Source: a virus. From it: a stretch of 64,000 nucleotides of DNA. The stretch lies in IMG/VR virus record IMGVR_UViG_3300032323_002905, positions 25,453-89,452 of that record. One strand, given 5' to 3'. Shown here piece by piece: positions 1 through 64,000 of this stretch (the stretch's first letter is position 1; the number at the start of each line of letters is the position of its first letter). A model generated the notes under the pieces. The model was not told the DNA's origin. It worked only from the letters and a program-made list of their open reading frames with translations, and did no database searches. Position numbers and translations under genes: made by a program.

Positions 1-689
1 GAAGAACTGTTCATAATAATACCTTCAGATAATGTAGTTAAAACAAATGCTGGAGTAGTTGAATTTACAATATCTGCCGCTGCTAATGTTACAACTACAT
101 TACCAACAGTTCCAATTGAACCTGATAAGAATGTAAATGTTTCACCAATAGCATATCCTGTTCCTGCTGTAGTAGCAGTAATACTAGTTACTAACGAGCC
201 ACTAGTTTTAGTTATACTAAATACTGCTCCTGATCCTGTTGCGCCTGAATAGGTATAACCACTACCTGTAGCTAAACTACCTGTGGTACCTGTTACTGAA
301 GCTGTTGAGTTAGTAGAAATGTTACTTAAAGCAGAACCTGTAGTTAATACTCCACTTTCTACATTATTTAAAATTGCTGTACTAGTTGCTGGTGTCCAAG
401 TATTACTTGCACTTACTACTCTAGCTACTAATAATGATGTACCACCATTATTAAAATAATTATAAGCAGCAATTGAAGTGAAAAATGATACATTATCACT
501 ACCACTTTGGAATCCTGCACCAAATTTATTTACGTAATCGCTGTATGAGGTAACAACAGTTGGAATTTCAACGGGACCTAAAACTGTAGGACCTATAATT
601 GCTGCACCTACGTTAACTGGTTGTTGTGTGATAAACGATGAATCGTTTTCTCTTGCTAATACACCAGGGGAAATTAATGTTTCTGCCAT
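1..689 (-). CDS. Tail sheath protein (T4 gp18-like), N-terminal part; runs off the window edge
   Basis: Not in the ORF track. ATG at 689 translates as MAETLISPGVLARENDSSFITQQPVNVGAAIIGPTVLGPVEIPTVVTSYSDYVNKFG...YNYFNNGGTSLLVARV, matching the sheath N-terminal SPGV...GP...YFxNGG..LxVxRV pattern. The frame is open to position 1. Confidence 0.9.
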   Translation of the reverse strand, partial: MAETLISPGVLARENDSSFITQQPVNVGAAIIGPTVLGPVEIPTVVTSYSDYVNKFGAGFQSGSDNVSFFTSIAAYNYFNNGGTSLLVARVVSASNTWTPATSTAILNNVESGVLTTGSALSNISTNSTASVTGTTGSLATGSGYTYSGATGSGAVFSITKTSGSLVTSITATTAGTGYAIGETFTFLSGSIGTVGNVVVTLAAADIVNSTTPAFVLTTLSEGIIMNSS

Positions 690-743
690 GTTATTTGTTA
701 ATAAGTTTAATGTTTATTATAAATATATTAAGGAGTTTTAAAA

Positions 744-995
744 TCATTCGTTTCCGATGAATTCTCCACTATCTATATTAATAGTTCCTACACCATATTT
801 TGATTGAAGTTCTTGACTTAATTTTAATTCTGTTATTTTAATTTCTTTAAGTTCTTCAGTTACTTCTTGTTTTTGTAATTTTAAATCTTGAATTGACATT
901 TCAATTAATCCGTATTTATCAATTACTTCTGCTCTTAATTTTTGAATTTCTTTTACTGATGAAATTTCTTGTTCTGTTAATTTTTCTATTTTCAT
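744..995 (-). CDS. Small coiled-coil hypothetical protein
   Basis: 83-aa ORF with a heptad K/E/L pattern and C-terminal KYGVGTINIDSGEF; co-oriented with its neighbours. Confidence 0.75.
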   Translation of the reverse strand: MKIEKLTEQEISSVKEIQKLRAEVIDKYGLIEMSIQDLKLQKQEVTEELKEIKITELKLSQELQSKYGVGTINIDSGEFIGNE

Positions 996-1017
996 GACTT
1001 TTATATTATTTTAATTA

Positions 1018-4000
1018 TTATGCTCCACCTGTAGTTACTGTAGTACTTAGAGAGTATATTATACCTTGTACTTCTGTATGGAACCAAATAGTAGTTGTAG
1101 GTGCTGTTCCTGAATTACTTAAACGTAGGGCAAATACACCATTTGAATCTGTTACCGCATGATTAATTGAGCCTGTTGTATTAACCACAACTTGACTTCC
1201 TGATGCTATAGTGTATGTTTGAGCGGCGATAGCTGAAGCTGCTCCAAATTGAGATGTAGATGTCCACCAATGTATTAATTGGCGTGGATTGCTTAAAGCT
1301 GTGCCATCTACTTCTAAAAATGAAGCCGATATCACTCGTGTTGTTGTTGTTCCTGTTGCTGATAAACTACAACTTACAAATCCATCATTTACAATATTTC
1401 TTATAGGTCCTGTCACTATTAATGAACCTGTAATTATAGTATTACCATTAACATCTAATGTAGCGTTTGGAGTTGTGGTTTTATTTATTGCTACTCTACT
1501 TCCTGTAGTGTATAATTGAACATTTCCATCACCGTCTGATAAAACCACTGTATTAGTTAAATTAGAAGTACCTGCGTAAGCACCTATAATAGTGTTTTTA
1601 TTTCCTGTTGTGATTTGAGTTCCTGCATTATATCCTATAAGTGTATTATTATTTCCTGTAGTTAAAATATATCCTGCTATATTTCCTAATGCTGTATTAT
1701 ATGTTCCTGTTGAAGCTGATACTAAAGCTTGATATCCTATAGCTGTATTTCCTAAACCAGTGTTATTAGTTGGGGTAGCTCCTCCTCTTAAAGCTTCAAA
1801 TCCTATAGCTGTATTATCACTAGAAGTCATAAAATACATTGAATACCAACCTACTGCTGTGTTATTAGATGTAGCTGTACTTGATCTTAAAGCATTTGTT
1901 CCTATACCAATATTAAAACTTCCAGATGTATTAGAAAGCATGGGTGCTACACCTATAGCTATATTATCATTTCCTACTGAATTGTTTTGTAATGCTCCTG
2001 AACCTAAAGCTGTGTTACCATCTCCAATAGTGTTTGCATTCAATGCTGCATTTCCTATTGCTGTATTAGCTAAGCCACCGGCGGCGTTATTAGTAAGAGT
2101 ATTTTTACCAAAAGCTGTATTTCCATCTACTGCTCCTCCTCCTCTACTAGCTGTTATACCATTTATATATAAAGCAGAACCATCAAAGGTTAAATTAGAT
2201 TCTACAGTCGCGTTAGGCGCAGTTCCATTTAATGTTATAACACCATTATCTGTTGTTCCTGTTAAAGTTAAAGTTCCAGCTGTACCTGAAAGACCTGAAC
2301 GACCTGATAAACCTGATAGGCCTGAAATGCCTGATAAACCTGAAATACCTGATAAACCAGAGATACCTGAAATGCCTGATAAACCTGAAATACCAGAAAT
2401 ACCTGATAAACCAGAGATACCTGATAAACCTGAAATCCCTGAAGTTCCTTGTTCACCCATAGGTCCAAATCCCACATTAGTGATACCTTCTCCACTTGTG
2501 TCATAATTTGAAGAAAAATATAATGGATTACCTATTGATCTAGCTACAGTTCTTTCTAAATTACTATTTTTGTAATATCTTATATTATAACCATCATATG
2601 TTATATAAAAAATATCACTTGTAGTATAAGATAAAGCTGCGCCTACTGTTGAGCCTAATTCATATATATAAACATCTCCTCCACTATTAGTAAATTGAAA
2701 TCCATAATTTATAGTGTTTGGATTATTACTAGATGGTGTTTCAGTTAAACCAAAAACTGTATCTATGTTACCATTTGTAGCTTTAGCATTTACATAAGCT
2801 CCTCTTATATAGCCTTGAGTTGAAGATACATAAGGTTGATAACTACTACCTCCTGTTTGTATAAATGTTGAAGAATCAACTCCATAAGAAGTATTTGAAA
2901 ATATAGGTGTAAATACTGGTATGCCTATAAGACCTGAAATACCTGATAATCCTTCTAAACCTGAGATACCACTTATGCCTGAAAGTCCTGAGATACCTGA
3001 TAAACCTGAGATACCACTTATACCTGAAAGTCCTGAGATACCTGATAAACCTGAGATACCACTTATGCCTGATAAACCTGATATTCCTGAAATACCGCTT
3101 GTGCCTGATAAACCTGAAATTCCTGAAATGCCTGAAAGACCTGATATACCACTTAAGCCTGATATACCTGATAAACCTGATATTCCTGAAATACCTGAAG
3201 TACCACTTAAACCTGATATACCTGATATACCGCTTAAACCTGATGAGCCACTTAAGCCACTTAAACCTGAAATACCTGAAATACCACTTGTACCTGATAA
3301 ACCTGAAATACCACTAATTCCACTTAATCCTGAGGTACCTAATAGACCTGATATGCCACTTAAACCTGAAATACCGCTTAGACCTGAAATTCCTGAAATA
3401 CCACTTAAACCAGAGATACCTGATAAACTTAAATTAGTTCTATAAGCTATATTACCTGAAGTATCAGAAACTAATATTCTATCTTCAGTTGTACCTGCTA
3501 CTAAAGTAGGTAAGGTTAAACTTCCTGAAAGTGAAGTACTACCTGTTACTTGTAAACTACCTGATATTTTAGTAGTTCCTATTAATAATTGAATATCATC
3601 TGTAGCATCACCAAATTGATTAGAACCAGATGAATATATTACAGATGCTGTTTCGTATATTGTATTTAAATATGTTATACTACCAGTTCCATTAACTGTT
3701 AAATTACCTGTTACTGTTAATGTTGTTCCATCATAAGTAAAATTAGCTGAACCTGCTGGGTTATTGGATCCATCTTTATAAACTACCTGATTAGCTGAAC
3801 CAGCTACAGGTCCTATTATTCCTGAAAGACCTGAAATACCGCTTAGGCCTGATATACCACTTAAACCTGAAATACCACTTAGACCTGATATACCTGATAA
3901 GCCACTTAAACCAGAAATACCAGATAATCCTGATGTACCACTTAGGCCTGAGATACCTGAGATGCCACTTAAACCTGAGATACCTGATATGCCACTTAGA

Positions 4001-4563
4001 CCAGATATACCTGATATACCACTTAGACCAGACACACCACTCAAACCAGAAATACCTAATGTACCACTTAAACCTGATAAACCAGATAAACCACTTAAAC
4101 CTGATAAACCACTTAAACCTGATAAACCAGAAATACCACTTAGACCAGAAATACCAGAAATACCACTTAGGCCAGAGATACCAGATAGGCCACTTAAACC
4201 TGAACGACCAGATAAACCACTAATCCCTGATAATCCACTTATGCCTGAAATACCGGATAAACCACTTATACCTGAGATACCACTTAAACCTGAAATACCT
4301 GAAGTACCGCTCAAACCTGAAACAGTAGGTGTAATTGCATATGATGCTGTTACAGCATAAGATGAACTTAAAGCTTGTATAGCATAAGAAGAAGTAGCAG
4401 TTAATGCACCACTTATATCTACTGAACCTGTAACTGTTAAGGAACCACTTATAGTTATATCGTAAGCCGCGTTACCGGTTAAGGCATCAATTGATTGAGA
4501 TATTTGTTGAGCTTGTACGGTTGCACCTGTTACTATGCCCGCATTAGACAGTACTTGAGCCAT
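1018..4563 (-). CDS. Fibre-like virion protein with three Gly-X-Ser repeat tracts and a C-terminal NTAxG beta-solenoid region
   Basis: 1181 aa. (GIS/GLS/GTS)n tracts, a globular beta domain, and 14-residue NTA(I/L/V)G repeats resembling YadA/Hep_Hag-type heads. Confidence 0.8.
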   Translation of the reverse strand: MAQVLSNAGIVTGATVQAQQISQSIDALTGNAAYDITISGSLTVTGSVDISGALTATSSYAIQALSSSYAVTASYAITPTVSGLSGTSGISGLSGISGISGLSGISGISGLSGISGLSGRSGLSGLSGISGLSGISGISGLSGISGLSGLSGLSGLSGLSGLSGLSGTLGISGLSGVSGLSGISGISGLSGISGISGLSGISGISGLSGTSGLSGISGLSGLSGISGLSGISGLSGISGLSGISGLSGIIGPVAGSANQVVYKDGSNNPAGSANFTYDGTTLTVTGNLTVNGTGSITYLNTIYETASVIYSSGSNQFGDATDDIQLLIGTTKISGSLQVTGSTSLSGSLTLPTLVAGTTEDRILVSDTSGNIAYRTNLSLSGISGLSGISGISGLSGISGLSGISGLLGTSGLSGISGISGLSGTSGISGISGLSGLSGSSGLSGISGISGLSGTSGISGISGLSGISGLSGISGLSGISGISGLSGTSGISGISGLSGISGISGLSGISGLSGISGISGLSGISGLSGISGISGLEGLSGISGLIGIPVFTPIFSNTSYGVDSSTFIQTGGSSYQPYVSSTQGYIRGAYVNAKATNGNIDTVFGLTETPSSNNPNTINYGFQFTNSGGDVYIYELGSTVGAALSYTTSDIFYITYDGYNIRYYKNSNLERTVARSIGNPLYFSSNYDTSGEGITNVGFGPMGEQGTSGISGLSGISGLSGISGISGLSGISGISGLSGISGLSGISGLSGLSGRSGLSGTAGTLTLTGTTDNGVITLNGTAPNATVESNLTFDGSALYINGITASRGGGAVDGNTAFGKNTLTNNAAGGLANTAIGNAALNANTIGDGNTALGSGALQNNSVGNDNIAIGVAPMLSNTSGSFNIGIGTNALRSSTATSNNTAVGWYSMYFMTSSDNTAIGFEALRGGATPTNNTGLGNTAIGYQALVSASTGTYNTALGNIAGYILTTGNNNTLIGYNAGTQITTGNKNTIIGAYAGTSNLTNTVVLSDGDGNVQLYTTGSRVAINKTTTPNATLDVNGNTIITGSLIVTGPIRNIVNDGFVSCSLSATGTTTTRVISASFLEVDGTALSNPRQLIHWWTSTSQFGAASAIAAQTYTIASGSQVVVNTTGSINHAVTDSNGVFALRLSNSGTAPTTTIWFHTEVQGIIYSLSTTVTTGGA
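2280..4321 (-). repeat. 9-bp-period coding repeats (Gly-X-Ser) in three blocks, about 2280-2450, 2920-3430 and 3820-4321
   Basis: Plus strand shows degenerate cctgataaa/cctgaaata/ccacttaaa 9-mers. Confidence 0.95.
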
Positions 4564-4596
4564 TTAATAATTTTTATTATAAATATGGAAAGATAA

Positions 4597-4623
4597 GAGA
4601 AAAACCGCTACTGCTAGCGGTTT
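4597..4623 (-). terminator. Rho-independent terminator
   Basis: Minus strand reads AAACCGCTA-GCAG-TAGCGGTTT followed by TTCTCTT, downstream of ORF 4654..5088. Confidence 0.7.
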
Positions 4624-4653
4624 ATAAATATCATATTATAAAGGGATAATATA

Positions 4654-5088
4654 TTAATCTATTTGAATTAATTTATAAAATACAATATAATTATCTGATG
4701 TTTTAACATCTTTGAATTCTTCTAATTTAAATTCATGATATTCAATTTCTTTTACTTCTTGCAATAAACTATTGAATTCTTCTTGAAATTGTATGTATGA
4801 TGAATTAAAATTTGTTTTAGTATCATCAGTCCATACAAGAATTTCAAAATTATTATTTTTATCTTTAGAGCCGTATTTTACAATTAAATTTTCTTTTAAT
4901 TGGTCAATAATTAATTTTTCAATTGATGTTTTTTTAGCTAAATCAGTCAACCAATATTTAGTGGGTAAACTTAAATTTTCGCTTAATAATCCTAATGATA
5001 AAATTTCACCGGTTTCTTGATTTATAAAACCATTAAGTTCTGAGTCAAGTTTATAGATTTCTCTTAATGATAATTTAATATTAGCCAT
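4654..5088 (-). CDS. Hypothetical protein
   Basis: 144-aa ORF coupled by TAATG to the upstream ORF. Confidence 0.75.
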   Translation of the reverse strand: MANIKLSLREIYKLDSELNGFINQETGEILSLGLLSENLSLPTKYWLTDLAKKTSIEKLIIDQLKENLIVKYGSKDKNNNFEILVWTDDTKTNFNSSYIQFQEEFNSLLQEVKEIEYHEFKLEEFKDVKTSDNYIVFYKLIQID

Positions 5089-5354
5089 TATTGATCAGCT
5101 TTAACTTGTTTTGGCTTTTTTGTTGATTTTGTTTTATTACTATAATAATGTTTTTTCTTTTTAGCTGACTGAGTATGCTCAGTAAATGGTTTTTCTTCTG
5201 CTACTGGAGCATCTTCAAATGAAGGATAATCTTCAACAGGAAAGAAAGAATTTGGTTTTTTTTCTGTAGGTGTGTTTTCTTTTTTTACAACTACAAATCC
5301 GATACCAATTGCTACTAGTAACGCGATTACAACAAAGATTAAAAGTGTTGACAT
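5088..5354 (-). CDS. Small membrane-anchored protein
   Basis: 88 aa; N-terminal hydrophobic helix (LLIFVVIALLVAIGIGFVVV) and Lys-rich tail. Confidence 0.75.
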   Translation of the reverse strand: MSTLLIFVVIALLVAIGIGFVVVKKENTPTEKKPNSFFPVEDYPSFEDAPVAEEKPFTEHTQSAKKKKHYYSNKTKSTKKPKQVKADQ

Positions 5355-5392
5355 AATTTTTTAATGGGTTTTATGGGTTAAGTTTATATATA

Positions 5393-5423
5393 TAAATATA
5401 TAATAATATTTTAAAGATCCAAA
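5393..5423 (-). promoter_or_regulatory. Bacteroidetes-type -33/-7 promoter
   Basis: Coding strand TTTG-N19-TATATTTA; the Bacteroidetes consensus is TTTG-N19-21-TAnnTTTG. Confidence 0.6.
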
Positions 5424-8078
5424 TTAAAATTTATTTTTTCTTAATTCTTTTAACTCTTCTAAAGTATATTCATTTTCTTCTACAGGCCAATCATACATTG
5501 TACTGTCTATACCTTTGTGTAATACACCTCCAGGTACGCATAGTACAAAGTTTTGTTTACCTTGTGCACCTGGTGATTTTGGATTCCAATATGTTAATTC
5601 CCAGTCTAAACCAGCATTCCATGATGAATTTACATATGAATTGTTATGCATTCTATCTAAATGAATAGGCATCATATTTTTAATATCTTTAGCTCGCATA
5701 ACCATATGTCCTGCTCTACAAGCTCTTTTTTCATTTAAACGTCCAAATTTAGTTTCAATCCAACCTAATTCTTCATGTTCTTTACTCATGTAACCTGTAG
5801 CAACATATTTGTCTGGGAATTGGTTTAATATGTTACAATATGTACTTATAGGCTCATTAAATAGATTATCTTGATCTGTAAATTGAATAAAATCATAATT
5901 ATCAATATCCATGTCATCAAACATTTGAAGCATTGCTGCTCTTTGACCCATATTAAATTCTGAGTTGTGGATTTTAAATCGACTATCAATATTTTCTTTG
6001 ATAGTTTTTAATGCTTCTGCTTTATATTCAGGGTGTGAATTTTCAACAATATAAATATCATTTATAATACCTGGTTCTTGAATATCTTTTAATGAATTAA
6101 TAACATTTTTAATATGATGAGGTCTATCATATGATGTTAATAATGTAAGTACTTTAGTTGGTTTAATTAATTTAGGTAAAATATCATTTTCAAAATTATT
6201 AGCTATTTTTTCCCAAGAATAATTTTCAATAATATAATCAGAATTTTCTTTTAGTACCCCACTTTCAATAATTGAATCATAATTATCATAAACATGTTTC
6301 ATATGTTTAATTAAATCTTTAAGATTTGGTTCTCCCCAATTACCTAAAAACCATGGATGATTTTTAACTGGTACTGACTTAGAAGAAACATTATAGTATT
6401 TTCCTTTAATTAATTCTGTAGCACCTGGTTCTGAAGTTGCTATTGTTGGTAATCCACAAGCTATAGCTTCTAATAATGTCATCCCAAATGAATCTCCTCT
6501 TGATGGATAAACATAAGCGTGACAACTTCTATATAAGTCCATTACTTTATCATGTCCATCATCACTAATATACCAAAATATATTATTGTGTTTTTCTATA
6601 ATACTTTTTACATCTCGACTATTATAAAACAACATATCACTATTTGATTTAATATGTAATTCTACATTATTATTATTTTTAAATAAATCAATAAATGCAT
6701 CTAAAGTATGAAATATACCTTTTCTATCTGAACATTCTCCAACATATAAAAATTTAAATTTATCTCCTTTTATTCTAGGAGTATAATTAAATACTTTAGG
6801 ATCAATTCCATGTGGTAATACAAATATAGGTTTAGTAATACCCATATTTTTTATTCTATTTTTTGATATATTAGACGGTGTTAAGAAAAAATCAGCTTTA
6901 TTTCCATTAATTACAAATTGACCAGCTTCACCTGTTGTATCAACTCCAGTATAAATTACTTTAGTTTTAAATTTATCTAAATGTCCTATTGAATCTGGGT
7001 AAGCAAACATGATACCTAATTCATTAGATGATTGTTTATTTAAAAAAGAATGAATTAATGGATTTGTTGTTGTTGTGTTTCCAATAATAGGTTTACAAAA
7101 TAAATCTATAGTTTTATCTAATTGTTCTAACATTCTTTGAGACAAAATCCCCATTGAAGAAAAATCATCAAATTTAGCTAACCAAGTTAATTTAGTTGTT
7201 TTACCATTAATTGATTTTCCTTTAGTTATAGAACTAATAAGAACATCTATATTCATTTCTGGTAGACATTCAAATATGTGTGCTTTAGCTATAATATCAT
7301 TATCAAATCTTATTTTTTCAAATTCATCTCCTGATTTGTTTACAACTACATACACTTCATTTCCTTGTACTATTTTTTTAACTTCATCATATAGTAAGTC
7401 TTTTAAAACTATAACATTTGAAGCTTGTAAAAATTTATGATGTTTTTGTTTATTAGTAGAAATTAAATTATCTAAATTTTCTTTTTTAAGATCATAAAAT
7501 GAAACTCCTTGAATATGTCTAATAGGAAATCCAGTGTCCAAACTTTTTCCTAAATCATCTTTATAAAAATCGTAACCTAAATTATATCCATTATTTTTTA
7601 TTCTATAAGAAAATTCAACATCTTCTTCATATCCTAAACCAAATCCTTCATTTAATAAACCTACTTTATTTAAAACAGATTTTCTAGCTATAAAACAACA
7701 ACCTAAAATGAAGTCATCTGACATAACTGGACCAATTAATCCATTTTCTTCTTTATCACATAATACTTGTAAACGTTCTTCCCAGTTATGTTCTAAATAA
7801 ACATCACTACTTATGCAAAACATATATTCATTTTTACATAATTTAAAACCCTCATTTACTGCTTTAGCAAATCCTATACCTTCTTTACGAATATATAATT
7901 CAACTAATGGATTTGATTTAGCATATTGTTTTAATTTTTTATTACCTTCATCTGTAGTACCATTAGAATAAAGAATAATTTGGTCTATTGATGTTGCTGT
8001 AGATAAAGTTATATCTAAGTATTCTATAGCCATATCTACATTATTATAGATAGGCATTATTAATGATAATGGCTTCAT
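5424..8078 (-). CDS. Multidomain glycosyltransferase (GT2 + GT4 + GT2-like)
   Basis: N-terminal SLIMPIYNN, GFAKAVNEG and EEDVEFSYR (GT2); central PHGID, FLYVG..DRKG and PSRGDSFGMTLLEAIACGLP (GT4); C-terminal LLTSYDRP and FTDQD (GT-A). Confidence 0.9.
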   Translation of the reverse strand: MKPLSLIMPIYNNVDMAIEYLDITLSTATSIDQIILYSNGTTDEGNKKLKQYAKSNPLVELYIRKEGIGFAKAVNEGFKLCKNEYMFCISSDVYLEHNWEERLQVLCDKEENGLIGPVMSDDFILGCCFIARKSVLNKVGLLNEGFGLGYEEDVEFSYRIKNNGYNLGYDFYKDDLGKSLDTGFPIRHIQGVSFYDLKKENLDNLISTNKQKHHKFLQASNVIVLKDLLYDEVKKIVQGNEVYVVVNKSGDEFEKIRFDNDIIAKAHIFECLPEMNIDVLISSITKGKSINGKTTKLTWLAKFDDFSSMGILSQRMLEQLDKTIDLFCKPIIGNTTTTNPLIHSFLNKQSSNELGIMFAYPDSIGHLDKFKTKVIYTGVDTTGEAGQFVINGNKADFFLTPSNISKNRIKNMGITKPIFVLPHGIDPKVFNYTPRIKGDKFKFLYVGECSDRKGIFHTLDAFIDLFKNNNNVELHIKSNSDMLFYNSRDVKSIIEKHNNIFWYISDDGHDKVMDLYRSCHAYVYPSRGDSFGMTLLEAIACGLPTIATSEPGATELIKGKYYNVSSKSVPVKNHPWFLGNWGEPNLKDLIKHMKHVYDNYDSIIESGVLKENSDYIIENYSWEKIANNFENDILPKLIKPTKVLTLLTSYDRPHHIKNVINSLKDIQEPGIINDIYIVENSHPEYKAEALKTIKENIDSRFKIHNSEFNMGQRAAMLQMFDDMDIDNYDFIQFTDQDNLFNEPISTYCNILNQFPDKYVATGYMSKEHEELGWIETKFGRLNEKRACRAGHMVMRAKDIKNMMPIHLDRMHNNSYVNSSWNAGLDWELTYWNPKSPGAQGKQNFVLCVPGGVLHKGIDSTMYDWPVEENEYTLEELKELRKNKF

Positions 8079-9391
8079 TATTTTATTTTATTTTTAATAA
8101 CATTTAATACATCATCTAATTTAATTAGATTCATACATTCTTTTCTTTCTGGTTGTTGTAAATCTAACCACCATCTTCTGTCATAATAATTTTTGCCACA
8201 GTTTTTTTCAATATACTTTACACCTGGATGTTTAGCATGATTATTATAGAATGGAGTTAAACAAATTCCAGAATGTGGGTTTACAGAAGCTGCAAAATGG
8301 TGAACAAATGTATCTACACTTATCCATAGTTTAGCTTCATCAATTAATCCTGCTAATTCAGGAATAGATTTATCTAAAAATTTACCATCAACTCCGGCTG
8401 GAGCTGGTGTAAGAGGAATTTGATCATCTTTATGAGAACCTACTTGTATAACATAAAAACCTAATTTTTTTAATTCAAAAATTAATCTAAACCATCTAAC
8501 ATCAACCCAGTCTTTATTTGAGTCTTGGTTCTGGATTTTAGCGGCTGTTGTACTTATTAAAGCTAATGGTTTACCTGTTGTATTTTCAAATTTAGTTTTA
8601 TCTCCTGTATATTTTAAAATATCAGTGATATGTCTTTTTTCTCCATACATTTCAAAAAATGCATCTATAATTGTAGGAGAATTATTAGTTGAACCATAAG
8701 TATAAACAAATCGTTTATAACCTCCAAATAATTCATCAGACCAGTCAATAAATCCTTTAATATTAATATGATTTATAGAAAAAGGATAAATAGAACAAAC
8801 ATAACACTCACTTCCTATTTTTTCTAATAGTGGATATGCCATGACATGATCACCTAATCCACCATCAATATAAATAATTCGTTCATAAAATATAGGATTA
8901 ATTATTTTTTTACTATATCTTTCTGAGTCTGATGTGTTGTCAGGAATAAAGGATTGTTTAGTTTTTTGAGTAATTAAATCCGCTATAAACCATGTTATAG
9001 ATTGGTAATTAGTATCCCAATTAAGGCGTAATAAATCACTTGTTTGTGCTAATAAATAGGTATTATTAAGTATATCCCATTCTTTAACATTAAAGTGTGT
9101 ATTAGATTCATCTATAATTAAACTATATTCAGTTTTAGTTTTAGATATAAGTTCTACAATTGAAGATACAGGTTGATGTTGAGTAGGAGTAATAACATAA
9201 TTTTGATAAGCAAGTGTTGTTAACTTGTTTAACATATTTGACTCTAACCAAGGAGTAATATCTTTACAATTAACTTGTAGAGTTTGAAATTGAGATTTTA
9301 AGGGATGTTGATGTAGTTGATCTAATAAAATTGATAACTTAGTTTCATCTTTAGTGTGAATGATAACAGTTATTTTATCATTTTGGGTCAT
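8078..9391 (-). CDS. Glycosyltransferase family 9 (ADP-heptose heptosyltransferase-like) with N-terminal extension
   Basis: GGLGDHV, KDW and WISVDTFVHHFAA motifs are typical of GT9. Confidence 0.8.
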   Translation of the reverse strand: MTQNDKITVIIHTKDETKLSILLDQLHQHPLKSQFQTLQVNCKDITPWLESNMLNKLTTLAYQNYVITPTQHQPVSSIVELISKTKTEYSLIIDESNTHFNVKEWDILNNTYLLAQTSDLLRLNWDTNYQSITWFIADLITQKTKQSFIPDNTSDSERYSKKIINPIFYERIIYIDGGLGDHVMAYPLLEKIGSECYVCSIYPFSINHINIKGFIDWSDELFGGYKRFVYTYGSTNNSPTIIDAFFEMYGEKRHITDILKYTGDKTKFENTTGKPLALISTTAAKIQNQDSNKDWVDVRWFRLIFELKKLGFYVIQVGSHKDDQIPLTPAPAGVDGKFLDKSIPELAGLIDEAKLWISVDTFVHHFAASVNPHSGICLTPFYNNHAKHPGVKYIEKNCGKNYYDRRWWLDLQQPERKECMNLIKLDDVLNVIKNKIK

Positions 9392-9411
9392 AACTTAATT
9401 GTATTTACTAA

Positions 9412-9443
9412 TAAATATAATAACTTGATTTTAAAAAGCCAAA
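9412..9443 (-). promoter_or_regulatory. Bacteroidetes-type -33/-7 promoter of the glycosyltransferase operon
   Basis: TTTG-N20-TATATTTA on the coding strand, 20 nt before the ATG. Confidence 0.6.
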
Positions 9444-9839
9444 TTATATAGAACTTGAGAGATCAACTATAGTAAAGTCTACTGTTGGATTTTGTATTAA
9501 TGATTGAGATATAATATATTCATGTCCTGCTAGTAAAATATTACCTTGAACATCTGTCTCAATACTACCATAATTTAAATTAGCTATTGTTACCGCACCA
9601 TTATAAACTATTGGAGGTTGGGAGCCTGATGCTGAGCCTGAAGGTAATGAACCTGTAATATATCCTGGTTTTTTATCGTATAAATTAGCAGTAACTGAAA
9701 CTGATGTTCCATTATTTATAGAACATAAAACAAATAAATAAGTTCCATCATAAAACTGAGGGATAGCATTAGACATAGGAGCCGTATTAGATTGAACGCA
9801 TGTCCAAACAGGATTAAAATTTGAAATTTCTATTGCCAT
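9444..9839 (-). CDS. Hypothetical, probably virion/fibre-associated protein
   Basis: 131-aa beta-rich, S/G-rich ORF preceded by the TATTTATA motif. Confidence 0.65.
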   Translation of the reverse strand: MAIEISNFNPVWTCVQSNTAPMSNAIPQFYDGTYLFVLCSINNGTSVSVTANLYDKKPGYITGSLPSGSASGSQPPIVYNGAVTIANLNYGSIETDVQGNILLAGHEYIISQSLIQNPTVDFTIVDLSSSI

Positions 9840-9860
9840 TTTGTTTTATTATAAATATTA

Positions 9861-10439
9861 TTAATCATAAAAAGTCATATTAAATTGCATTCTTTGGTAT
9901 CCATATAATGTAGCTAAAATAGTATCAGGGTAATTAGCTGGATCATCACCTGTGACTGAATATATAGTGGCTGATGTATCTGGGTCTGTGACTGATATAT
10001 CTACAAAATTAATAGTACCAGAAGTTAGTTTTAATGTTAATATTAAATCAGCTCCTGTACCTGCTGATGTCGCGGTATCAATATAACCTCCTGAGGAATC
10101 TGTAGTACCATTAGCTAATGTTTGGAAACCATATATTGAAGTTCCTCCAATATTAATTTTTATATCAAGACTATTTGCCGCGTTATTAGTAAATGTATAA
10201 TCCCAATAATTGTATTCTAAATCATTATAATCATAAAATGTATTTAACGCAAAATCTTGACTTGCAACATTTGTTGCATATATATTTTGTCCAGCGGTAG
10301 TATTTCTATTTATAGCTCCATATTGAGCAAAAACACCAGCAAATGATTGAGAAAATGTAAGTGATAATGTTGTAGATGTTCTTCCAAACTCTGTATTTAA
10401 ATCACTCATCAAAATTGCTCCTGAACCTGTTATAGTCAT
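9861..10439 (-). CDS. Tail-fibre-associated (tip/adhesin-like) protein
   Basis: Directly follows the long fibre. Its N-terminus MTITGSGAILMSDLNTEFGR resembles the SGAISxSxIxxE start common in fibre-tip proteins. Confidence 0.6.
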   Translation of the reverse strand: MTITGSGAILMSDLNTEFGRTSTTLSLTFSQSFAGVFAQYGAINRNTTAGQNIYATNVASQDFALNTFYDYNDLEYNYWDYTFTNNAANSLDIKINIGGTSIYGFQTLANGTTDSSGGYIDTATSAGTGADLILTLKLTSGTINFVDISVTDPDTSATIYSVTGDDPANYPDTILATLYGYQRMQFNMTFYD

Positions 10440-10441
10440 AA

Positions 10442-13400
10442 CTATTTATTTTTAAGTTGTTCTTCTAAATTAATTACTTTATCATTTAGTTCTTGAATAG
10501 CAGCAATTAACAATGGTACTACCTTTTCATATTGTACTGTTAAATAATTTTCTCCTGTTTTACTTACTATATTATTGTTCTCATCTTTAGTAACATCAAA
10601 TGGAGCTGGTTTTACTGCTTCTGGTAATATTTTTTGTATATCTTGAGCTATAACTCCAACTTGTCTTTCTGTATTAGATTCAAAATAAATATCTGCTAAT
10701 TCATTTTGATAATAAGTTACCGCTCTTAATGAATTAACTTTATTTAAAGCACTTTTAATTGGTTCTAATCCTTTTTTAAGTCTTTCATCTGAGTAATATG
10801 CTGTTATATTTCCTGTTGCATTTATAGAACCACTAACATCTAATGCTACTGCTGGGGCTGTAATACCAATACCTACATTACCACCATTAACCATAGACAT
10901 AACTTCATTTCCTCCACCATCAACAAATCTTAATCTATCTGTTGTACCACCATAATATATTTGAAAAGCATTAGTGTTATTACCTAATCTTATTCCAGAT
11001 CTAGATGTTGTATTGTTACCATTTGAAGCGTCTCTTTTTATATCTAAAAAAGTACCCTCTTGTGAAGCATACATTGTAGCTCCATTAGAAATAGATAATT
11101 TACTTGTTGGACTAGTAGTACCAATACCTACGTTACCTGAACCAGACATAACCACAGTTTGACCACTTGTACTTCCTCCAGGATAAAATGCTAAAAAGGA
11201 ACTAGCACCTGAGTTAGCTGCTATTGTTGGTATATTAGCTCCATAGGCTCCACCCCAAGTTAAATTATTTCCACTTGCTAAGTTAACAGAACCATTAATA
11301 TCCAATTTAACCACAGGTGATGTTGTTCCAATACCTACATCACCTCCACTAAGTATAGCTAATCTTGTTGCACCAGCAGTTCCTAATCGTAAACTAGCTA
11401 CAGCTTCACCCATCATTACTAAGTTACCTCCACCACCAGCATTGTATTGTAAATATCCAGTACGAGTATTATTAGCTGTGTTATAAAAAGATATATAAGC
11501 AGCATCATTTTGTAAACGTAATAATTCCGCTGCTCCTGCTATTTGTAATAATGAACCATCAAATGTTAGATTAGATTCTCCATTAAATGGAGTTCCAGAA
11601 TCTCCTGTAGCTGTTACTACATAATTATTAACATTATTAGATATTGAGGTTGCCGCTGCTAAACCTGAAATACCTGAAGTACCTACTTGTCCAGAAGCAC
11701 CACTTGCTCCTGAAGCGCCGCTAGCACCGGATAAACCTGAAATACCAGATGTACCAACTTGTCCTGATGCACCTGATGCTCCTGAAGCACCACTAGCACC
11801 TGAAGCACCACTTGCACCTGATAATCCTGAAATACCACTTGTACCTACTTGGCCTGAAGCACCTGATGCTCCGCTTGCCCCTGAAGCACCTGAGGCACCA
11901 CTTAGTCCTGAAATACCTGAAGTACCAACCTGTCCTGAAGCGCCACTTGCGCCTGAAGCTCCTGAAGCGCCACTTGCACCTGAAGCACCTGATAATCCTG
12001 AAATACCAGATGTACCAACTTGTCCTGAAGCACCACTAGCACCTGATAGACCAGAAATACCTGATGTTCCTACTTGTCCAGAAGCACCGCTTGCGCCTGA
12101 AGCACCTGAGGCACCACTTAGTCCTGAAATACCTGAAGTACCTACTTGGCCTGATGCACCTGAAGCGCCACTTAAACCTGAAATACCACTTGTACCTACT
12201 TGACCTGAAGCTCCTGATGCTCCGCTTGCTCCTGAAAGTCCTGAGATACCTGAAGTACCTACTTGGCCTGATGCACCACTAGCCCCTGAAGCTCCTGATG
12301 CTCCACTTGCGCCTGAAAGTCCTGAGATACCTGAAGTACCTACTTGGCCTGAAGCTCCTGAAGCACCGCTTGCACCTGAAGCTCCTGATAAACCTGAAAG
12401 TCCTGAAATACCTACTTGGCCTGATGCACCACTAGCACCTGATGCTCCTGATAAACCTGATATACCACTTAATCCTGAAATACCACTTGTTCCTACTTGG
12501 CCTGAAGCCCCACTAGCACCTGAAGCACCTGAAGCGCCACTTAAGCCTGAAATACCTGATATACCAACTTGGCCTGAAGCACCACTCGCTCCTGAGGCTC
12601 CTGATAAACCACTTATACCTGAAGTACCTACAGTACCACTTAAGCCTGAAATACCTGAAGTACCTACTTGGCCTGATGCACCACTAGCACCTGATGCTCC
12701 TGATAAACCTGATATACCTGATAAACCTGATGTTCCTGCTGCTGTTGTTGTAATAACATCACCAGTTGTAGTAACAGCTAATAACGCCGCTACAGATCCG
12801 GGAAATGCTCCTGAACCTGTGTACGCAGCTAAGTTCATCTGTCTAGAACCTAAACTCCATGATGCTACAGAAGCATTTGATGTAGTTGAAGTACCTCTTA
12901 ATATTCTGATAGTATTTTGCCAGTTATCAATCATTGAACCTGATGTCCAAGATGTACCTGGTTGTAATGTTAATTGACCGCCTTCATCTGGTCCTAATGG
13001 ACCTAAATATAAATTAGATTCTGTACTTGTATTTGTAGTACCAATAGCAACTACACCATCTTTTGTTATATTAAATACACTACCTGTTGCACTACCTGAA
13101 GCAGTAACACTAATATAATTTGCTGTTTGTCCTGCTGCTCCTCTAACTTGTAAACCACCAACTGAAGATGTAATATTAATTACTTCTACAGCATGGGTAG
13201 GTACAGGTGTTAAACCATAAGCACCATTTATAAAACTTGTATAATAAGAAGCAAACTGTAATCTATTAAAAGGAGCATCAGCTCCATATGTACCACCTTG
13301 GAATGTGACGTTATTATTAGACCCACCTGAGCCTGAATTTTTTATTTGGAAATAAGCTGTTTGTAAATTGTCTGCCCACCCTCCAACATTAGAAGTAATT

Positions 13401-16400
13401 CTAAGTTGAGCTGAATCAGTAGAATTTCCTCCGGCATTACCTTCTAATATTAATGAACTAGCTAAAGTTTTAATATTAGGAGAAGCATTATTAGGTCCGT
13501 TTAATACTAAACTACCTGTAAGGTTTAATATACTACCATCAAATTGTAAATTAGCTTCTCCATTAAATGGAGTAGTTGAGTTTCCTGTTGCTGTTACAAC
13601 ATAGTTATTTACATTATTAGTAATTGCTGTTGCTGCTGCTAAACCTGAAATACCTGAAGTACCAGATAATCCACTTATACCAGATGTTCCTGATAAACCT
13701 GAGATACCTGAAGTACCACTTAAGCCTGAAATACCTGACGCACCTGATAAACCACTTATACCAGATGTACCAACTTGTCCTGAAGCACCACTTGCGCCTG
13801 ATGCTCCTGAAAGTCCTGAAATACCTGATATTCCACTTAAACCAGATATACCTGATATACCACTAGTACCTGAAGCTCCGCTTGCTCCTGATGTACCACT
13901 TAATCCTGAAATACCTGAAGTACCACTTAAGCCTGAAATACCGCTTAAACCTGATAAACCTAAGGTACCACTTAAACCTGATAGGCCTGAAATACCAGAT
14001 AGACCTGATGAACCTGATAGACCTGATAGACCTGATTCTCCTGAAAGTCCTGAGATGCCTGATAAACCTGATATACCTGATAAACCACTTATACCTGACA
14101 AACCTGATAATCCAGAAAGTCCTGAAAGACCTGAATTACCTATAGAACCTACTGTTGTTATAACAAATGAATAGTAAGCGCTACCTTCTGTATAATATAC
14201 AACTGAATGTGATGTTGAGTCATCATTATTTAAATACAATCTAACAATCATTCTGTTAGTTGGATCTATAGTTGTTGTAGGTAATACTATATCAACATTA
14301 GTTTCAACTGGTGTTGAAGCATTTACCCATCCAATTAAAGCATCACTAGATGTTATAGCAGGACCAATAGGAGTACCTGATGAATTAGCTAATTGTATTT
14401 CACAATAAGCATTAATTTGATCATTAGATGCTTGTTTTAAATAATTAAAATGGAATCTTTGAATACCTGCTGGTATTACCGCGAATCCTAATTGTGGAGT
14501 TATATAATCTGAAACAAGAACTCCTTGCTGATTTCCTGTTAAATTTGTTGTTAATGTTTGTTGAGAAGCTGTTGATGGAGTAGCAGCTAATACTTTGTAT
14601 CCTGAAACATCTGAATTTTGACTTTCATTAAAATAATATGTTTGACCTGCTGTTATACCAGTTGCTCCACTTAAACCTGATATACCTGATAAACCAGAAA
14701 ATCCTGATAATCCAGAGATACCTGAAAGACCGGATAAACCAGAGATACCTGATAAACCTGAAATCCCTGATAAGCCTGATATACCACTTAAGCCTGATAT
14801 ACCTGATATGCCTGAAAGTCCTGAGATACCAGATAAGCCACTTAAACCAGATTCACCTGATAAACCTGAAATACCTGATAAGCCTGATATACCACTTAGA
14901 CCTAAAAGTCCTGAAATACCAGATGTACCTGAAAGTCCTGATAGACCTGATAGACCTGAAATACCACTTAAACCTGATAGACCTGAGATACCTGATAAAC
15001 CACTTAGACCTGATAAACCACTTAGACCTGAAGTAGCTGTAACTCCTAATGTAGTTACTAAATATGAATAATGTTGTGTGCCTTGAGTATAAAAATTAAC
15101 AGTTTTAGGTGAAGGTTGATTATTATTAACATATATTTTATAAACTAATCTATCTGTTGGGTCTAATATAGCTGTTGTAGCTACAGCATTATTTTTAACT
15201 TCAACAGGTGTTGTGTTATTTGTATCCCAACCTAATTGTATAGTATCTGATGTGAATAACAAGGTTTCGACACTACCTGTAGTATATTTAGATATAGTGT
15301 AGTAAGAAGTAATATTATCATTTACAGCAGGTTTAGTAAAATAACTATATGAATGCCATATTCCATTTGGAATTACAGATACACCAGGAACATCATTATC
15401 TGTTATCCATCCTGAATCAACTATAGCATTTTGTTGACTCGCTGATAAATTTACTGGGATAACTTGTTCAGATGCTGATACTGTGAATTTACTTAATTGA
15501 AAGTAAGGAGATGAACTACCTGAAGCTGAAGAATTTACAAAGAAATTTTGACCTCCTGAGTTTCCATTTTCTCCACTTAATCCTGATATACCTGAAAGTC
15601 CTGATAAACCTGATATACCTGAAATACCACTTATACCTGATAATCCTGAAAGACCAGAATCACCATTAGTCCCTGATAAACCACTTAAACCAGAATTACC
15701 TGATAAACCACTTAAACCAGAAATACCAATTCCACTTAAGCCTGAAATACCTGTACCACTTAAACCTGAAATACCTGAATTTCCTTCTAAACCACTTAAA
15801 CCAGATAGACCTGAAACTCCAAAGCCATTTAAACCAGAAATACCTTCTAAACCTGATATACCACTTAGACCTGATAAGCCAGTTCCACTTAAACCTGATA
15901 TACCAGAATTACCTGATAAACCACTTAAACCAGATGTACCAAATAAACCAGAGATACCTTCTAAACCACTTAAACCTGAGAGACCAGATAAACCAATACC
16001 ACTTATACCTGATATACCACTTAAGCCTGAAGTACCTTCTAAGCCACTTAAACCAGATATACCACTTATACCAGATATACCTGATATACCTGAAAGTCCT
16101 GAAATACCTGATTGACCAGATAAACCTGAAGTACCTATACCACTTAATCCTGATAAACCGCTTGTTCCTATTATACCTGATATACCACTTAAGCCTGATA
16201 TACCTGATAAACCTGAAATACCTTCTAAACCACTTAAACCTGAGAGACCAGAGTCACCACTTAAACCTGAAATACCTTCTAAGCCTGAAAGACCTGAAAG
16301 TCCTGATATACCTAAAGTACCACTTAAACCAGAGATACCTGAAATACCTGAAGTGCCAATAGTTCCACTTAAACCTGAAATACCTGAAGTACCACTTAGT

Positions 16401-16972
16401 CCACTTATACCAGATATACCTAATGTTCCTGAAAGTCCTGAAATACCTGAAATACCACTTAGACCTGATATACCACTTATACCTGATAAGCCTGATAAGC
16501 CTGACAAACCTGAGCGACCACTTAAGCCTGAAATACCTGATAAACCAGATGTACCAATTCCACTTAAGCCTGACAAACCTGAGCGACCACTTAAGCCTGA
16601 AATACCACTTGTACCTAATAAACCTGATATTCCACTTATACCTGAAAGTCCTGAAGTACTATTTCCACTTAAGCCTGAAAGTCCTGAAAGTCCTATTCCG
16701 CTTAAACCTGAAAGACCAGATAAGCCAATACCACTTAAGCCTGAAATACCACTTAAACCAGATAATCCTGATAAACCAGATAAACCAGATTGACCATTTA
16801 AACCTGATAAACCTGATAATCCTGATAAACCAGATTGGCCATCTAAACCTGATAAACCAGATACTCCTCCTCCACCTCCACTACCTGAAGTAGGTACTTG
16901 AAAGGAAGCTAAAGATACTTGATCTAAAAATCTTACATTGTTTCTTGGTATAGAGTTATTTATTCTGGCCAT
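10442..16972 (-). CDS. Long tail fibre with Gly-X-Ser repeats and a C-terminal intramolecular chaperone (peptidase S74-type)
   Basis: 2176 aa; four G-X-S tracts, GNVGIGT repeats, and C-terminal YYSDERLKK...VGVIAQ...QYEKVVPLLIAAIQEL auto-cleaving chaperone. Confidence 0.9.
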   Translation of the reverse strand: MARINNSIPRNNVRFLDQVSLASFQVPTSGSGGGGGVSGLSGLDGQSGLSGLSGLSGLNGQSGLSGLSGLSGLSGISGLSGIGLSGLSGLSGIGLSGLSGLSGNSTSGLSGISGISGLLGTSGISGLSGRSGLSGLSGIGTSGLSGISGLSGRSGLSGLSGLSGISGISGLSGISGISGLSGTLGISGISGLSGTSGISGLSGTIGTSGISGISGLSGTLGISGLSGLSGLEGISGLSGDSGLSGLSGLEGISGLSGISGLSGISGIIGTSGLSGLSGIGTSGLSGQSGISGLSGISGISGISGISGLSGLEGTSGLSGISGISGIGLSGLSGLSGLEGISGLFGTSGLSGLSGNSGISGLSGTGLSGLSGISGLEGISGLNGFGVSGLSGLSGLEGNSGISGLSGTGISGLSGIGISGLSGLSGNSGLSGLSGTNGDSGLSGLSGISGISGISGLSGLSGISGLSGENGNSGGQNFFVNSSASGSSSPYFQLSKFTVSASEQVIPVNLSASQQNAIVDSGWITDNDVPGVSVIPNGIWHSYSYFTKPAVNDNITSYYTISKYTTGSVETLLFTSDTIQLGWDTNNTTPVEVKNNAVATTAILDPTDRLVYKIYVNNNQPSPKTVNFYTQGTQHYSYLVTTLGVTATSGLSGLSGLSGLSGISGLSGLSGISGLSGLSGLSGTSGISGLLGLSGISGLSGISGLSGESGLSGLSGISGLSGISGISGLSGISGLSGISGLSGISGLSGLSGISGLSGFSGLSGISGLSGATGITAGQTYYFNESQNSDVSGYKVLAATPSTASQQTLTTNLTGNQQGVLVSDYITPQLGFAVIPAGIQRFHFNYLKQASNDQINAYCEIQLANSSGTPIGPAITSSDALIGWVNASTPVETNVDIVLPTTTIDPTNRMIVRLYLNNDDSTSHSVVYYTEGSAYYSFVITTVGSIGNSGLSGLSGLSGLSGISGLSGISGLSGISGLSGESGLSGLSGSSGLSGISGLSGLSGTLGLSGLSGISGLSGTSGISGLSGTSGASGASGTSGISGISGLSGISGISGLSGASGASGASGQVGTSGISGLSGASGISGLSGTSGISGLSGTSGISGLSGTSGISGLAAATAITNNVNNYVVTATGNSTTPFNGEANLQFDGSILNLTGSLVLNGPNNASPNIKTLASSLILEGNAGGNSTDSAQLRITSNVGGWADNLQTAYFQIKNSGSGGSNNNVTFQGGTYGADAPFNRLQFASYYTSFINGAYGLTPVPTHAVEVINITSSVGGLQVRGAAGQTANYISVTASGSATGSVFNITKDGVVAIGTTNTSTESNLYLGPLGPDEGGQLTLQPGTSWTSGSMIDNWQNTIRILRGTSTTSNASVASWSLGSRQMNLAAYTGSGAFPGSVAALLAVTTTGDVITTTAAGTSGLSGISGLSGASGASGASGQVGTSGISGLSGTVGTSGISGLSGASGASGASGQVGISGISGLSGASGASGASGASGQVGTSGISGLSGISGLSGASGASGASGQVGISGLSGLSGASGASGASGASGQVGTSGISGLSGASGASGASGASGASGQVGTSGISGLSGASGASGASGQVGTSGISGLSGASGASGQVGTSGISGLSGASGASGASGASGQVGTSGISGLSGASGASGQVGTSGISGLSGASGASGASGASGASGASGQVGTSGISGLSGASGASGASGASGASGQVGTSGISGLSGASGASGASGASGASGASGQVGTSGISGLSGASGASGASGASGQVGTSGISGLAAATSISNNVNNYVVTATGDSGTPFNGESNLTFDGSLLQIAGAAELLRLQNDAAYISFYNTANNTRTGYLQYNAGGGGNLVMMGEAVASLRLGTAGATRLAILSGGDVGIGTTSPVVKLDINGSVNLASGNNLTWGGAYGANIPTIAANSGASSFLAFYPGGSTSGQTVVMSGSGNVGIGTTSPTSKLSISNGATMYASQEGTFLDIKRDASNGNNTTSRSGIRLGNNTNAFQIYYGGTTDRLRFVDGGGNEVMSMVNGGNVGIGITAPAVALDVSGSINATGNITAYYSDERLKKGLEPIKSALNKVNSLRAVTYYQNELADIYFESNTERQVGVIAQDIQKILPEAVKPAPFDVTKDENNNIVSKTGENYLTVQYEKVVPLLIAAIQELNDKVINLEEQLKNK
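11660..16862 (-). repeat. 9-bp-period coding repeats (Gly-X-Ser) in four blocks, about 11660-12735, 13640-14135, 14665-15035 and 15570-16862
   Basis: Degenerate 9-mers. The distal block has the higher-order unit GASGAS-GQV-GTS-GIS-GLS. Confidence 0.95.
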
Positions 16973-16973
16973 G

Positions 16974-17870
16974 TTATAATTCGTTTGCTATTATTATAGT
17001 AGAAGGTTTTGCTTGAGCTGGGATTAATGGTATGTCTGACAAGGTTGATTCTATTCCTACAATAATCTTGCTTTTACTTGAAAATTTCTTAATAGAGTTT
17101 AAATCTTTTTGTAACACTTCTGGAACTATATAGCCATATACTTTAATATTAAAAGTACTTCTAACTAATCGTTCAGCAGTATTTTGTAATTCTGTTACTG
17201 TATTAAATGTATCAATACGAGTTTGGAATTGGAATTGTTCTGGGTTGCCCCAGTATGCATCAGAAGCGTATTCAATTGCTTCTACTATTTTGTTTAATTG
17301 TTCTACATAGTAAGTAAATACTACACAACTATAAGTTAATGTTAAATAATCAGGTACTACTGAAGCATAATATGTAGTAACTGGTCTTCTGTTAGTTAAA
17401 ACATTAAAATTACTATATACATTATTTGGAGAATATTGTTTTTCTGTTACTGTATAGTTATTAGGTTTATTAGCGTCTAATTTGTTAGCTATAGTTCTAT
17501 TTTTTTCTATACTATCTCTTTTAAACATAATAAGTGGAGCCATAATAGCGCCATTTACATCTCTATAATATCCATCTTTTTGATATGATTTCCATTTTTC
17601 AGGTGAACCATATATAACAGGAACTTCTATTCTTTCTTCATTTTGTACTACATAAGGTCTAATAACATTTTGAAAGTAATACATAATAGCTCCATCAATA
17701 TCTTCAAGACCAATACTAAAAGGTTTAGTATCATCATTCCTAAATGAAGTTTGTGTACCTCTATTAGGATTATTAGATTTATTAGGGTTACCTCTTTCAA
17801 CATCAAAAGGTACTTGTTGATCTACAAGTATTTGTTTTTGTGTTTTAGGTATAGGTATTCTTCCAGCCAT
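16974..17870 (-). CDS. Tail terminator / sheath stabiliser (T4 gp15-like)
   Basis: VPVIYGSPEKW, PLIMFKR and VEQLNKIVE motifs; follows the two neck genes. Confidence 0.7.
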   Translation of the reverse strand: MAGRIPIPKTQKQILVDQQVPFDVERGNPNKSNNPNRGTQTSFRNDDTKPFSIGLEDIDGAIMYYFQNVIRPYVVQNEERIEVPVIYGSPEKWKSYQKDGYYRDVNGAIMAPLIMFKRDSIEKNRTIANKLDANKPNNYTVTEKQYSPNNVYSNFNVLTNRRPVTTYYASVVPDYLTLTYSCVVFTYYVEQLNKIVEAIEYASDAYWGNPEQFQFQTRIDTFNTVTELQNTAERLVRSTFNIKVYGYIVPEVLQKDLNSIKKFSSKSKIIVGIESTLSDIPLIPAQAKPSTIIIANEL

Positions 17871-18418
17871 TATAATCTTGCTTTAGTTATATTTACTCTA
17901 TCTTGTGGTACATAATGACAATCACAAACAACTGATTGATCCCAACCAAAGTTTTGTAATCCTGGGTTTAAAGGATTTACATCATATGGATAATCAGGAT
18001 CTTTACCTACAAATTGTTGATTCATAATTACATTATCTACTTCAAAATAACCATTTTGGAATAAAATAATATCTCCTACTTGTGGTACTAAATTAGCTCC
18101 ATAAAATTCAGTATCAATATTATAATCATAATTTTTATTTAATAAATCATCTTTTAAGAATGCTGCTTTTATACCCCAAACTAAATCAGGACCTAAATCA
18201 CTTGTAGGGAATGCTTGGTCATTTCTTTCAATTAAACAATTTAATAAAACAGGTCCTATATAAAATTTACCTTCTACATTTTCACCATACATATTAACTC
18301 TAGTTTGACCTAAGTTATACTTATAGTAAGCAACCTGTTGAGTAATAACATTACCCATTAATTCTCTATTAATATATCTTAAAGCTGAAACATCTCTTGT
18401 ACTTCCAAATAATGCCAT
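17870..18418 (-). CDS. Neck / head-closure protein (T4 gp14-like)
   Basis: NMYGE and PQVGDIILF motifs; position in the neck cluster. Confidence 0.65.
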   Translation of the reverse strand: MALFGSTRDVSALRYINRELMGNVITQQVAYYKYNLGQTRVNMYGENVEGKFYIGPVLLNCLIERNDQAFPTSDLGPDLVWGIKAAFLKDDLLNKNYDYNIDTEFYGANLVPQVGDIILFQNGYFEVDNVIMNQQFVGKDPDYPYDVNPLNPGLQNFGWDQSVVCDCHYVPQDRVNITKARL

Positions 18419-18421
18419 TTT

Positions 18422-19642
18422 TTATGCTATATAAATTACCATTGGTACTTGATTTATTTCTGTTACACGTGCAGCTGATTCAGCTGCTCTTCTTTCAAGT
18501 AATGCTTGACGAGAAGTTTGATCAAAATATTCTCTTAATCTTAAAATTAAAGCGTCTTTAGTTGCTGTAGCTGAAGCTAATAAATCTTGTTGATTTAAAG
18601 TTACTTCAGCATTAGGAATAGGAACAGTACTATATTTTCCTCTAACATATCCTAATATTTCTTTAGTTAATGCTAAAGTGTATTCATATATCCAACTTCT
18701 ACCTACTGAATTAAGTTTATTATAATTTGGATTAGTGTAAGGTACATTTGATGTATTAGTAATTTTATTTGTACCATCTCCAAAAGCTGAATCTAATCTT
18801 TCTTGTAATACAATGTATTCAAAATTTAAATACATTCCATAATCTAAACTAGGGTCAATTTCTTCATTGAAAAATCCAGTTCCTGGTACTGGGAATACAG
18901 ATATTACATTGTTTGTAATTTCAAAGGTATAATTAGATAATGTTATAGTATTTTGCATCTCAATAGCTTGGATAGTTTGAGCTGTAAAACTTGTAGGCAT
19001 CATTAAATAATTTGTATAACCCATTCCTAAACCATAAGCACCTGCTGCTGGTACACCACCTAAACCTCCTGCTAATGTCCCTAAGAAAGGAGCAAACATT
19101 TGAGATACTGCTGGTGGTGGTTGATAGAATACTCTTTTAATTTCAATTCCACCTACAATACCTTGAGATTCAGCCCAAGCCTTTAAATCATATCTTTGTA
19201 CTCCAGGAGTTAAAGTTAATCTACCTTTTCTCCAAGTTACATTACCTCCTGAACCAGCTTCTTCTCCATATTGTTCAGATAATCTAACAATATTAGCCAT
19301 TGATGGTGTAATTAAAGCATTATCAGCATCAATAGATGTTGAAGCTCCTTCAAATGAAAGATAATTATCTCTAGTTAAAAAAGCATATAATTCATTTCCA
19401 TATGTAGTAACTGCTTCTTCAAAAGCAGCATATATGTTAATATCTTGAAGTTCAATACCCATAATAGGATATCCTAATCTACGAGTAACAAACATAGCTA
19501 CACTATCAGCATCTGTTTTAAATTGAGCTTCATTATCATAAAATCCAAACGGAGTAGGAGGGATTCCTGATGATGGAGTAGTATAATAAGATGCTGATAC
19601 TTGAGCAAATGAACTAGAACCAGGCCAAATAGGTATATTCAT
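18422..19642 (-). CDS. Neck / head-tail adaptor (T4 gp13-like)
   Basis: RRLGYPIMGIEL and WIYEYTLALTKEILGYVRGKYSTVPIP..VTLN match gp13 motifs. Confidence 0.8.
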   Translation of the reverse strand: MNIPIWPGSSSFAQVSASYYTTPSSGIPPTPFGFYDNEAQFKTDADSVAMFVTRRLGYPIMGIELQDINIYAAFEEAVTTYGNELYAFLTRDNYLSFEGASTSIDADNALITPSMANIVRLSEQYGEEAGSGGNVTWRKGRLTLTPGVQRYDLKAWAESQGIVGGIEIKRVFYQPPPAVSQMFAPFLGTLAGGLGGVPAAGAYGLGMGYTNYLMMPTSFTAQTIQAIEMQNTITLSNYTFEITNNVISVFPVPGTGFFNEEIDPSLDYGMYLNFEYIVLQERLDSAFGDGTNKITNTSNVPYTNPNYNKLNSVGRSWIYEYTLALTKEILGYVRGKYSTVPIPNAEVTLNQQDLLASATATKDALILRLREYFDQTSRQALLERRAAESAARVTEINQVPMVIYIA

Positions 19643-19651
19643 ATTATTTTA

Positions 19652-20074
19652 TTAAGTAGTTACAATGTAATATTCTATTGATGCAGCACTTCCTGTAGGT
19701 TGAGCTTTCACAGATTTAATATCACTAAAATTAAAACCACTTTCACTACCAGTCATTTTACTTGTTGATATCATATATGAACTACCAGTAGAAATTAAAT
19801 AACTCATTGCTTCTGTTGAAGAAGATATGATTAATTTAACTGGAGCTACAGTTGAATTATTAGTTACTCTAATGTATTGAATACTACTTGTTACAAATGT
19901 TCCAGCACCAGGTACTGAGTCCATTGAGAATAATGTAGTAACTGAACCTGTAGGTATACTAAGAATTCTGTTATCTACAAAATTAACATTGTTAATAGTG
20001 TTAGTAACAGAAGATCCTACATTATCTCCATTTAAAGTTAAAATTTCAAATATTTGGGAAGTGAAAGTTGCCAT
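19652..20074 (-). CDS. Probable virion structural protein
   Basis: 140-aa beta-rich, S/T-rich ORF in the head-neck cluster, with the TATTTATA motif upstream. Confidence 0.6.
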   Translation of the reverse strand: MATFTSQIFEILTLNGDNVGSSVTNTINNVNFVDNRILSIPTGSVTTLFSMDSVPGAGTFVTSSIQYIRVTNNSTVAPVKLIISSSTEAMSYLISTGSSYMISTSKMTGSESGFNFSDIKSVKAQPTGSAASIEYYIVTT

Positions 20075-20112
20075 GCCTTTTAATTATAAATATCGAAAAA
20101 ATATGGTTCCTA

Positions 20113-20826
20113 TTATTTAAGTTTAATATTAGTCATACCTCTTTCGTAAGCATCATTATATAATTCAATTAAATCTTCAACTATCGGATTTCTATGATTA
20201 GTAGTTAATTTAATACCAATCAAATTTTTAATTTTTGAAGCAGCTGTATATAAGAATTTAAATCCAGAGTCACGTTTATTTTTTAAATCTACTTGATTAT
20301 CATCACCACATATTATCATTTTAGAATCAATACCAATACGAGTAACTATCATTTCCATTTGTTCATGTGTTACGTTTTGAGCTTCATCTACAATAACAAT
20401 TGAGTTAACAAATGTTCTACCACGCATAAATGATACAGGTACAATTTCTATATTACCTTCATTAATATGTTTTTCTATAGCAACTTTATCATATAATAAA
20501 AACATGTTTTGATAAATTGGTTGAACCCAAGGATCCATTTTTTCTCTTAAGTCACCTGGTAAAAAGCCAATTTCTTCTTTTGATACTGTAGGTCTAGTAA
20601 TAATTACTTTTTCTACTTCTTTTATAAATAGCTTTTCTAATGCTATTTGGCATGCTAATAAGGTTTTACCTGAACCGGCTGAACCAGCTAATAATGTAAC
20701 TGTATTATTTAAAATTTTTTCCTTTGCTTGTTTCTGTTCTTCGTTTAATTGAATTTTAAATTTAATTGGATTTTTGGGTTTGCGTTTTTCCGTGAAGATC
20801 TCGTCCTCATGATGATTTGAACTCAT
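20113..20826 (-). CDS. phoH: PhoH family ATPase
   Basis: GSAGSGKT Walker A, IGFLPGDLREK, MRGRT, VDEAQN, GDxxQVDL and HRNPIV motifs. Confidence 0.95.
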   Translation of the reverse strand: MSSNHHEDEIFTEKRKPKNPIKFKIQLNEEQKQAKEKILNNTVTLLAGSAGSGKTLLACQIALEKLFIKEVEKVIITRPTVSKEEIGFLPGDLREKMDPWVQPIYQNMFLLYDKVAIEKHINEGNIEIVPVSFMRGRTFVNSIVIVDEAQNVTHEQMEMIVTRIGIDSKMIICGDDNQVDLKNKRDSGFKFLYTAASKIKNLIGIKLTTNHRNPIVEDLIELYNDAYERGMTNIKLK

Positions 20827-20995
20827 AATACAGTTGTTTAGTAAATAAAATTGTTGATTTGTTGATTAGCCCGTCTAATACAGCGGGTAAATAAGAGATA
20901 ATATAATTGTATATATTAATATTAAAATTGATATTAAGCGGTATTATTGTGAATTTTCCACTCATAAAACTTATTAGTTTCTAATAAATATAAAC

Positions 20996-21030
20996 AAAAA
21001 AAGGACTCGCTATGCGAGTCCCTTCTTTTT
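20996..21030 (-). terminator. Rho-independent terminator after the major capsid gene
   Basis: GGACTCGC-ATA-GCGAGTCC stem followed by T7 on the minus strand; the other side is also T-rich, so it may be bidirectional. Confidence 0.85.
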
Positions 21031-21047
21031 ATTCTATTAATTTAGAA

Positions 21048-22724
21048 TTAGATAGTGTTTAATCCTTGGATGTAGATCTTACCATAAAATTCTGGTCTTA
21101 ACATTTTCTTAGCGTAACGAGTCAATAGACCTTTACGTGGTGTAAATGTATCTGGGTCGTACACAAGTGGAGTCATAATTAATGGAACATATGGAGCAAA
21201 TACAGCACCAGCTTCTAAGAATTGTGAACCTCTGTAACCTAATAACATGATGTTTTCAGTCATGTAAGGGTTTTTGTAAACTGTGTAACGGCCATTTAAT
21301 TGACCTGCTTTTTGTACACCGAAAGCGTATTCCATTTGAGCAGCATCACCATTGTTAGTAGAAGCAAATCCTGGGATTGATTCTAATACTGTAGCTACAG
21401 TTGGAGATGTAACAATAAAGTTAGCACCACCTCTTAAAGTTAATTGGTGAATTTTGTTGCTTAATTTTTGGATTTTAGTTCCTAAAGTTTGGAACCATTG
21501 GCCTTGTGTGTTGTAGAACGCTGAACCACCAGTTGAGAAAGTACCTGTACCTGGATTGTAAACGTTGTTGTTGATTGTTGACCAATATTCAGTACCTGCT
21601 GCTGCGTCTTCGATCAACATATCTAAGATTTCAAGGTCAATTTCCATTGAAATGTACTCAGACATGATGTTTGTTACTTCAGCTTCAGCATCGATATTTT
21701 GGTAAGCAGCTAAATCTTGTGAGAATTCAGGTGTCCATACTGCTTTCAATTTCTTGGTTTTAGCAGTGATGGCTTGTGATTGCATTTTCACGTTGATCTC
21801 AGGGATAACGATAGTAGTGTTTGATGCCGCGTTTGGAACTGCGAATGAAGACGAATCTTCAAAATCACCTACATTATACGGACTCATTTGAGTAGCTTTG
21901 TTATACTCAATTGTATAAGCACCTGCTGGAGCGATTGTAGCTGTTGAAGCACTTACAAAGAATGTAATTGTATTGTTAGTGTAATCAAATGTAGTAAATT
22001 GTTGTAAGTTGTTAGCAGCTGTAATTGCTGAACCTGACAAGATAATGAAACCTCTAACAGCATCCATATCAAAGTTAGGGATGTTTGTAGAAGCACTAAC
22101 TAAAGTAATTGCTTTGATTTGACCTGCAGCAACTGAAGCTGAGTAATCTGAATCAAAGTTAGTTGTAGCTAATGTACCTGAAACAATAAGTGAACCAGTT
22201 TGGATTGTAATAGCTGATGATGAGAATTGGTTGGTAGAGTAAGTAAAACGACCTGTTCCGTACAAACCACCTGCTGGAGCTGGAGTAGCAAACGGGAATT
22301 CACCTGTTGCGTTTCTGTTACCATACAATGAACCACCTACTGAAAATGGATCTTTAGCTGTTCCGTATTGGAAATCTAAGAAGAACACAAGACCTGAAGG
22401 CATTGACATTGGCTGAACTGAAACAAATTCTTTTGCTGCAATTTGAGCAAATACTTTACGTACTAAAGGTAAAGCGATACCAGCCCAGTTTTCTGATTGA
22501 CCAACAGAGAATGAACCTGCTGATGAACCACCACCTGTATCTGATTGTTCCATAACTAATTGCTTAGCTTGGTTTTCTAATAATAAAGACATGTTGTTTG
22601 CCTCTACATTTGTTAAGCCTTCTAATAGACCCGTTTTGTTCCATTTAGAAGACAATTTAGCTGCATCGCTTTGGAGTGATTTCCAAGGATTAGCTGATTC
22701 TAATAATGATTGAATTGTACTCAT
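21048..22724 (-). CDS. Major capsid protein (T4 gp23-like)
   Basis: LLENQ, LPLVRKV, VSVQPM..PSGLVF, AKTKKLKAVWTPEFSQDL, FAPYVPL and FTPRKGLLTRY motifs. Confidence 0.95.
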   Translation of the reverse strand: MSTIQSLLESANPWKSLQSDAAKLSSKWNKTGLLEGLTNVEANNMSLLLENQAKQLVMEQSDTGGGSSAGSFSVGQSENWAGIALPLVRKVFAQIAAKEFVSVQPMSMPSGLVFFLDFQYGTAKDPFSVGGSLYGNRNATGEFPFATPAPAGGLYGTGRFTYSTNQFSSSAITIQTGSLIVSGTLATTNFDSDYSASVAAGQIKAITLVSASTNIPNFDMDAVRGFIILSGSAITAANNLQQFTTFDYTNNTITFFVSASTATIAPAGAYTIEYNKATQMSPYNVGDFEDSSSFAVPNAASNTTIVIPEINVKMQSQAITAKTKKLKAVWTPEFSQDLAAYQNIDAEAEVTNIMSEYISMEIDLEILDMLIEDAAAGTEYWSTINNNVYNPGTGTFSTGGSAFYNTQGQWFQTLGTKIQKLSNKIHQLTLRGGANFIVTSPTVATVLESIPGFASTNNGDAAQMEYAFGVQKAGQLNGRYTVYKNPYMTENIMLLGYRGSQFLEAGAVFAPYVPLIMTPLVYDPDTFTPRKGLLTRYAKKMLRPEFYGKIYIQGLNTI

Positions 22725-22749
22725 TTTTTTAAAATTTTTTTTAAATTGA

Positions 22750-23820
22750 TTATTTAATAATTCCTGCTATTTTTTGCATTCTTGTGAATGTGTCATTAAC
22801 TTCTACAATAGATGTTTTTGCTGTTGGCATAATACCTGTTGTTTTAGATGCTAAACTAGTTTTTAATGATTCGTTAACATGTGATTTAGAAGTTTCTTTT
22901 AAACCTTCTGATAATGTTTCGAATACTAATTTAGTTTCTTTTACTGTTGATGCTTTATCAAATGCATTTAAAACCTTTACTTTTTGTGATTCGGTTAAGT
23001 TTTTAGCTTTGAAAATTTTGTTAGTGTAAAGTAATTTTGCATTTAACAAATTAACTTCATTGATGTCAGTTCTCATAGTAGCAATAGTTGACATAGCTTC
23101 TTCTAACTCTTTTTTAAGTTTAGTTATTTCTTCTTTGTCTTTTTTGTCTTCTTTGTCACCTTTTTTCTTAGCTTCATCTAATTCGATTTCAGCTAAAATT
23201 TCATCAATTGAAATTTCTTCTTCTTCACTTTCCATTTCTTCGCCTTCTTCTTCACCTTCCATGCCTTCACCAGCTTCTAATTCACCAGCTTCAACCATGT
23301 CTTTAATTACGTCCTCAATAAATGATTTTAATTCTTCTTCAGTCATGTCTTCGATGTTGATTTCTTCTTCAGTTTCAACTTCTTCTTCACCTTCAGCTTC
23401 ATTAAGATCTTTTTTGTCTTCGTCTTCTTTAGCCTCATTCATGTCTTCATCTTTTGATTCTTCCATGTCTGCTTCTAACTCAGCTAATAATTCATCAAGA
23501 TTAAGTTCATCTAATTCTTCTTCAGCTACATTACCATGAGCTGTTGGACCTTTAGGGTCATTAATTAAACCTTCTTCTTCTTTGACTTCTTTGTAGCCCA
23601 TTAAGTTTTCTTGTTCTTTAGAATACATTTCTTCCATATCTTCCATTTCTGCTTCTTCCATATCCATTTCTTCCATTTCTGCAAGTTTAGCTGATAGCAT
23701 AGATTTTAATTGTGGAGTAAAATGTTCTTCAAGAGCAGCTTTTGCGCTTGCTATTGCTGTTTCTTTAACAACTTTAGCATCTTCGATTGCTTCTTTAAGC
23801 AAATCTCTGTTTTTACTCAT
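22750..23820 (-). CDS. Prohead core / scaffold protein (T4 gp22-like)
   Basis: Highly acidic coiled-coil protein between protease and capsid genes with many L/I/M-x-E sites. ATG at 23820 (MSKNRDLLKE) is preferred over the track's GTG at 23850, which lies inside a hairpin. Confidence 0.8.
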   Translation of the reverse strand: MSKNRDLLKEAIEDAKVVKETAIASAKAALEEHFTPQLKSMLSAKLAEMEEMDMEEAEMEDMEEMYSKEQENLMGYKEVKEEEGLINDPKGPTAHGNVAEEELDELNLDELLAELEADMEESKDEDMNEAKEDEDKKDLNEAEGEEEVETEEEINIEDMTEEELKSFIEDVIKDMVEAGELEAGEGMEGEEEGEEMESEEEEISIDEILAEIELDEAKKKGDKEDKKDKEEITKLKKELEEAMSTIATMRTDINEVNLLNAKLLYTNKIFKAKNLTESQKVKVLNAFDKASTVKETKLVFETLSEGLKETSKSHVNESLKTSLASKTTGIMPTAKTSIVEVNDTFTRMQKIAGIIK

Positions 23821-23955
23821 TTGTCCTAAAATTTTGTTTGGGAAATACACTTATTTGAAGTGTAATAGAATTGTTAATTATAGATACTGCAAATGCGATT
23901 GCGGGCAGTATATTCTAATATACATATGTCCGGATTTTCTTAAAATACACAGAAG

Positions 23956-23988
23956 TAAAAAAGAAATGCCTCTTTTTTAGAGAGGCAT
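23956..23988 (-). terminator. Rho-independent terminator after the prohead protease gene
   Basis: ATGCCTCT..AGAGGCAT stem followed by TTCTTTTTT on the minus strand. Confidence 0.7.
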
Positions 23989-24021
23989 CGGTCTAATAAT
24001 ACTATTAATAGAGGGGTTTAT

Positions 24022-24627
24022 TTAAAATAAAGGACATGACCCGTTAGCACATAAAATATCAGTAATAATTGAATTAATTTTACCATATTGATTTGTACTA
24101 GGAATATATGATTCATTTAAGTTAGTTGGTTGCATCCATGAACCTGGGTTAGAAGGTGTTGAAACAAAATCCCAACATAGTAATTCAAAGTCTTCTTGTA
24201 CTTCCATTACATTACCTCTTTGTTCTAATGAACCCATTCCTCTTGATGATACACCTACTGTGATGCCACTTTCAATTAATGCTTTTAAAATGTTGCCTGA
24301 TGGAGTAGGTAAAATTTCAATTAAACCCATTACATTATCTCCATCCCACCAGCATTTTTTAATATTATGTGAAACATTTTTTAAGTTGATAACTGAAGAA
24401 TCCGGATGATCTAATTCGCCTAATGCTCTGTTTTCACGAACAGATTCCATATAGCGATTCATTTCACGTTCCCATAATTCTTTAGCGTAATATCTACCAT
24501 TACCGTTTTTTACTTCGGCGGTAGCTAATACACCTTCTACTAATATGTTACCTCCAGGATTAGTTCCTTCAGTTAACCTAACAGCTTTAGGAGAAAATAA
24601 TTGTGTTTCAATTAATACTTGTCTCAT
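24022..24627 (-). CDS. Prohead core protease (T4 gp21-like)
   Basis: KNGNGRYY, ALGELDHP, VSH, GVSSRGMGS and DFVSTPS motifs. Confidence 0.95.
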   Translation of the reverse strand: MRQVLIETQLFSPKAVRLTEGTNPGGNILVEGVLATAEVKNGNGRYYAKELWEREMNRYMESVRENRALGELDHPDSSVINLKNVSHNIKKCWWDGDNVMGLIEILPTPSGNILKALIESGITVGVSSRGMGSLEQRGNVMEVQEDFELLCWDFVSTPSNPGSWMQPTNLNESYIPSTNQYGKINSIITDILCANGSCPLF

Positions 24628-24631
24628 TATT

Positions 24632-25450
24632 TTATTTTTTATCTAAATCACCGTATCCACTTGATTTATATTTACCTTTAGGGGTAATTGTTTCTTTTTC
24701 AGTTTTAAATCCTACTCCTTTAGTTCCAAACATAGCATTTTTAGCATAATAGTTTATGTCTTTAACCATGTTTTTAAGTACAATTTGTTTTAATTCATCA
24801 ACTGATTTGTCTTTATTTTTAGGATCTTTCATTTCAGCATAATAACCATTTAAGAAAGAGGTACCATAAACATTATCAATATTTTTCTTATCTTCATTAT
24901 CATATTGATGAGCTAAAGCATCAGCTACTTCTTTAGATGGTTTTTCAAACTCATCATAATCACCATATGTTTTTTTCTTTTTAACACCAATAACTTCTGA
25001 TAAAGTTTCTTCTTTAACTGGTCTTAACAACATTGGTTTAGTTACAAATAACTCTCTACCATCTTCTGTTTCGCCTTTAATTTGTTTAATTTTACCATTT
25101 ACTTTATCAACTAAAGTAATAGTTACTTTATCATCACCTATCATAGCTTCATCACCAACTTTAACTTTAGAACCAAATGATAAATCACTCATTGGAGTTC
25201 CTAATATGTTAGCTTCTTCATTTGTGTTTTCTCTAAATATTTCTAACCATGATGGTGATGGTTTATGATTAATAAATCCACCAATACCTTCACTTAAAAT
25301 ACTTTTTGATTTAAGTACTTTAACAGTTGTATTGTAATCAGAATATTGATTGATATATTCTGGAAATAAAGTTTTAGCTTGTTTTAAGAAATGATCTTTA
25401 TTTCCTTTTCCTTCTTTAATAAGAATGTATTGTTCTTGTAATGTTTTCAT
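24632..25450 (-). CDS. Hypothetical head-associated protein
   Basis: 272 aa in the head operon; N-terminus MKTLQEQYILIKE and several internal L/I-x-E sites. Confidence 0.7.
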   Translation of the reverse strand: MKTLQEQYILIKEGKGNKDHFLKQAKTLFPEYINQYSDYNTTVKVLKSKSILSEGIGGFINHKPSPSWLEIFRENTNEEANILGTPMSDLSFGSKVKVGDEAMIGDDKVTITLVDKVNGKIKQIKGETEDGRELFVTKPMLLRPVKEETLSEVIGVKKKKTYGDYDEFEKPSKEVADALAHQYDNEDKKNIDNVYGTSFLNGYYAEMKDPKNKDKSVDELKQIVLKNMVKDINYYAKNAMFGTKGVGFKTEKETITPKGKYKSSGYGDLDKK

Positions 25451-25463
25451 TTATAATGAGTTA

Positions 25464-25727
25464 TTATGTGTAAAATAAAACGTTAGCACTAGCAGCTGCT
25501 AATGAAGCACTAGTTACGAATATAGGATAAGTTGCTCCTTCAAGAAATCTTAATGTAGCTGGTGAACCAGATATACATAATTCTACTCCATTTGCGTCTT
25601 TAAGACCTGTAAAAACAGCATATGATCCTGCTGTGGTTGCTGCTACTGTGAATCCAGCAAAAGAACCAGTCACTGATTGACCTTGTCTTATAGATACTAC
25701 TGTTGGGTTTGCGGGTATATTTGCCAT
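25464..25727 (-). CDS. Small virion protein, paralog 2 (possible capsid decoration)
   Basis: 87 aa, about 65% identical (57/87 by hand) to the adjacent ORF. Confidence 0.7.
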   Translation of the reverse strand: MANIPANPTVVSIRQGQSVTGSFAGFTVAATTAGSYAVFTGLKDANGVELCISGSPATLRFLEGATYPIFVTSASLAAASANVLFYT

Positions 25728-25738
25728 TATTATAATTT

Positions 25739-26002
25739 TTATGTAAAGAAAACGACGTTAGCACTTGTAGCATCTAATGAGGCACTAGTAACAAATATTG
25801 GATATACAACACCTTCTTTAAGATATAAAGCTGCTGGTGATCCTGAAACTACTAACTCTACTCCATTAGCATCTTTAAGACTTGTAAAGTGAATATAATT
25901 ATTTACAGTATTTGAACATCCAACAAAACCAGCAAATGAGCCTGTTATTGTTTGTCCTGCTTGTCTTGATACAGCGGTTGCATTAGCTGGTATATTTGCC
26001 AT
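25739..26002 (-). CDS. Small virion protein, paralog 1 (possible capsid decoration)
   Basis: 87 aa; MANIPAN...LKDANGVEL...YPIFVTSASL is shared with its neighbour. Confidence 0.7.
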   Translation of the reverse strand: MANIPANATAVSRQAGQTITGSFAGFVGCSNTVNNYIHFTSLKDANGVELVVSGSPAALYLKEGVVYPIFVTSASLDATSANVVFFT

Positions 26003-26003
26003 A

Positions 26004-26537
26004 TTAGTTTTTAAATAAGCTTATTAAGTCGTTTAAATAATCGTTTGCTAAATCAGTACCATATAACACACTAAAATTAGGTTTATTTTTATAATAATCT
26101 AATGTTCTTTGTTTTGCGTTTTGTAATAATGGTAATAATTCGTTTAATTTTTGTTCTAAAGTATCAAATCCTTCTAATCTAGATTTGATAAATGTTTTTA
26201 ATTCTGGTTTATCTATGTTTAAAGAATCAATATAAGCGTCAACATCTAATTGTGCTTCGTTTACATTCTCTTTCCACATTTGTTTAACTATAATTCCTTT
26301 TGCCTGTTTATTCAGTTTTTTTTGATTAACAGGTTTGTAACCTAGTTTATAATAATAATTATTTGTTGTACCTTTAGAATTAGTATTTTTTTTATAAGCA
26401 GCATCTGTTCCTGCTTTTGTTGCTGTTTGTGGCCCTTCACCTGGACTAAAAGCTCCAGCTGATGCTCCACCTCCTGTACCTGATTCTTCAGATATTTTTT
26501 TTAATGTATCTTTAATAATACTTTTTAACTTATCCAT
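26004..26537 (-). CDS. Hypothetical head-associated protein
   Basis: 177 aa; leader MDKLKSIIKDTLKKISEE followed by a Gly-rich linker. Confidence 0.7.
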   Translation of the reverse strand: MDKLKSIIKDTLKKISEESGTGGGASAGAFSPGEGPQTATKAGTDAAYKKNTNSKGTTNNYYYKLGYKPVNQKKLNKQAKGIIVKQMWKENVNEAQLDVDAYIDSLNIDKPELKTFIKSRLEGFDTLEQKLNELLPLLQNAKQRTLDYYKNKPNFSVLYGTDLANDYLNDLISLFKN

Positions 26538-27384
26538 TTACTTTACGTAATTCTTCTAATAATTCATAGTAATGAAGTAAATTAGTCATATCATCATTAC
26601 TAATTTTATCATTTTTATCTAATGTAACTAAAATATTAGACACCTCATTAATTTTAATTTGAGTTGTCTTGTCTTTAACTTTTTTATTTAATTTAGTTAA
26701 GTCAGATTTAATTTCTGTTATTTTAGTATTGTAAAAATCTTTTAATTTAGATGGATTATCAACACTGTTGATAAATTCTTTTAATACTGATTTTTGTCCT
26801 TCATTTAAATTAGCATATTTAGAATTAAATTTTTCTAATAATGATCTATAAGTTAACATACGAATATCTTTATCGTATGACTTAAATTCTTCCATTAATG
26901 TATCTTTAGCAACTGTTGTAATTGGTGCTGAAGTTAGATATTCTAATATAATTAATTTATTTGAGATTACTTGATTGGGTTCTGGTTGGTTAACACCATC
27001 ATACATTTCTAATAATGTATAGAACGCGGCTTGGGTTTTGTAGTTAGGTAATTTAGTTTTGAAAAATTCATCAACATCATAATTTGCTTTAATTTCTTTA
27101 ATTAAATTATATTTTTGACGACGTAATGCTGATTTGTTTAAGTATTTAGCACTTTCTAATAAAGTATTGATAATAATATCAGCTTTACCTTCGCTTAACT
27201 TAATGTTGTTTAACAATGTTTCGTATAACTTATACTCTTTTCCTAACTCTGTTTTAACAAAGTGTTTTTTTAAAATAGTTGCTGCCTTTGAGTCTACACC
27301 TGACAATGTATCAGACGTAATTTGTCTGACTAAAAGTTCAAATAAAATGCCAGTATTCTTGTATTTTGAATGTTTAACAATCAT
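26530..27384 (-). CDS. Helical protein downstream of portal (probable prohead core component)
   Basis: 284-aa helical ORF directly after the portal; function inferred from position only. Confidence 0.7.
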   Translation of the reverse strand: MIVKHSKYKNTGILFELLVRQITSDTLSGVDSKAATILKKHFVKTELGKEYKLYETLLNNIKLSEGKADIIINTLLESAKYLNKSALRRQKYNLIKEIKANYDVDEFFKTKLPNYKTQAAFYTLLEMYDGVNQPEPNQVISNKLIILEYLTSAPITTVAKDTLMEEFKSYDKDIRMLTYRSLLEKFNSKYANLNEGQKSVLKEFINSVDNPSKLKDFYNTKITEIKSDLTKLNKKVKDKTTQIKINEVSNILVTLDKNDKISNDDMTNLLHYYELLEELRKVNG

Positions 27385-27419
27385 TCCTAAAGTGTTTTAT
27401 TATAAATATATAAGGATTA

Positions 27420-29297
27420 TTACTCTCTAATTTGGGATTCATCTAATAGCGAATCTCCTGGTTTTTCTTGACTAAATACTAATTTTTTATCAACTTGTTC
27501 AAACAAACGTTTATTTCTTGCAAAAGCTGATTTAGCGTTTTCTAAAGCAAACGGTTTAGATGTTGACTTACCATATCCTGGTTGGTCATCAGATTTCATA
27601 TCTTTAACACCTAATCTATCACGACCTAACGCGCTGTCTTGTGTATTAATATTAGATACTTTTTCTTTTGGACGACCTAATTGTGTGTCATTATTATATC
27701 CTGGTGGCAATTCACCTTCTGGTCCACCGTTTTTACTATATAAACTAGCTAAATCATGTGGTGTACCGTATGATTTACCTGTTTCTACTGGATCATTACC
27801 TTCTTCTCTAATTTGAGCGATTCTAAATTCACGTTTTGCATCTTCAATCATCATATCTCTATATTCATCATATGAATCTTCAGAGAATCTGAATACATTG
27901 TCATAAACCCAATCAGTAGGCATTAATTTAGTTTCAATAATATTTTTAGCTAAATCAACTTTTTCCTTCATTAACATGATACGTTCTTGATCGTATATAA
28001 TAGACGGTGTAGTTAATGATAACTCAAAGTTAGTTAATTCTTCGTTAGTATAACCTTGAACATATAAATGTACTAATGCAATTTTATATAATTCTGATAA
28101 TGTAATACGTTGAATACGATCAATTGTACGAGCAAAACGAATATCTTCTGCTGCTAATGTTGCTTTACCTTGTAAGTCTTTATCATAACCTAAAAATGCT
28201 TTAGGTACTTTTAATGCTGCAAATAACTTATCTCTTAAATATGCGACATCTTGAATACCATCATAATCTAAACCTTTAGTATTTTCAATACGTGTTGCTT
28301 GGTCATTACCTCTTACTGGAATGTAAAAATCTTCTAGTAAGTTTTGCATGTTATATTTAACATTATATTCACCTGTCTTTTGATCCATTAACGGAGTACG
28401 TTTCATTGAACTAATAGTTTTCTGCATAAATGCTTCAACTTCATTAGGTGGAATAGAACCAACATTAATAAAGAAAGTACGTTTTTCTGGTGAACGAACT
28501 ACACGATGGATTAACATCGCATCTTCCATTAAAGCGTATTGTTTATATAAACGACGAGCTGGTTCTAGATAAGATCTACCATATGGTAAATAGTTAACAT
28601 CTGTAATTAATCTAAAGTGAGCCACCTCATAATTTTCAAAGAAAATACCTGGTTCGTTTTGACGACCTAAATTAGGTGTGTTATAATAACCATCACCTGA
28701 TAAAAATCCTTCTGGTCTAAATTGGAAACGAACTGAAGCTGGTTTGTCTTTATCATAATTTTCTTGTCTTTCAATATGATATGCTGTATATGGAATAACA
28801 TTATATACACCAAATTTTTCAGCGATTTCTAATCTTAAGAAAAAGTCACCATATTTACACATTTGACGAATCCAAGACCATAAATTAAATTCAATGTTTA
28901 ATACATCATAAAATAAATTATATAAAATTCTTTGAATATTTTCGTCTGATGAACGAATAGATAATACTTCACCCATATCATCTTTTAATGTAGATTCATC
29001 AGCTACAATATCTAATGCTGAACCCACAATTGCATCCTGATCCATGATATCATAGTCTGAATATAATTGGGTACGTAAGTATTGGTAATTTAAATTTAAT
29101 TGTTGTCCATAAAGTGATGATGCATTAGTTGAATAAATTCTATTGTATCTATCCATTAATGAGTTAGTAGCGATATCACCAGTTTGTTGAATGGTGTTAA
29201 CGTCCATCACTTTTAATTGATTACCACCCTGATTTCTCATCACTACATCAGTAGAGAACAGTCGTTGTAATCGTGAAAATAAGCCTTTGTCTGCCAT
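27420..29297 (-). CDS. Portal protein (T4 gp20-like)
   Basis: LMEDAMLIHRVVRSPEKRTFFINVG, LEDFYIPVRG and KLFAALKVP motifs. Confidence 0.95.
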   Translation of the reverse strand: MADKGLFSRLQRLFSTDVVMRNQGGNQLKVMDVNTIQQTGDIATNSLMDRYNRIYSTNASSLYGQQLNLNYQYLRTQLYSDYDIMDQDAIVGSALDIVADESTLKDDMGEVLSIRSSDENIQRILYNLFYDVLNIEFNLWSWIRQMCKYGDFFLRLEIAEKFGVYNVIPYTAYHIERQENYDKDKPASVRFQFRPEGFLSGDGYYNTPNLGRQNEPGIFFENYEVAHFRLITDVNYLPYGRSYLEPARRLYKQYALMEDAMLIHRVVRSPEKRTFFINVGSIPPNEVEAFMQKTISSMKRTPLMDQKTGEYNVKYNMQNLLEDFYIPVRGNDQATRIENTKGLDYDGIQDVAYLRDKLFAALKVPKAFLGYDKDLQGKATLAAEDIRFARTIDRIQRITLSELYKIALVHLYVQGYTNEELTNFELSLTTPSIIYDQERIMLMKEKVDLAKNIIETKLMPTDWVYDNVFRFSEDSYDEYRDMMIEDAKREFRIAQIREEGNDPVETGKSYGTPHDLASLYSKNGGPEGELPPGYNNDTQLGRPKEKVSNINTQDSALGRDRLGVKDMKSDDQPGYGKSTSKPFALENAKSAFARNKRLFEQVDKKLVFSQEKPGDSLLDESQIRE

Positions 29298-29316
29298 TTT
29301 ATTATATGTTATTAAT

Positions 29317-29324
29317 TATAAATA
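29317..29324 (-). promoter_or_regulatory. TATTTATA upstream motif (candidate late promoter), portal copy; other copies at 718, 4578, 9850, 20085, 27401, 39800, 43315, 48981 and 53920
   Basis: Exact 8-mer located 3-28 nt upstream of at least 10 start codons, always in intergenic gaps. Confidence 0.65.
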
Positions 29325-30902
29325 TTATCGTATTAACCAACTAATATCTTCGTTTCCACCCATTCCGTTTTGTATACTATATGGGTTAGGAACACTAGAA
29401 CCATAAGCACCTGTAAATCCTGTTCTGTTAACAGTCATATTACTTAATGTAGCTCTAGACATTTCTAGATTTTGTGATTTAAATCTTAATGATGTATCTC
29501 TTAAATACATTCCAATTGCAAAACTCATAATTAAGTCGTCATTGTATCCTGATTGTGCTTCAGCACGACCATTTTTCCAAATGAATACTTTCATTTCTTC
29601 TAGTAAACGTTTAGATTGAATAACAACACTTTTATCGCCTATGTACTCTCTAAATTTATTAATTACTAAAGGACGAGTTTTCATTGATGTTGTAAAACCA
29701 GGTACTAATTTTGAATTGTCCATATACTGGTCAAAATAAGCATCTGAATTATTTCCGGCTTCACTTTTAGGTGAGTAATATAAATTTTTATATCCACGTT
29801 CTTGAATTGCATCTAATGCTGACCAACCAATATTAGCATTTTCTACTACTAATAAGGCTTGATTATATTCTGTGGCTAAACCAACTAAGAAAAATCCGAA
29901 TTCTTTAGGTGGTAATTGACCTTTATATTCTGCAACTTGTGTATTTGATTCAATATGAATAACATGAGCTGCTGAGAAATCCTTGCCGTCACCTCGCGCT
30001 ACATCGGCTATAACCATATATGATTGAGTATAGTCCGCCGGTTCCCATATCCATAAGTTACGGTCAACTCCACGGCGTTCTAGCGGTTCTTTTATTGTAG
30101 TTTGAGATATAAATTCAATCCATTCTGAATAGAATACTGTATCACCTGATGTACTAAAATCGCAATCACACTCTTGTGCTGCTAATCTAGGATCACCTAA
30201 TAAATCATCTTGTCGTTTTCTCCATGCTTCATTTCTTTCAGGATGGACATACCAAGGTAATTTAATAGGCAAGAAATCATTTTGATTAGCTTCAGCCTTA
30301 ACCCATGTTTGATGAAACCAGTTACCCGTACCATAAGGAGTAGATAATACAATAGCACCACCACCCGTAGCTAAGGTTTGTTGAGCAGAAGCCCAAATTG
30401 TATCAATACCGTCAATAAAAGCAGCCTCGTCAATTAATAGCAAAGATACTGCTTCAGATCTACCAGCATCACCTGCTGCTGATACTGCTTTGATCTGAGA
30501 TCCGTTATTTAATCGTAATGTAAGTTTATTATTTTCTTCAGCATTTACTTTTAACCATGATGGTAAATTTTCATACATGAATTTTACCTTAGTTACCATG
30601 TTTTTAGCGGTTTCTTGCTTTGTAGCGATACATAACACGTTTTTATCTTTATGGAATAACATTAACCATAAAGAATAACCAGCTGATAGTGTTGAAATAC
30701 CTAATTGTCTTGATTTAAGTACTATACTGTATGGATTATCTTTCCATAAATTTAATACTTTATCCTGGAATGGATATAGATTGAATATGATTCTTCCTCT
30801 TTGAGGATGTTGAATATGACAGTATTTCTTCATAAAATGAGCCGGATCAGAGGCACATTTTACATATTCCTGTCTTATAACTTCACGTAAGTCTTGACTC
30901 AT
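29325..30902 (-). CDS. terL: Terminase large subunit (T4 gp17-like)
   Basis: KSRQLGIST, LIDEAAF and STPYG ATPase motifs; ADVARGDGKDFS and DDLIMS nuclease motifs. Confidence 0.95.
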   Translation of the reverse strand: MSQDLREVIRQEYVKCASDPAHFMKKYCHIQHPQRGRIIFNLYPFQDKVLNLWKDNPYSIVLKSRQLGISTLSAGYSLWLMLFHKDKNVLCIATKQETAKNMVTKVKFMYENLPSWLKVNAEENNKLTLRLNNGSQIKAVSAAGDAGRSEAVSLLLIDEAAFIDGIDTIWASAQQTLATGGGAIVLSTPYGTGNWFHQTWVKAEANQNDFLPIKLPWYVHPERNEAWRKRQDDLLGDPRLAAQECDCDFSTSGDTVFYSEWIEFISQTTIKEPLERRGVDRNLWIWEPADYTQSYMVIADVARGDGKDFSAAHVIHIESNTQVAEYKGQLPPKEFGFFLVGLATEYNQALLVVENANIGWSALDAIQERGYKNLYYSPKSEAGNNSDAYFDQYMDNSKLVPGFTTSMKTRPLVINKFREYIGDKSVVIQSKRLLEEMKVFIWKNGRAEAQSGYNDDLIMSFAIGMYLRDTSLRFKSQNLEMSRATLSNMTVNRTGFTGAYGSSVPNPYSIQNGMGGNEDISWLIR

Positions 30903-31288
30903 ATAACTAGTAAAATACCAATTAAAGCAACAGAACTAACTATAAACTTTAATTTGATTTTTTTTATTTGTTTTTGGTAATTATTGATAATACTATCTTT
31001 ATACTCTAATTGTTTTTGACGATCTATATCAATTTTTTTATATAATGAAATAGATGTGTCTTGAGTTTTTATAATAGAATCTTGATTATTTGCTATTGTA
31101 ACTAAAATATTAACTGAATCTCTAACTACTGTAATTTGATTTTTAAGAAAATCACGTTCATTTTTTACAATTAAAGCGTTTTTTAATGTTTTAGAAGGAA
31201 CTGTGACTAAATCCTCAGTCGAAAGCATTTGTGAACTCACTAACAAGGGCATCATTAGACAAGTTAGTAATACGATTATGTTCTTCAT
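30899..31288 (-). CDS. Secreted coiled-coil protein with C-terminal membrane anchor (spanin-like component)
   Basis: Signal peptide ending ...VSS-Q, coiled coil, and C-terminal FIVSSVALIGILLVI; overlaps the upstream gene. Confidence 0.55.
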   Translation of the reverse strand: MKNIIVLLTCLMMPLLVSSQMLSTEDLVTVPSKTLKNALIVKNERDFLKNQITVVRDSVNILVTIANNQDSIIKTQDTSISLYKKIDIDRQKQLEYKDSIINNYQKQIKKIKLKFIVSSVALIGILLVI

Positions 31289-31565
31289 TGTATTTAGTTT
31301 TATATAAATCGGCTTTATGTTTTAAACCTGATAATTTAATTTTATCTTCTGCTACTTGTTTTTTATAAACAGTAGCAACTGAATCTAATTGGGTGATTTT
31401 AATTTTAGTAGAGTCAATATTTGCTTGTAATGAATCTATTTTATTATTTAAAGCTTCATTTTCTTTACCCAAACGGAAATTAGGATTAATGTTAAGAATA
31501 TTTACAATTAATAACACTAATCCTACGTATCCTAGAAACTTTATAATTTCTTTATACCACATCAA
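31215..31565 (-). CDS. Inner-membrane-anchored coiled-coil protein (i-spanin-like)
   Basis: N-terminal TM helix (FLGYVGLVLLIVNIL) plus coiled coil. Confidence 0.55.
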   Translation of the reverse strand: MMWYKEIIKFLGYVGLVLLIVNILNINPNFRLGKENEALNNKIDSLQANIDSTKIKITQLDSVATVYKKQVAEDKIKLSGLKHKADLYKTKYNEEHNRITNLSNDALVSEFTNAFD

Positions 31566-32388
31566 ATTCGAATTTATCTTTTAATGCTTCTAATTCTTTC
31601 TTTTGTGCTGTTTTTTCTTTTAATTTAGCAATGATATTTGCTTTTTCTTCACCTTCAGCATTTTTATATTCACCAGCTAATTCTTTCATTTCTTTTTCTA
31701 CTTGAATTAAACCTTTTAATACTTTATCTAATTTAGAAGTACGTTTAGTTAATTTAGTAGCTGCTTTAGCTGCTTGTTTATCAATATCTGATTCTTCTGG
31801 TGCTGAATCTTCGTCACCTGCTTTATAGTAGTCATCTGCTTCTTCTTCACCTGTCTCCATATCTTTTTCTACCGCTTTAACTGCTTTTTCTATTTTTTCT
31901 TTAGATGGTTTTGCAGTAGCTGCTTTAGGTGCTGTTGGTATTCCAGCCATTGATACTACACCTTTATCTTTTAACATACCCATTAATTCTCTGAATTTAG
32001 GATTGTTAATACTAGCTGTATCAGCTAAACCAAATTCTTTAGCTACATCAGCAACTGACATTTCACCTTTATCTAAAAGATATTCTAATGCTTTTTTAAC
32101 ATTACCTTTAGCTTTTTCGATTAATGAAGCTAATTCATCTTTCATTTCTTTATTTAAGATATAAGATACTTTAGCACGAGCCATTTCATCTAATTCTTCT
32201 TCAACAAAATCAACAGGATTTGATGGTGTCCCTAATGAAGGATTTTTTGTTTTAGTTTTAGCAGTATTAATTAAAGTCCGTTTTTGATCAGGAGTCAATG
32301 TATTTGGATTAGGTACATCAATTGTATCTTCAGATAATGTAGCGATAATTTCCTCACGTATAAAAGATTTAAATTCTTTGATTTTCAT
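31552..32388 (-). CDS. Hypothetical charged protein with leader motif (putative internal head protein)
   Basis: MKIKEFKSFIREEIIATLSE leader, LDE-MAR site, and a possible winged-HTH (MSVADVAKEFG). Confidence 0.7.
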   Translation of the reverse strand: MKIKEFKSFIREEIIATLSEDTIDVPNPNTLTPDQKRTLINTAKTKTKNPSLGTPSNPVDFVEEELDEMARAKVSYILNKEMKDELASLIEKAKGNVKKALEYLLDKGEMSVADVAKEFGLADTASINNPKFRELMGMLKDKGVVSMAGIPTAPKAATAKPSKEKIEKAVKAVEKDMETGEEEADDYYKAGDEDSAPEESDIDKQAAKAATKLTKRTSKLDKVLKGLIQVEKEMKELAGEYKNAEGEEKANIIAKLKEKTAQKKELEALKDKFEFDVV

Positions 32389-32409
32389 GTTATATTTTTC
32401 TGATAAATA

Positions 32410-32940
32410 TTATGAAAATATTGTCTCTTTAATTTTTTTAATACGTTCTTCGTTAGAACCGCTAATTTCTACAAATTTTTTCATACGATATGAATATCTA
32501 TCAGCAATTCTTTGAATAAAGAAATCAATTGTTGATCTAAACTCAACATCAGTTTCACGTACACCATTATCTTCCATCATAGTTCCAATAGGATTTACAT
32601 AAAATATATAATCATATTGACTAATAAACAACTTAGCATAATCTTCAAATGCTTCTTTATCTAAAACATTAATAGATTTAGCACATTTAGCAAATGCTAT
32701 AACATCAATAACTGTTCTATCAGTAATTAATTTAGGACGCATTAATTCACTAACACGTTCTGCTAAAAATATAGTTTGACCATTTAAAGTACTATCAGTA
32801 TTTAATGGAATACCTAAATCCTTTAAATATTTACTACGTTCAGTTGTAACATAGTAGTCTTTAAATTCAGGTAATTCACCTAATGATTTTACTAATGTTG
32901 TTTTACCAACACTCATTGTTCCACAAAAACCTATTTTCAT
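32410..32940 (-). CDS. P-loop nucleoside/nucleotide kinase-like ATPase (NadR/AAA_28-like)
   Basis: GTMSVGKTT, DRTVID, YDYIFY and DNGVR motifs. Confidence 0.8.
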   Translation of the reverse strand: MKIGFCGTMSVGKTTLVKSLGELPEFKDYYVTTERSKYLKDLGIPLNTDSTLNGQTIFLAERVSELMRPKLITDRTVIDVIAFAKCAKSINVLDKEAFEDYAKLFISQYDYIFYVNPIGTMMEDNGVRETDVEFRSTIDFFIQRIADRYSYRMKKFVEISGSNEERIKKIKETIFS

Positions 32941-32992
32941 ATATTATAATGTATATAAAGTCTCTAACAAGACCAAGTTGTAATTAATTTGT

Positions 32993-33244
32993 TTAAACTC
33001 TAGCACCTGCTGCTTTACCGGCTGGTGATTTGAACCATGGTAAACCTTCACGTTGTTTACAATGTTCTTTCCATGATTTTTCAGTGTACTTAATACCATA
33101 TAAATAATACTCACGTTTTTTTCTTTCACCTTGAGGTATTAACGCTGGTCCATCCCAGTTATGATACTTACCTTCCCAAACGTATGCGATTGTTCCGTCT
33201 GCTTTAGTTAATTTTTTAGTTGGTTCAAATTTTTTATTTTCCAT
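32993..33244 (-). CDS. Small protein with HxxDGPA motif
   Basis: 83 aa with GKYHNWDGPALI..EYYLYG; preceded by a promoter-like element. Confidence 0.7.
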   Translation of the reverse strand: MENKKFEPTKKLTKADGTIAYVWEGKYHNWDGPALIPQGERKKREYYLYGIKYTEKSWKEHCKQREGLPWFKSPAGKAAGARV

Positions 33245-33249
33245 ATAAT

Positions 33250-33281
33250 TAAATATAACATCAAATCAGCGGGAGGTCAAA
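33250..33281 (-). promoter_or_regulatory. Bacteroidetes-type -33/-7 promoter
   Basis: TTTG-N20-TATATTTA, 5 nt before the ATG at 33244. Confidence 0.6.
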
Positions 33282-33282
33282 C

Positions 33283-33978
33283 TTATTTGTACAATTTTAA
33301 TGTTCCACTACCTATTTCATAATTAGATAATTCATATATTACATATGATTGGTTTTCAATCCAATCACCTGTGTTGATATATCTAATACCATCTATAGTT
33401 TTGTCTATTGGTGTATGAATATGTCCACAAATAACAGTATGGCAGTTTCGTTTTTTAGCTTGTCTAACCATTTCCTGTTCAAAATCAATCATAAATGAAA
33501 CAGCAGCTTTAACATTATCTTTTAAATACTTAGATAAACTTGTTTTCTTATTAATTTTTTTTAATAGTCTATCAATAACAATAGCAGCATCATAACCAAT
33601 TGAACCTAACATACCTAACCAATGCATTTTAACAATACCATCATATTTGTCTCCATGACAAAACCAAATACCACCTTCAGTAAATTCATCTACTATTTTA
33701 ATATTACCTAATTGCATAGGTGTATATTTTCTTAAGAATTCATCATGATTACCTGATATCCAAATAATTTCTTTTTCTTTAGATATTTTAAATAAGTTAC
33801 GTATTACTCTGTTATGATCCTCACTAAACTTCTTATATCGTTGAAATAACCAACCATCAATAATATCGCCTACTAATATTAAGCGATCATATTCCTCAGT
33901 TTTAAGTAGATTTATGATGGCTTTAGTATTACAACCTTTAGAACCTATATGTAGGTCAGATATTACTAATGTTTTCAT
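33283..33978 (-). CDS. Calcineurin-like metallophosphoesterase (LpxH/YbbF-like)
   Basis: SDLHIG, GDIIDGW, GNHD, HGD, GHIH and NTGDW motifs. Confidence 0.9.
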   Translation of the reverse strand: MKTLVISDLHIGSKGCNTKAIINLLKTEEYDRLILVGDIIDGWLFQRYKKFSEDHNRVIRNLFKISKEKEIIWISGNHDEFLRKYTPMQLGNIKIVDEFTEGGIWFCHGDKYDGIVKMHWLGMLGSIGYDAAIVIDRLLKKINKKTSLSKYLKDNVKAAVSFMIDFEQEMVRQAKKRNCHTVICGHIHTPIDKTIDGIRYINTGDWIENQSYVIYELSNYEIGSGTLKLYK

Positions 33979-33979
33979 A

Positions 33980-35293
33980 TTATTTTAATAACGATTCAGC
34001 AACATATATTCCATGAGCACCACTAACTGTTATACCTCTTGCACTTAATGCGTCTCCAACAAAATGTACATTTGGGTATTTAGTTAATGCTAAATTAGTA
34101 TAATCAACTAATGGTTCTGGTGATAAATACTTTACTTCAGGAATATATATACCCCAATCATCACCTAATGTTGGGAATACTTTTTTCATATCTACTATAA
34201 AATCTTCAATATATTTAAAATATCCTTCCATAACTGGTTTAACAACATTAGTTAATGTATCTAAACTAATTGGAGTTGAACTTACTACATTTTTTTCTGA
34301 TGTATCAGATGGTGTACGAGATGGACTATAATACAAACCAGTTCCATTTGATTGTAATTTATTTACAACATCCCTAGACCAAGTAAATGGATCTTCAATA
34401 TCCTTAATTTCCATAATAATACCAAAATTAGTCATTCCATTTAGATATTTAGGATCTTTTTTAGCGTGACCATTATAAGTAACATCACCATATGTTTCTT
34501 CTACAGCAACATAAGCTGCATTATTATTTGTACAAAACGAACGTAATGAAACACCTTTATCATCAAATTTTCTATATAACTTAAAGTCATATGAAATGTC
34601 AATTAGTTTTTGGAAGTGGTGTTGTGGTGCCTCGAACCTACAGCCTATTTGAACTGATTTAGGTTCGTCTGGGAGTTCATATTGGTTGGCTAATTCTTGA
34701 GCAAAATCAATACCTGATTTACCTACAGCAAAAATAAGTTCATCATATGATAATACTTTTACTATCTCACTAATTGGAGGACCTTCATACTTTAATTCAT
34801 TAATATCAAAATCTATACTTGTAACTTTAGATTTCCAAATAAATTTAACACCTTTCTCAACTAAATAATCGTACCAATTTTTAGCAATTTCAGATAGATA
34901 ATCTGTACCTACGTGCCATACAGGAAATAAACGTAAACCAAAATATGGTTTAATAAAATCAGGTTCAGCTTCTGGATTTGAACATTGTACTTCTTCAGGT
35001 TTAGGATGGAAACGTTTAAAATTGGTAATAACTTGATCCATTAATTCCATTGCTTTTTCCTCACCTGTATACTTAGATAACTGACCACCAATAGCTGTAT
35101 GGTAAGTTAGTTTGCCGTCTGACCAACCTCCCGCACCTAACATTCCTGTCATTACTTCTTCAGGTAAGCGGTTATATGGATCTTTACCCATATCAATAAT
35201 AGTAATTAAATTACCATCATACCCATTATCTACTAATTTAGTTGCAGCATTAATGCCTGCTACTCCGGCTCCAACGATTACAATTTTTTTCAT
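33980..35293 (-). CDS. FAD-dependent oxidoreductase
   Basis: VIVGAGVAG Rossmann motif, GAGGWSDGKL, RSFC and HFVGD. Confidence 0.9.
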   Translation of the reverse strand: MKKIVIVGAGVAGINAATKLVDNGYDGNLITIIDMGKDPYNRLPEEVMTGMLGAGGWSDGKLTYHTAIGGQLSKYTGEEKAMELMDQVITNFKRFHPKPEEVQCSNPEAEPDFIKPYFGLRLFPVWHVGTDYLSEIAKNWYDYLVEKGVKFIWKSKVTSIDFDINELKYEGPPISEIVKVLSYDELIFAVGKSGIDFAQELANQYELPDEPKSVQIGCRFEAPQHHFQKLIDISYDFKLYRKFDDKGVSLRSFCTNNNAAYVAVEETYGDVTYNGHAKKDPKYLNGMTNFGIIMEIKDIEDPFTWSRDVVNKLQSNGTGLYYSPSRTPSDTSEKNVVSSTPISLDTLTNVVKPVMEGYFKYIEDFIVDMKKVFPTLGDDWGIYIPEVKYLSPEPLVDYTNLALTKYPNVHFVGDALSARGITVSGAHGIYVAESLLK

Positions 35294-35298
35294 ATATT

Positions 35299-35330
35299 TT
35301 AATATAATTAATTTTTATTTAAAGGCCAAA
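35299..35330 (-). promoter_or_regulatory. Bacteroidetes-type -33/-7 promoter
   Basis: TTTG-N20-TATATTAA, 5 nt before the ATG at 35293. Confidence 0.55.
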
Positions 35331-35335
35331 CTAAG

Positions 35336-35407
35336 GTGGCCCACCTTTTTTTAGGGTGAGCCACTACTTCACAATATTTTTATTAGTCGACAGGCAATGA
35401 ATCTGTC
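35336..35407 (-). other. Intergenic two-hairpin element (terminator or small structured RNA)
   Basis: GACAG-N9-CTGTC and GTGGCTCACC-N9-GGTGGGCCAC stems in an otherwise AT-rich gap. Confidence 0.5.
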
Positions 35408-35425
35408 TATATGTTAAAAAATTTT

Positions 35426-35896
35426 TTAGATTTTTTTAAATGCTTCACCTTCTCTATATTGAGGGTAATATGTTTTTCTACCATCTACATCTGAAATTTC
35501 CCATGCTGGAATATTATTAGGTTCTACATTTCCATTATACATAAAATTTCCTTCTAATTTAGTTGCTTTTACAATTTTACCTGGGATGAATTTTTGTTTC
35601 ATTCTATCAAATACTTCAACTTTATCACCTGGTTTTACAGTTGGCCCTGATGCTTGTAACATATCAAAATATGCTTCACTATCTTCTAAGTATTCTTGAT
35701 GTTCTTCATTACCAAATTCTTCGTCAGGATCAACTTCATTTTTTACCATATCCATAACTTTTTCTCTATTCCATCCTGGGTTAGCAGACATCATACTTTG
35801 GTAAAATGAGTTTGATTCTTTATTGATTTGGTTTTCAGTAATAATACCCGCTAATTTTTGCATGCGAGCTAATTGTTCGTTTAATATTGGTTTCAT
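35426..35896 (-). CDS. Putative internal head protein with RMQKLAGII leader and SH3/KOW-like C-terminus
   Basis: Leader is nearly identical to that of ORF 42414..43295; contains VKPGDKVEVF. Confidence 0.7.
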   Translation of the reverse strand: MKPILNEQLARMQKLAGIITENQINKESNSFYQSMMSANPGWNREKVMDMVKNEVDPDEEFGNEEHQEYLEDSEAYFDMLQASGPTVKPGDKVEVFDRMKQKFIPGKIVKATKLEGNFMYNGNVEPNNIPAWEISDVDGRKTYYPQYREGEAFKKI

Positions 35897-36153
35897 TTTT
35901 TATATATCTTTAATTTTAAAGTACCTGTACCTTTAATGGCTCTATGCCATTCATGTCTTGGTATAAATATTGGTTGGTTTATAGAAGTTGGCAATTGGTT
36001 TTCAAGTTGTAATTGCCAATTTGTTTTACCTATTACTTCAACTGTTCTATCTTCATCATCACGATGCCACATTAGTTCAATTGGGTCTATATTTTCGTTA
36101 AATTCACGAATAATATATTTGTCTGTAACTTCTATATCTTTATATGGCCTCAT
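35893..36153 (-). CDS. Small cupin-fold protein
   Basis: WHRD..E and IFIPRHEWHRAIKG metal-binding cupin motifs. Confidence 0.7.
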   Translation of the reverse strand: MRPYKDIEVTDKYIIREFNENIDPIELMWHRDDEDRTVEVIGKTNWQLQLENQLPTSINQPIFIPRHEWHRAIKGTGTLKLKIYKK

Positions 36154-36757
36154 TCATATCATAATAAAATGAATCTCCATCTTCAGTTACCCATCTATCA
36201 GATTGGTTTTCAACTGATGGTAATTCAGTGTCTACTTTAAATTGTTTTAAATCTTCAGGTAATTTTTTAGTTACCCAATTTGAATCTTTCCAAAATAATC
36301 TATTATTTGGTTGACACAATAAATATCCATCATCTGCCTTAAATATATGTCCACATTTATAGTCTGATGGTTCATCACTATATGGATTATCATACCAATC
36401 TACAGTAAACATATAAGTTCCCCAAACTTTGCTTCCGTCTCTTAAGACAATTTGAGCTCTATGATATAATAAAAAATCATATTCTATAACTGATACATTA
36501 ACTGAAAAACAATCCCATAATTGTTTAAAATTAAATGGAATATCATTTTCTGGAATTTTAGTGTAGATTTCAGATATTGGAACTCTATTTCTAACCATTC
36601 CATCATCAGTCATAACATGAAATGTTAATATTTTTCCGGAACATGATTGTAGTCCAAAAACATAAACATTTAAAAATACTTCTGAATCTTTTTTATTTTT
36701 AGTAAAATATGATTTACGAACTAAAGCTTTAAAACTTGGAATATCCGCGTTTAACAT
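36140..36757 (-). CDS. Hypothetical phage protein
   Basis: 205-aa ORF with QLWDCFS, YMFTVDW and QPNNR; overlaps its neighbour. Confidence 0.75.
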   Translation of the reverse strand: MLNADIPSFKALVRKSYFTKNKKDSEVFLNVYVFGLQSCSGKILTFHVMTDDGMVRNRVPISEIYTKIPENDIPFNFKQLWDCFSVNVSVIEYDFLLYHRAQIVLRDGSKVWGTYMFTVDWYDNPYSDEPSDYKCGHIFKADDGYLLCQPNNRLFWKDSNWVTKKLPEDLKQFKVDTELPSVENQSDRWVTEDGDSFYYDMNEAI

Positions 36758-36772
36758 ATTATTTTTTATTAA

Positions 36773-37429
36773 TTATTTATTTTGTATTTCTAATCTCTCT
36801 TCCGCGGTTTTGTAATCTACTACTCTAAAAAAATCATTAATATAATTTTTTCTTTGAGATTTGTGTTTTAAATAATAAGCATGTTCCCAAACATCCATAG
36901 CAATTAAAATTTTACCTTTAAAATCTTTATTAAGATATGGATTATCTTGATTAGCATAAGATTCTATAACTAATTTATTTCCTTTTTGGATTAAAAATAC
37001 CCAACCTGAACCAAATTGTTTTAAACCAGCTTCTTTAAATTTTTCTTTAAATTCGGAAAATGAGTTAAAGTTTTTTTCTAATAGGTTTTTAAAATTTGTT
37101 GAAGGTGCTTTGTAATCAGGTGTCATATTTTCAAAATACAAAATATGATTATAAAAACCACCACCATTATTTCTAATAATATCATTTTTAGGATATTTAC
37201 CTAATATAATTTGGATAGCTTGAATTTGATCTTCGGCATTTACTTTAATAGATTTTTTATCTAATTCATCATTAAGTTTATCTGTGTATCCTTTAAAATG
37301 TTTATCAAAATGCTCTTCCATAGTTTCCTTATCTATGTAAGGTTGAAGAGAAGTGTATGAATAACTTAATTTAGGTACTTTAAATTTTGTATCTTTTGCT
37401 TCAGTTAGTAATTGAATAAGATTAATCAT
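36773..37429 (-). CDS. sod: Fe/Mn superoxide dismutase (Mn-type signatures) with extra N-terminal leader
   Basis: HFDKH, NNGGGFYNH, FGSGW, ANQDNP and DVWEHAYY motifs. Confidence 0.95.
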   Translation of the reverse strand: MINLIQLLTEAKDTKFKVPKLSYSYTSLQPYIDKETMEEHFDKHFKGYTDKLNDELDKKSIKVNAEDQIQAIQIILGKYPKNDIIRNNGGGFYNHILYFENMTPDYKAPSTNFKNLLEKNFNSFSEFKEKFKEAGLKQFGSGWVFLIQKGNKLVIESYANQDNPYLNKDFKGKILIAMDVWEHAYYLKHKSQRKNYINDFFRVVDYKTAEERLEIQNK

Positions 37430-38072
37430 TTTTCATTTTTTTAAATGGGGCATATCCTGAACCATATGGTGCTGATCTGCCAGATTGTGGATCTGATGTT
37501 TCTTGTGTTAAATCTCTATAGTTTTGAGATGGAGGAAATGTTCCCATCTTTTTTTTAGCTTGTTCCTTAGTTTTATAAGGTCCAAATTCTTGTCTAATAC
37601 CTGGAGCAAATGGATTATCTTGAATATAATAGTATTTGTCTCCTCTTTTTTCAATAGCTCTATATCTACTTTGACCTCCAAAACCATTTTTTTCATTTAC
37701 ATCTTTAAATTCTTTTAATTTATTCAAGCGTTCTGTTTTCTTTTTAGATGCTTCTTTTTTAGCTGTGATGTATTCTAATCCTTTTTTTAAGCGTGCTTTT
37801 ACTTCAGGATCTTTTGCTTTACCATAAGCGGCTCTAACACGTTGATGAATTAAATTAATAATTTGTGATTGTCTTTTATGTGGTTTTGATTGAAATGATG
37901 ATTTAGATAAAGTATCTTTTATATCTTGAACAGTTTTAAATTTTATACTAACAGTATCATTTGGATTTTCATCAGTATATAAACGACGACCTGATCCTTT
38001 AGGTTTTTTACCTGTACCTACTTTAGGATCACCTTCAGTTATTTCTTTTAATATATCAACTAACTTAATCAT
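37422..38072 (-). CDS. Basic hypothetical protein with leader motif
   Basis: MIKLVDILKE leader, LYTDENP domain, and a second module after VNE. Confidence 0.7.
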   Translation of the reverse strand: MIKLVDILKEITEGDPKVGTGKKPKGSGRRLYTDENPNDTVSIKFKTVQDIKDTLSKSSFQSKPHKRQSQIINLIHQRVRAAYGKAKDPEVKARLKKGLEYITAKKEASKKKTERLNKLKEFKDVNEKNGFGGQSRYRAIEKRGDKYYYIQDNPFAPGIRQEFGPYKTKEQAKKKMGTFPPSQNYRDLTQETSDPQSGRSAPYGSGYAPFKKMKND

Positions 38073-38440
38073 TATGATATAGTCCAGGTTTTAACATCAC
38101 GTGCTTTTTCTTTTAATTTAAAAGTAACTACACCACGAATTGATTTAATATCTTTTTCTACTTTAGTTACAATATTAGCTGTATCATTTAATCCTTTAGG
38201 GAATGGTGATGGATCAATTTTAATATCTAAATAAGCGTATTCATATTTTGATGATGGATTACCTGATTGATATTCTTTATTATTAACAATAGTAACACCT
38301 AAAACAGCTCTAACGTCAGATAAAATGTATTTCATTTTAGCAACTTGAGGATTGATAACTAATACACCACCAATGGCTAATACCTTTTTTGATGATGCGT
38401 ATTCTTCTTTAATAAGTTGTTTTAGTTCTGATTTTTTCAT
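38072..38440 (-). CDS. MKKSELKQLI-leader cassette protein 3
   Basis: 122 aa; shared leader, unique body. Confidence 0.75.
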   Translation of the reverse strand: MKKSELKQLIKEEYASSKKVLAIGGVLVINPQVAKMKYILSDVRAVLGVTIVNNKEYQSGNPSSKYEYAYLDIKIDPSPFPKGLNDTANIVTKVEKDIKSIRGVVTFKLKEKARDVKTWTIS

Positions 38441-38442
38441 AA

Positions 38443-38718
38443 TTATTTTAAATCATCTATTAAATTCTGCATCTCTTCATCTGCAGGTCCACGATAACTA
38501 AAAGTATATGTTCCTTTTAAGCTTTTATCATCATAATAATTATTATTAGATACTAACTTAAAATCTAAATTTGGGTAATTGTTTTTAATATACTTTATTT
38601 TATCTTCTATTTCAGGGGTAAGTTTTTGAATTAAAATATTACCTGAAGTTCTAGTATTTTCTTTTAATATGTTAGATATTTCTTCTCTAATAAGTTGTTT
38701 TAGTTCTGATTTTTTCAT
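38443..38718 (-). CDS. MKKSELKQLI-leader cassette protein 2
   Basis: 91 aa; shared leader, unique body. Confidence 0.75.
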   Translation of the reverse strand: MKKSELKQLIREEISNILKENTRTSGNILIQKLTPEIEDKIKYIKNNYPNLDFKLVSNNNYYDDKSLKGTYTFSYRGPADEEMQNLIDDLK

Positions 38719-38720
38719 AA

Positions 38721-38993
38721 TTATTTTATTTTAAATACTACTACGTCTTCTTCAGAACGCATTTTAGCTAATTTACCAAGGTATTTAGTTCTAACTACTT
38801 TATTAATTATATTTATTTCTTTGTTAGGTTCATCGTCTAAATAAATTTTAATTTTATCATTTCCGTCTGCATTAACATGAGCATATTTTACTCCTGCTGC
38901 TTCAACATCTTTTCTAAAATCATCTACTATAGATTCTTTTAATATTTTACTTATTTCTTCTTTAATAAGTTGTCTTAGTTCTGATTTTTTCAT
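38721..38993 (-). CDS. MKKSELRQLI-leader cassette protein 1
   Basis: Start moved to the ATG at 38993 by homology with the two downstream leaders. Confidence 0.75.
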   Translation of the reverse strand: MKKSELRQLIKEEISKILKESIVDDFRKDVEAAGVKYAHVNADGNDKIKIYLDDEPNKEINIINKVVRTKYLGKLAKMRSEEDVVVFKIK

Positions 38994-39004
38994 AATTATA
39001 AGTA

Positions 39005-39796
39005 TTACCAAAAACCGGTAAAAGTAGTTTTAAATCCTAACAAGTTTGCATAACGAGGCAATCTACATGACCAGTAACGTGCTGTTGTTTTATCTTTAGC
39101 TTGTGGGCAATTCATTCTATCTGAAAATGCTTTACGTGCCTTAGGATTGTTTAGTTTTGCTCTTAAAGCTCCACCAGCCATACCAAATGATACCTTTTTA
39201 ACTTTTTTAGTTTTAGGATCTTTAACATAAACATAGAATTTTTTAGAACCACCACGTTTTGGTTTTCCTAAATCTACATCTTTACCTTGATATTTAGCTT
39301 CATATACTTGGTCAAATTCATCTCCTAAACCTTCATAATCAGTTGACCAATTATTATCTCCACAATTAGTACAAGGTCTATCTAAATCTTCATCATACCC
39401 ATGTTCACCACAAGTTGCACAAACTGCATCTCTTCCTTCAGTTAATATTTCCATTAATGGTAAATCTAAAGGTACAAATTCACCTTCATATTTTGCCCAT
39501 TTTCCGATATCTGTAGTTTCGTATAATTTTTTATCAGTACCTTGTAACTCAATAATATTGTTATTCCACAACATTCTTGCTTCAGTCAATAATTTTTGAT
39601 GAGCAAAACTACCCGGACGGTATATATTCTCAGTAAGCTGTATTTTACTGTCTATATGGTAACGCATTGCCTCAGATATAGCCATGTTATACTGCTTAGA
39701 CTCAATGAGTAAAGGCGGTGTATTGCAAGATTTACATGAGTCAGTTACTTTGTAATTTTGTAAAGTTTCTGAGATAAGTTGTTTTAGTTTATTCAT
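39005..39796 (-). CDS. Modular protein (leader, Zn ribbon, basic Cys-containing C-terminal domain)
   Basis: CATCG..CTNCG ribbon and KKFYVYVKDP..VSFG..RYWSC domain, separated by L-x-E sites. Confidence 0.75.
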   Translation of the reverse strand: MNKLKQLISETLQNYKVTDSCKSCNTPPLLIESKQYNMAISEAMRYHIDSKIQLTENIYRPGSFAHQKLLTEARMLWNNNIIELQGTDKKLYETTDIGKWAKYEGEFVPLDLPLMEILTEGRDAVCATCGEHGYDEDLDRPCTNCGDNNWSTDYEGLGDEFDQVYEAKYQGKDVDLGKPKRGGSKKFYVYVKDPKTKKVKKVSFGMAGGALRAKLNNPKARKAFSDRMNCPQAKDKTTARYWSCRLPRYANLLGFKTTFTGFW

Positions 39797-39807
39797 GATT
39801 ATAAATA

Positions 39808-40776
39808 TTAACCAAATATAGCTTCAGGATCTATAATGATAGCTCCTTGATTAATAGCTGAGTTATCTAATATTGTTTTAGAGTCTGCTTTTGATAATTT
39901 ATCTTGAGTAATTTGAGTATATTTAATATCACCATTTTCAGTGACATTAACTATATAACCACCATCACCTGGTTTTTCTTTAATTTTAGTAGATATGATT
40001 TTTTTAATCATGTTAGCTGACGCGTCATCTACTGAGAAATCACTAGATAAATTTAATTTGTTTATAAGTTCATCTACTTTATCAAATATATTTTTAATTA
40101 ATTGATATCTAGATGATAATTCTCTTAATTCTGAACTTGCGCTAAAATCTCTAAGACTTTCAAATGCGTCAATGATATCAGATCTAGTAAAACTTAATGG
40201 ATTAGATTTTTTAGATTTAGCACTATCTTTTTCTAAAGATGATACTAATGAATTTAATCCAAATAATGTATTTAATAAACTTAAATTATTAGCGTCTGAA
40301 CTAAATCTACCTAAAGTAATTTTTTTAGCATTGTATGCTTTAACTTCTACTCCAATACCATCAGCGTATAAATCAGGACTACCACCTCCACGACCATCAA
40401 CTACATTATAATTTTTGCTTAATAACCAATACATGGCTATTTCACCATTACCTGATCCTTTAGTACCTACTTCAGAGTCTTCTTGTCCTTTTTTTGGTGG
40501 TGATATTGGATATAATTCTTTAAAAATTTTACCATCTTCACCACTTAAATTAACATTAACCCCTAGTCTATAATTTCCTTCAGGAAGAGGAAAAGAACCT
40601 AATTTTTTTTCTATTATTTTATTGTAAATTTCAGAAGAACCAGCTTCATTTAAATTTACGTTTAATTCTTTTAATATTTTTTCCATTAATAAAATATCCT
40701 GTTCATTTTTCATGTCAGGATATCCTTTAGGAAATTTATAAGAATATTGTTTTAAAAATTTATCGATTGGATCCAT
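39808..40776 (-). CDS. Putative PD-(D/E)XK nuclease-fold protein with N-terminal extension
   Basis: GNGEIA...PDLYADGIGVEVKA motif; N-terminal segment ends in LNE. Confidence 0.6.
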   Translation of the reverse strand: MDPIDKFLKQYSYKFPKGYPDMKNEQDILLMEKILKELNVNLNEAGSSEIYNKIIEKKLGSFPLPEGNYRLGVNVNLSGEDGKIFKELYPISPPKKGQEDSEVGTKGSGNGEIAMYWLLSKNYNVVDGRGGGSPDLYADGIGVEVKAYNAKKITLGRFSSDANNLSLLNTLFGLNSLVSSLEKDSAKSKKSNPLSFTRSDIIDAFESLRDFSASSELRELSSRYQLIKNIFDKVDELINKLNLSSDFSVDDASANMIKKIISTKIKEKPGDGGYIVNVTENGDIKYTQITQDKLSKADSKTILDNSAINQGAIIIDPEAIFG

Positions 40777-40778
40777 AA

Positions 40779-41246
40779 TTATACAGTTGGTTCTTCAGCA
40801 GGAGCTTCTGTAGCTGCTTCATCACCTGAATCTTTAAATGATGCGTTTGCATCTTTTGAAGCGCCATATGATAATAATCTAGCTATAGATTCTGTTGCTC
40901 TACCTTCGTCCTTTATATCATTTAACCAATATTTTTTACCTTCTGATTTACAAATCCAAGTAACATCATCATATAGTAAGTAAAAGAATTGATTATTTGC
41001 TAATAATATTTTAAATGTTGTTGGTTTAGGTGCTATCCATTGTATTTCACTAACAAAATCTTTATATTGAACTGTTAGTAATTGAATAATAGCATCACGT
41101 AATGATGGGAATTTAGCTAAAATAGGGAACTTATCCAAATCTAAAGAAATATCTGTTTTAGGAACATCTAAATCTATTTTAGATTGGGCTTTGTAAACTT
41201 GTTTTACAATAGCACGTATTCTATTTTTAAAATCTTCTTTAACCAT
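40779..41246 (-). CDS. Hypothetical protein
   Basis: 155 aa with PKPTTFKI and an acidic tail. Confidence 0.75.
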   Translation of the reverse strand: MVKEDFKNRIRAIVKQVYKAQSKIDLDVPKTDISLDLDKFPILAKFPSLRDAIIQLLTVQYKDFVSEIQWIAPKPTTFKILLANNQFFYLLYDDVTWICKSEGKKYWLNDIKDEGRATESIARLLSYGASKDANASFKDSGDEAATEAPAEEPTV

Positions 41247-42412
41247 TATAGTCCTCTTTCTTCTTTTAAACGAGCTGCTTGTTTAGCTGTTGGACCTTTA
41301 CCTCCACCTTTAGCTTTATATTGTGATACAGCACCTGCAATTGCAGTTGCTACTTTTTCAGATTTGCCTTGTTTTTTTAGTTTATTAACTAATTTTTCAA
41401 ATGTTTCATCTAATTTAGCTGTTTCTTTTTTCCAAAATCCTTTAGGTAAACCTTCATCCATTGGTTCTTCCATTGCCGGGACAATATCTTCATAGTCCTG
41501 CATTGACAATGTTTCTTTACTTTTGTTAATTTCAATAGCTTTTTCAGCTACATCATGTAAATCAACATCTGCTTTAGCGTCTTCACGAGCAAATTCTAAC
41601 ATACGGATAAATAAAGGTACATCCATAGTAACTGTATCTACCGCGTCTTTAGCTTCTGCTTCTTCTTCGTTTACTTCTTCTTTAACTAAACCAGCTTTAA
41701 GAACCTGCATAATAGCAAAATAAGCATCATCAACACCGTAACCGTAATCTTGAGCTACTTCTCTAATAAAGTCTTCTACTTTTTGTACTAATTCAGGATT
41801 AATATTTGCTTTTGATGCAAAAAATTTAGATTCTTCTTGAATCATAGCATCTAATGCTGGTTGTTTTTCTTCAAATTCTAAATAATGTTTAGCTTTATCC
41901 ATATAATCAGCAGCTAGATGAATTTTTTCTTGCCACCAATCAGGAAAATCAACTTCTTGATCCATTTGATCATACTTATCTAGCATTTTATATAAACCAG
42001 CAGCGTATTGAGCTATACGATAAACAGATGCTTTTAACATATCTGGTTCATCATCTTGATGACCTAAATCAATATCTTCATTTGCTGATTTTTTGATAAT
42101 GGCTTTTTGTAAAGCATCAGGTAAAGATTTTTGTTTACCTTTTAAAGCAGGATCATTATCAAATTCTTTTGAAAATTTCTCATCTACTGGACTCATAAGA
42201 GTCTTCTTAATCATTTCACGTACTTTATCTTTATTCATGTTTTCTGCTGTTTTTTTAGCTATATTAGTAGCACGTCCATACATTACTTTTTCAGCATCTT
42301 TACCATAGCGTTTAACTAATGATGATTTTTCTGATTTAAGTTGTTTAACAACTTCCTCACGTTTTTTTAATTCCGCCGGAGTTAATGTTTTTTCAGTGAT
42401 ACTTTGTTTCAT
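41246..42412 (-). CDS. Modular charged protein (putative processed internal head polyprotein)
   Basis: 388 aa; alternating basic and acidic modules delimited by x-x-E sites. Confidence 0.75.
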   Translation of the reverse strand: MKQSITEKTLTPAELKKREEVVKQLKSEKSSLVKRYGKDAEKVMYGRATNIAKKTAENMNKDKVREMIKKTLMSPVDEKFSKEFDNDPALKGKQKSLPDALQKAIIKKSANEDIDLGHQDDEPDMLKASVYRIAQYAAGLYKMLDKYDQMDQEVDFPDWWQEKIHLAADYMDKAKHYLEFEEKQPALDAMIQEESKFFASKANINPELVQKVEDFIREVAQDYGYGVDDAYFAIMQVLKAGLVKEEVNEEEAEAKDAVDTVTMDVPLFIRMLEFAREDAKADVDLHDVAEKAIEINKSKETLSMQDYEDIVPAMEEPMDEGLPKGFWKKETAKLDETFEKLVNKLKKQGKSEKVATAIAGAVSQYKAKGGGKGPTAKQAARLKEERGL

Positions 42413-42413
42413 A

Positions 42414-43295
42414 TTAGATATTATCTATAAAGTTTGATATATATTCTTTTACATCTTCTTTTTCAAATCCTTCTGTCATCCATTCTGTTCCTAAGATACG
42501 TAATGAATCATGTAACATTTTTAAAAGTCTTATATTAGCTAATCCTTCCATTCTATCAATAGCTTCAGGACTTATTTGTTCATTAATTGGAGCTGTATCT
42601 AAGATATGGGCTTTAGTAAAATAAGTAATTGTATTAGCAATTTGAGTGATTAATTTTTCATCACCTAATGCTTTTGCTTCAGCATATGCTGCTTGTAAGT
42701 TAGATTGAATACCTGATATTTCAGCTGATTCACCAGCCATCATATCTGATGCAGGCGCGTCAACTACTTCAGTATCATCTACTGTTATGTCTTCAACTTC
42801 TTTATCTTTTTTAGCTTCAGCTAATGGATCATAAGCACTGTCTGCGTCTGTTATATTTACATCTTTGTCTGAATCTTCATTTAATTCAGCTAAAATCATT
42901 TCTTTGATTTTTGCTTTTAAATCAGATTTAGTCATTTTACCTTCACTAGTTTTTTTAGCGTCATCTTTCATATCTTTTTCTAAAGCATCGATATGTGCCG
43001 CGTCATCTTTTTCAGCGTCTTTGTAATATGATTCTTTATTTTCTTTAAGTGGGCCATACCATTGATCTTCAAACTCATCAAGTTTAAATCCATTTGTAAA
43101 AGCAAGTTCTACCCAATCTTCATAATCATCATCTACACTTAAGTAACTTTTTACCTCTTCTTTAGAATATGGAGATAGTCCTTTAAATTTTTTATCTTTA
43201 AATAATGACTTAAATAATGACTCTGTTTGATTTTCTTTAATTATACCCGCTAATTTTTGCATGCGAGCTAATTGTTCATTTAATGTTGGTTTCAT
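42414..43295 (-). CDS. Putative internal head protein with RMQKLAGII leader
   Basis: 293 aa, acidic; leader shared with ORF 35426..35896; internal MTKSDLKAKIKE motif. Confidence 0.75.
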   Translation of the reverse strand: MKPTLNEQLARMQKLAGIIKENQTESLFKSLFKDKKFKGLSPYSKEEVKSYLSVDDDYEDWVELAFTNGFKLDEFEDQWYGPLKENKESYYKDAEKDDAAHIDALEKDMKDDAKKTSEGKMTKSDLKAKIKEMILAELNEDSDKDVNITDADSAYDPLAEAKKDKEVEDITVDDTEVVDAPASDMMAGESAEISGIQSNLQAAYAEAKALGDEKLITQIANTITYFTKAHILDTAPINEQISPEAIDRMEGLANIRLLKMLHDSLRILGTEWMTEGFEKEDVKEYISNFIDNI

Positions 43296-43326
43296 GTTTT
43301 ATATAGTTATATATTATAAATATATG

Positions 43327-43599
43327 TTATTTGTTAAACTTAACTTTTGCTTTTTCTGTGTTAGGTACAAATTGTTTACCTTTTTTATCTCCCTCGATTT
43401 TTTTGCGAGTTGTTGCGGCACGTTCAGCTTTAGTTAAGCGTTTCGCTTTAGCTAATGGTAAGCAACGTTGTGTTGCTTTACCTTTAGGCATTGTACCACA
43501 GTCACCTGCGATGTTACCCTGTGTATCTATACGGACCCATTTTTCTTTTTTAAACCAGTCACGTAGTGATTCTTGTACTAAGCGTTTTAAGTTATCCAT
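43327..43599 (-). CDS. Basic protein with WFKxEKW..CG..CLP motif (DUF5872-like)
   Basis: SLRDWFKKEKWVRI...CG...RCLP..KA; family name recalled from memory, not verified. Confidence 0.65.
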   Translation of the reverse strand: MDNLKRLVQESLRDWFKKEKWVRIDTQGNIAGDCGTMPKGKATQRCLPLAKAKRLTKAERAATTRKKIEGDKKGKQFVPNTEKAKVKFNK

Positions 43600-43949
43600 T
43601 ATTTTTTCTTGCCTGACATTAATCCTTTACATACCTTAACAGCTCGACCTGACAAATAAGCTGAAGACTTTTCGCCAGCTGCCATTCTACGTTGACGATA
43701 TGCTTCGCCTTTAGGGCAAAGTTTTTCAATTAATAATTCATTTAATATATTATCAATGCGTTCTTTTAATCGAGGTGTGTTAAATATTTTATTAATAATA
43801 ACAAAATCAGTCATTGGATCTAATTCATCCACTGTTTTGCCATTAGCATAAAGTTTTAAGAAATATTTTACTGTAGGTGTATTGTAAGTATCAATTTTAT
43901 CTTTGATAATTTCTAATTTTCTTTCAGCTTCTTTTTGAATTGCATCCAT
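43599..43949 (-). CDS. Hypothetical protein with C-terminal LCPKG..SAYLSG..VKVC module
   Basis: 116 aa; coupled by TAATG to the next gene. Confidence 0.7.
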   Translation of the reverse strand: MDAIQKEAERKLEIIKDKIDTYNTPTVKYFLKLYANGKTVDELDPMTDFVIINKIFNTPRLKERIDNILNELLIEKLCPKGEAYRQRRMAAGEKSSAYLSGRAVKVCKGLMSGKKK

Positions 43950-43950
43950 G

Positions 43951-44154
43951 TTATTTACTTAATAAGTCATTAATTCTAATATGAAATTGTGACATACTAG
44001 TATCTAGTAAGTCTGGGTTATCCTTTAATATTTTATATAGTTTTTCACTAATATCAAATTTAATTATAGGATTTAATATATCTTCTTCCATCATTTCATT
44101 ATTTTCAACTAAACGACGGTTATTAAAATATTTGTATACATTGAAATTGCTCAT
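43951..44154 (-). CDS. Small hypothetical protein
   Basis: 67 aa; fills the gap exactly with TAATG coupling. Confidence 0.65.
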   Translation of the reverse strand: MSNFNVYKYFNNRRLVENNEMMEEDILNPIIKFDISEKLYKILKDNPDLLDTSMSQFHIRINDLLSK

Positions 44155-44759
44155 TATTTTTTATTTTTTAAATAATTACTTAGTAGTGTACCTATAGCAC
44201 CTACCTTCTGTCTTATAAATATCCATTCTTCTAGTGTTAATGTATGATTTTCATTAACATAATCAATAACTAACACACCTATAAACTGATCTTGTAAATC
44301 ATGTATAGCAAGAGCATAAAATGATTTAGTACCACATGATTTATCCACAGGGAATAAATTTTGAGCTTTATCAGCATCATAATGAGGTAAATTAATTTCA
44401 CCTTCTCTATATAATGTAGAAAATGCTTTACTAAATAATGATGTAGGAATATTTTGGTATACTTCTTTAACAGATGCTACATCAACTCCTACACGTTCAT
44501 ATAATATTGAAAATTTTTGTAGTGATTTACCCGTAGGATATAAATGTCCACCATTATGGAATTGTGATATCCATATGCGATCACAATCTAATTGATCAAA
44601 TAAACTATCAACTTGATGATCAATTAAAGCGTTATGTTCAATAGCTTCAGCTAATGGATCATGCTTTTTTCTTTCTAATTTAGTTTTAACCCATGTCATT
44701 ACTACAGGTCCAATTACTGCTGTTATAAACGCGACTATTACTGCGGTTAATATATCCAT
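44154..44759 (-). CDS. Single-TM protein with GAF-like soluble domain (possible T4 T-type holin)
   Basis: N-terminal TM helix, DRIWISQFHNGG and FIGVLVIDY. The holin role is inferred from architecture only. Confidence 0.55.
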   Translation of the reverse strand: MDILTAVIVAFITAVIGPVVMTWVKTKLERKKHDPLAEAIEHNALIDHQVDSLFDQLDCDRIWISQFHNGGHLYPTGKSLQKFSILYERVGVDVASVKEVYQNIPTSLFSKAFSTLYREGEINLPHYDADKAQNLFPVDKSCGTKSFYALAIHDLQDQFIGVLVIDYVNENHTLTLEEWIFIRQKVGAIGTLLSNYLKNKK

Positions 44760-45328
44760 TACTTTTTTAAACTTTGTAGATATTCTATTGTTTGTTCTTT
44801 ACTTTTTAATAATTGTGCTTTATCTGAACCATTCCATGATTCTACATCTCCTGCCTCTGTAATATAAGATTCCATTTTGGTATCTATTTTTTCATCAATC
44901 CAAATATTGAAATCTTTAATTATACTATCAATATCAGAATTTAATATATTTTTTTCATATTCAACCCATAATCCTTTTGCTTTTATCGCGCCTTCAAATT
45001 CTATCTGGCAGTCAAAGCATCTGTTATATTGAATATAAAATTGTTTATCATAACGATGTTTCATTACTTTAGAGCATTCAGGGCAAAATAATGGTAAATG
45101 GATTTGAGCTTTCGCTTTATCCAATTTTGTAACATTTTGTTTTATACCATTTTTAATGGTCCATTTACGACCATCTTCTTCCCATACATCTCCTTCATCA
45201 TGAAACTCTTGTTGTTTGGTGTAACCAATACTAGTACTAGTTTTTTCACCATATTTACCTTGAACTAAATTACGAAGACGTTGTACATCTTTTTCTTTAA
45301 ATTCTTTTTTTAAAACTGATTCTGACAT
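44759..45328 (-). CDS. Zinc-finger-containing hypothetical protein
   Basis: CPEC...CFDC motif. Confidence 0.75.
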   Translation of the reverse strand: MSESVLKKEFKEKDVQRLRNLVQGKYGEKTSTSIGYTKQQEFHDEGDVWEEDGRKWTIKNGIKQNVTKLDKAKAQIHLPLFCPECSKVMKHRYDKQFYIQYNRCFDCQIEFEGAIKAKGLWVEYEKNILNSDIDSIIKDFNIWIDEKIDTKMESYITEAGDVESWNGSDKAQLLKSKEQTIEYLQSLKK

Positions 45329-45331
45329 TTA

Positions 45332-45976
45332 TTATTTTGTTAGATTTTTTATTTGTTCTCTAATGACTTCTTTTAATTCTTTTTTAGTCATTTTGATTTT
45401 CATATATTCAGCTTTAGGATCTTTAGGTAATTCTTTAATTTTACCTTGTTTAACTTGTTGCATAAAATATATTTTTGCTTCTTGATCTAATTTATTTATT
45501 GATTCATCAACTGACTCTTTATCAACTACTGAGTAGTCAATTTTAGCACTTTTCATTACCACATCAATAATTTTTTTAGTTAAGTCTTTAGCTGGATTTC
45601 CTGACTTAGGGAAAACAATAGTATCGTCTTTAACTTTATATTTTAATAATGTAGGTCTAGAAGTAAGTGACTTAACAAAATCATCAATTGCTGTTTTAGT
45701 TTTAACAGGAAAAGGAAAACCTTGATCTTTTTCCATTTTCTTGCGTTTAGCAGGAATAACAGGACCAAAGTGATCTTCTAATGCTTTTTGAATTGATTGT
45801 TTATTACGCATGTTAGAAATATACATTCCGTAGTTATCTAATGTCTCTAAAGCTTTAACTGTATCTTCTACAGAAACGCCTTTAGGAGTAACTACAACAT
45901 CGTAATTTACTTGTTCACGATTTGAAGGTGAAACTTCTGCTCCCTCTTCTTCTCTTAATTTGTATTTATAAGCCAT
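45332..45976 (-). CDS. Hypothetical protein
   Basis: 214 aa; C-terminal MTKKELKEVIRE motif. Confidence 0.7.
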   Translation of the reverse strand: MAYKYKLREEEGAEVSPSNREQVNYDVVVTPKGVSVEDTVKALETLDNYGMYISNMRNKQSIQKALEDHFGPVIPAKRKKMEKDQGFPFPVKTKTAIDDFVKSLTSRPTLLKYKVKDDTIVFPKSGNPAKDLTKKIIDVVMKSAKIDYSVVDKESVDESINKLDQEAKIYFMQQVKQGKIKELPKDPKAEYMKIKMTKKELKEVIREQIKNLTK

Positions 45977-46496
45977 ATTGTTTTAATTCGTCTATTACTT
46001 GATCAGTTGATTTAAATAAAATACCTATTCCTCCTTTTGATTTCCATTGTTCAATATTATCTTCTCTATCGTCAATCAAAATTTTATTTTTACCTGAATA
46101 GTTTTGTTTAGCTGTCGCGTTAGCTAATACTAATTTAGTTCCAGGTATATTATTTTTAACCCACAAACGTTTACCTAAACGTGATTCGTTTTGGCGTGAT
46201 GGAGCTGATAGTAAAGTTGGGTTATGTGGTTTAATGTAGTCCCATAGTTTTTGTCCTTCAGGCATCCATTCCATACCTACCCAAAATCTTACTCCTATTT
46301 GTCTGTCAATTAAATCCCAAAATTTTTCTTTACCATACTTACTTTCGTAAGCACGAGGATCCATATTACCAAAGTATCTAAAACGAGCATCAAAATCAGT
46401 TAATACACCATCCATATCACAGTAGATTTTGTATAGTGATTGAGTTGATTCTTCTTCTTCTTTTAATTGTTTATATAAGTCTGTTAATTTATACAT
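45966..46496 (-). CDS. HAD-family 5'(3')-deoxyribonucleotidase-like protein with N-terminal leader
   Basis: IYCDMDGVLTDF, LLSAP, GKRLW, ILIDD and W..KGGIGI motifs. Confidence 0.85.
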   Translation of the reverse strand: MYKLTDLYKQLKEEEESTQSLYKIYCDMDGVLTDFDARFRYFGNMDPRAYESKYGKEKFWDLIDRQIGVRFWVGMEWMPEGQKLWDYIKPHNPTLLSAPSRQNESRLGKRLWVKNNIPGTKLVLANATAKQNYSGKNKILIDDREDNIEQWKSKGGIGILFKSTDQVIDELKQYGL

Positions 46497-47646
46497 TTTT
46501 TATTTTTACGTCTGAATTTTGAAGAAATTGTCCTTTAGGAGTAGGAGCAGGAGTTGAAGATACTAATGAACCTTCTTTGATACTGTCTTCCCAATTTCTA
46601 AACATCATATTACCTTTTTCGTAAGCTTCTCTTTCAATTTCAGGTAAATCTCCGTCTTCGTTTGTGTTTGTTGTACTGATATTATTTAATCTATTATCTA
46701 AATTTTGTTCATGATGTATCATTTCATGAGAAAATGAACGTAAAACATCTTTAGGATGTCTATTCATAGTAAATAAAGTAATTGATTTTTCTTCTGGGTT
46801 GTAAAATGCTGTTTTGCCGAATACGTTTTCAGCATTTGCTTTATCATTGTTAATGAATTTAACAACAGGTAATGGTTTAATATTCATACCTTGATTAACC
46901 ATATATTTAGTTAATTCAGGAATATATTTTTTATAGTCATTAGTTTTGTTTAAAGACTCATTTAAAGTAGGGTTATTATCATGTCCGCATTTATGACAGA
47001 TATATAAATCTTTACCACCATCTGCTATTTTCCATTCCCAACCACAATTGTCACAAATAACTTCTGTGTTTGTTACTAGTTCTTGAACAATAGTAGATAA
47101 AGTATTAAATACTTCTGTTTTTTCTTTTACTTTTTCAGGGATAAAAGATAAAAATGCTTCTTGTCCTTTTTTTAAGGCTTGACGAGCGTCAGTTCCGCTT
47201 GTATCTAATTGAGTAACTATAGGAGCTAACTCAACATTTTCATACTTACCTATACCTTTTGTTCTTGAAGCCATATCTATAAAATCATCATCTTTACCTT
47301 CTCTAGCTCCAATAACCCATATTACATTCTCGTCTTGATGATTTTTAATATAATCATAGATAGCTGTAATTGGTGAGTTAGTTGGTTCTACTTTTACTTT
47401 TAAAGGTAAGTATTTTTTATAGATATCCCAAACTAAAAGTGATTCAGCTTGAGTAATTCCATCTCTTGTTCCTGAGCCAACATAAATAATAAATTCATCT
47501 ATTTGTGGATATTTTTCTAATGCTGTTTCAACAACTTCAAAGTGACCCTTGTGAGGCGGTTTAAAACCACCCCCATACAAAGCTACAGTTTTAGTTTGTT
47601 CTTGTTCTAAAATAGAATCAGCTAAAAATTTACCTAATGGATTCAT
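46489..47646 (-). CDS. HxGH nucleotidyltransferase (cytidylyltransferase-like) fused to a Zn ribbon and HExxH metallopeptidase-like domain
   Basis: GGGFKPPHKGH and SGTDAR; CDNCG..CHKCG; SHEMIHHEQ..EREA. Confidence 0.8.
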   Translation of the reverse strand: MNPLGKFLADSILEQEQTKTVALYGGGFKPPHKGHFEVVETALEKYPQIDEFIIYVGSGTRDGITQAESLLVWDIYKKYLPLKVKVEPTNSPITAIYDYIKNHQDENVIWVIGAREGKDDDFIDMASRTKGIGKYENVELAPIVTQLDTSGTDARQALKKGQEAFLSFIPEKVKEKTEVFNTLSTIVQELVTNTEVICDNCGWEWKIADGGKDLYICHKCGHDNNPTLNESLNKTNDYKKYIPELTKYMVNQGMNIKPLPVVKFINNDKANAENVFGKTAFYNPEEKSITLFTMNRHPKDVLRSFSHEMIHHEQNLDNRLNNISTTNTNEDGDLPEIEREAYEKGNMMFRNWEDSIKEGSLVSSTPAPTPKGQFLQNSDVKIKNV

Positions 47647-48209
47647 TAACTAAGTTTCATTTTTTTAATATACGCACTATTACGAGATCCTCTCATTCCT
47701 AAATCATAATTAGCTTCTTTTTTTAATTCTTCAGCTTTAGCCATATCTAATGTAGCGTCATGTAACTCACCACCATTATCAGCGATAATGTAAACTACAT
47801 TAGTTTGATTTTCATTAAGTTTTAACTTTTGAATTAATTCTTTAGCTTTAACTTTTTTCTCATCAATATCTTTTTTAGAAGTTCTAAATTCTTCCATTGA
47901 TGCTTTTAATTCATCTAATTGTGTATCACGAGCTTTTAACGCCTCAGTAGCAATTCTACTTGCATCTGATTTGTTTTTGTACATACCCATAATGTTTTCA
48001 TATGTTAAACCGTTTTTAATTCTTTCAGCTAGTGAAAAAGGATCGGCCTCAAACATTATTTCTTCTTTTGTTGATTTAGTACCTGGTTTAGATACTACAA
48101 AGAATTTACCTACTTCATCAACTACATCGTAGTTTTTAGTAATGGCTTCTTTTACTTCCATTGTTTCTTCTTCCAAATTTTCTCTTAAAAGGTCAATTAA
48201 TTTTTTCAT
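47646..48209 (-). CDS. Hypothetical protein with leader motif
   Basis: MKKLIDLLRE leader and coiled coil. Confidence 0.7.
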   Translation of the reverse strand: MKKLIDLLRENLEEETMEVKEAITKNYDVVDEVGKFFVVSKPGTKSTKEEIMFEADPFSLAERIKNGLTYENIMGMYKNKSDASRIATEALKARDTQLDELKASMEEFRTSKKDIDEKKVKAKELIQKLKLNENQTNVVYIIADNGGELHDATLDMAKAEELKKEANYDLGMRGSRNSAYIKKMKLS

Positions 48210-48210
48210 G

Positions 48211-48966
48211 TTATATGAATTGGTTTATTTTTTGTTTTGCTTGATCTAGTGTATCAAAACTACGATCTACAGAAAGTAAATCTTTTATATCTTGGTTTAT
48301 TTGTTCTTTTTCTCTAGCTGATTTAGCTATTTCTTCTGGTGTTTTAGGTTTACCTACTGATTTAGTAGTATCAAAGAAACGTTTTTTAATTTCTTCAGGA
48401 TTATAATCAGTTTCAGCATCTTTAGGATCGTTATTAACTAATATAAAATTATCACCAAATGCTTCTTTATATGTGTCTATATTTTTAGTATAATCACGCC
48501 ATGTTCTTACTACAATAGATGGTAACAAGTTTCTATCACGTTGTAAATTGCGTTCTAATGAAGTAATAGGCGAAACATATAATGCTAACATCAATGTATT
48601 GTATCCTAGTGCTTCAAGTTCCGCTTTTTTCTTAAGTAATGGTTTACTTGCACCTCCTGTACCGTCAACTACCACATCTTTTAGATCTTTAGTTAACTCA
48701 TCATATTTTTCTCTAGTAATTTTTTGCGCTTGTCCCATTAATTTAGCAGCCTGAGATAATTCTTCAGGTCCGAAATCTTTTTGAGACATACCTAAACCTG
48801 ATTTCTTTAATAATTCTTCATAAGAATCATCAATATTAATGACATTAAATGAAGGAGGTATTAATTGTTTAGATATATATGACTTACCAGAACCAGCAGG
48901 ACCAGCTAAAAATATAGCTTTAGGCGCAGATGATGCTTCTGTTAATAATTGAACTAGAGAAATCAT
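48211..48966 (-). CDS. Zeta-toxin-like P-loop kinase with N-terminal leader
   Basis: KAIFLAGPAGSGKS, INIDD, VVDGTG, LGY and SLERNLQRDR motifs. Confidence 0.8.
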   Translation of the reverse strand: MISLVQLLTEASSAPKAIFLAGPAGSGKSYISKQLIPPSFNVINIDDSYEELLKKSGLGMSQKDFGPEELSQAAKLMGQAQKITREKYDELTKDLKDVVVDGTGGASKPLLKKKAELEALGYNTLMLALYVSPITSLERNLQRDRNLLPSIVVRTWRDYTKNIDTYKEAFGDNFILVNNDPKDAETDYNPEEIKKRFFDTTKSVGKPKTPEEIAKSAREKEQINQDIKDLLSVDRSFDTLDQAKQKINQFI

Positions 48967-48988
48967 AAATATATGTTTGATATAAATA

Positions 48989-49762
48989 TTACAGTTCTCT
49001 TTTTACTGTAGTTTTAAATTCAGTAAATACCGGAGCATCATTAGGATGTTCAAGATCAAATAAACGGCGTACAGTACGGAAAATATCAAGATTTTCTTCA
49101 TGTGTACGAGTTGGTAATACCATTTCCCAACCTTTACCTTGCATTTTATCTTTAGCTGGTTTGCGTTTAGTTGATTTTAACCATAGAATACCATAGTTAT
49201 CAACTTCCTTACCATAACATTCTTTGTAACATTGGCCATAAACTGCTGTTTGTAACTCATAAGTAGTTTGAACATGGTTAGATGTTTTATAATCAATTAA
49301 CCATAGTTTACCATCAATTTCACATAACATATCGCAAGTACCCGCTACTCTTAATTCATCCGAAAATAAATGTACTTCGGATTCAATTAATTTAGGATTA
49401 TAAGTTTCCCAAAAATCAACAAAACGTAAAAACATTTGCCATACATCAGGATTATATTGTGGATAACCAGCAGGACTAAGGAAATTCATTTCTTTACCTT
49501 CTAAGTACTCTTCAATCATTTCGTGAGTTTGTGTACCTTCTTCAGCGGCTTTTTTAACAATGTACTCTGAAGCGTAACCTACTTTTTTTAACCAATCTTC
49601 AAAAAATTTACCTTTTGGATACATACTTAAAACATATGTCACTGATGGGTAGTAATTGGTATTGCGTCTATAATATCTGGAATCGGGTAATGTAATTTGT
49701 TTGTGGTCTTCAGAAATTTCTAGAATTCTGTTGTAAGAATGCTTGATGTTTTTATTTATCAT
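48989..49762 (-). CDS. PD-(D/E)XK exonuclease
   Basis: YPSVT, GTQTH, AGTCD, IDYKTS and LQTAVY motifs. Confidence 0.85.
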   Translation of the reverse strand: MINKNIKHSYNRILEISEDHKQITLPDSRYYRRNTNYYPSVTYVLSMYPKGKFFEDWLKKVGYASEYIVKKAAEEGTQTHEMIEEYLEGKEMNFLSPAGYPQYNPDVWQMFLRFVDFWETYNPKLIESEVHLFSDELRVAGTCDMLCEIDGKLWLIDYKTSNHVQTTYELQTAVYGQCYKECYGKEVDNYGILWLKSTKRKPAKDKMQGKGWEMVLPTRTHEENLDIFRTVRRLFDLEHPNDAPVFTEFKTTVKREL

Positions 49763-50691
49763 AATAGATATAGTTTTTTCTCAAGTAAACCTGAGAAAGT
49801 TAGGGGATAGGTGTTCTGTATTATTTCTGTAAAATGTCTGAATCCTAATTCACTTGGATCTTTACCATCTAAATCTACTAAATATACTTCTTTACCTTCA
49901 TTTATTAATTGTTCACAAAATTGTAATGCTTCTTTTAAAGCATCTTTATCTAATGCTATATAAATTTTCTTAACAGATGATGCTACTAGCTTTAACATCA
50001 ATGTAGACTGTATATTCTTGCCTAATAACGGTATAGCATTTCGTTTAATAGCAATGGCGTCAAACATTCCTTCGCACAGTATAATCGGTGTATCCCAGTT
50101 TATAAACAGCTCAAATGGTATAATATTACGTGACACATCTGGGTTCTTATATTTAAGACTTGATGTTTTATCAAAATTACGAGCTGTAAAATAATTTAAT
50201 TTACCTGTAGCATCATATGATGGTAAAATAATCATTTTATTAAATTTACCACCCTCACAATAACCTATATTATATTTTAATATATCGTCTTCTGTTATAC
50301 CTCGTTTTTTAATATAATTTAAAGCATGTTTACCTATGATATCACTATCAGGTATATTAACTAATGGTTTAAATTCTTGAGGTAATTTTAAAATAGTTGT
50401 AGTTTGTACTATTTTTTCGCCTGATGTATATTTAACTAATGGTTTTAGTTCTGCTAACTTATCAGGATCAGCATGTATTGCTTTAAATAGATTAACTAAT
50501 GATTTACCTTTTTTATTACAACTCCAACAATGCCATGGATTTTCACCTTTATCTGACTCAGTAAAATTGATTTCTAATTTAGGTTTATGGTGATTACAAA
50601 AGGGACAATGATATGCATAATTACCTTTTGATGTAGATTTACTAATGCCTAAAACCGAATTTACTAAATTTACAAGTAGTTGATTTACCAT
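49759..50691 (-). CDS. DNA primase (Zn finger + TOPRIM)
   Basis: CPFC..HCWSC, YIKKRGI, CEGMFDAI and ALDKDA motifs. Confidence 0.9.
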   Translation of the reverse strand: MVNQLLVNLVNSVLGISKSTSKGNYAYHCPFCNHHKPKLEINFTESDKGENPWHCWSCNKKGKSLVNLFKAIHADPDKLAELKPLVKYTSGEKIVQTTTILKLPQEFKPLVNIPDSDIIGKHALNYIKKRGITEDDILKYNIGYCEGGKFNKMIILPSYDATGKLNYFTARNFDKTSSLKYKNPDVSRNIIPFELFINWDTPIILCEGMFDAIAIKRNAIPLLGKNIQSTLMLKLVASSVKKIYIALDKDALKEALQFCEQLINEGKEVYLVDLDGKDPSELGFRHFTEIIQNTYPLTFSGLLEKKLYLL

Positions 50692-50696
50692 ACCTC

Positions 50697-50728
50697 ATAT
50701 TATACAAAGGATAGGTTAAAAAGCCAAA
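50697..50728 (-). promoter_or_regulatory. Bacteroidetes-type -33/-7 promoter of primase
   Basis: TTTG-N20-TATAATAT, 5 nt before the ATG. Shares TTTGGCTTTTTAA with the 9443 element. Confidence 0.55.
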
Positions 50729-51187
50729 CTATAATGTGAAGTCCTTAGTAAAGAACTTACCTAATATATTATCATTATAGAATGATTCTGGGTGTTCTAG
50801 TACTTTATAGGTAAATAGAGCTTGTGTTTCGTAGTAAGTTAGTAATTTTTTATTAGGAGCTAATTTAATTATAGTACGAGTAAACAATGATTGTTTACCT
50901 TCCTTAATTAATTGCATTACTTCTTTATTAGAACCATAATATGTTTCCCAATCTGATTCTTTAGTTACTATCTTAGTAGTTGGTTTACGACCAACACCTG
51001 TTAGTTCAGCTACTTCTTTTTTACCTAATTTTACTTTTTTATTATGGTATAATACTTTTTTACCTATATAAGATTTATTAGTATCAGTATTTTTAACTAT
51101 ATAAATAAATCCAAATGTATCTTTAGGAAAATCATTGAGGTTAGTGATGGGTTTACTATTGTAAACCCAAGTTGGTAATGTTAACAT
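50729..51187 (-). CDS. GIY-YIG family endonuclease
   Basis: GFIYIV..SYIGKK, YYGS, the catalytic E and YN motifs. Confidence 0.85.
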   Translation of the reverse strand: MLTLPTWVYNSKPITNLNDFPKDTFGFIYIVKNTDTNKSYIGKKVLYHNKKVKLGKKEVAELTGVGRKPTTKIVTKESDWETYYGSNKEVMQLIKEGKQSLFTRTIIKLAPNKKLLTYYETQALFTYKVLEHPESFYNDNILGKFFTKDFTL

Positions 51188-52191
51188 TATCTGTCTAAAT
51201 TAATTAATATTGTTGTATCTGTAGTAGGCGATACAGGTAGGGGTTGGGATAATTTTCCTACTGCTAATAAGTTTTGATTTTCATCATATAAACCTACTGT
51301 TGTTACATAAGGTGAAAAATAAGAACCGGTTACATTATCTGTTAAATATTGTCCTGGAGTAAAGAAAATACCCATTGAACTTGATATTAATGTACTACCT
51401 GAAGATAAACTTGGGTTTTGAGAAAAGTTAAATTCATTTTCTCTGATAGTACATTTGTATTGTGTTTCATATATTTTATATGAACTAGAGAATGAACAAG
51501 TTATATTACTACCAGTGACATATTCTAAAATTGAAACATTATCTCCTTCTTGACCCCCATAAAGTGTATTACCATAAGTTACAAATCCATATCCCATAGG
51601 ATTAGAAGTGGTAATAGTTATAAGTCCTTGATAATAAAATATATTACCTACAATTTCTAAATTTGGATCTATTATATTACCTTCTCCATCATCTGTTAAA
51701 CTACCACTAGGTGTGGTATAAACAAATGATTTAGGTTGAATATAATCTCCAAATAAACGTGAAGGAATAGATATAACACCTATAATATCTCCTGAACCTG
51801 TAGGAAAATATCTTTGGTAAGTTAATGTAGTTTGTAAATAATTGAAATAGTTAGGTGTTTGAGTAGTACCAACATATCTATCTCCAGCTTCATCAGCGCC
51901 AGGAATTAAACTAGCTGTGGTTACATTATCACTGTAACTTGAACTTAAGTAATTAGTGTAATATAATTCTTTAATTGAATTATATATTAAACTTTGATAT
52001 TGAGTTGATACCTGTCCTGTTGTAGGAGCTGTAGTTGGATTAAAGGCACCTGTTATATTTGTACCTAAAAATCTATCAATTCCAACACCAGAAGCAGTTA
52101 ATGCGGCCGCTCCCTCGAAGTAAAATGCTTTATTTACTTCGAAGGGAGTAACTACGATATCAGATGCTAAAAATTGTTTGTAAGCGCCCAT
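51187..52191 (-). CDS. Baseplate/tail structural protein (paralog of 52195..53229)
   Basis: EFNFSQNPS and YVTTVGLYDENQNLLAVGKLSQP C-terminus. Confidence 0.7.
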   Translation of the reverse strand: MGAYKQFLASDIVVTPFEVNKAFYFEGAAALTASGVGIDRFLGTNITGAFNPTTAPTTGQVSTQYQSLIYNSIKELYYTNYLSSSYSDNVTTASLIPGADEAGDRYVGTTQTPNYFNYLQTTLTYQRYFPTGSGDIIGVISIPSRLFGDYIQPKSFVYTTPSGSLTDDGEGNIIDPNLEIVGNIFYYQGLITITTSNPMGYGFVTYGNTLYGGQEGDNVSILEYVTGSNITCSFSSSYKIYETQYKCTIRENEFNFSQNPSLSSGSTLISSSMGIFFTPGQYLTDNVTGSYFSPYVTTVGLYDENQNLLAVGKLSQPLPVSPTTDTTILINLDR

Positions 52192-52194
52192 TCA

Positions 52195-53229
52195 TTAGAA
52201 ATCTAATTTTACTCTAATAAGAGCTTCTTTTGTAAAATCTTTTAATAATGGTCTAGATAATTTTGCTACCGCTAATAATTCGTTAGTATCATTATATAAA
52301 CCTACTGTTGTAATGTATGTTTGTGGATTATTAATAAATGAAGGATATAATACTTCACCTGTTGAACCTGAGATAAATGATGGATTTTCTGAGTAGTTAA
52401 ATTCAGCACTTCTAGGTCTTACAAAGATAAAATCTGAAGTAATTGTTTCTTGAGAATTAATTGTAAATGTTGCTGCTGTTGAACCACTTATAGCTCTATA
52501 TAATCTTTGATTATTATTTCCTGCTGCGTTTGATACTACACTGTAATTTAATCCAATACCTCCTGAAGCTAATGAACCACTTAAAGCAAATGGATTTAAT
52601 AAAATAGTTCCAATATCTGGCAATAGCCAGCCATATGAACCTGAATTTAGGCTATATCCATCAGTTGTTGTAGCTGCTGTGGTTACTTTAACACCAGCTG
52701 AGCCTGAAATTAATTGAAATACTCTACCTGCTTCTGTAAATGTTTGAGAAGCTACATAGTTACTATTATCTGTTAGTGATATAACTCCTAAACTACCTGA
52801 TAATTCTAATGTTAAAGAACCAGGAAATAATGATTGTTTATATCTTGCTCTTTCAAATGATATAGCCCAAAATTGTGAAGATGTAAAGGCACCAAATACA
52901 AAATCTGTATTTTCATCTCCTAATACTATATTTTGGTATTGACCATAAATAGTAGAAGTAGGTGATAATCCTAGTACTGCTGAGTTATATAATGGGCTTC
53001 CACTTCCTGATGCATTACCATAAGCTATAGCAAATTGAATTGAAGCTGTAGATGATGTTTGAGGATTAGATTGGAAAACATTTAAATAATAATCTCCACT
53101 TGAACCAGCTTCTTGAACTGATGATGTGAAAAAAGTAGTTAATGTAGGTAAAGCACCAGTCCATAACGTTGCTGTTATTGAATCTGAGCTTACTACAAAA
53201 TCTGAGGGGTCTAATCTATTAAAAGACAT
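52195..53229 (-). CDS. Baseplate/tail structural protein
   Basis: EFNYSENPS and YITTVGLYNDTNELLAVAKLSRP C-terminus. Confidence 0.7.
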   Translation of the reverse strand: MSFNRLDPSDFVVSSDSITATLWTGALPTLTTFFTSSVQEAGSSGDYYLNVFQSNPQTSSTASIQFAIAYGNASGSGSPLYNSAVLGLSPTSTIYGQYQNIVLGDENTDFVFGAFTSSQFWAISFERARYKQSLFPGSLTLELSGSLGVISLTDNSNYVASQTFTEAGRVFQLISGSAGVKVTTAATTTDGYSLNSGSYGWLLPDIGTILLNPFALSGSLASGGIGLNYSVVSNAAGNNNQRLYRAISGSTAATFTINSQETITSDFIFVRPRSAEFNYSENPSFISGSTGEVLYPSFINNPQTYITTVGLYNDTNELLAVAKLSRPLLKDFTKEALIRVKLDF

Positions 53230-53239
53230 ATGTTATATA

Positions 53240-53899
53240 TTAAGATACTTTAGTTACTGTTACTGGGATTGTTTGTCTTGCTCCACTATCTCTACCTACT
53301 ATTGTTAATGTAGCTTGTAATTGAGTATAAGTTTGGAATAATGTATTTACTGTTGTAGCTCTTAAATTAAGTACTGTTCCTACTACTGTTTGAGATACTG
53401 TTGTACCTAATGTTGTAGTTGAATTAGATACATTTAATGCTGTTACTGCTGGTGTATTAACACCTACACCTTCAAATGTACTCATTAATCTAACATCAGA
53501 AATTGTAAATGTATATCCTGATGGTTCAACTGTATTAGCTCCTAAATAATTTAATGTTTGAGGAGAAATTGCTTGTGATGCACCTTGTTTTAAAATAATT
53601 GAAGGAGGTACTGATAATATAGGTAATCTAGCTGTACCACGAGGTAAAGTTACTAACTTATATTTCATAGTTTGAGTAGTTTCAGCAAATGCCTCTAATA
53701 AAGGCATATTTTCAATTGCTTGACCATAGTAAGCTGAACCTGATGGATTAGTTGGATTATATAAAGTATAATCAATTTCATCATCAGCTAAAGCAAATTG
53801 TGTGATTCTAAATGAACCGTCATTTTGAGCTAGTAACTGACGACCTGTTGTTGTTAATATCGCGTCAACTGTTACTATAGTATTATTTAAATATCCCAT
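53240..53899 (-). CDS. Baseplate/tail structural protein
   Basis: DAILTTTGRQLLA..ITQFALADDEIDY, similar to fibre-attachment N-termini. Confidence 0.65.
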   Translation of the reverse strand: MGYLNNTIVTVDAILTTTGRQLLAQNDGSFRITQFALADDEIDYTLYNPTNPSGSAYYGQAIENMPLLEAFAETTQTMKYKLVTLPRGTARLPILSVPPSIILKQGASQAISPQTLNYLGANTVEPSGYTFTISDVRLMSTFEGVGVNTPAVTALNVSNSTTTLGTTVSQTVVGTVLNLRATTVNTLFQTYTQLQATLTIVGRDSGARQTIPVTVTKVS

Positions 53900-53942
53900 T
53901 GGTTATTGTTTATTTTTGTTATAAATATATACAAGTTTAATT

Positions 53943-56342
53943 TTATATTAGATTTTGAGTTATTATATTTTGAATTATTGTATCTACTTCTTTAGTAACA
54001 TACTGTGGTTTTAAAATACCATTACCTGTACTATTAGCACTACCACTTTTATCTTGTAATGGAAAATTTGTATTAATTAAAATACTTGATGGATCATCTA
54101 CATATCGTCTTAATAAGAAATAATCTAAATTAACACCATTTGGTATTTCTTGATCTAAATTAAGTATCATTTGATTATTAGCTGATGAAGTAACAGCGGT
54201 GATAATAAATGATAATTGTTCTAATCCTTCAAATCTAATTTCATCATATATTTGTGGTTCAAAATCTAAATTAATAGGTTTAAATCCACTATTTTCTATA
54301 TCTTTTTGTTTTTGAGTTCTATAATTATTTAAACCATCAGATGCTGTACTAGCTAATAATATATTAGCTGATGAACCTGTTGTCCAAAATGGTGCTTTAC
54401 ATGTTCCTACTCCAGGATTAGGATATTGAGTTACCCAGAAATAAGATTTATTAGTTAGATATACTGAGGTGTTACCAGTTTGACCTGGATATGGTCCAAT
54501 ATTAACCGCTGCTACTCTATATAAAGAAGAAGTTGTAGCATCTTTATCTTGATAAAAAATAGGAGTATATTTACCACTAATATATTGAGTTTGAACTTTT
54601 GTTAAATCAGTCCATGTTGCCCCACCATTTATTGATTTTTGTAAAGCCCAATCAATAATAACTGCTGCTCTTCTATCATTTGGATCATCTAATGTGGTAG
54701 CAGCTAAATAAATATGAAAATCTAAAATATATCCATCTGTTTTTAAATTAGTTAAAGATCCTGTAGGTTTATAAATACCATCTATAGTAAATGAACCATT
54801 ATCAGCTGTAAAACTAGCAGAAGATCCTATAAAAGTAGGAGAAGAAAAATGAAGAACCGCGGGTAATGTCATTCCTAAAGTTAGAATATCATTGACACCA
54901 GGGGCATACATCATGTAATTATTTTTAGTAGTATTTGGGCCTTGTTCTCCTTGAACAAAGATTATACTACCTGTATATCCAAACCCAGTTATGTCACCAT
55001 TAGTATCATAACTTGCTGTTTGTGTATAAATAATAGGTTCAATTCTATAACCACTTTTATAAATAGGCCACTGACCATTTAATGTTGATATATCAGAACC
55101 TGATACTTCTACATTATTTAAGAAAATAGTAGCATTAGATGGAATATACTTTAATCTATTATCATCAGGTGAAGATATAATAAGAGCATCAGAAAATGTT
55201 TGACGGATTGTATTTAAATTTATATTATCAGTATCATTAATAGGTTTTGTAAGATTATTATTATTATCAATAATATATTCAATATTAACTTGAGTTAAAT
55301 CAACATTATTATTACCCCATTGAGGAGATGTACCATTTAAACTTTTAAATGAAATAAAATTTACTTCTGGGTTGCTTATATTAGGTGTTTTTCCATAAGA
55401 TATATCACCATCAGTCCATTCATTAAATTTAGCTGAGTTTAATTCTTGACCAATATATCTAGGACTAATATGAGCAAATGTTGTATAATTTGAATCTTGT
55501 ACCGCTGCTCTAGTTGCTGTACCATCTATAATTGATGCTGAATTTACAGCTTGTATAGTGTTAGTAGAATAATCTACATCCATATAAAGTTCACTAAAAC
55601 GAGGTATAACAGCATTTCCTGCTAATACATTATAATCACTAACAAAAAAATCTTCATCAATATATGGTTGTAAAACAACTAAATCTGAAGATGATACAGT
55701 AGGATTTATTGATTGAGTAACAAAAAAACTACTTGTTACTTGGGTAGTATTATCAGTAAAAATAACTATACCTATTTGATTATTTTCTGTTAATACACCT
55801 GAAAAAGATGCTGATACTATTTGAGTACTATTATTAGTTGAGACAATAGAACTAGATGCTATATTAAGACCTGTAGTTGTATTTACTATTTGTAATTGAG
55901 AAAATACATTTCCTCCAGTATTAGATGATATAGATGCTGTTGATGTTATAGTTATAGGAATATTAGGTTGATTACCTAAAATATATTGACCTGATGAAGT
56001 ATTAAAATAATTTAAATTATCATAACTTACTGATCCTGATAAATTGTAAGCCGTTAATGTAGCAGATGTGTTTAAACTTCCTGTCCATCCTGCTTTAAAT
56101 CTATAATCTAATATATAATTATCAGTTGATGATGTAGCATTAGTAGTTGCTACCCCAAATAAGAAATAATCATCATATTTTGAAATTGAAGTGATAGGAT
56201 ATTCTATTATATTAGTATCACTATAATCAATTCTTATACTATTTAATTCTTGTAGTGATAAAGTATTATCCTTACCTTGCTTATCTATACGAGCAATTTT
56301 AATAAATTTAACACCTTGTGAAAAAACGGGAGTATATGGCAT
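53943..56342 (-). CDS. Large virion structural protein (baseplate region)
   Basis: 799 aa, S/T/N-rich beta protein in the baseplate operon. Confidence 0.65.
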   Translation of the reverse strand: MPYTPVFSQGVKFIKIARIDKQGKDNTLSLQELNSIRIDYSDTNIIEYPITSISKYDDYFLFGVATTNATSSTDNYILDYRFKAGWTGSLNTSATLTAYNLSGSVSYDNLNYFNTSSGQYILGNQPNIPITITSTASISSNTGGNVFSQLQIVNTTTGLNIASSSIVSTNNSTQIVSASFSGVLTENNQIGIVIFTDNTTQVTSSFFVTQSINPTVSSSDLVVLQPYIDEDFFVSDYNVLAGNAVIPRFSELYMDVDYSTNTIQAVNSASIIDGTATRAAVQDSNYTTFAHISPRYIGQELNSAKFNEWTDGDISYGKTPNISNPEVNFISFKSLNGTSPQWGNNNVDLTQVNIEYIIDNNNNLTKPINDTDNINLNTIRQTFSDALIISSPDDNRLKYIPSNATIFLNNVEVSGSDISTLNGQWPIYKSGYRIEPIIYTQTASYDTNGDITGFGYTGSIIFVQGEQGPNTTKNNYMMYAPGVNDILTLGMTLPAVLHFSSPTFIGSSASFTADNGSFTIDGIYKPTGSLTNLKTDGYILDFHIYLAATTLDDPNDRRAAVIIDWALQKSINGGATWTDLTKVQTQYISGKYTPIFYQDKDATTSSLYRVAAVNIGPYPGQTGNTSVYLTNKSYFWVTQYPNPGVGTCKAPFWTTGSSANILLASTASDGLNNYRTQKQKDIENSGFKPINLDFEPQIYDEIRFEGLEQLSFIITAVTSSANNQMILNLDQEIPNGVNLDYFLLRRYVDDPSSILINTNFPLQDKSGSANSTGNGILKPQYVTKEVDTIIQNIITQNLI

Positions 56343-56347
56343 ATATG

Positions 56348-59300
56348 TTAATCTGGAAATAAAGTAGAACCGGTATCATAAAATAAATATATTTCACCTT
56401 GTTCTGGTATTGTTGTACTTAATAAAAATATGTTCGCTGATACTGTATTTGAATTATAAAGTGTAGGGACATAATTAGTTGGTGTTTTAGGATATTGTAA
56501 AAAGGTATTATTTCCATTTAAATCACCATCTGTTACTTCTAAATTTGTACCTTCTAATTCACCATTAAAATCAAATTCATTAGTTATTAATTGTTCAAAA
56601 TCACCTACTGGTGTTACATTTATTGTATAATAATCTGGCTCAGAATATATTGTAAAATCTGAAAATGTAATTTTTGCTGTATCACTACTATTAAATATTG
56701 TTAAATATCCACTTGTTATATTAAAAGTTTCATTTAATGTATAATTTAACGTTCCTGCTTCTGAATATACTATATTTTGAGTTGTTGGAGAATTATATAA
56801 AGCTACACCTACACTACCTCCTATATTATTTGATGATGATATACTACTAACAATACGAACTGGTCCTGTTAATCCCAAATTAAAAGTTAAAGAATTTGAA
56901 GCACTTATAGTAAATGAAGTAGTAGATGTAGGTAAAGCAGATTGTGTTACTCTAAATTGAAAATCAAGTAAGGAATTTACTTGAGGATCAAAAGTAAGAT
57001 AAAATGTTTGACCTTGTAATGGTGTTGTTGTATATGAAAAATTTAATGTAGCATTAGTAATCATTGAAGTTGGAGATAATAAACTAGAAGTACCAACTGC
57101 TACTAAATTATTTCCTGTTCCTGTATTTGTATATAATTTGATATAATCATTTCCTGTAAGAACTCCAGAACCAGTGATTGATGCTGATATTATAAAAGTA
57201 ATAGGTACTTCAAATTCACTTCCTGCTGTATATATTCCAGTAGTAGGATTAAAATATCCTAAAGTATCTGAAAATTCACTATATAAAGTATCTAAAGGAT
57301 ATTCTGTTCCCGCTGTAAATACATTATCATTGCTGTAAGAAGCAGAAACAAAATAGTTTAATACTCTGTCTGAAGGATATATTAATATTTCAGAATTACG
57401 AATTGATCCACCTTCACTTCCTTCAATATAACCCATCTGAACTGATGAACCAGTAACTAATATATTTTCAGTTAAATAAGGGATATTAGTTGATCCACTA
57501 CCTACAAAAGCAATTGATGAAGTAATATTAGGTTGAGGTAAAGGATATTTATTACGTTCTAAAACATGTTGTTTTACAACAATACCAGCTGCTAAACTTG
57601 TTCTAGCAGGAACCCAATCTTGTAACATTTTAAATAATGAGTTATCAAAAAACTTAATAAGTCTTATGTAATCCCATTCATCATAGTTACTAGTATATTT
57701 TTCAAAATAAGCATCTCTTAAATCATCTAAAAGAGGATATGATTCTTCTTTAGTAGGTACTAATCTTGGATCACCAATATATTCTCCAATATTAAAGTAA
57801 CCTAATTGATCGTAAATATCAATATTAATTTCATCTTGAGGAGAAAATGCTACTTCAACATAATCAATATCCTTAGTAATACTTTGTGATATTGGAGGAT
57901 TTTGTTGTATTGAAATATAAGGAGATAAAGTACTACCTGTAGGCATTATCATACTCGCTACTTTAATCTTATCAGTAATAGGATTTTGAATACCTACTGC
58001 TGGTTGATTATAGTAAGAATATTCTGTATTAGAAGTAAATACTGGAGATGATAAAAAACTAAAACTATTACTACCTGAGAATGAAGATGTAGTAATCCAA
58101 GATCCAGTTACTTTAGGATGTATAGATAATGACGCTGTATATAATTCTCCTCCTAATGAAGCTCTAAATGCTAAAGTATCAGGGGCTGTGTTGATTCCAT
58201 TAACATCAATAGACTGAGGGTTCATTACATAATCATTAAATGCACTTTGGTTTAATGGACTAATGTAATATCTAATTTCTTGAAGTGAACCTGTAAATAT
58301 TTTTCCTGATAAAGATGAAGATATACCAAAATATGATATTGAACTAGAACTCCAAGATGTAGCAGATGATGTGATAGATGATGTTGACTCAAAACCAATA
58401 GTATTACCTTCAAATCCTTGGTAAATATTATTAGCTGCATATAAAGTATAAAGATTTCCTACTTTATTAACTAATACAGACCACCATCCACCATCATAAA
58501 ATGGTAAATAAACACTAGTTGATACACTAGAAGATGCTTGGTTAGGAATAAAATCTAATAACGCGTATTGGTTATAAGGATTAGTAGTTGATCCTGAGTA
58601 TGAACCACTTGTATATCCAGATCCTGTATATCTTAATGTGACATTAACACCAGTATTAGTTGACCATAAAGGAACAGAAGCAATACTCGCTGTATTATAA
58701 GGTAAACCATCTGTTTTAAATCTAAATTCTACAGCTGATGGGCGATTACTTGTAGCGTTCCATGATGAATTTAATACAAATGAAGATGATATAATATTAT
58801 TTCCTTGAGTATCAAAAGTATAATTGTAAACTTGTTTGAAATAATCCCAAGTATTATTGTTTTTATCTTTACCACCATATTCACTTATACTTAATATAGT
58901 TTCAGGAATACCATAAGTAGTAATTAATGCTCTTAAACCCTCATATGAACCTTTTTTCTTTAATAAGTAAGGTAAATTATGGTAAATACGCTTATAAGTT
59001 TCTTTATTAATATCATCTGTACCTACTAGAGATGCTGTGTTAGAGGCGGTTACTATAAGGTTAATGTACTCTAAACCAGTTGGAGCTGGTAATGTAGTTG
59101 TAATATTAGGTATATTATATAAACTTCCTGAATTAGTTAATCCTAAGAAAGCAGTATATAAATTATCTACTGAAAAATTATTTTGGTAAATTTTAACACC
59201 TAGATCTCTTAATATTTGAGCTACTAAGTCTTTAGATACACCATAATTTAATCTATTATCAGCATTATATTTGTTAGTAACATCTTTAATATAAACCCAA

Positions 59301-60607
59301 ATATCATCAAAATATTGACCAATCATCTCAATGAATAACTCATACTGAGCGTTTGCTGGGTCATCTAATAGATAACTAGGGATACTATAAATTAAGTTAT
59401 TACTATTTTCTAAATCATATTCTTCTGCCTCTACTAATTTAACATTTAACCAAGCCTGTGAAGCTGAAGCGTTTGTAGATAAGTTATTGTAAGGAGGAGC
59501 ACTATTAGACTTAGGCCATGAATTACTTCCTGAATCATAATATAAAAAATATTCATAACCATCAAAATTAGTTATAATATCATTTATTTTACTATCCCAA
59601 ATAGTTTGACTACCTGATGTATAATAGTTTGTTGTACCTGAGGTATAACTACTACTAACACTATATTGTTCAATTAATACTAATTTATAGTAAAAATTCT
59701 CTATACGGGTTTGAGCTGAAGAAAAATTACAAAAATTATTAAAATCATTATAATCTATATTAATTTGAATTCCTTTTTCAGCAAGTAAACTATTTAGTTG
59801 ATATTTTAAACTTGATGAATTATTTACTGATGTTGTAGCTTTTAATGAGTTATAATTAACATAATCTGTTGAATTATTAATTTGATCACTAACATTTAAA
59901 TTAGTATTAGGACCACGTAATTGTATAAACTCATCTAATGGTTGAAATACTTGAGTTATTTCAATTTGGTAAGCTAAAGGTTCAGTTATTGTTTCTACTA
60001 CCCAACATTGAGATTGTAAATCAAAATCTAAAGGAAGTGGATCATATAATTTAATTAATATTGTAGGATCATTTGGATTACTATTATCTAATAAAACATT
60101 ATTAGCAATAATAAGTTGATTTGATCCAAAATCTAAATAGAAATCTTTATAACCTCCAAAAGATTGACTAATTTGAAGTTGTAACTCTAATGAAGAATTA
60201 ACAACATCAATATTAGGTATTTGAGTAGTATTTAATCTAATTTCTGTTCTATTAGAACTAATTTGATCAATATAATATCTATTAAGAGCACTAGAGGATA
60301 ATAACGGATTTAAAAAATTATAAACTGTATAATATTGTCCTTCTGTATATCCTTGAGTTTCTAAATCAGTTTGAGGATCAATAGTTAATACATTAGCTCC
60401 TTGAAATGAATAACCGTTATATCCAATTTCATTACTATATAAAATAGTATTATTTAAATCATAAATAAAATACTCTATATAACTAGAAGAAACGTTAAAA
60501 TTATTAGTAACTTCAAAACTAGATATTAAAGATTCATCCTGAGGTGAATATGTTTGGTATTCAAATGTTATAGGATTAATTGGTTGTATATTAACTATTT
60601 TGCTCAT
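56348..60607 (-). CDS. Large baseplate wedge-type protein with LamG-like domain
   Basis: 1419 aa; FIEMIGQYFD..LLKKKGS..LITTYGIP (wedge-like) and VEFRFKT..FTGSLQEIRYY (LamG-like). Confidence 0.7.
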   Translation of the reverse strand: MSKIVNIQPINPITFEYQTYSPQDESLISSFEVTNNFNVSSSYIEYFIYDLNNTILYSNEIGYNGYSFQGANVLTIDPQTDLETQGYTEGQYYTVYNFLNPLLSSSALNRYYIDQISSNRTEIRLNTTQIPNIDVVNSSLELQLQISQSFGGYKDFYLDFGSNQLIIANNVLLDNSNPNDPTILIKLYDPLPLDFDLQSQCWVVETITEPLAYQIEITQVFQPLDEFIQLRGPNTNLNVSDQINNSTDYVNYNSLKATTSVNNSSSLKYQLNSLLAEKGIQINIDYNDFNNFCNFSSAQTRIENFYYKLVLIEQYSVSSSYTSGTTNYYTSGSQTIWDSKINDIITNFDGYEYFLYYDSGSNSWPKSNSAPPYNNLSTNASASQAWLNVKLVEAEEYDLENSNNLIYSIPSYLLDDPANAQYELFIEMIGQYFDDIWVYIKDVTNKYNADNRLNYGVSKDLVAQILRDLGVKIYQNNFSVDNLYTAFLGLTNSGSLYNIPNITTTLPAPTGLEYINLIVTASNTASLVGTDDINKETYKRIYHNLPYLLKKKGSYEGLRALITTYGIPETILSISEYGGKDKNNNTWDYFKQVYNYTFDTQGNNIISSSFVLNSSWNATSNRPSAVEFRFKTDGLPYNTASIASVPLWSTNTGVNVTLRYTGSGYTSGSYSGSTTNPYNQYALLDFIPNQASSSVSTSVYLPFYDGGWWSVLVNKVGNLYTLYAANNIYQGFEGNTIGFESTSSITSSATSWSSSSISYFGISSSLSGKIFTGSLQEIRYYISPLNQSAFNDYVMNPQSIDVNGINTAPDTLAFRASLGGELYTASLSIHPKVTGSWITTSSFSGSNSFSFLSSPVFTSNTEYSYYNQPAVGIQNPITDKIKVASMIMPTGSTLSPYISIQQNPPISQSITKDIDYVEVAFSPQDEINIDIYDQLGYFNIGEYIGDPRLVPTKEESYPLLDDLRDAYFEKYTSNYDEWDYIRLIKFFDNSLFKMLQDWVPARTSLAAGIVVKQHVLERNKYPLPQPNITSSIAFVGSGSTNIPYLTENILVTGSSVQMGYIEGSEGGSIRNSEILIYPSDRVLNYFVSASYSNDNVFTAGTEYPLDTLYSEFSDTLGYFNPTTGIYTAGSEFEVPITFIISASITGSGVLTGNDYIKLYTNTGTGNNLVAVGTSSLLSPTSMITNATLNFSYTTTPLQGQTFYLTFDPQVNSLLDFQFRVTQSALPTSTTSFTISASNSLTFNLGLTGPVRIVSSISSSNNIGGSVGVALYNSPTTQNIVYSEAGTLNYTLNETFNITSGYLTIFNSSDTAKITFSDFTIYSEPDYYTINVTPVGDFEQLITNEFDFNGELEGTNLEVTDGDLNGNNTFLQYPKTPTNYVPTLYNSNTVSANIFLLSTTIPEQGEIYLFYDTGSTLFPD

Positions 60608-60963
60608 TATCGATTAATGCTAGCTGTAGTGGTATTTAATATTTGTTCTTGTAAAGTTAAATTTTCTTGTCTTAATTGAGTTACTTCTTCAATTAATGCT
60701 TGAATAGTATCATCACTGTTACTAAAATCACCAGCATAAGCTTGACTTGTTTTAATTAAATATTCATGTGAATTTGTATTACCATATTTAGGTATTTCAA
60801 AAAATAAAGTTTGATAATTAGTAAAAAATTCAGCTATTGAAATAGATGGTGGAACAACTGAACTAGTAGCGGCGGGCTGAACTAGTTGAGTAAATGAAGT
60901 ATCAATAACTTTTTCATATTGATCCTTTAAAAAAACAGTTTTATTTAAATTTACTTGTTCCAT
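60607..60963 (-). CDS. Hypothetical protein with C-terminal coiled coil
   Basis: 118 aa; coupled by TAATG on both sides. Confidence 0.7.
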   Translation of the reverse strand: MEQVNLNKTVFLKDQYEKVIDTSFTQLVQPAATSSVVPPSISIAEFFTNYQTLFFEIPKYGNTNSHEYLIKTSQAYAGDFSNSDDTIQALIEEVTQLRQENLTLQEQILNTTTASINR

Positions 60964-62069
60964 TATCCATTAACTACTTTAAAGTAATAATTATCATCAA
61001 AAATAAGTACTGAGCCACTAAAAATAGTTTTAATTAATATTTGGTAATTTCTTTCTGGTTCTAAACCATTCATATACATTGTAAAGAAACTACCTGAAAT
61101 GTCTGTACTTAATTTAGTATATGGATCACTATAATTTATAATTACTTCATTAGTAGATAAATCTTTTAATGACCAATATGATTCAGCAGGTAAATAATAG
61201 TTTTCAAGATAAATTGATGCTGTTTGAAATACTACTGGTGGATATGTTGGTCTACAATTTACTCTAAATTTATTAACACTACCACTATAAAAAGTACCTG
61301 GATTTTCTCCTAGTACAACAGTCATTTGAGGTGTATTAATAGTAGTAACTGAAGATGAACCAGAAAAATTAACTGTATCATCCCATCTAAACTCTAATTG
61401 AGGAGGATATATAGTATTAGTATCAATTGAGAAAAACTTAAATTCTACTTGAACATTAGGATTATCTATAAATTCATCTTGATTAGCTTGTTTAACTATA
61501 AATCCATTATTTGGAATACTTGAACTATACCAAGCACTTACCATGTTTTTAACACTAACATTTAAATCAATATTATCTGAATATTGAAATAATTGAGAAG
61601 CTGAGTAAGCAGTTAGCCATACTCCTCCTCCAGGTGTTGTACTATATGAACCTGTAGAACCAGCATTATAAGAAGCTGTAGTCCATTGTTTAGAACCTGA
61701 ATAATCAGTCCATACCCAAGAAACTCCATCTGTAGTGATAGGTTGATCTAAATATTTTCCTGTACCATTATTCCAGCTTTGTGAAGATGGAAAAACATTT
61801 ATTGTTGTAGGTTCATTTAAACCTGTTACAACAGCGGCATAACACTGTAAGTAAGCATCCCATGGTCTTGTTCCTATTTTAGTATTAATAATATCTCTCA
61901 TTTCGTTTGAATCGAATTGAATTAAAAATCTACTAACTTGAGGATTTGGAACAAATGGACCAAATGTTGTTGTTGTTGCTTCTATGATCTCATCAATACC
62001 TGTATTCATCTGTGGGAACATAGAATACATAGTTGCATCTTGAGTAGGAAATATTTTATATACTGCCAT
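60963..62069 (-). CDS. Baseplate-associated beta-sandwich protein (DNRLRE-like)
   Basis: DATMYS, SRFLIQFD, NNGFIVK and PPQLEFRWDD motifs. Confidence 0.6.
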   Translation of the reverse strand: MAVYKIFPTQDATMYSMFPQMNTGIDEIIEATTTTFGPFVPNPQVSRFLIQFDSNEMRDIINTKIGTRPWDAYLQCYAAVVTGLNEPTTINVFPSSQSWNNGTGKYLDQPITTDGVSWVWTDYSGSKQWTTASYNAGSTGSYSTTPGGGVWLTAYSASQLFQYSDNIDLNVSVKNMVSAWYSSSIPNNGFIVKQANQDEFIDNPNVQVEFKFFSIDTNTIYPPQLEFRWDDTVNFSGSSSVTTINTPQMTVVLGENPGTFYSGSVNKFRVNCRPTYPPVVFQTASIYLENYYLPAESYWSLKDLSTNEVIINYSDPYTKLSTDISGSFFTMYMNGLEPERNYQILIKTIFSGSVLIFDDNYYFKVVNG

Positions 62070-62079
62070 TATTTAATTA

Positions 62080-63936
62080 TTATAAAGGTACTACTTTACC
62101 TTGAATGTCTGTGTCTAAGTATTTTACTTCAAATATAGATGGATCTAAACTAGGATAGATAACATTATTAGCTGTTGCACCGGTAATGTCATAAGCATAT
62201 GGTGAATATCCTAAATTAGTACCTACTTTATTTACAATATCTACTGTTTTTACTGTTTGAACTCCTTCAATCCTATCTAAAATTATATACACATTACGTA
62301 ATATAATAGGTTGATTAATTTGCCAATTACTAACTTTAAAATAGTCTTGTAAAGCTAATATACAAGCAGTTAATACTTGATTATTATTATAGTTAGGTAA
62401 AATTATAATTTCAAAATTAACACCTATATTAATAATAAATCCATCTTTAATATTAATAGAATCGTTAACCATTCTATACTGTGATAAATAGGTAATTATA
62501 TTTTGTTTTAAAGCTAAAGAACCTGTAGTTAATTGGCCTTGAGCATTATTACTTAAAATATATAAATCTAATATTGAATTTGATTCACCTGCTGAAATGG
62601 TTTGTGCTTTAGTAGGTTCAATATATGCTTTAGCTACTGTACCATATTTAGCTGGCATGGCTAATGTTCTAACTAAATAATCATCTTGAGTAACAGTACG
62701 TTGTTGTGAAGCAAAGTTAGCTGATGCGTTTTGTCTAATTTCTTCTTCTGTATCTCCACTACCTCCTCCACTAGCTGCTTCTGGGTTTGAAACTGCTAAT
62801 GAATTAAATATTGTATTAGCGGTAGTAGTATTTAAATTACTATTTAAAAATTGAACATTTCCATTTAATTGAGTTAAATCATTAGATGGTACGTTTGCTG
62901 TAACTCCACCTCCAGTTAAGTAATTAAAAGTTAATTGAGTACTAGATGGGGCTATACCATATGTACGAGTAAAAGTAAAGTTATTAGGAGAATAAGCTGC
63001 TGTTAATCTATCTTTTTCAAATGGTAAACCTAAACCAACATTATCTGGGTTAGGGATAATTTCTTCATCTTTATCAGTAGCAGTACCTGCTCCAAATTGA
63101 ATTTGTAATGAACCTGAATCAATAAAACGAGTAACAAATCTTCTTTGTACTTGTTCTAATTGTAATAAATAAGGTGTATCACCTTGATATTGTGATAAAT
63201 AAGGATCATTAGTATTAGTATTTTTAATTGACTTATAAATAGTATCTTGAGCTAAATAATCAACTTCATACCATTGATTACTATCACTATCAAAACAATC
63301 TAGTATACCAATAATATTTTCATCAGTTAATTCAATAGTTGCAAATTGAACTGGATCACCAAAAGTATAAGTTTTAGATTTAAGAGTCGCTGAAATAGCT
63401 TTACGAGTTTTCTTTAGTAAGAACGATTGAGGCGTTGATCCTGCTATTTGATATATAGTAACTTCTGTTGGGTCTCCAGAACTTGACACTGAAAAATCAA
63501 CTGGATCACCAACTAAAAATGAAATATTTGAATTAAGATTAGATGTTACTCTAGAATTAGGTTCAATATATAAAGCATAATTAAAATCAGGTACATAAGT
63601 TGAACCTGATAATTTAGCAGGTACTTGTTGATAAAAATTAATATCAGCTAATGCTACTCCTGTTACATTTGGTTTATAACCAAACATGTAAGCTAACTCA
63701 TATAAGTTATTTGTTTGACGAGCATATTGTAAAAATGTTTCTTGGAATTGATTATCTAAATAGAATGATAAAACATCACCTACATAAGCTGCCATTTCCA
63801 TAAACATCATACCTGGTGATGCTGGAGTAAAATCGTTATACGTAGTTGGAAAATACGTTTTAGCGTAATTAACTAAACTAGATCTTAACTCTGTAAAATC
63901 TTTATTTAGGTACTTTATATCTTTAATTGTTGCCAT
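62080..63936 (-). CDS. Baseplate wedge protein (T4 gp6-like)
   Basis: KDFTELRSSL, AAYVGDVLSFYLD, IQFGAG, GGG..EEIRQNA and RTVTQDDY motifs. Confidence 0.9.
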   Translation of the reverse strand: MATIKDIKYLNKDFTELRSSLVNYAKTYFPTTYNDFTPASPGMMFMEMAAYVGDVLSFYLDNQFQETFLQYARQTNNLYELAYMFGYKPNVTGVALADINFYQQVPAKLSGSTYVPDFNYALYIEPNSRVTSNLNSNISFLVGDPVDFSVSSSGDPTEVTIYQIAGSTPQSFLLKKTRKAISATLKSKTYTFGDPVQFATIELTDENIIGILDCFDSDSNQWYEVDYLAQDTIYKSIKNTNTNDPYLSQYQGDTPYLLQLEQVQRRFVTRFIDSGSLQIQFGAGTATDKDEEIIPNPDNVGLGLPFEKDRLTAAYSPNNFTFTRTYGIAPSSTQLTFNYLTGGGVTANVPSNDLTQLNGNVQFLNSNLNTTTANTIFNSLAVSNPEAASGGGSGDTEEEIRQNASANFASQQRTVTQDDYLVRTLAMPAKYGTVAKAYIEPTKAQTISAGESNSILDLYILSNNAQGQLTTGSLALKQNIITYLSQYRMVNDSINIKDGFIINIGVNFEIIILPNYNNNQVLTACILALQDYFKVSNWQINQPIILRNVYIILDRIEGVQTVKTVDIVNKVGTNLGYSPYAYDITGATANNVIYPSLDPSIFEVKYLDTDIQGKVVPL

Positions 63937-64000
63937 TAATTGAATGCTATATCTAATTGATCACTTATATTAGTGTCTGCTATTGTATATTTTAATGTTA
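63936..64000 (-). CDS. C-terminal end of an upstream gene (possibly gp25-like baseplate protein)
   Basis: ...TLKYTIADTNISDQLDIAFN* overlaps the gp6-like ATG via TAATG; identity inferred from synteny. Confidence 0.45.
   Translation of the reverse strand, partial: TLKYTIADTNISDQLDIAFN

Follow-up and report, generated by a model that had tools for sequence, protein, structure and literature searches.

Portable N-terminal leaders ending in head-protease-type sites on unrelated proteins of an immuto-like myovirus: probable capsid-targeting propeptides

Introduction

The capsid targeting sequence of bacteriophage T4 was reportedly dealt with by Mullaney and Black in 1996. This sequence is carried by IPI, IPII, IPIII, Alt and gp24 and is removed by the gp21 protease, which has LIE-9 at its own N-terminus (PMC9026906). 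In IPIII, residues 4 and 7 serve targeting and residues 8 and 10 permit processing; in T4, Asp at position 10 blocks processing (PMC9026906). Inner-body and ejection proteins of phiKZ, 201phi2-1 and SPN3US are likewise processed by a gp21-related protease (PMC9026906, PMC5694885).

Here we analysed a window of 64,000 nucleotides (the whole stretch under study, positions 25,453 to 89,452 of IMG/VR record IMGVR_UViG_3300032323_002905), the source of which we assign to an immuto-like ("Far-T4") myovirus, a distant relative of T4. Numerous proteins encoded in the window carry short N-terminal leaders, which we read (probability roughly 0.7) as T4-like capsid-targeting propeptides. Delivery by means of such leaders, put forward as a possible tool in a first-pass annotation, has a precedent in T4, whose capsid targeting sequence has served this purpose since 1993-96 (PMC9026906).

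Results

The T4-type machinery comprises a Peptidase_S77 protease, a gp20-like portal and a gp23-like capsid protein. The head set in the window consists of this capsid protein, the gp21-type protease and an acidic scaffold, the latter called by synteny from the gene order protease-scaffold-MCP. Genes are named by their first coordinate, and a slash marks a leader end or predicted cut.

21048-22724, minus strand: gp23-like major capsid protein, N-terminus MSTIQSLLE
22750-23820, minus strand: acidic scaffold protein in the gp22 position, reading MSKNRDLLKE from the ATG at 23820
24022-24627, minus strand: gp21-type prohead serine protease (Pfam Peptidase_S77, E 4e-32)
24632-25450, minus strand: head-module protein with 13-residue leader MKTLQEQYILIKE; orthologs keep MKKTLQDQYLLIKE/GKG
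26004-26537, minus strand: small head-module protein, MDKLKSIIKD, with Asp at position 10, then ISE at residue 18

Identity of the capsid protein is 56% to its counterpart in the immuto phage, the cultured relative vB_FspM_immuto, and 28% to gp23 of the T4 type. Its predicted maturation site is Q-L-V-M-E59/Q, and an invariant (L/I)(V/I)xE column in 50 aligned capsid homologs aligns with the LTE/A site of T4 gp23 (Glu65). The protease is a strong S77 match, its S80 match staying under the cut-off; it starts with MRQVLIE, RLTE at residue 20 is a further site, and the orthologs carry an N-terminal stretch of 16-17 residues ending in hydrophobic-hydrophobic-x-E/SK. Orthologs of 24632 have variable bodies behind the kept MKKTLQDQYLLIKE/GKG. 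Those of 26004 read MDKLKDIIKAKLKE/MSATGQGG, and relatives have a widespread family of proteins, 72-88 residues long, that bear 12- or 16-residue leaders.

The leaders have the form hydrophobic-x-x-hydrophobic-hydrophobic-x-Glu, and their last residue is precisely number 10, 12 or 21. Class A (10 residues, M-x-x-L-x-x-L-L-x-E) is found in 36773, 37422, 39005, 43327, 47646 and 48211, class B (12 residues) in 31552, 38072, 38443 and 38721, and class C (21 residues) in 35426, in 42414 and, beyond the window, in a third copy spanning genome positions 12117-12473. All leaders quoted in the first-pass annotation were found at the genes named there, every one on the minus strand.

31552-32388, minus strand: class B, 278 aa, leader MKIKEFKSFIRE/E; an ortholog (L037) has the same leader
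35426-35896, minus strand: class C, acidic, 156 aa, leader MKPILNEQLARMQKLAGIITE/N
36773-37429, minus strand: Fe/Mn superoxide dismutase (SOD), class A, MINLIQLLTE/A, leader at 37400-37429
37422-38072, minus strand: class A, very basic (pI 10), MIKLVDILKE/I
38072-38440, minus strand: class B, small protein, leader MKKSELKQLIKE/E, kept in orthologs
38443-38718, minus strand: class B, small protein whose two sites are LIRE (residue 12) and ILKE (residue 20)
38721-38993, minus strand: class B, small protein with two sites; likely start the ATG at 38993
39005-39796, minus strand: class A, Cys-rich, MNKLKQLISE/T, phrog_7595 match
42414-43295, minus strand: class C, very acidic, two modules, internal leader copy KMTKSDLKAKIKE at residue 121
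43327-43599, minus strand: class A, basic, 90 aa, MDNLKRLVQE/S
45332-45976, minus strand: protein with leader-like C-terminus KMTKKELKEVIREQIKNLTK, the second-best internal match of the class B leader HMM
45966-46496, minus strand: NT5C-like nucleotidase, loose leader MYKLTDLYKQLKE; weaker candidate
46489-47646, minus strand: cytidylyltransferase/NMNAT-like protein (Pfam CTP_transf_like), 14-16 residue leader MNPLGKFLADSILEQE
47646-48209, minus strand: class A, 187 aa, MKKLIDLLRE/N; ortholog MKKLLDLLNE; compare T4 gp24 MAKINELLRE
48211-48966, minus strand: Zeta-toxin/AAA-type P-loop kinase (Pfam Zeta_toxin, E 4e-9), class A, MISLVQLLTE/A

Orthologs of 39005 carry MNRIQRLIRE, MERIKQLIRE or MKLIDILKE, and those of 46489 carry MNQLTKFLVDGILNE/ or MSEVTESLLQELLDE/. 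Of the leader-like copies elsewhere in proteins, the internal KMTKSDLKAKIKE of 42414 is taken to be a fossil leader and the C-terminal KMTKKELKEVIREQIKNLTK of 45332 is a candidate fossil or C-terminal tag. Some leaders depart from the rule: the otherwise class A-like 26004 and 46489 have Asp at position 10, 39808 has Gln, and the nucleotidase motif is loose. The nucleotidase had been placed in class A; its leader-like start is present, but the motif is loose and one ortholog lacks the leader.

The strict motif [LIVM]xx[LIVM][LIVM]xE ended within the first 22 residues in 16 of 91 proteins, a 14-fold excess over the internal rate (Poisson 8e-16), with ends clustering at residues 10 (nine proteins), 12 (four) and 21 (three). 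Tagged genes made up 12 of the 28 in 31552-48966 vs 2 of the 62 in the rest of the contig (Fisher 7e-6). From residue 26 on, no similarity among the tagged proteins was detected at E<1e-3, and the bodies behind the leaders are classed as unrelated proteins. The bare motif is without specificity: it was found in 5/66 proteins of Flavobacterium siphovirus 11b and 8/158 of T4, and the terminase orthologs encoded by related contigs likewise carry it N-terminally. Since it occurs in the unrelated siphovirus 11b and in these terminases, some of the approximately 20 tagged proteins claimed earlier may be false. The observation of leaders on unrelated proteins is itself confirmed; we estimate about 13 to 17 on the 89-kb genome piece.

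The 11b matches would fit generic N-terminal amphipathic helices without any link to the capsid, resulting from AT-rich codon bias in the start region or serving oligomerisation or membrane contact, as would the terminases and the rates of only 5-6% in T4 and immuto. We consider such an origin quite unlikely given the sharp register at residues 10, 12 and 21, the closing residue, and FCL-2, which yielded no match among 78 proteins. Among ~1,400 ORFs from relatives, Glu:Asp at the closing position was 138:7 in the N-terminal register, a 20:1 preference, whereas the internal register of the same ORF set gave 844:788 (~1:1). Position 4 was hydrophobic in 76% compared to a background of 42% in ORFs picked only on positions 7, 8 and 10. 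The protease-type L/I-x-E ends proposed earlier are supported as a Glu-specific, gp21-type site. Tag presence is a family trait: tagged families are still tagged at 31-56% body identity, the kinase leader being kept in orthologs over this same range, and in nine untagged families no ortholog has a tag.

The class C leader is a near-exact copy of the conserved scaffold C-terminal peptide RMQKLAGII followed by x-Glu, as had been suspected from TRMQKIAGIIK, the end of the scaffold in the window (docking-type peptide RMQKIAGIIK, 22753-22782). This identity again argues against generic helices. RMQKLAGII(K) forms the C-terminal end of 65 IMG/VR scaffold homologs. Of 123 IMG/VR matches to MQKLAGII, 95 close the C-terminus of a scaffold homolog and 23 are N-terminal, the latter always followed by x-E. 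Other proposed scaffold counterparts were not supported. Class B shares with the internal scaffold stretch MTEEELKSFIEDVIKD only a generic amphipathic pattern; its leader HMM gave only 3-4 bits against scaffolds, which were not among the top matches, and the Glu of the scaffold N-terminal RDLLKE is not kept in relatives.

The leader DNA of the class B trio and of the class C trio is nearly identical, rare CGC and GCG codons included, and recent duplication therefore inflates the counts. This near-identity, together with 39 database proteins whose almost unvarying class C leader of 23 residues stands before at least 10 different bodies, would suit an origin of the repeats mainly as cassettes by which recombination at the DNA level shuffles gene modules, with the common peptide as a by-product. 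Such an explanation is very improbable, as in the class A leaders and the scaffold tail the same peptide is encoded by different codons, class A leaders showing synonymous differences and unrelated DNA upstream, and as the motif persists in SOD lineages only 28-54% identical with differing leader classes. Recombination anchoring may supplement a tag function without explaining it. Near-identical leaders built from different codons on unrelated proteins also speak against generic helices and agree with the earlier view of portable modules, selection acting on the peptide.

The SOD permitted the comparison with cellular homologs that the first-pass annotation had proposed. In 36773 the Pfam SOD domain begins at residue 15 with intact metal-ligand motifs. 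Cellular SODs have no extension, their fold beginning directly at the start, whereas ~90 phage-type SODs carry 15-35 additional residues consisting of leader and variable linker, which is not expected of generic helices. The folds differ in median pI (8.0 for phage-type vs 5.9 for cellular, uncorrected for phylogeny).

In related contigs, five of the tagged genes are modules of one polyprotein with hydrophobic-x-Glu joints. In L140, NMNAT, SOD, a 37422-like module, kinase and nucleotidase form one protein of 1602 aa, and its joints IIRE/, KLKE/, NIKE/ (ahead of the kinase) and FIKE/ (ahead of the nucleotidase) coincide with the positions of the leader ends in the present genes, a match that generic helices leave unexplained. 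The homolog of 46489 heads polyproteins of 1014-1602 aa. Orthologs of 37422 occur alone with a leader, fused ahead of SOD under a single leader (P0001, P0003), or inside polyproteins behind KLKE/.

The promoter-like motif ATATTTATAA occurs 14 times on the gene strand and not once on the opposite strand. It precedes the sheath, tube and portal genes as well as four tagged genes, and the immuto phage shows the same pattern.

32401-32409: promoter-like motif ahead of 31552
39799-39807: promoter-like motif ahead of 39005
43314-43322: promoter-like motif ahead of 42414
48980-48988: promoter-like motif ahead of 48211

Discussion

Since the leaders end at the expected head-protease cut site, the tagged proteins probably enter the capsid in the T4 manner. 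Tagged and virion genes would be transcribed from one common promoter-like element, and the amphipathic N-terminal helix, which in class C copies RMQKLAGII from the scaffold C-terminus, would bring each protein into the scaffold core during assembly. The gp21-type protease, presumably active only in the prohead, would then cut after the closing Glu of hydrophobic-hydrophobic-x-Glu and set the mature protein free within the head. Relatives may reach the same outcome with one leader on a long polyprotein with hydrophobic-x-Glu joints, the present phage using separate genes with one leader each. That the proteins are targeted, cleaved and later ejected into the host is what we infer from these patterns; a literature search on this phage and its relatives found no virion proteomes, cleavage or expression data.

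Alternatively, the leaders might be processing signals only, serving maturation, activation or scaffold-holding for assembly, with the products leaving the head together with scaffold fragments, neither retained nor injected. The class C bodies resemble the scaffold in being very acidic (pI 4.4-5.2), the T4 scaffold itself exits the head, and the present sequence results show no sign of retention. Nevertheless, we regard this as unlikely: several bodies of class A have a strongly basic pI (10 in 37422, 10.4 in 43327 and 9 in the SOD), and tagged SODs are shifted to the basic pI expected of DNA-associated proteins like the T4 internal proteins.

Capsid targeting of the T4 kind, the reading we prefer, has its closest known parallel in T4 itself. 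Both phages combine a gp21-family protease with N-terminal propeptides, predicted ones in our case, of 10-19 residues ending in hydrophobic-x-Glu, conserve positions 4, 7, 8 and 10, and place one leader type on unrelated mature proteins; T4 IPII/IPIII MKTYQEFIAE, gp24 MAKINELLRE and Alt MELITELFDE have the form of the 10-residue leaders described here. In contrast to the ~5-7 tagged genes of T4, 13-17 are predicted here on the 89-kb piece, from sequence alone; several leader classes stand side by side, the cargo candidates include enzymes (SOD, P-loop kinase, NMNAT-like protein, nucleotidase), and the class C copy of the scaffold C-terminal peptide has no T4 counterpart, the end of T4 gp22 being different. 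For a genome of ~153 kb, a packaged set of about 15 different enzymes would be out of the ordinary.

The phiKZ-type giants resemble what we predict for this phage in their many head-protein propeptides cut after Glu, their redundant sites and their packaged enzymes. Their cut motif is S/A/G-x-E, whereas P3 and P4 are hydrophobic here, and the present genome of ~150 kb is no jumbo, its protease matching S77 strongly and S80 below the cut-off.

P22 gp8 and herpesvirus pre-VP22a are scaffold proteins with C-terminal coat-binding tails. RMQKLAGII(K) is likewise a short conserved peptide at the C-terminal end of the scaffold, but here it also appears N-terminally on other proteins, followed by a protease site. 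Encapsulin cargo-loading peptides are short and portable and address unrelated enzymes into an HK97-fold shell; unlike there, the shell here is that of a genuine phage head, complete with portal, terminase, scaffold and protease, and the tag stands at the N-terminus and is apparently removed. Polyvalent proteins, which occur in phages and conjugative elements, were reportedly treated by Iyer et al. in 2017. Related contigs similarly join NMNAT-like protein, SOD, kinase and nucleotidase into proteins of 1000-1600 aa, whereas the present phage has separate genes with their own leaders, and the joints obey the cutting rule of the head protease.

The phage and its head maturation genes

All genes of the contig (G+C ~30%) are encoded on the minus strand, and the window represents the final 64 kb of this 89-kb contig. 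The product of 42414-43295 is identical to a database protein (P0121) encoded on a contig of 152,863 bp, so that the full genome is probably ~153 kb in size and the 89-kb contig probably incomplete; near-identical phage records were not found. The capsid protein (21048-22724) shows 56% identity to that of Flavobacterium phage vB_FspM_immuto (immuto), a cultured relative with Flavobacterium sp. LMO8 as host, 48% to Microcystis phage Mel-JY01, 35% to Rhodothermus phage RM378 and ~28% to T4-type gp23. Upstream of the capsid gene, genes for a gp20-like portal and a T4-type large terminase were detected as well as the following:

22750-23820, minus strand, acidic scaffold (gp22 position)
24022-24627, minus strand, gp21-type prohead protease, Peptidase_S77 (PF03420, E 4e-32)

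Protease, scaffold and capsid protein are encoded together in T4 gene order, and the order from primase to terminase is common to the window phage and immuto. Based on the gp23-like capsid protein, the scaffold, the S77 protease, the gp20-like portal and the T4-type terminase, we consider the phage a distant member of the T4 superfamily possessing the T4 head maturation machinery. The match of the protease to the S80 family remained below threshold (18.7 bits, cut-off 23.4). Aligning 50 capsid protein N-termini with T4 gp23 revealed an invariant column (L/I)(V/I)xE coinciding with the gp23 maturation site (LTE followed by A), which predicts cleavage at Q-L-V-M-E59 in the window phage. At the N-terminus of the proteases themselves is a stretch closing with hydrophobic-hydrophobic-x-E before SK, parallel to LIE-9 in T4 gp21 (PMC9026906). 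Elsewhere in the window, two very long fibre-like proteins (1018-4563, 1181 aa; 10442-16972, 2176 aa) have repeated segments of 50-80% identity in common, and a SegE-like GIY-YIG homing endonuclease (50729-51187) is flanked by the primase on one side and tail genes on the other.

N-terminal leaders

The first-pass annotation had proposed that ~20 unrelated proteins carry scaffold-mimicking leaders which load them into the capsid and are cut by the protease. All quoted leaders were present at the genes named, and the three classes A, B and C obey a single rule, hydrophobic-x-x-hydrophobic-hydrophobic-x-Glu at a fixed distance from the start. Genes are designated by their start coordinates; 36773 encodes a superoxide dismutase (SOD), 48211 a zeta-toxin-type P-loop kinase, 46489 an NMNAT-like protein, 45966 an NT5C-like nucleotidase and 37422 a very basic protein.

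Leaders and leader-bearing proteins of the window phage and immuto
Class A, Glu at residue 10: MINLIQLLTE, MISLVQLLTE, MKKLIDLLRE, MIKLVDILKE, MNKLKQLISE, MDNLKRLVQE
Class B, end at residue 12: MKKSELKQLIKE (three times) and MKIKEFKSFIRE
Class C, end at residue 21: ...RMQKLAGII(T/K)E
Strong candidates (~13): 31552, 35426, 36773, 37422, 38072, 38443, 38721, 39005, 42414, 43327, 46489, 47646, 48211
Weaker candidates (4): 24632, 26004, 39808, 45966
immuto, leader-type N-termini: MIKLIDLLTE (24569), MISIYNILKE (103366), MKKSELVKLIKE (102294), MKKSQLRQIIKE (113188)
immuto, further leader-type proteins: two of class C (25061, 111675) and the MENFDLKKFLVE family

The strict motif [LIVM]xx[LIVM][LIVM]xE closes within residues 1-22 in 16 of 91 proteins, 14 times the internal rate (Poisson 8e-16), and tagged genes are concentrated between 31552 and 48966 (12/28 versus 2/62 elsewhere on the contig; Fisher 7e-6). 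As proposed, the proteins are otherwise unrelated, their bodies from residue 26 onward showing no similarity to each other at E<1e-3. An equal frequency of the motif on replication and early proteins had been named as evidence against the proposal; replication genes, primase and glycosyltransferases were all found to lack a leader. Compared to the estimate of ~20, ~13 genes are strong and 4 weaker candidates, and some of the matches are possibly non-specific, as control phages match too. Related N-termini were also observed on the capsid protein, the scaffold and the protease; the idea that the scaffold N-terminus itself is a tag did not hold, since the relatives do not conserve the Glu.

A fourth class, M-(E/D)-N-F-D-L-(K/R)-K-F-L-x-E followed by NKL, is common in relatives (immuto genome 1803, 103806, 117631 and 118632, and many IMG/VR loci); all that is left of it in the window phage is one degenerate copy lacking the Glu (43951-44154, MSNFNVYKYFNN). 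The head module also contains tandem 87-aa paralogs (25464-25727 and 25739-26002), 63% identical past residue 25 and both leader-free, for which no homolog was found among the fetched loci.

Specificity of the motif

At the same registers, the motif was matched by 5/66 proteins of siphovirus 11b, 0/78 of FCL-2, 8/158 of T4 and 14/229 of immuto. The bare motif was consequently rejected as a classifier, being insufficient on the control phages; as it is not diagnostic by itself, the case rests on other evidence and not on match counts. The terminase illustrates this point: the conserved N-terminus of its orthologs in related contigs matches the motif, which is either a false positive or an unexplained resemblance. 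This N-terminus reads MEERSLKQVIRE followed by EYIKC (L039 7941-9542, L046 2942-4546, L068 12009-13583), and in the window terminase (29325-30902) Gln replaces the Glu.

Following hydrophobic-x-x-hydrophobic-hydrophobic-x in the N-terminal registers 9/10/12, Glu was found 138 times and Asp 7 times, compared to 844 and 788 at the same closing position inside proteins. Such a bias against Asp would not be expected of a generic acidic helix cap, and a Glu-specific protease is thus favoured, in agreement with the predicted protease-type ending. From a pool of ~1,400 distinct N-termini (window contig, immuto and 138 IMG/VR loci), we picked sequences solely on positions 7 and 8 (both hydrophobic) and 10 (Glu); position 4 was hydrophobic in 76% of them versus 42% in the background, the consensus being M-I-K-L-x-D-(L/I)-L-K-E.

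The leader as a property of protein families

Orthologs of the kinase, 37422, 39005, 47646, 31552 and 38072 have kept the leader at body identities of 31-56%, and nine leader-free families of the same region are leader-free in every ortholog found. Judged from these orthologs, presence of the tag goes with the protein family. Leader-free genes of metabolic type are interspersed with tagged ones at 33283-36757 (33283, metallophosphoesterase; 33980, FAD/NAD(P)-binding oxidoreductase; 36140, 'ferredoxin' family phrog_3704), and all their orthologs are leader-free too.

The proposed comparison with cellular homologs was made for SOD. The fold of the window SOD begins at residue 15, with intact metal ligand motifs. 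Among the best 120 database homologs, the named cellular SODs (Balneicella, Bacteroidales, Blattabacterium; 198-204 aa) start directly at the fold, whereas ~90 longer ones possess an extension of 15-35 residues consisting of a leader (MIKLINLLTE, MKLMSILTE, MIKLKNILKE, MKFIQDYDFLFE and others) and a linker of variable length. SOD folds behind such an extension have a median pI of 8.0 versus 5.9 (Mann-Whitney 9e-9, a value that ignores the relatedness of the sequences), as expected of a protein stored with DNA. Tagged bodies in the window likewise have a median pI of 7.95 compared to 5.7 for the rest; the exception is class C, the bodies of which are very acidic. Pfam and PHROGs yielded nothing useful on the function of 37422, 38072-38721, 35426, 42414, 47646 and 31552, and for cargo proteins without assigned function the ESM Atlas returned unnamed viral clusters only.

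Class C leaders and the scaffold C-terminus

Searching IMG/VR for MQKLAGII by a degenerate DNA pattern retrieved at least 120 contigs. In 95 of the 123 matches listed, the peptide sits at the very C-terminal end of 300-480 aa proteins, which close with RMQKLAGII(K), and 65 of these 95 are BLAST homologs of the window scaffold in loci with capsid protein and protease homologs. A scaffold docking peptide would be expected to sit, conserved, at the very end of the protein, as observed here. In 23 of the 123 matches listed it is N-terminal (positions 8-14) and followed by x-Glu in all 23 (AGIITE, SE, NE, KE, VE), an addition which the scaffolds lack. The suggested likeness of class C to the scaffold C-terminus is thereby borne out as the same RMQKLAGII peptide plus x-Glu. 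A set of 5.8 billion proteins contained 39 with a near-invariant 23-residue class C leader and at least 10 different continuations (lengths 166-512 aa). Among 50,697 phage records, the scaffold tail occurs only in immuto (4 records) and Mel-JY01, the latter with a divergent tail (VERMKKLAGIVK), a protease starting MSKQLLID and few leaders, i.e., a much weaker tag system.

Codon usage differs between the window scaffold tail and the class C leaders. At the DNA level, hardly any difference separates the three class C leaders from one another, and the same applies, separately, to the three class B leaders, which indicates recent duplicates or recombination partners within each class. Class A leaders show synonymous codon differences and unrelated upstream DNA. 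The claimed mimicry of the scaffold-internal MTEEELKSFIEDVIKD by class B amounts to a generic resemblance, as the leader HMM gives scaffolds no high rank; a specific copy of this internal motif was rejected, the best internal HMM matches being fossil leaders at module joints.

Promoter-like motif and polyproteins

The element ATATTTATAA(T) occurs in 14 copies on the gene strand and in none on the opposite strand:

48980-48988, 43314-43322, 39799-39807, 32401-32409, 29316-29324, 27400-27408 and others, gene strand, ATATTTATAA(T)

It is located 10-28 nt upstream of sheath, tube, portal and other virion genes, but also ahead of 48211, 42414, 39005, 31552 and the third class C gene; in immuto, too, this element is found ahead of both virion and tagged genes. 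We infer that ATATTTATAA is probably the late promoter of the phage.

Four IMG/VR contigs (L138-L141) carry the same modules within single ORFs of 1014-1602 aa, in L140 in the order NMNAT-like, SOD, 37422-like, kinase, nucleotidase. Joints ending IIRE, KLKE, NIKE or FIKE lie a few residues ahead of the conserved start of each module, where the separate genes of the window carry the closing Glu of their own Met-leader. Two database proteins are fusions of a 37422-like protein and SOD with a single leader in front and the second leader absent, whereas in the window the two genes are adjacent and overlapping, each with its own leader. Most simply, every polypeptide would have a single address, and the joints would be protease sites. 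Leader-like remnants, found within 42414 (at residue 121) and at the C-terminal end of 45332, are compatible with fusions in the past. The C-terminal 40% of 46489-47646, behind the nucleotidyltransferase domain, contains a CxxC...CxxC zinc ribbon and an HEMIH (HExxH) motif; this part may represent a metallopeptidase-like module, and the block recurs separately in related polyproteins.

Significance and comparison with known systems

Taken from the sequence evidence, the leaders appear to be capsid-targeting propeptides removed by the protease (probability roughly 0.7). Retention of the cargo in the filled head and injection into the host would be plausible. Considerably more tentative, and at odds well below even, is a wider reading: a large aquatic clade of the T4 superfamily would use two addressing peptides, a T4-like leader of 9-12 residues and the RMQKLAGII copy, to load a changeable enzyme set into the head and inject it as a toolkit for the first minute, while fusions and fissions at protease sites would convert genes with individual leaders into polyproteins with a single leader and back. 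The toolkit would comprise SOD, the NMNAT-like enzyme, the zeta-type kinase, the nucleotidase and basic DNA-binding proteins, with NAD+ restoration and oxidative stress defence as possible roles.

Our literature search found 'MQKLAGI' in no paper, no description of the leader motif, no paper on Mel-JY01 and no virion proteome for the window phage, immuto, Mel-JY01 or RM378; scaffold, internal proteins and leaders receive no mention in the Far-T4 paper. If correct, the capsid-targeting principle of T4, so far known only from T-even and giant phages, would extend to an abundant, almost unstudied clade, whose scaffold tail is present on at least 120 IMG/VR contigs and whose only cultured members are immuto and Mel-JY01. 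Ordinary enzymes like SOD would then travel in the virion as cargo, and would not be 'auxiliary metabolic genes' whose expression follows infection. As class C repeats the scaffold tail, it offers a concrete and testable idea of the binding partner of a targeting peptide, and would reveal the cargo docking place, an open question in T4. Finally, the interchange of tagged genes and jointed polyproteins provides a rule for spotting packaged proteins in metagenomic phages.

Propeptides of T4 internal proteins are 10-19 residues in length, and the initial 10 residues of IPIII are sufficient for packaging. Of these, residues 4 and 7 determine targeting, while processing depends on 8 and 10; an Asp in the tenth position stops processing but leaves targeting intact (PMC9026906). 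In the T4 record, IPII/IPIII (MKTYQEFIAE), gp24 (MAKINELLRE) and Alt (MELITELFDE) follow M-x-x-hydrophobic-x-x-hydrophobic-hydrophobic-x-E. Window-type leaders conserve the same positions (4, 7, 8 and 10), a likeness at the level of sequence, and end at residues 10, 12 and 21, comparable to the T4 propeptide with its hydrophobic-x-Glu end. The T4-type feature of one leader on unrelated mature parts is found here as well, with at least 10 different bodies behind one class C leader. Inner-body processing of the phiKZ type differs in relying on an S80 protease and an S/A/G-x-E motif, whereas P3 is hydrophobic here. Encapsulin shells lack portal, terminase and maturation protease, all three of which are present in the window phage.

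Follow-up and report, generated by a model that had tools for sequence, protein, structure and literature searches.

The C-terminal peptide of the head scaffold protein of a T4-like phage, with the core RMQK(L/I)AGII, is probably (we place this at about 0.7) the docking end of the scaffold, which has been borrowed by cargo genes as a removable N-terminal tag for loading into the prohead. The source is an uncultured, T4-like phage of aquatic Bacteroidota with a genome of 89,452 bp (89 kb), of which the whole stretch analysed here, referred to as the window, comprises 64,000 nucleotides. The last 11 residues of its scaffold also open three unrelated small proteins of the same genome, and in tagged proteins of this kind a protease site always comes after the peptide. 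Due to this, a role as a clip-off tag is most likely, by which changeable cargo would be loaded into the capsid.

The head module of this phage is of the T4 type, with a gp23 capsid protein, an S77/gp21 protease and a gp20 portal in the T4 gene order, and the sequence-only reading, which had taken P22 as its frame of reference, was mistaken in this regard, as the head is T4-type and protease-processed. The features concerned, in window coordinates, are as follows.

21048..22724, minus strand: major capsid protein, gp23 family (Pfam PF07068, E 1e-73)
22750..23820, minus strand: head scaffold (core) protein, 356 aa, assigned from position, composition and synteny
22753..22809, minus strand: scaffold C-terminal anchor, last 16 aa, with an I-V-E release site before it
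24022..24627, minus strand: prohead serine protease, gp21/S77 family (Pfam PF03420, E 4e-32; phrog_207)
27420..29297, minus strand: portal protein, gp20 family (Pfam PF07230, E 1e-64)

The scaffold gene sits between the protease and capsid genes, matching the T4 order 21-22-23, and its product has a pI of 4.3, 104 D+E residues and 16 [LI]xE sites. The protein is assigned as the scaffold on gene position, composition and synteny, and no family model matches it: Pfam and PHROGs hold no family for it, BLASTP finds no similarity to T4 gp22, a profile search of PDB sequences with the scaffold returned nothing, and a Foldseek comparison of the scaffold-tail model with the PDB gave only generic three-helix bundles (E > 0.5). 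The scaffold end reads ...SIVE VNDTFTRMQKIAGIIK-stop. In the AF2 prediction for 70 scaffold tails, a three-helix domain is followed by a disordered tether, a helix at 107-115 and a non-helical AGIIK, which is modelled as coil, the last block having a pLDDT of about 79. The S77/gp21-family protease is the enzyme expected to cut L/I-x-E sites, this being the specificity of T4 gp21, which cuts after the site (PMC9026906). Sites of this type, like those of the cargo leaders, are also borne by the N-termini of the protease and of the capsid protein (three L-L-E sites within the first 50 residues of the latter), and the gp23-family capsid protein is a candidate docking partner of the peptide.

A motif HMM applied to the 89,452-bp genome detects exactly four copies of the core (21-24 bits; next best 2.5 bits), viz. 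those in the scaffold, in two ORFs of the window (ORF A and ORF B) and in a third leader gene. The core of the scaffold tail is thus common to the leaders of the tagged genes, whose features are listed below.

35426..35896, minus strand: ORF A, 156 aa, leader-tagged orphan, candidate head cargo
35828..35896, minus strand: leader of ORF A, codons 1-23, reading MKPILNE, then QLARMQKLAGIITE, then NQ
35844..35878: exact 35-bp repeat, copy 1, inside the leader coding sequence
42414..43295, minus strand: ORF B, 293 aa, leader-tagged
43227..43295, minus strand: leader of ORF B, codons 1-23, reading MKPTLNE, then QLARMQKLAGIIKE, then NQ
43243..43277: exact 35-bp repeat, copy 2
12117-12473 of the genome, minus strand, outside the window: third leader-tagged gene, found with the motif HMM

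Both ORFs open with MKP(I/T)LNEQLARMQKLAGII(T/K)ENQ, in which 21 of 23 residues are identical, and past residue 23 no similarity is seen between them (BLASTP E about 10), by which full-length paralogy of the two proteins is ruled out. The 35-bp string occurs exactly twice, with 0 matches in shuffled sequence. In each ORF an in-frame stop lies one codon ahead of the start Met, which is the first ATG to follow it, and therefore the peptide must be N-terminal. The leader of ORF A holds, besides the anchor core, the only two [LI]xE sites of that protein. ORF B is acidic (pI 4.5), is predicted to be disordered (the stored ESM Atlas model is poor, pLDDT 0.46) and has 9 [LI]xE sites; it is a member of a modular polyprotein family, the longer relatives of which (541-634 aa) have the same leader and the same C-terminal module. 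Pfam and PHROGs give no family for either ORF, comparison with the ESM Atlas yields nothing but viral hypothetical clusters, and the single-sequence AF2 model of ORF A (pLDDT 44) is unusable. The sequence-only reading had described the 35-bp identity, the shared leader followed by full divergence, and the reuse of a scaffold C-terminal peptide as an N-terminal leader on non-paralogous bodies, and all of these observations are upheld; its view that the leader is bracketed by cleavage sites agrees with the specificity of T4 gp21 (PMC9026906) and with the S77/gp21-family protease encoded by this phage.

When related genomes are searched for the motif, as that reading had proposed, the same pattern is found throughout the clade of phages. 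Ninety-five scaffold-like ORFs in public data carry the motif at their very C-terminal end, and a gp23-like gene adjoins in 88 of 93 contigs. Ninety-three of these ORFs stop at II or one residue on (II+K 60, II 30, II+N 2, II+S 1), the remaining two end within three residues of II, and in 84 of the 95 an [LIV]xE is found at -9 from the motif. The scaffold of the cultured Flavobacterium phage immuto ends in RWQKLAGIIK, and those of the more distant relatives Mel-JY01 and LR756508 end in RMKKLAGIVK and RMQKLADIS, respectively, with L-N-E preceding each. The L/I-x-E site lies between motif and body in both kinds of proteins, and it is found upstream of the motif in the scaffolds, whereas in the cargo it is downstream: II-x-E directly past the motif is seen in 28/28 cargo proteins from IMG/VR and in 143/145 profile matches, with E at +9 in 101/101. 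The protease-site Glu is invariant in cargo but absent from the scaffold ends. The offset of the upstream site is also unequal, being -9 in scaffolds vs -6 in leaders, which speaks against the borrowed-tag reading.

A leader profile built from 24 leaders and searched against 1.84 billion representatives (E <= 1e-3) matches 1,561 protein clusters, and the motif lies within the first 20 residues in 134 of the best 147 matches. The bodies behind these leaders are highly varied. The 28 proteins at IMG/VR loci with an N-terminal motif fall into 25 body clusters, and 118 sampled representative bodies form 79 families (median pI 4.5). A Pfam domain is present in only 3 of 117 bodies, and for 20 IMG/VR cargo proteins Pfam gave sub-threshold matches only; a few bodies are enzymes, viz. 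an HD plus AAA_33 kinase, a RecA/UvsX-like protein and a TnsA-like nuclease. Of 50,697 deposited phage records, only four have the leader, all of them immuto, and in Flavobacterium phage immuto it is gp083 that carries the tag. Some complete relatives have the motif on the scaffold only, another point against that reading, and N-terminal copies were looked for and not found in Mel-JY01 and LR756508, where it is on the scaffolds. A full-text literature search for the motif string returned no papers, and papers mentioning the immuto phages are, by their titles and abstracts, not concerned with head cargo; within these sources we found no published description. The exchange of cassettes is observed in the relative L035, whose DNA is 87-94% identical (about 90%) to positions 29133-35416 of the window. 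At the position of ORF A the same leader is retained in this phage, but the body that follows it, of 349 aa, is unrelated, and the turnover of genes at a single locus is here seen in action.

From this anatomy we infer the following course of packaging, binding, cleavage and ejection. During prohead assembly, the tag would hold the cargo at the site normally occupied by the scaffold C-terminus. This site would most likely be on the gp23-type capsid protein, at its inner face or N-arm; the alternative, an equally legitimate partner, is the scaffold core. The activated S77 (gp21-type) protease would cut at L/I-x-E between anchor and body, and the cut would free the scaffold for degradation and the cargo body inside the head. 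Bodies that lack further sites, such as that of ORF A, would remain intact and might be ejected along with the DNA, and multi-site bodies, as in ORF B and its long relatives, would be cut into modules. The conserved DNA of the leader may double as a homology anchor for the swapping of bodies.

[quoted passage not shown] The CTS on these proteins is covered by more recent reviews (PMC9026906, PMC9958956). The tag described here is similar to it in being a short N-terminal propeptide that is borne by rapidly evolving, unrelated proteins and is removed by a gp21-family protease at L/I-x-E (as predicted here from sequence only), and in belonging to a T4-type head module, the present phage having an S77 protease, a core protein that is gp22-type by position and a gp23-type shell. 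In both systems the tag also resembles a scaffold end, as the N-terminus of T4 gp22 (MLKEQLIAE) resembles the CTS. However, the leader consensus, MKKQILSEEFRRMQKLAGIITE, matches the scaffold C-terminus and not the T4 CTS; the address here copies the C-terminus of the scaffold rather than its N-terminus and has no similarity to MKTYQEFIAE, and in T4 the gp22 C-terminus is not repeated elsewhere. Further, the tag here is of 22 residues with two or three sites, the bodies are acidic and not basic, and the scale is far larger, with more than 1,500 clusters.

Following the proposal made for the T4 CTS, the same logic could apply with the peptide binding to the scaffold core, the scaffold C-terminus then being a self-association element and the tagged proteins co-polymerising with the core. 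An affinity for the core has been ascribed to the T4 propeptides, the internal proteins are co-purified with gp22, and the T4 tag is thought to bind the core and not the shell, which counts against docking to the shell (PMC9026906); in addition, the scaffold is extremely acidic (pI 4.3, 104 D+E), as against a basic and hydrophobic peptide. However, we consider core binding rather unlikely, as a release site located beside the anchor better fits detachment from a stable shell than from a core that is degraded, and the contact known from 80alpha is made by a C-terminal helix and hook ending in RIIK (PMC5644958), which the predicted ...AGIIK end resembles. The 80alpha scaffold and SaPI1 CpmB share this helix and hook with its RIIK motif (Dearborn et al. 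2017, PMC5644958), and the peptide has been shown to bind the HK97-fold capsid protein (PMC5644958). In that system, as here, a terminal peptide of 16 residues, with which the scaffold ends, is common to different proteins, and it forms a helix and then a short hook ending in ...IIK, which in the present case is predicted. However, the copy there is on the parasite's size-redirecting scaffold and stays C-terminal, whereas here the peptide is found at the N-terminal end of cargo and is putatively cleavable, and the likeness put forward is one of predicted shape.

Two other systems offer partial parallels. In herpesviruses, the assembly protein and the protease precursor share a C-terminal tail that attaches to the major capsid protein and is freed by cleavage at the M-site. 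The arrangement is similar in having a C-terminal anchor with a protease site immediately upstream and in the anchor being common to more than one protein; however, the sharing there results from nested in-frame genes and not from a portable leader, and neither N-terminal copies nor diverse cargo are present. Encapsulin cargo-loading peptides dock diverse cargo inside an HK97-fold shell, and this docking by a short terminal peptide is what is proposed here. However, those peptides are usually C-terminal, have another consensus and are not removed by a protease, in a system without scaffold, portal or DNA, whereas the present tag is N-terminal, of different sequence and flanked by protease sites, unlike a retained peptide of the encapsulin type.

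It is also unlikely that the tagged proteins are disposable auxiliary components of the core or scaffold, degraded and expelled at maturation in the manner of T4 gp67/gp68. ORF B does resemble the scaffold in being acidic, predicted to be disordered (pLDDT 0.46) and endowed with 9 [LI]xE sites, and the median pI of 4.5 of the bodies points in the same direction; since the bodies are mostly acidic and the T4 internal proteins are basic, some of them may therefore be transient core components and not ejected cargo. However, ORF A is without any [LI]xE outside its leader, a few bodies are enzymes (the kinase, RecA/UvsX-like and TnsA-like proteins noted above), and the bodies show extreme diversity and are exchanged among near-identical phages, which is a signature of accessory genes in an arms race and not of assembly parts.

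In regard to the origin of the leader, the rare codons CGC (4.8% of Arg codons) and GCG (6.3% of Ala codons) occur in each of the three leaders, and the probability that two further copies would share the core codons by chance is about 1.4e-6, by which chance or codon bias is rejected as the origin of the 35-bp identity. However, it will be incorrect to regard the tag as recently copied from the scaffold gene, whose core codons are unlike those of the leaders (5 of 27 core bases differ). The leader family is also an old one with a very wide distribution (1,561 clusters), and the leaders of ORF A and ORF B already differ at 5 codons (3 synonymous and 2 non-synonymous). Because the core codons vary between phages, a role of the repeat as a nucleotide-level functional element is rejected; the residues are invariant, and selection on the motif appears to act at the protein level. 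That the peptide is unrelated to head assembly, being a membrane-targeting or chaperone-binding helix, or a regulatory or recombination element at the nucleotide level, is highly improbable: it is amphipathic and 35 bp of its DNA are identical within the genome, but the scaffold beside the capsid gene ends with the same peptide in about 90 phages, codons vary freely across phages around constant residues, the protease-site Glu is confined to cargo as described above, and the DNA upstream of the leaders is not conserved.

With regard to the preferred reading, viz. the borrowed docking end, the cargo address is the scaffold's own end and the release site lies between anchor and body in both, which provides a direct hypothesis for the loading contact, and this could be tested in the cultured phage immuto through its tagged gp083. 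The more than a thousand orphan families flagged by the leader profile become candidates for packaging and possibly for injection, and the 22-residue tag could serve as a tool to load proteins into T4-type capsids. A broader reading, put forward here only tentatively, is that the peptide of the scaffold tail serves as a universal, portable hook for docking to the T4-type shell, by which well over a thousand unrelated families reach the capsid interior, that the cargo consists of injected, fast-turning-over effectors, many of them polyproteins cut at I-x-E linkers, and that recombination is anchored by the conserved DNA of the leader and by that of the E-N-Q-I-N-E linker. If true, this would represent a natural plug-and-play system for protein delivery in an abundant and almost uncultured clade of aquatic phages, and it would identify what directs proteins into T4-type proheads, a determinant long sought. 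As a separate observation on its leaders, the same phage has a second, T4-like leader class (MKKSELKQLIKEE).

ORF A and ORF B, two genes of this phage, share the N-terminal leader MKP(I/T)LNEQLARMQKLAGII(T/K)ENQ, and the core of this leader, RMQK(L/I)AGII, is also present at the C-terminus (...S-I-V-E-VNDTFTRMQKIAGIIK) of the candidate scaffold, as the sequence-only reading had proposed. The features concerned are as follows (window coordinates unless marked genome):

21048-22724, major capsid protein (gp23; PF07068, E 1e-73)
22750-23820, minus strand, candidate scaffold
24022-24627, prohead protease (gp21, S77; PF03420, E 4e-32)
27420-29297, portal (gp20; PF07230, E 1e-64)
29325-30902, large terminase, T4-type (PF03237, E 2e-13)
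35426-35896, minus strand, ORF A, leader-tagged, 156 aa
42414-43295, minus strand, ORF B, leader-tagged, 293 aa
genome 12117-12473, minus strand, third leader gene, outside the window, 118 aa

The 35-bp string reported as an exact repeat occurs exactly twice (35844-35878 and 43243-43277), both times within codons 1-23 of the two ORFs, and 0 of 100 dinucleotide-preserving shuffles contained a match. Past residue 23, BLASTP detects no relatedness between ORFs A and B (E ~10), which rules out full-length paralogy and bears out the earlier claim that they start alike and then diverge completely. Each of the two has an in-frame stop one codon 5' of its Met, and the leader peptide must therefore be N-terminal. 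An HMM of the 12-residue core detects exactly four copies in the 89,452-bp virus record of which the window is a part (21-24 bits, versus 2.5 bits for the next match), and it is by this means that the third leader gene, starting MKKQLNEQFIRMQKLAGIITENQINE, was found.

All genes of this genome (G+C 30%) lie on one strand, and its head module is of the T4 type based on Pfam families. The candidate scaffold, an acidic protein of 356 aa (pI 4.3) with 16 [LI]xE sites, is encoded between the protease and capsid protein genes, viz. at the position of T4 gene 22. It matches no family model, and a BLASTP comparison with T4 gp22 shows no similarity; the grounds for calling it the head scaffold are therefore its position, its composition and the conservation of synteny. 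Among cultured phages, the nearest relative is Flavobacterium phage vB_FspM_immuto, with 56% identity in the capsid protein. Remoter relatives are Microcystis phage Mel-JY01, the uncultured phage LR756508 (484 kb) and Rhodothermus phage RM378. The head module also contains, between portal and protease, tandem 87-aa paralogs (MANIPAN...; 25464-25727 and 25739-26002), and in a close relative, with 96% identity in the capsid protein, about 570 extra bases (L065:4044-4614) separate the scaffold and protease genes, compared with 23988-23993 in the window.

The same arrangement is seen in other phages. The immuto scaffold ends in SRWQKLAGIIK and its hypothetical protein gp083 starts MKKQILSEQFRRMQKLAGIITESQ; the scaffold gene (L001:25626-26867; NC_055915 125626-126867) is annotated as a 'DNA polymerase phi-like protein', but its position and C-terminal motif identify the product as the head scaffold. 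The scaffolds of Mel-JY01 and LR756508 end in L-N-E-SNNVVERMKKLAGIVK and L-N-E-DVEMKSRMQKLADIS, and no N-terminal copies were found in these two genomes. A scan of IMG/VR with a degenerate DNA pattern for MQK(L/I)AGII gave at least 119 stretches, and with this genome and immuto the set comprises at least 129 motif instances. Among the matches listed, 95 of 129 instances are at the extreme C-terminus of ORFs of 220-510 aa, 28 lie 7-13 residues past the start of small ORFs and 6 are internal; a gp23-like gene, 42-69% identical to that of the window, adjoins the motif-ending ORF in 88 of 93 C-terminal contigs, and several N-terminal loci adjoin a same-clade portal or terminase gene. When a profile built from 24 leaders was compared with 1.84 billion representative proteins, 1,561 clusters were obtained at E <= 1e-3 (117 at E <= 1e-10), and in the best 147 of these the motif is inside the first 20 residues in 134, most of the other 13 looking like start-codon miscalls. 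Of 50,697 phage records deposited, only the four of immuto carry the leader. Copy number varies between genomes, some having the motif on the scaffold only and others having three or more leader genes.

The consensus of 101 representative leaders is M-K-K-Q-I-L-S-E-E-F-R-R-M-Q-K-L-A-G-I-I-T-E-(N/S)-(Q/E)-(L/Y)-(N/K)-E, with no variation at F, M, Q, A, G and the Glu that follows I-I-x; past this Glu, conservation drops to noise level; the segment common to leaders and scaffolds is (F/V/L)-x-R-M-Q-K-L-A-G-I-I. T4 gp21 cleaves after L/I-x-E (PMC9026906). In the candidate cargo proteins I-I-x-E follows the motif in 28/28 of the IMG/VR matches listed and in 143/145 of the best of the census, whereas the listed scaffolds stop at I-I or I-I-K, without the Glu, and 84 of 95 have [LIV]-x-E at -9 from the Arg (density over the whole scaffold, ~16 sites per 356 residues). 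A protease-type site is thus present between motif and body in both kinds of protein. Leaders usually have an extra L-(S/N)-E at -6, and the suggestion that the peptide is bracketed by two cleavage sites (LNE and ITE/IKE) accordingly holds at the level of sequence; often (L/I/Y)-N-E also occurs five residues past the first site, in agreement with the site redundancy described for giant-phage propeptides. Beyond the leader, [LI]xE sites number zero in ORF A, seven in ORF B and three in the third leader gene. In this phage three L-L-E sites lie within residues 1-50 of the capsid protein, and the N-terminus of the protease reads MRQVLIE, as in T4.

The most economical explanation of these results is that the leader is a removable prohead-loading anchor copying the docking end of the scaffold, and that the protease would cut between anchor and body once assembly is done. 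Such a mode of action would be like that of the T4 capsid-targeting sequence (CTS). However, the T4 CTS resembles the N-terminus of gp22, and the C-terminus of gp22 is not repeated elsewhere in T4; here the address would come from the opposite end of the scaffold. By analogy with 80alpha, P22, T7 and SPP1, the favoured candidate for the binding partner is the capsid protein, but the scaffold core is a live alternative. Core localisation is still called unexplained in the reviews consulted. The 80alpha scaffold and SaPI1 CpmB, with a common C-terminal RIIK motif, bind capsid protein in a 'helix and hook' form (PMC5644958). In an AF2 model of the scaffold tail (70 aligned sequences, mean pLDDT 79), a three-helix domain is predicted with confidence and is followed by a low-confidence tether; residues 107-115 (DTFTRMQKI) are then predicted to form a helix, and the terminal A-G-I-I-K to be non-helical. 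Such an end would resemble the helix and hook, the likeness being one of shape and logic. No paper on the motif string was found in the literature.

As regards the origin of the leader DNA, a nucleotide-level function of the repeat is rejected, as among the matches listed motif codons vary between phages while the residues are constant. Recent copying of the tag from the scaffold gene was likewise not borne out: the core is encoded by CGC-ATG-CAA-AAA-TTA-GCG-GGT in each of the three leaders in this genome, whereas the scaffold uses AGA...ATA-GCA-GGA. Between the leaders of ORFs A and B, three synonymous codons have already diverged. CGC and GCG make up only 4.8% of Arg and 6.3% of Ala codons in the genome, and the probability of two further copies drawing the same core codons independently is ~1.4e-6. 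The 35-bp identity is accordingly put down to common descent of the cargo leaders or to gene conversion among them. The DNA 5' of the three leader genes is dissimilar. Contig L035 aligns with 29133-35416 (87-94% identity), but at the position of ORF A it encodes an unrelated 349-aa body (L035:7219-8265) behind the same leader, similarity resuming in the 69-nt leader alone (83%); this cassette exchange is direct evidence for body swapping.

The 28 listed IMG/VR leader proteins form 25 clusters, and the tally of fused bodies that had been suggested along with the motif search places 118 representatives in 79 BLASTP families (median pI 4.5). At E <= 1e-5, Pfam domains are present in only 3 of 117 representatives (RecA, TnsA-like N and DUF6576), PHROGs adding five single matches, and Pfam, PHROGs, ESM Atlas and single-sequence AF2 assign no function to ORFs A and B. 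The bodies may be ejected effectors or disposable core parts, and ORFs A and B may differ in this. Many leader-bearing relatives (P0003-P0054) are mosaics in which the same small modules recur in varying order, joined by E-N-Q-I-(N/T/Q)-E linkers that are themselves I-x-E sites. P0069, of 696 aa, combines an HD domain with an AAA_33 kinase and a tail, with leader copies between these parts, and appears to be a polyprotein or else adjacent tagged genes fused into one; its tail resembles the C-terminus of ORF 37422-38072 (DPQSG.SAPYGSGYAPFKK). Long relatives of ORF B (541-634 aa) have the same leader and C-terminal module as ORF B, while the middle varies. Most of them (P0026, P0056-P0078) end in (I/V)-N-E-(S/N)-MFPMLKRI(I/L)(K/R), a second, basic-hydrophobic end after a protease-type site that recalls the 80alpha RIIK hook, in place of which ORF B has a differing 56-aa tail.

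Many neighbouring genes of this phage bear a different, T4-like class of leader (MKKSELKQLIKEE and similar; class 2). Leaders of this class, such as MKKSELKQLI(K/R)EE and MINLIQLLTEA, occur at 38072-38993 and also at:

36773-37429
37422-38072
39005-39796
47646-48966

These leaders resemble the scaffold N-terminus MSKNRDLLKEA, as well as the T4 CTS and gp22 N-terminus, and due to this both scaffold ends seem to be used as tags. One class-2-tagged gene encodes an Fe/Mn superoxide dismutase (Pfam Sod_Fe_N/C), and in P0003 a class-2 leader is fused ahead of the RMQKLAGII leader. Proteins of 180-290 aa in contigs L017, L019, L022, L066, L077 and L117 carry a class-2-like helix at the start (e.g. 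ELRQLIRESI.EYIREIDE) and the motif at or near the C-terminus (RMQKLAGII near it in L019, L022, L077 and L117; a C-terminal tag with no capsid gene nearby in L017, L019 and L066), and possibly represent additional small proteins of scaffold type, or else cargo with two tags.
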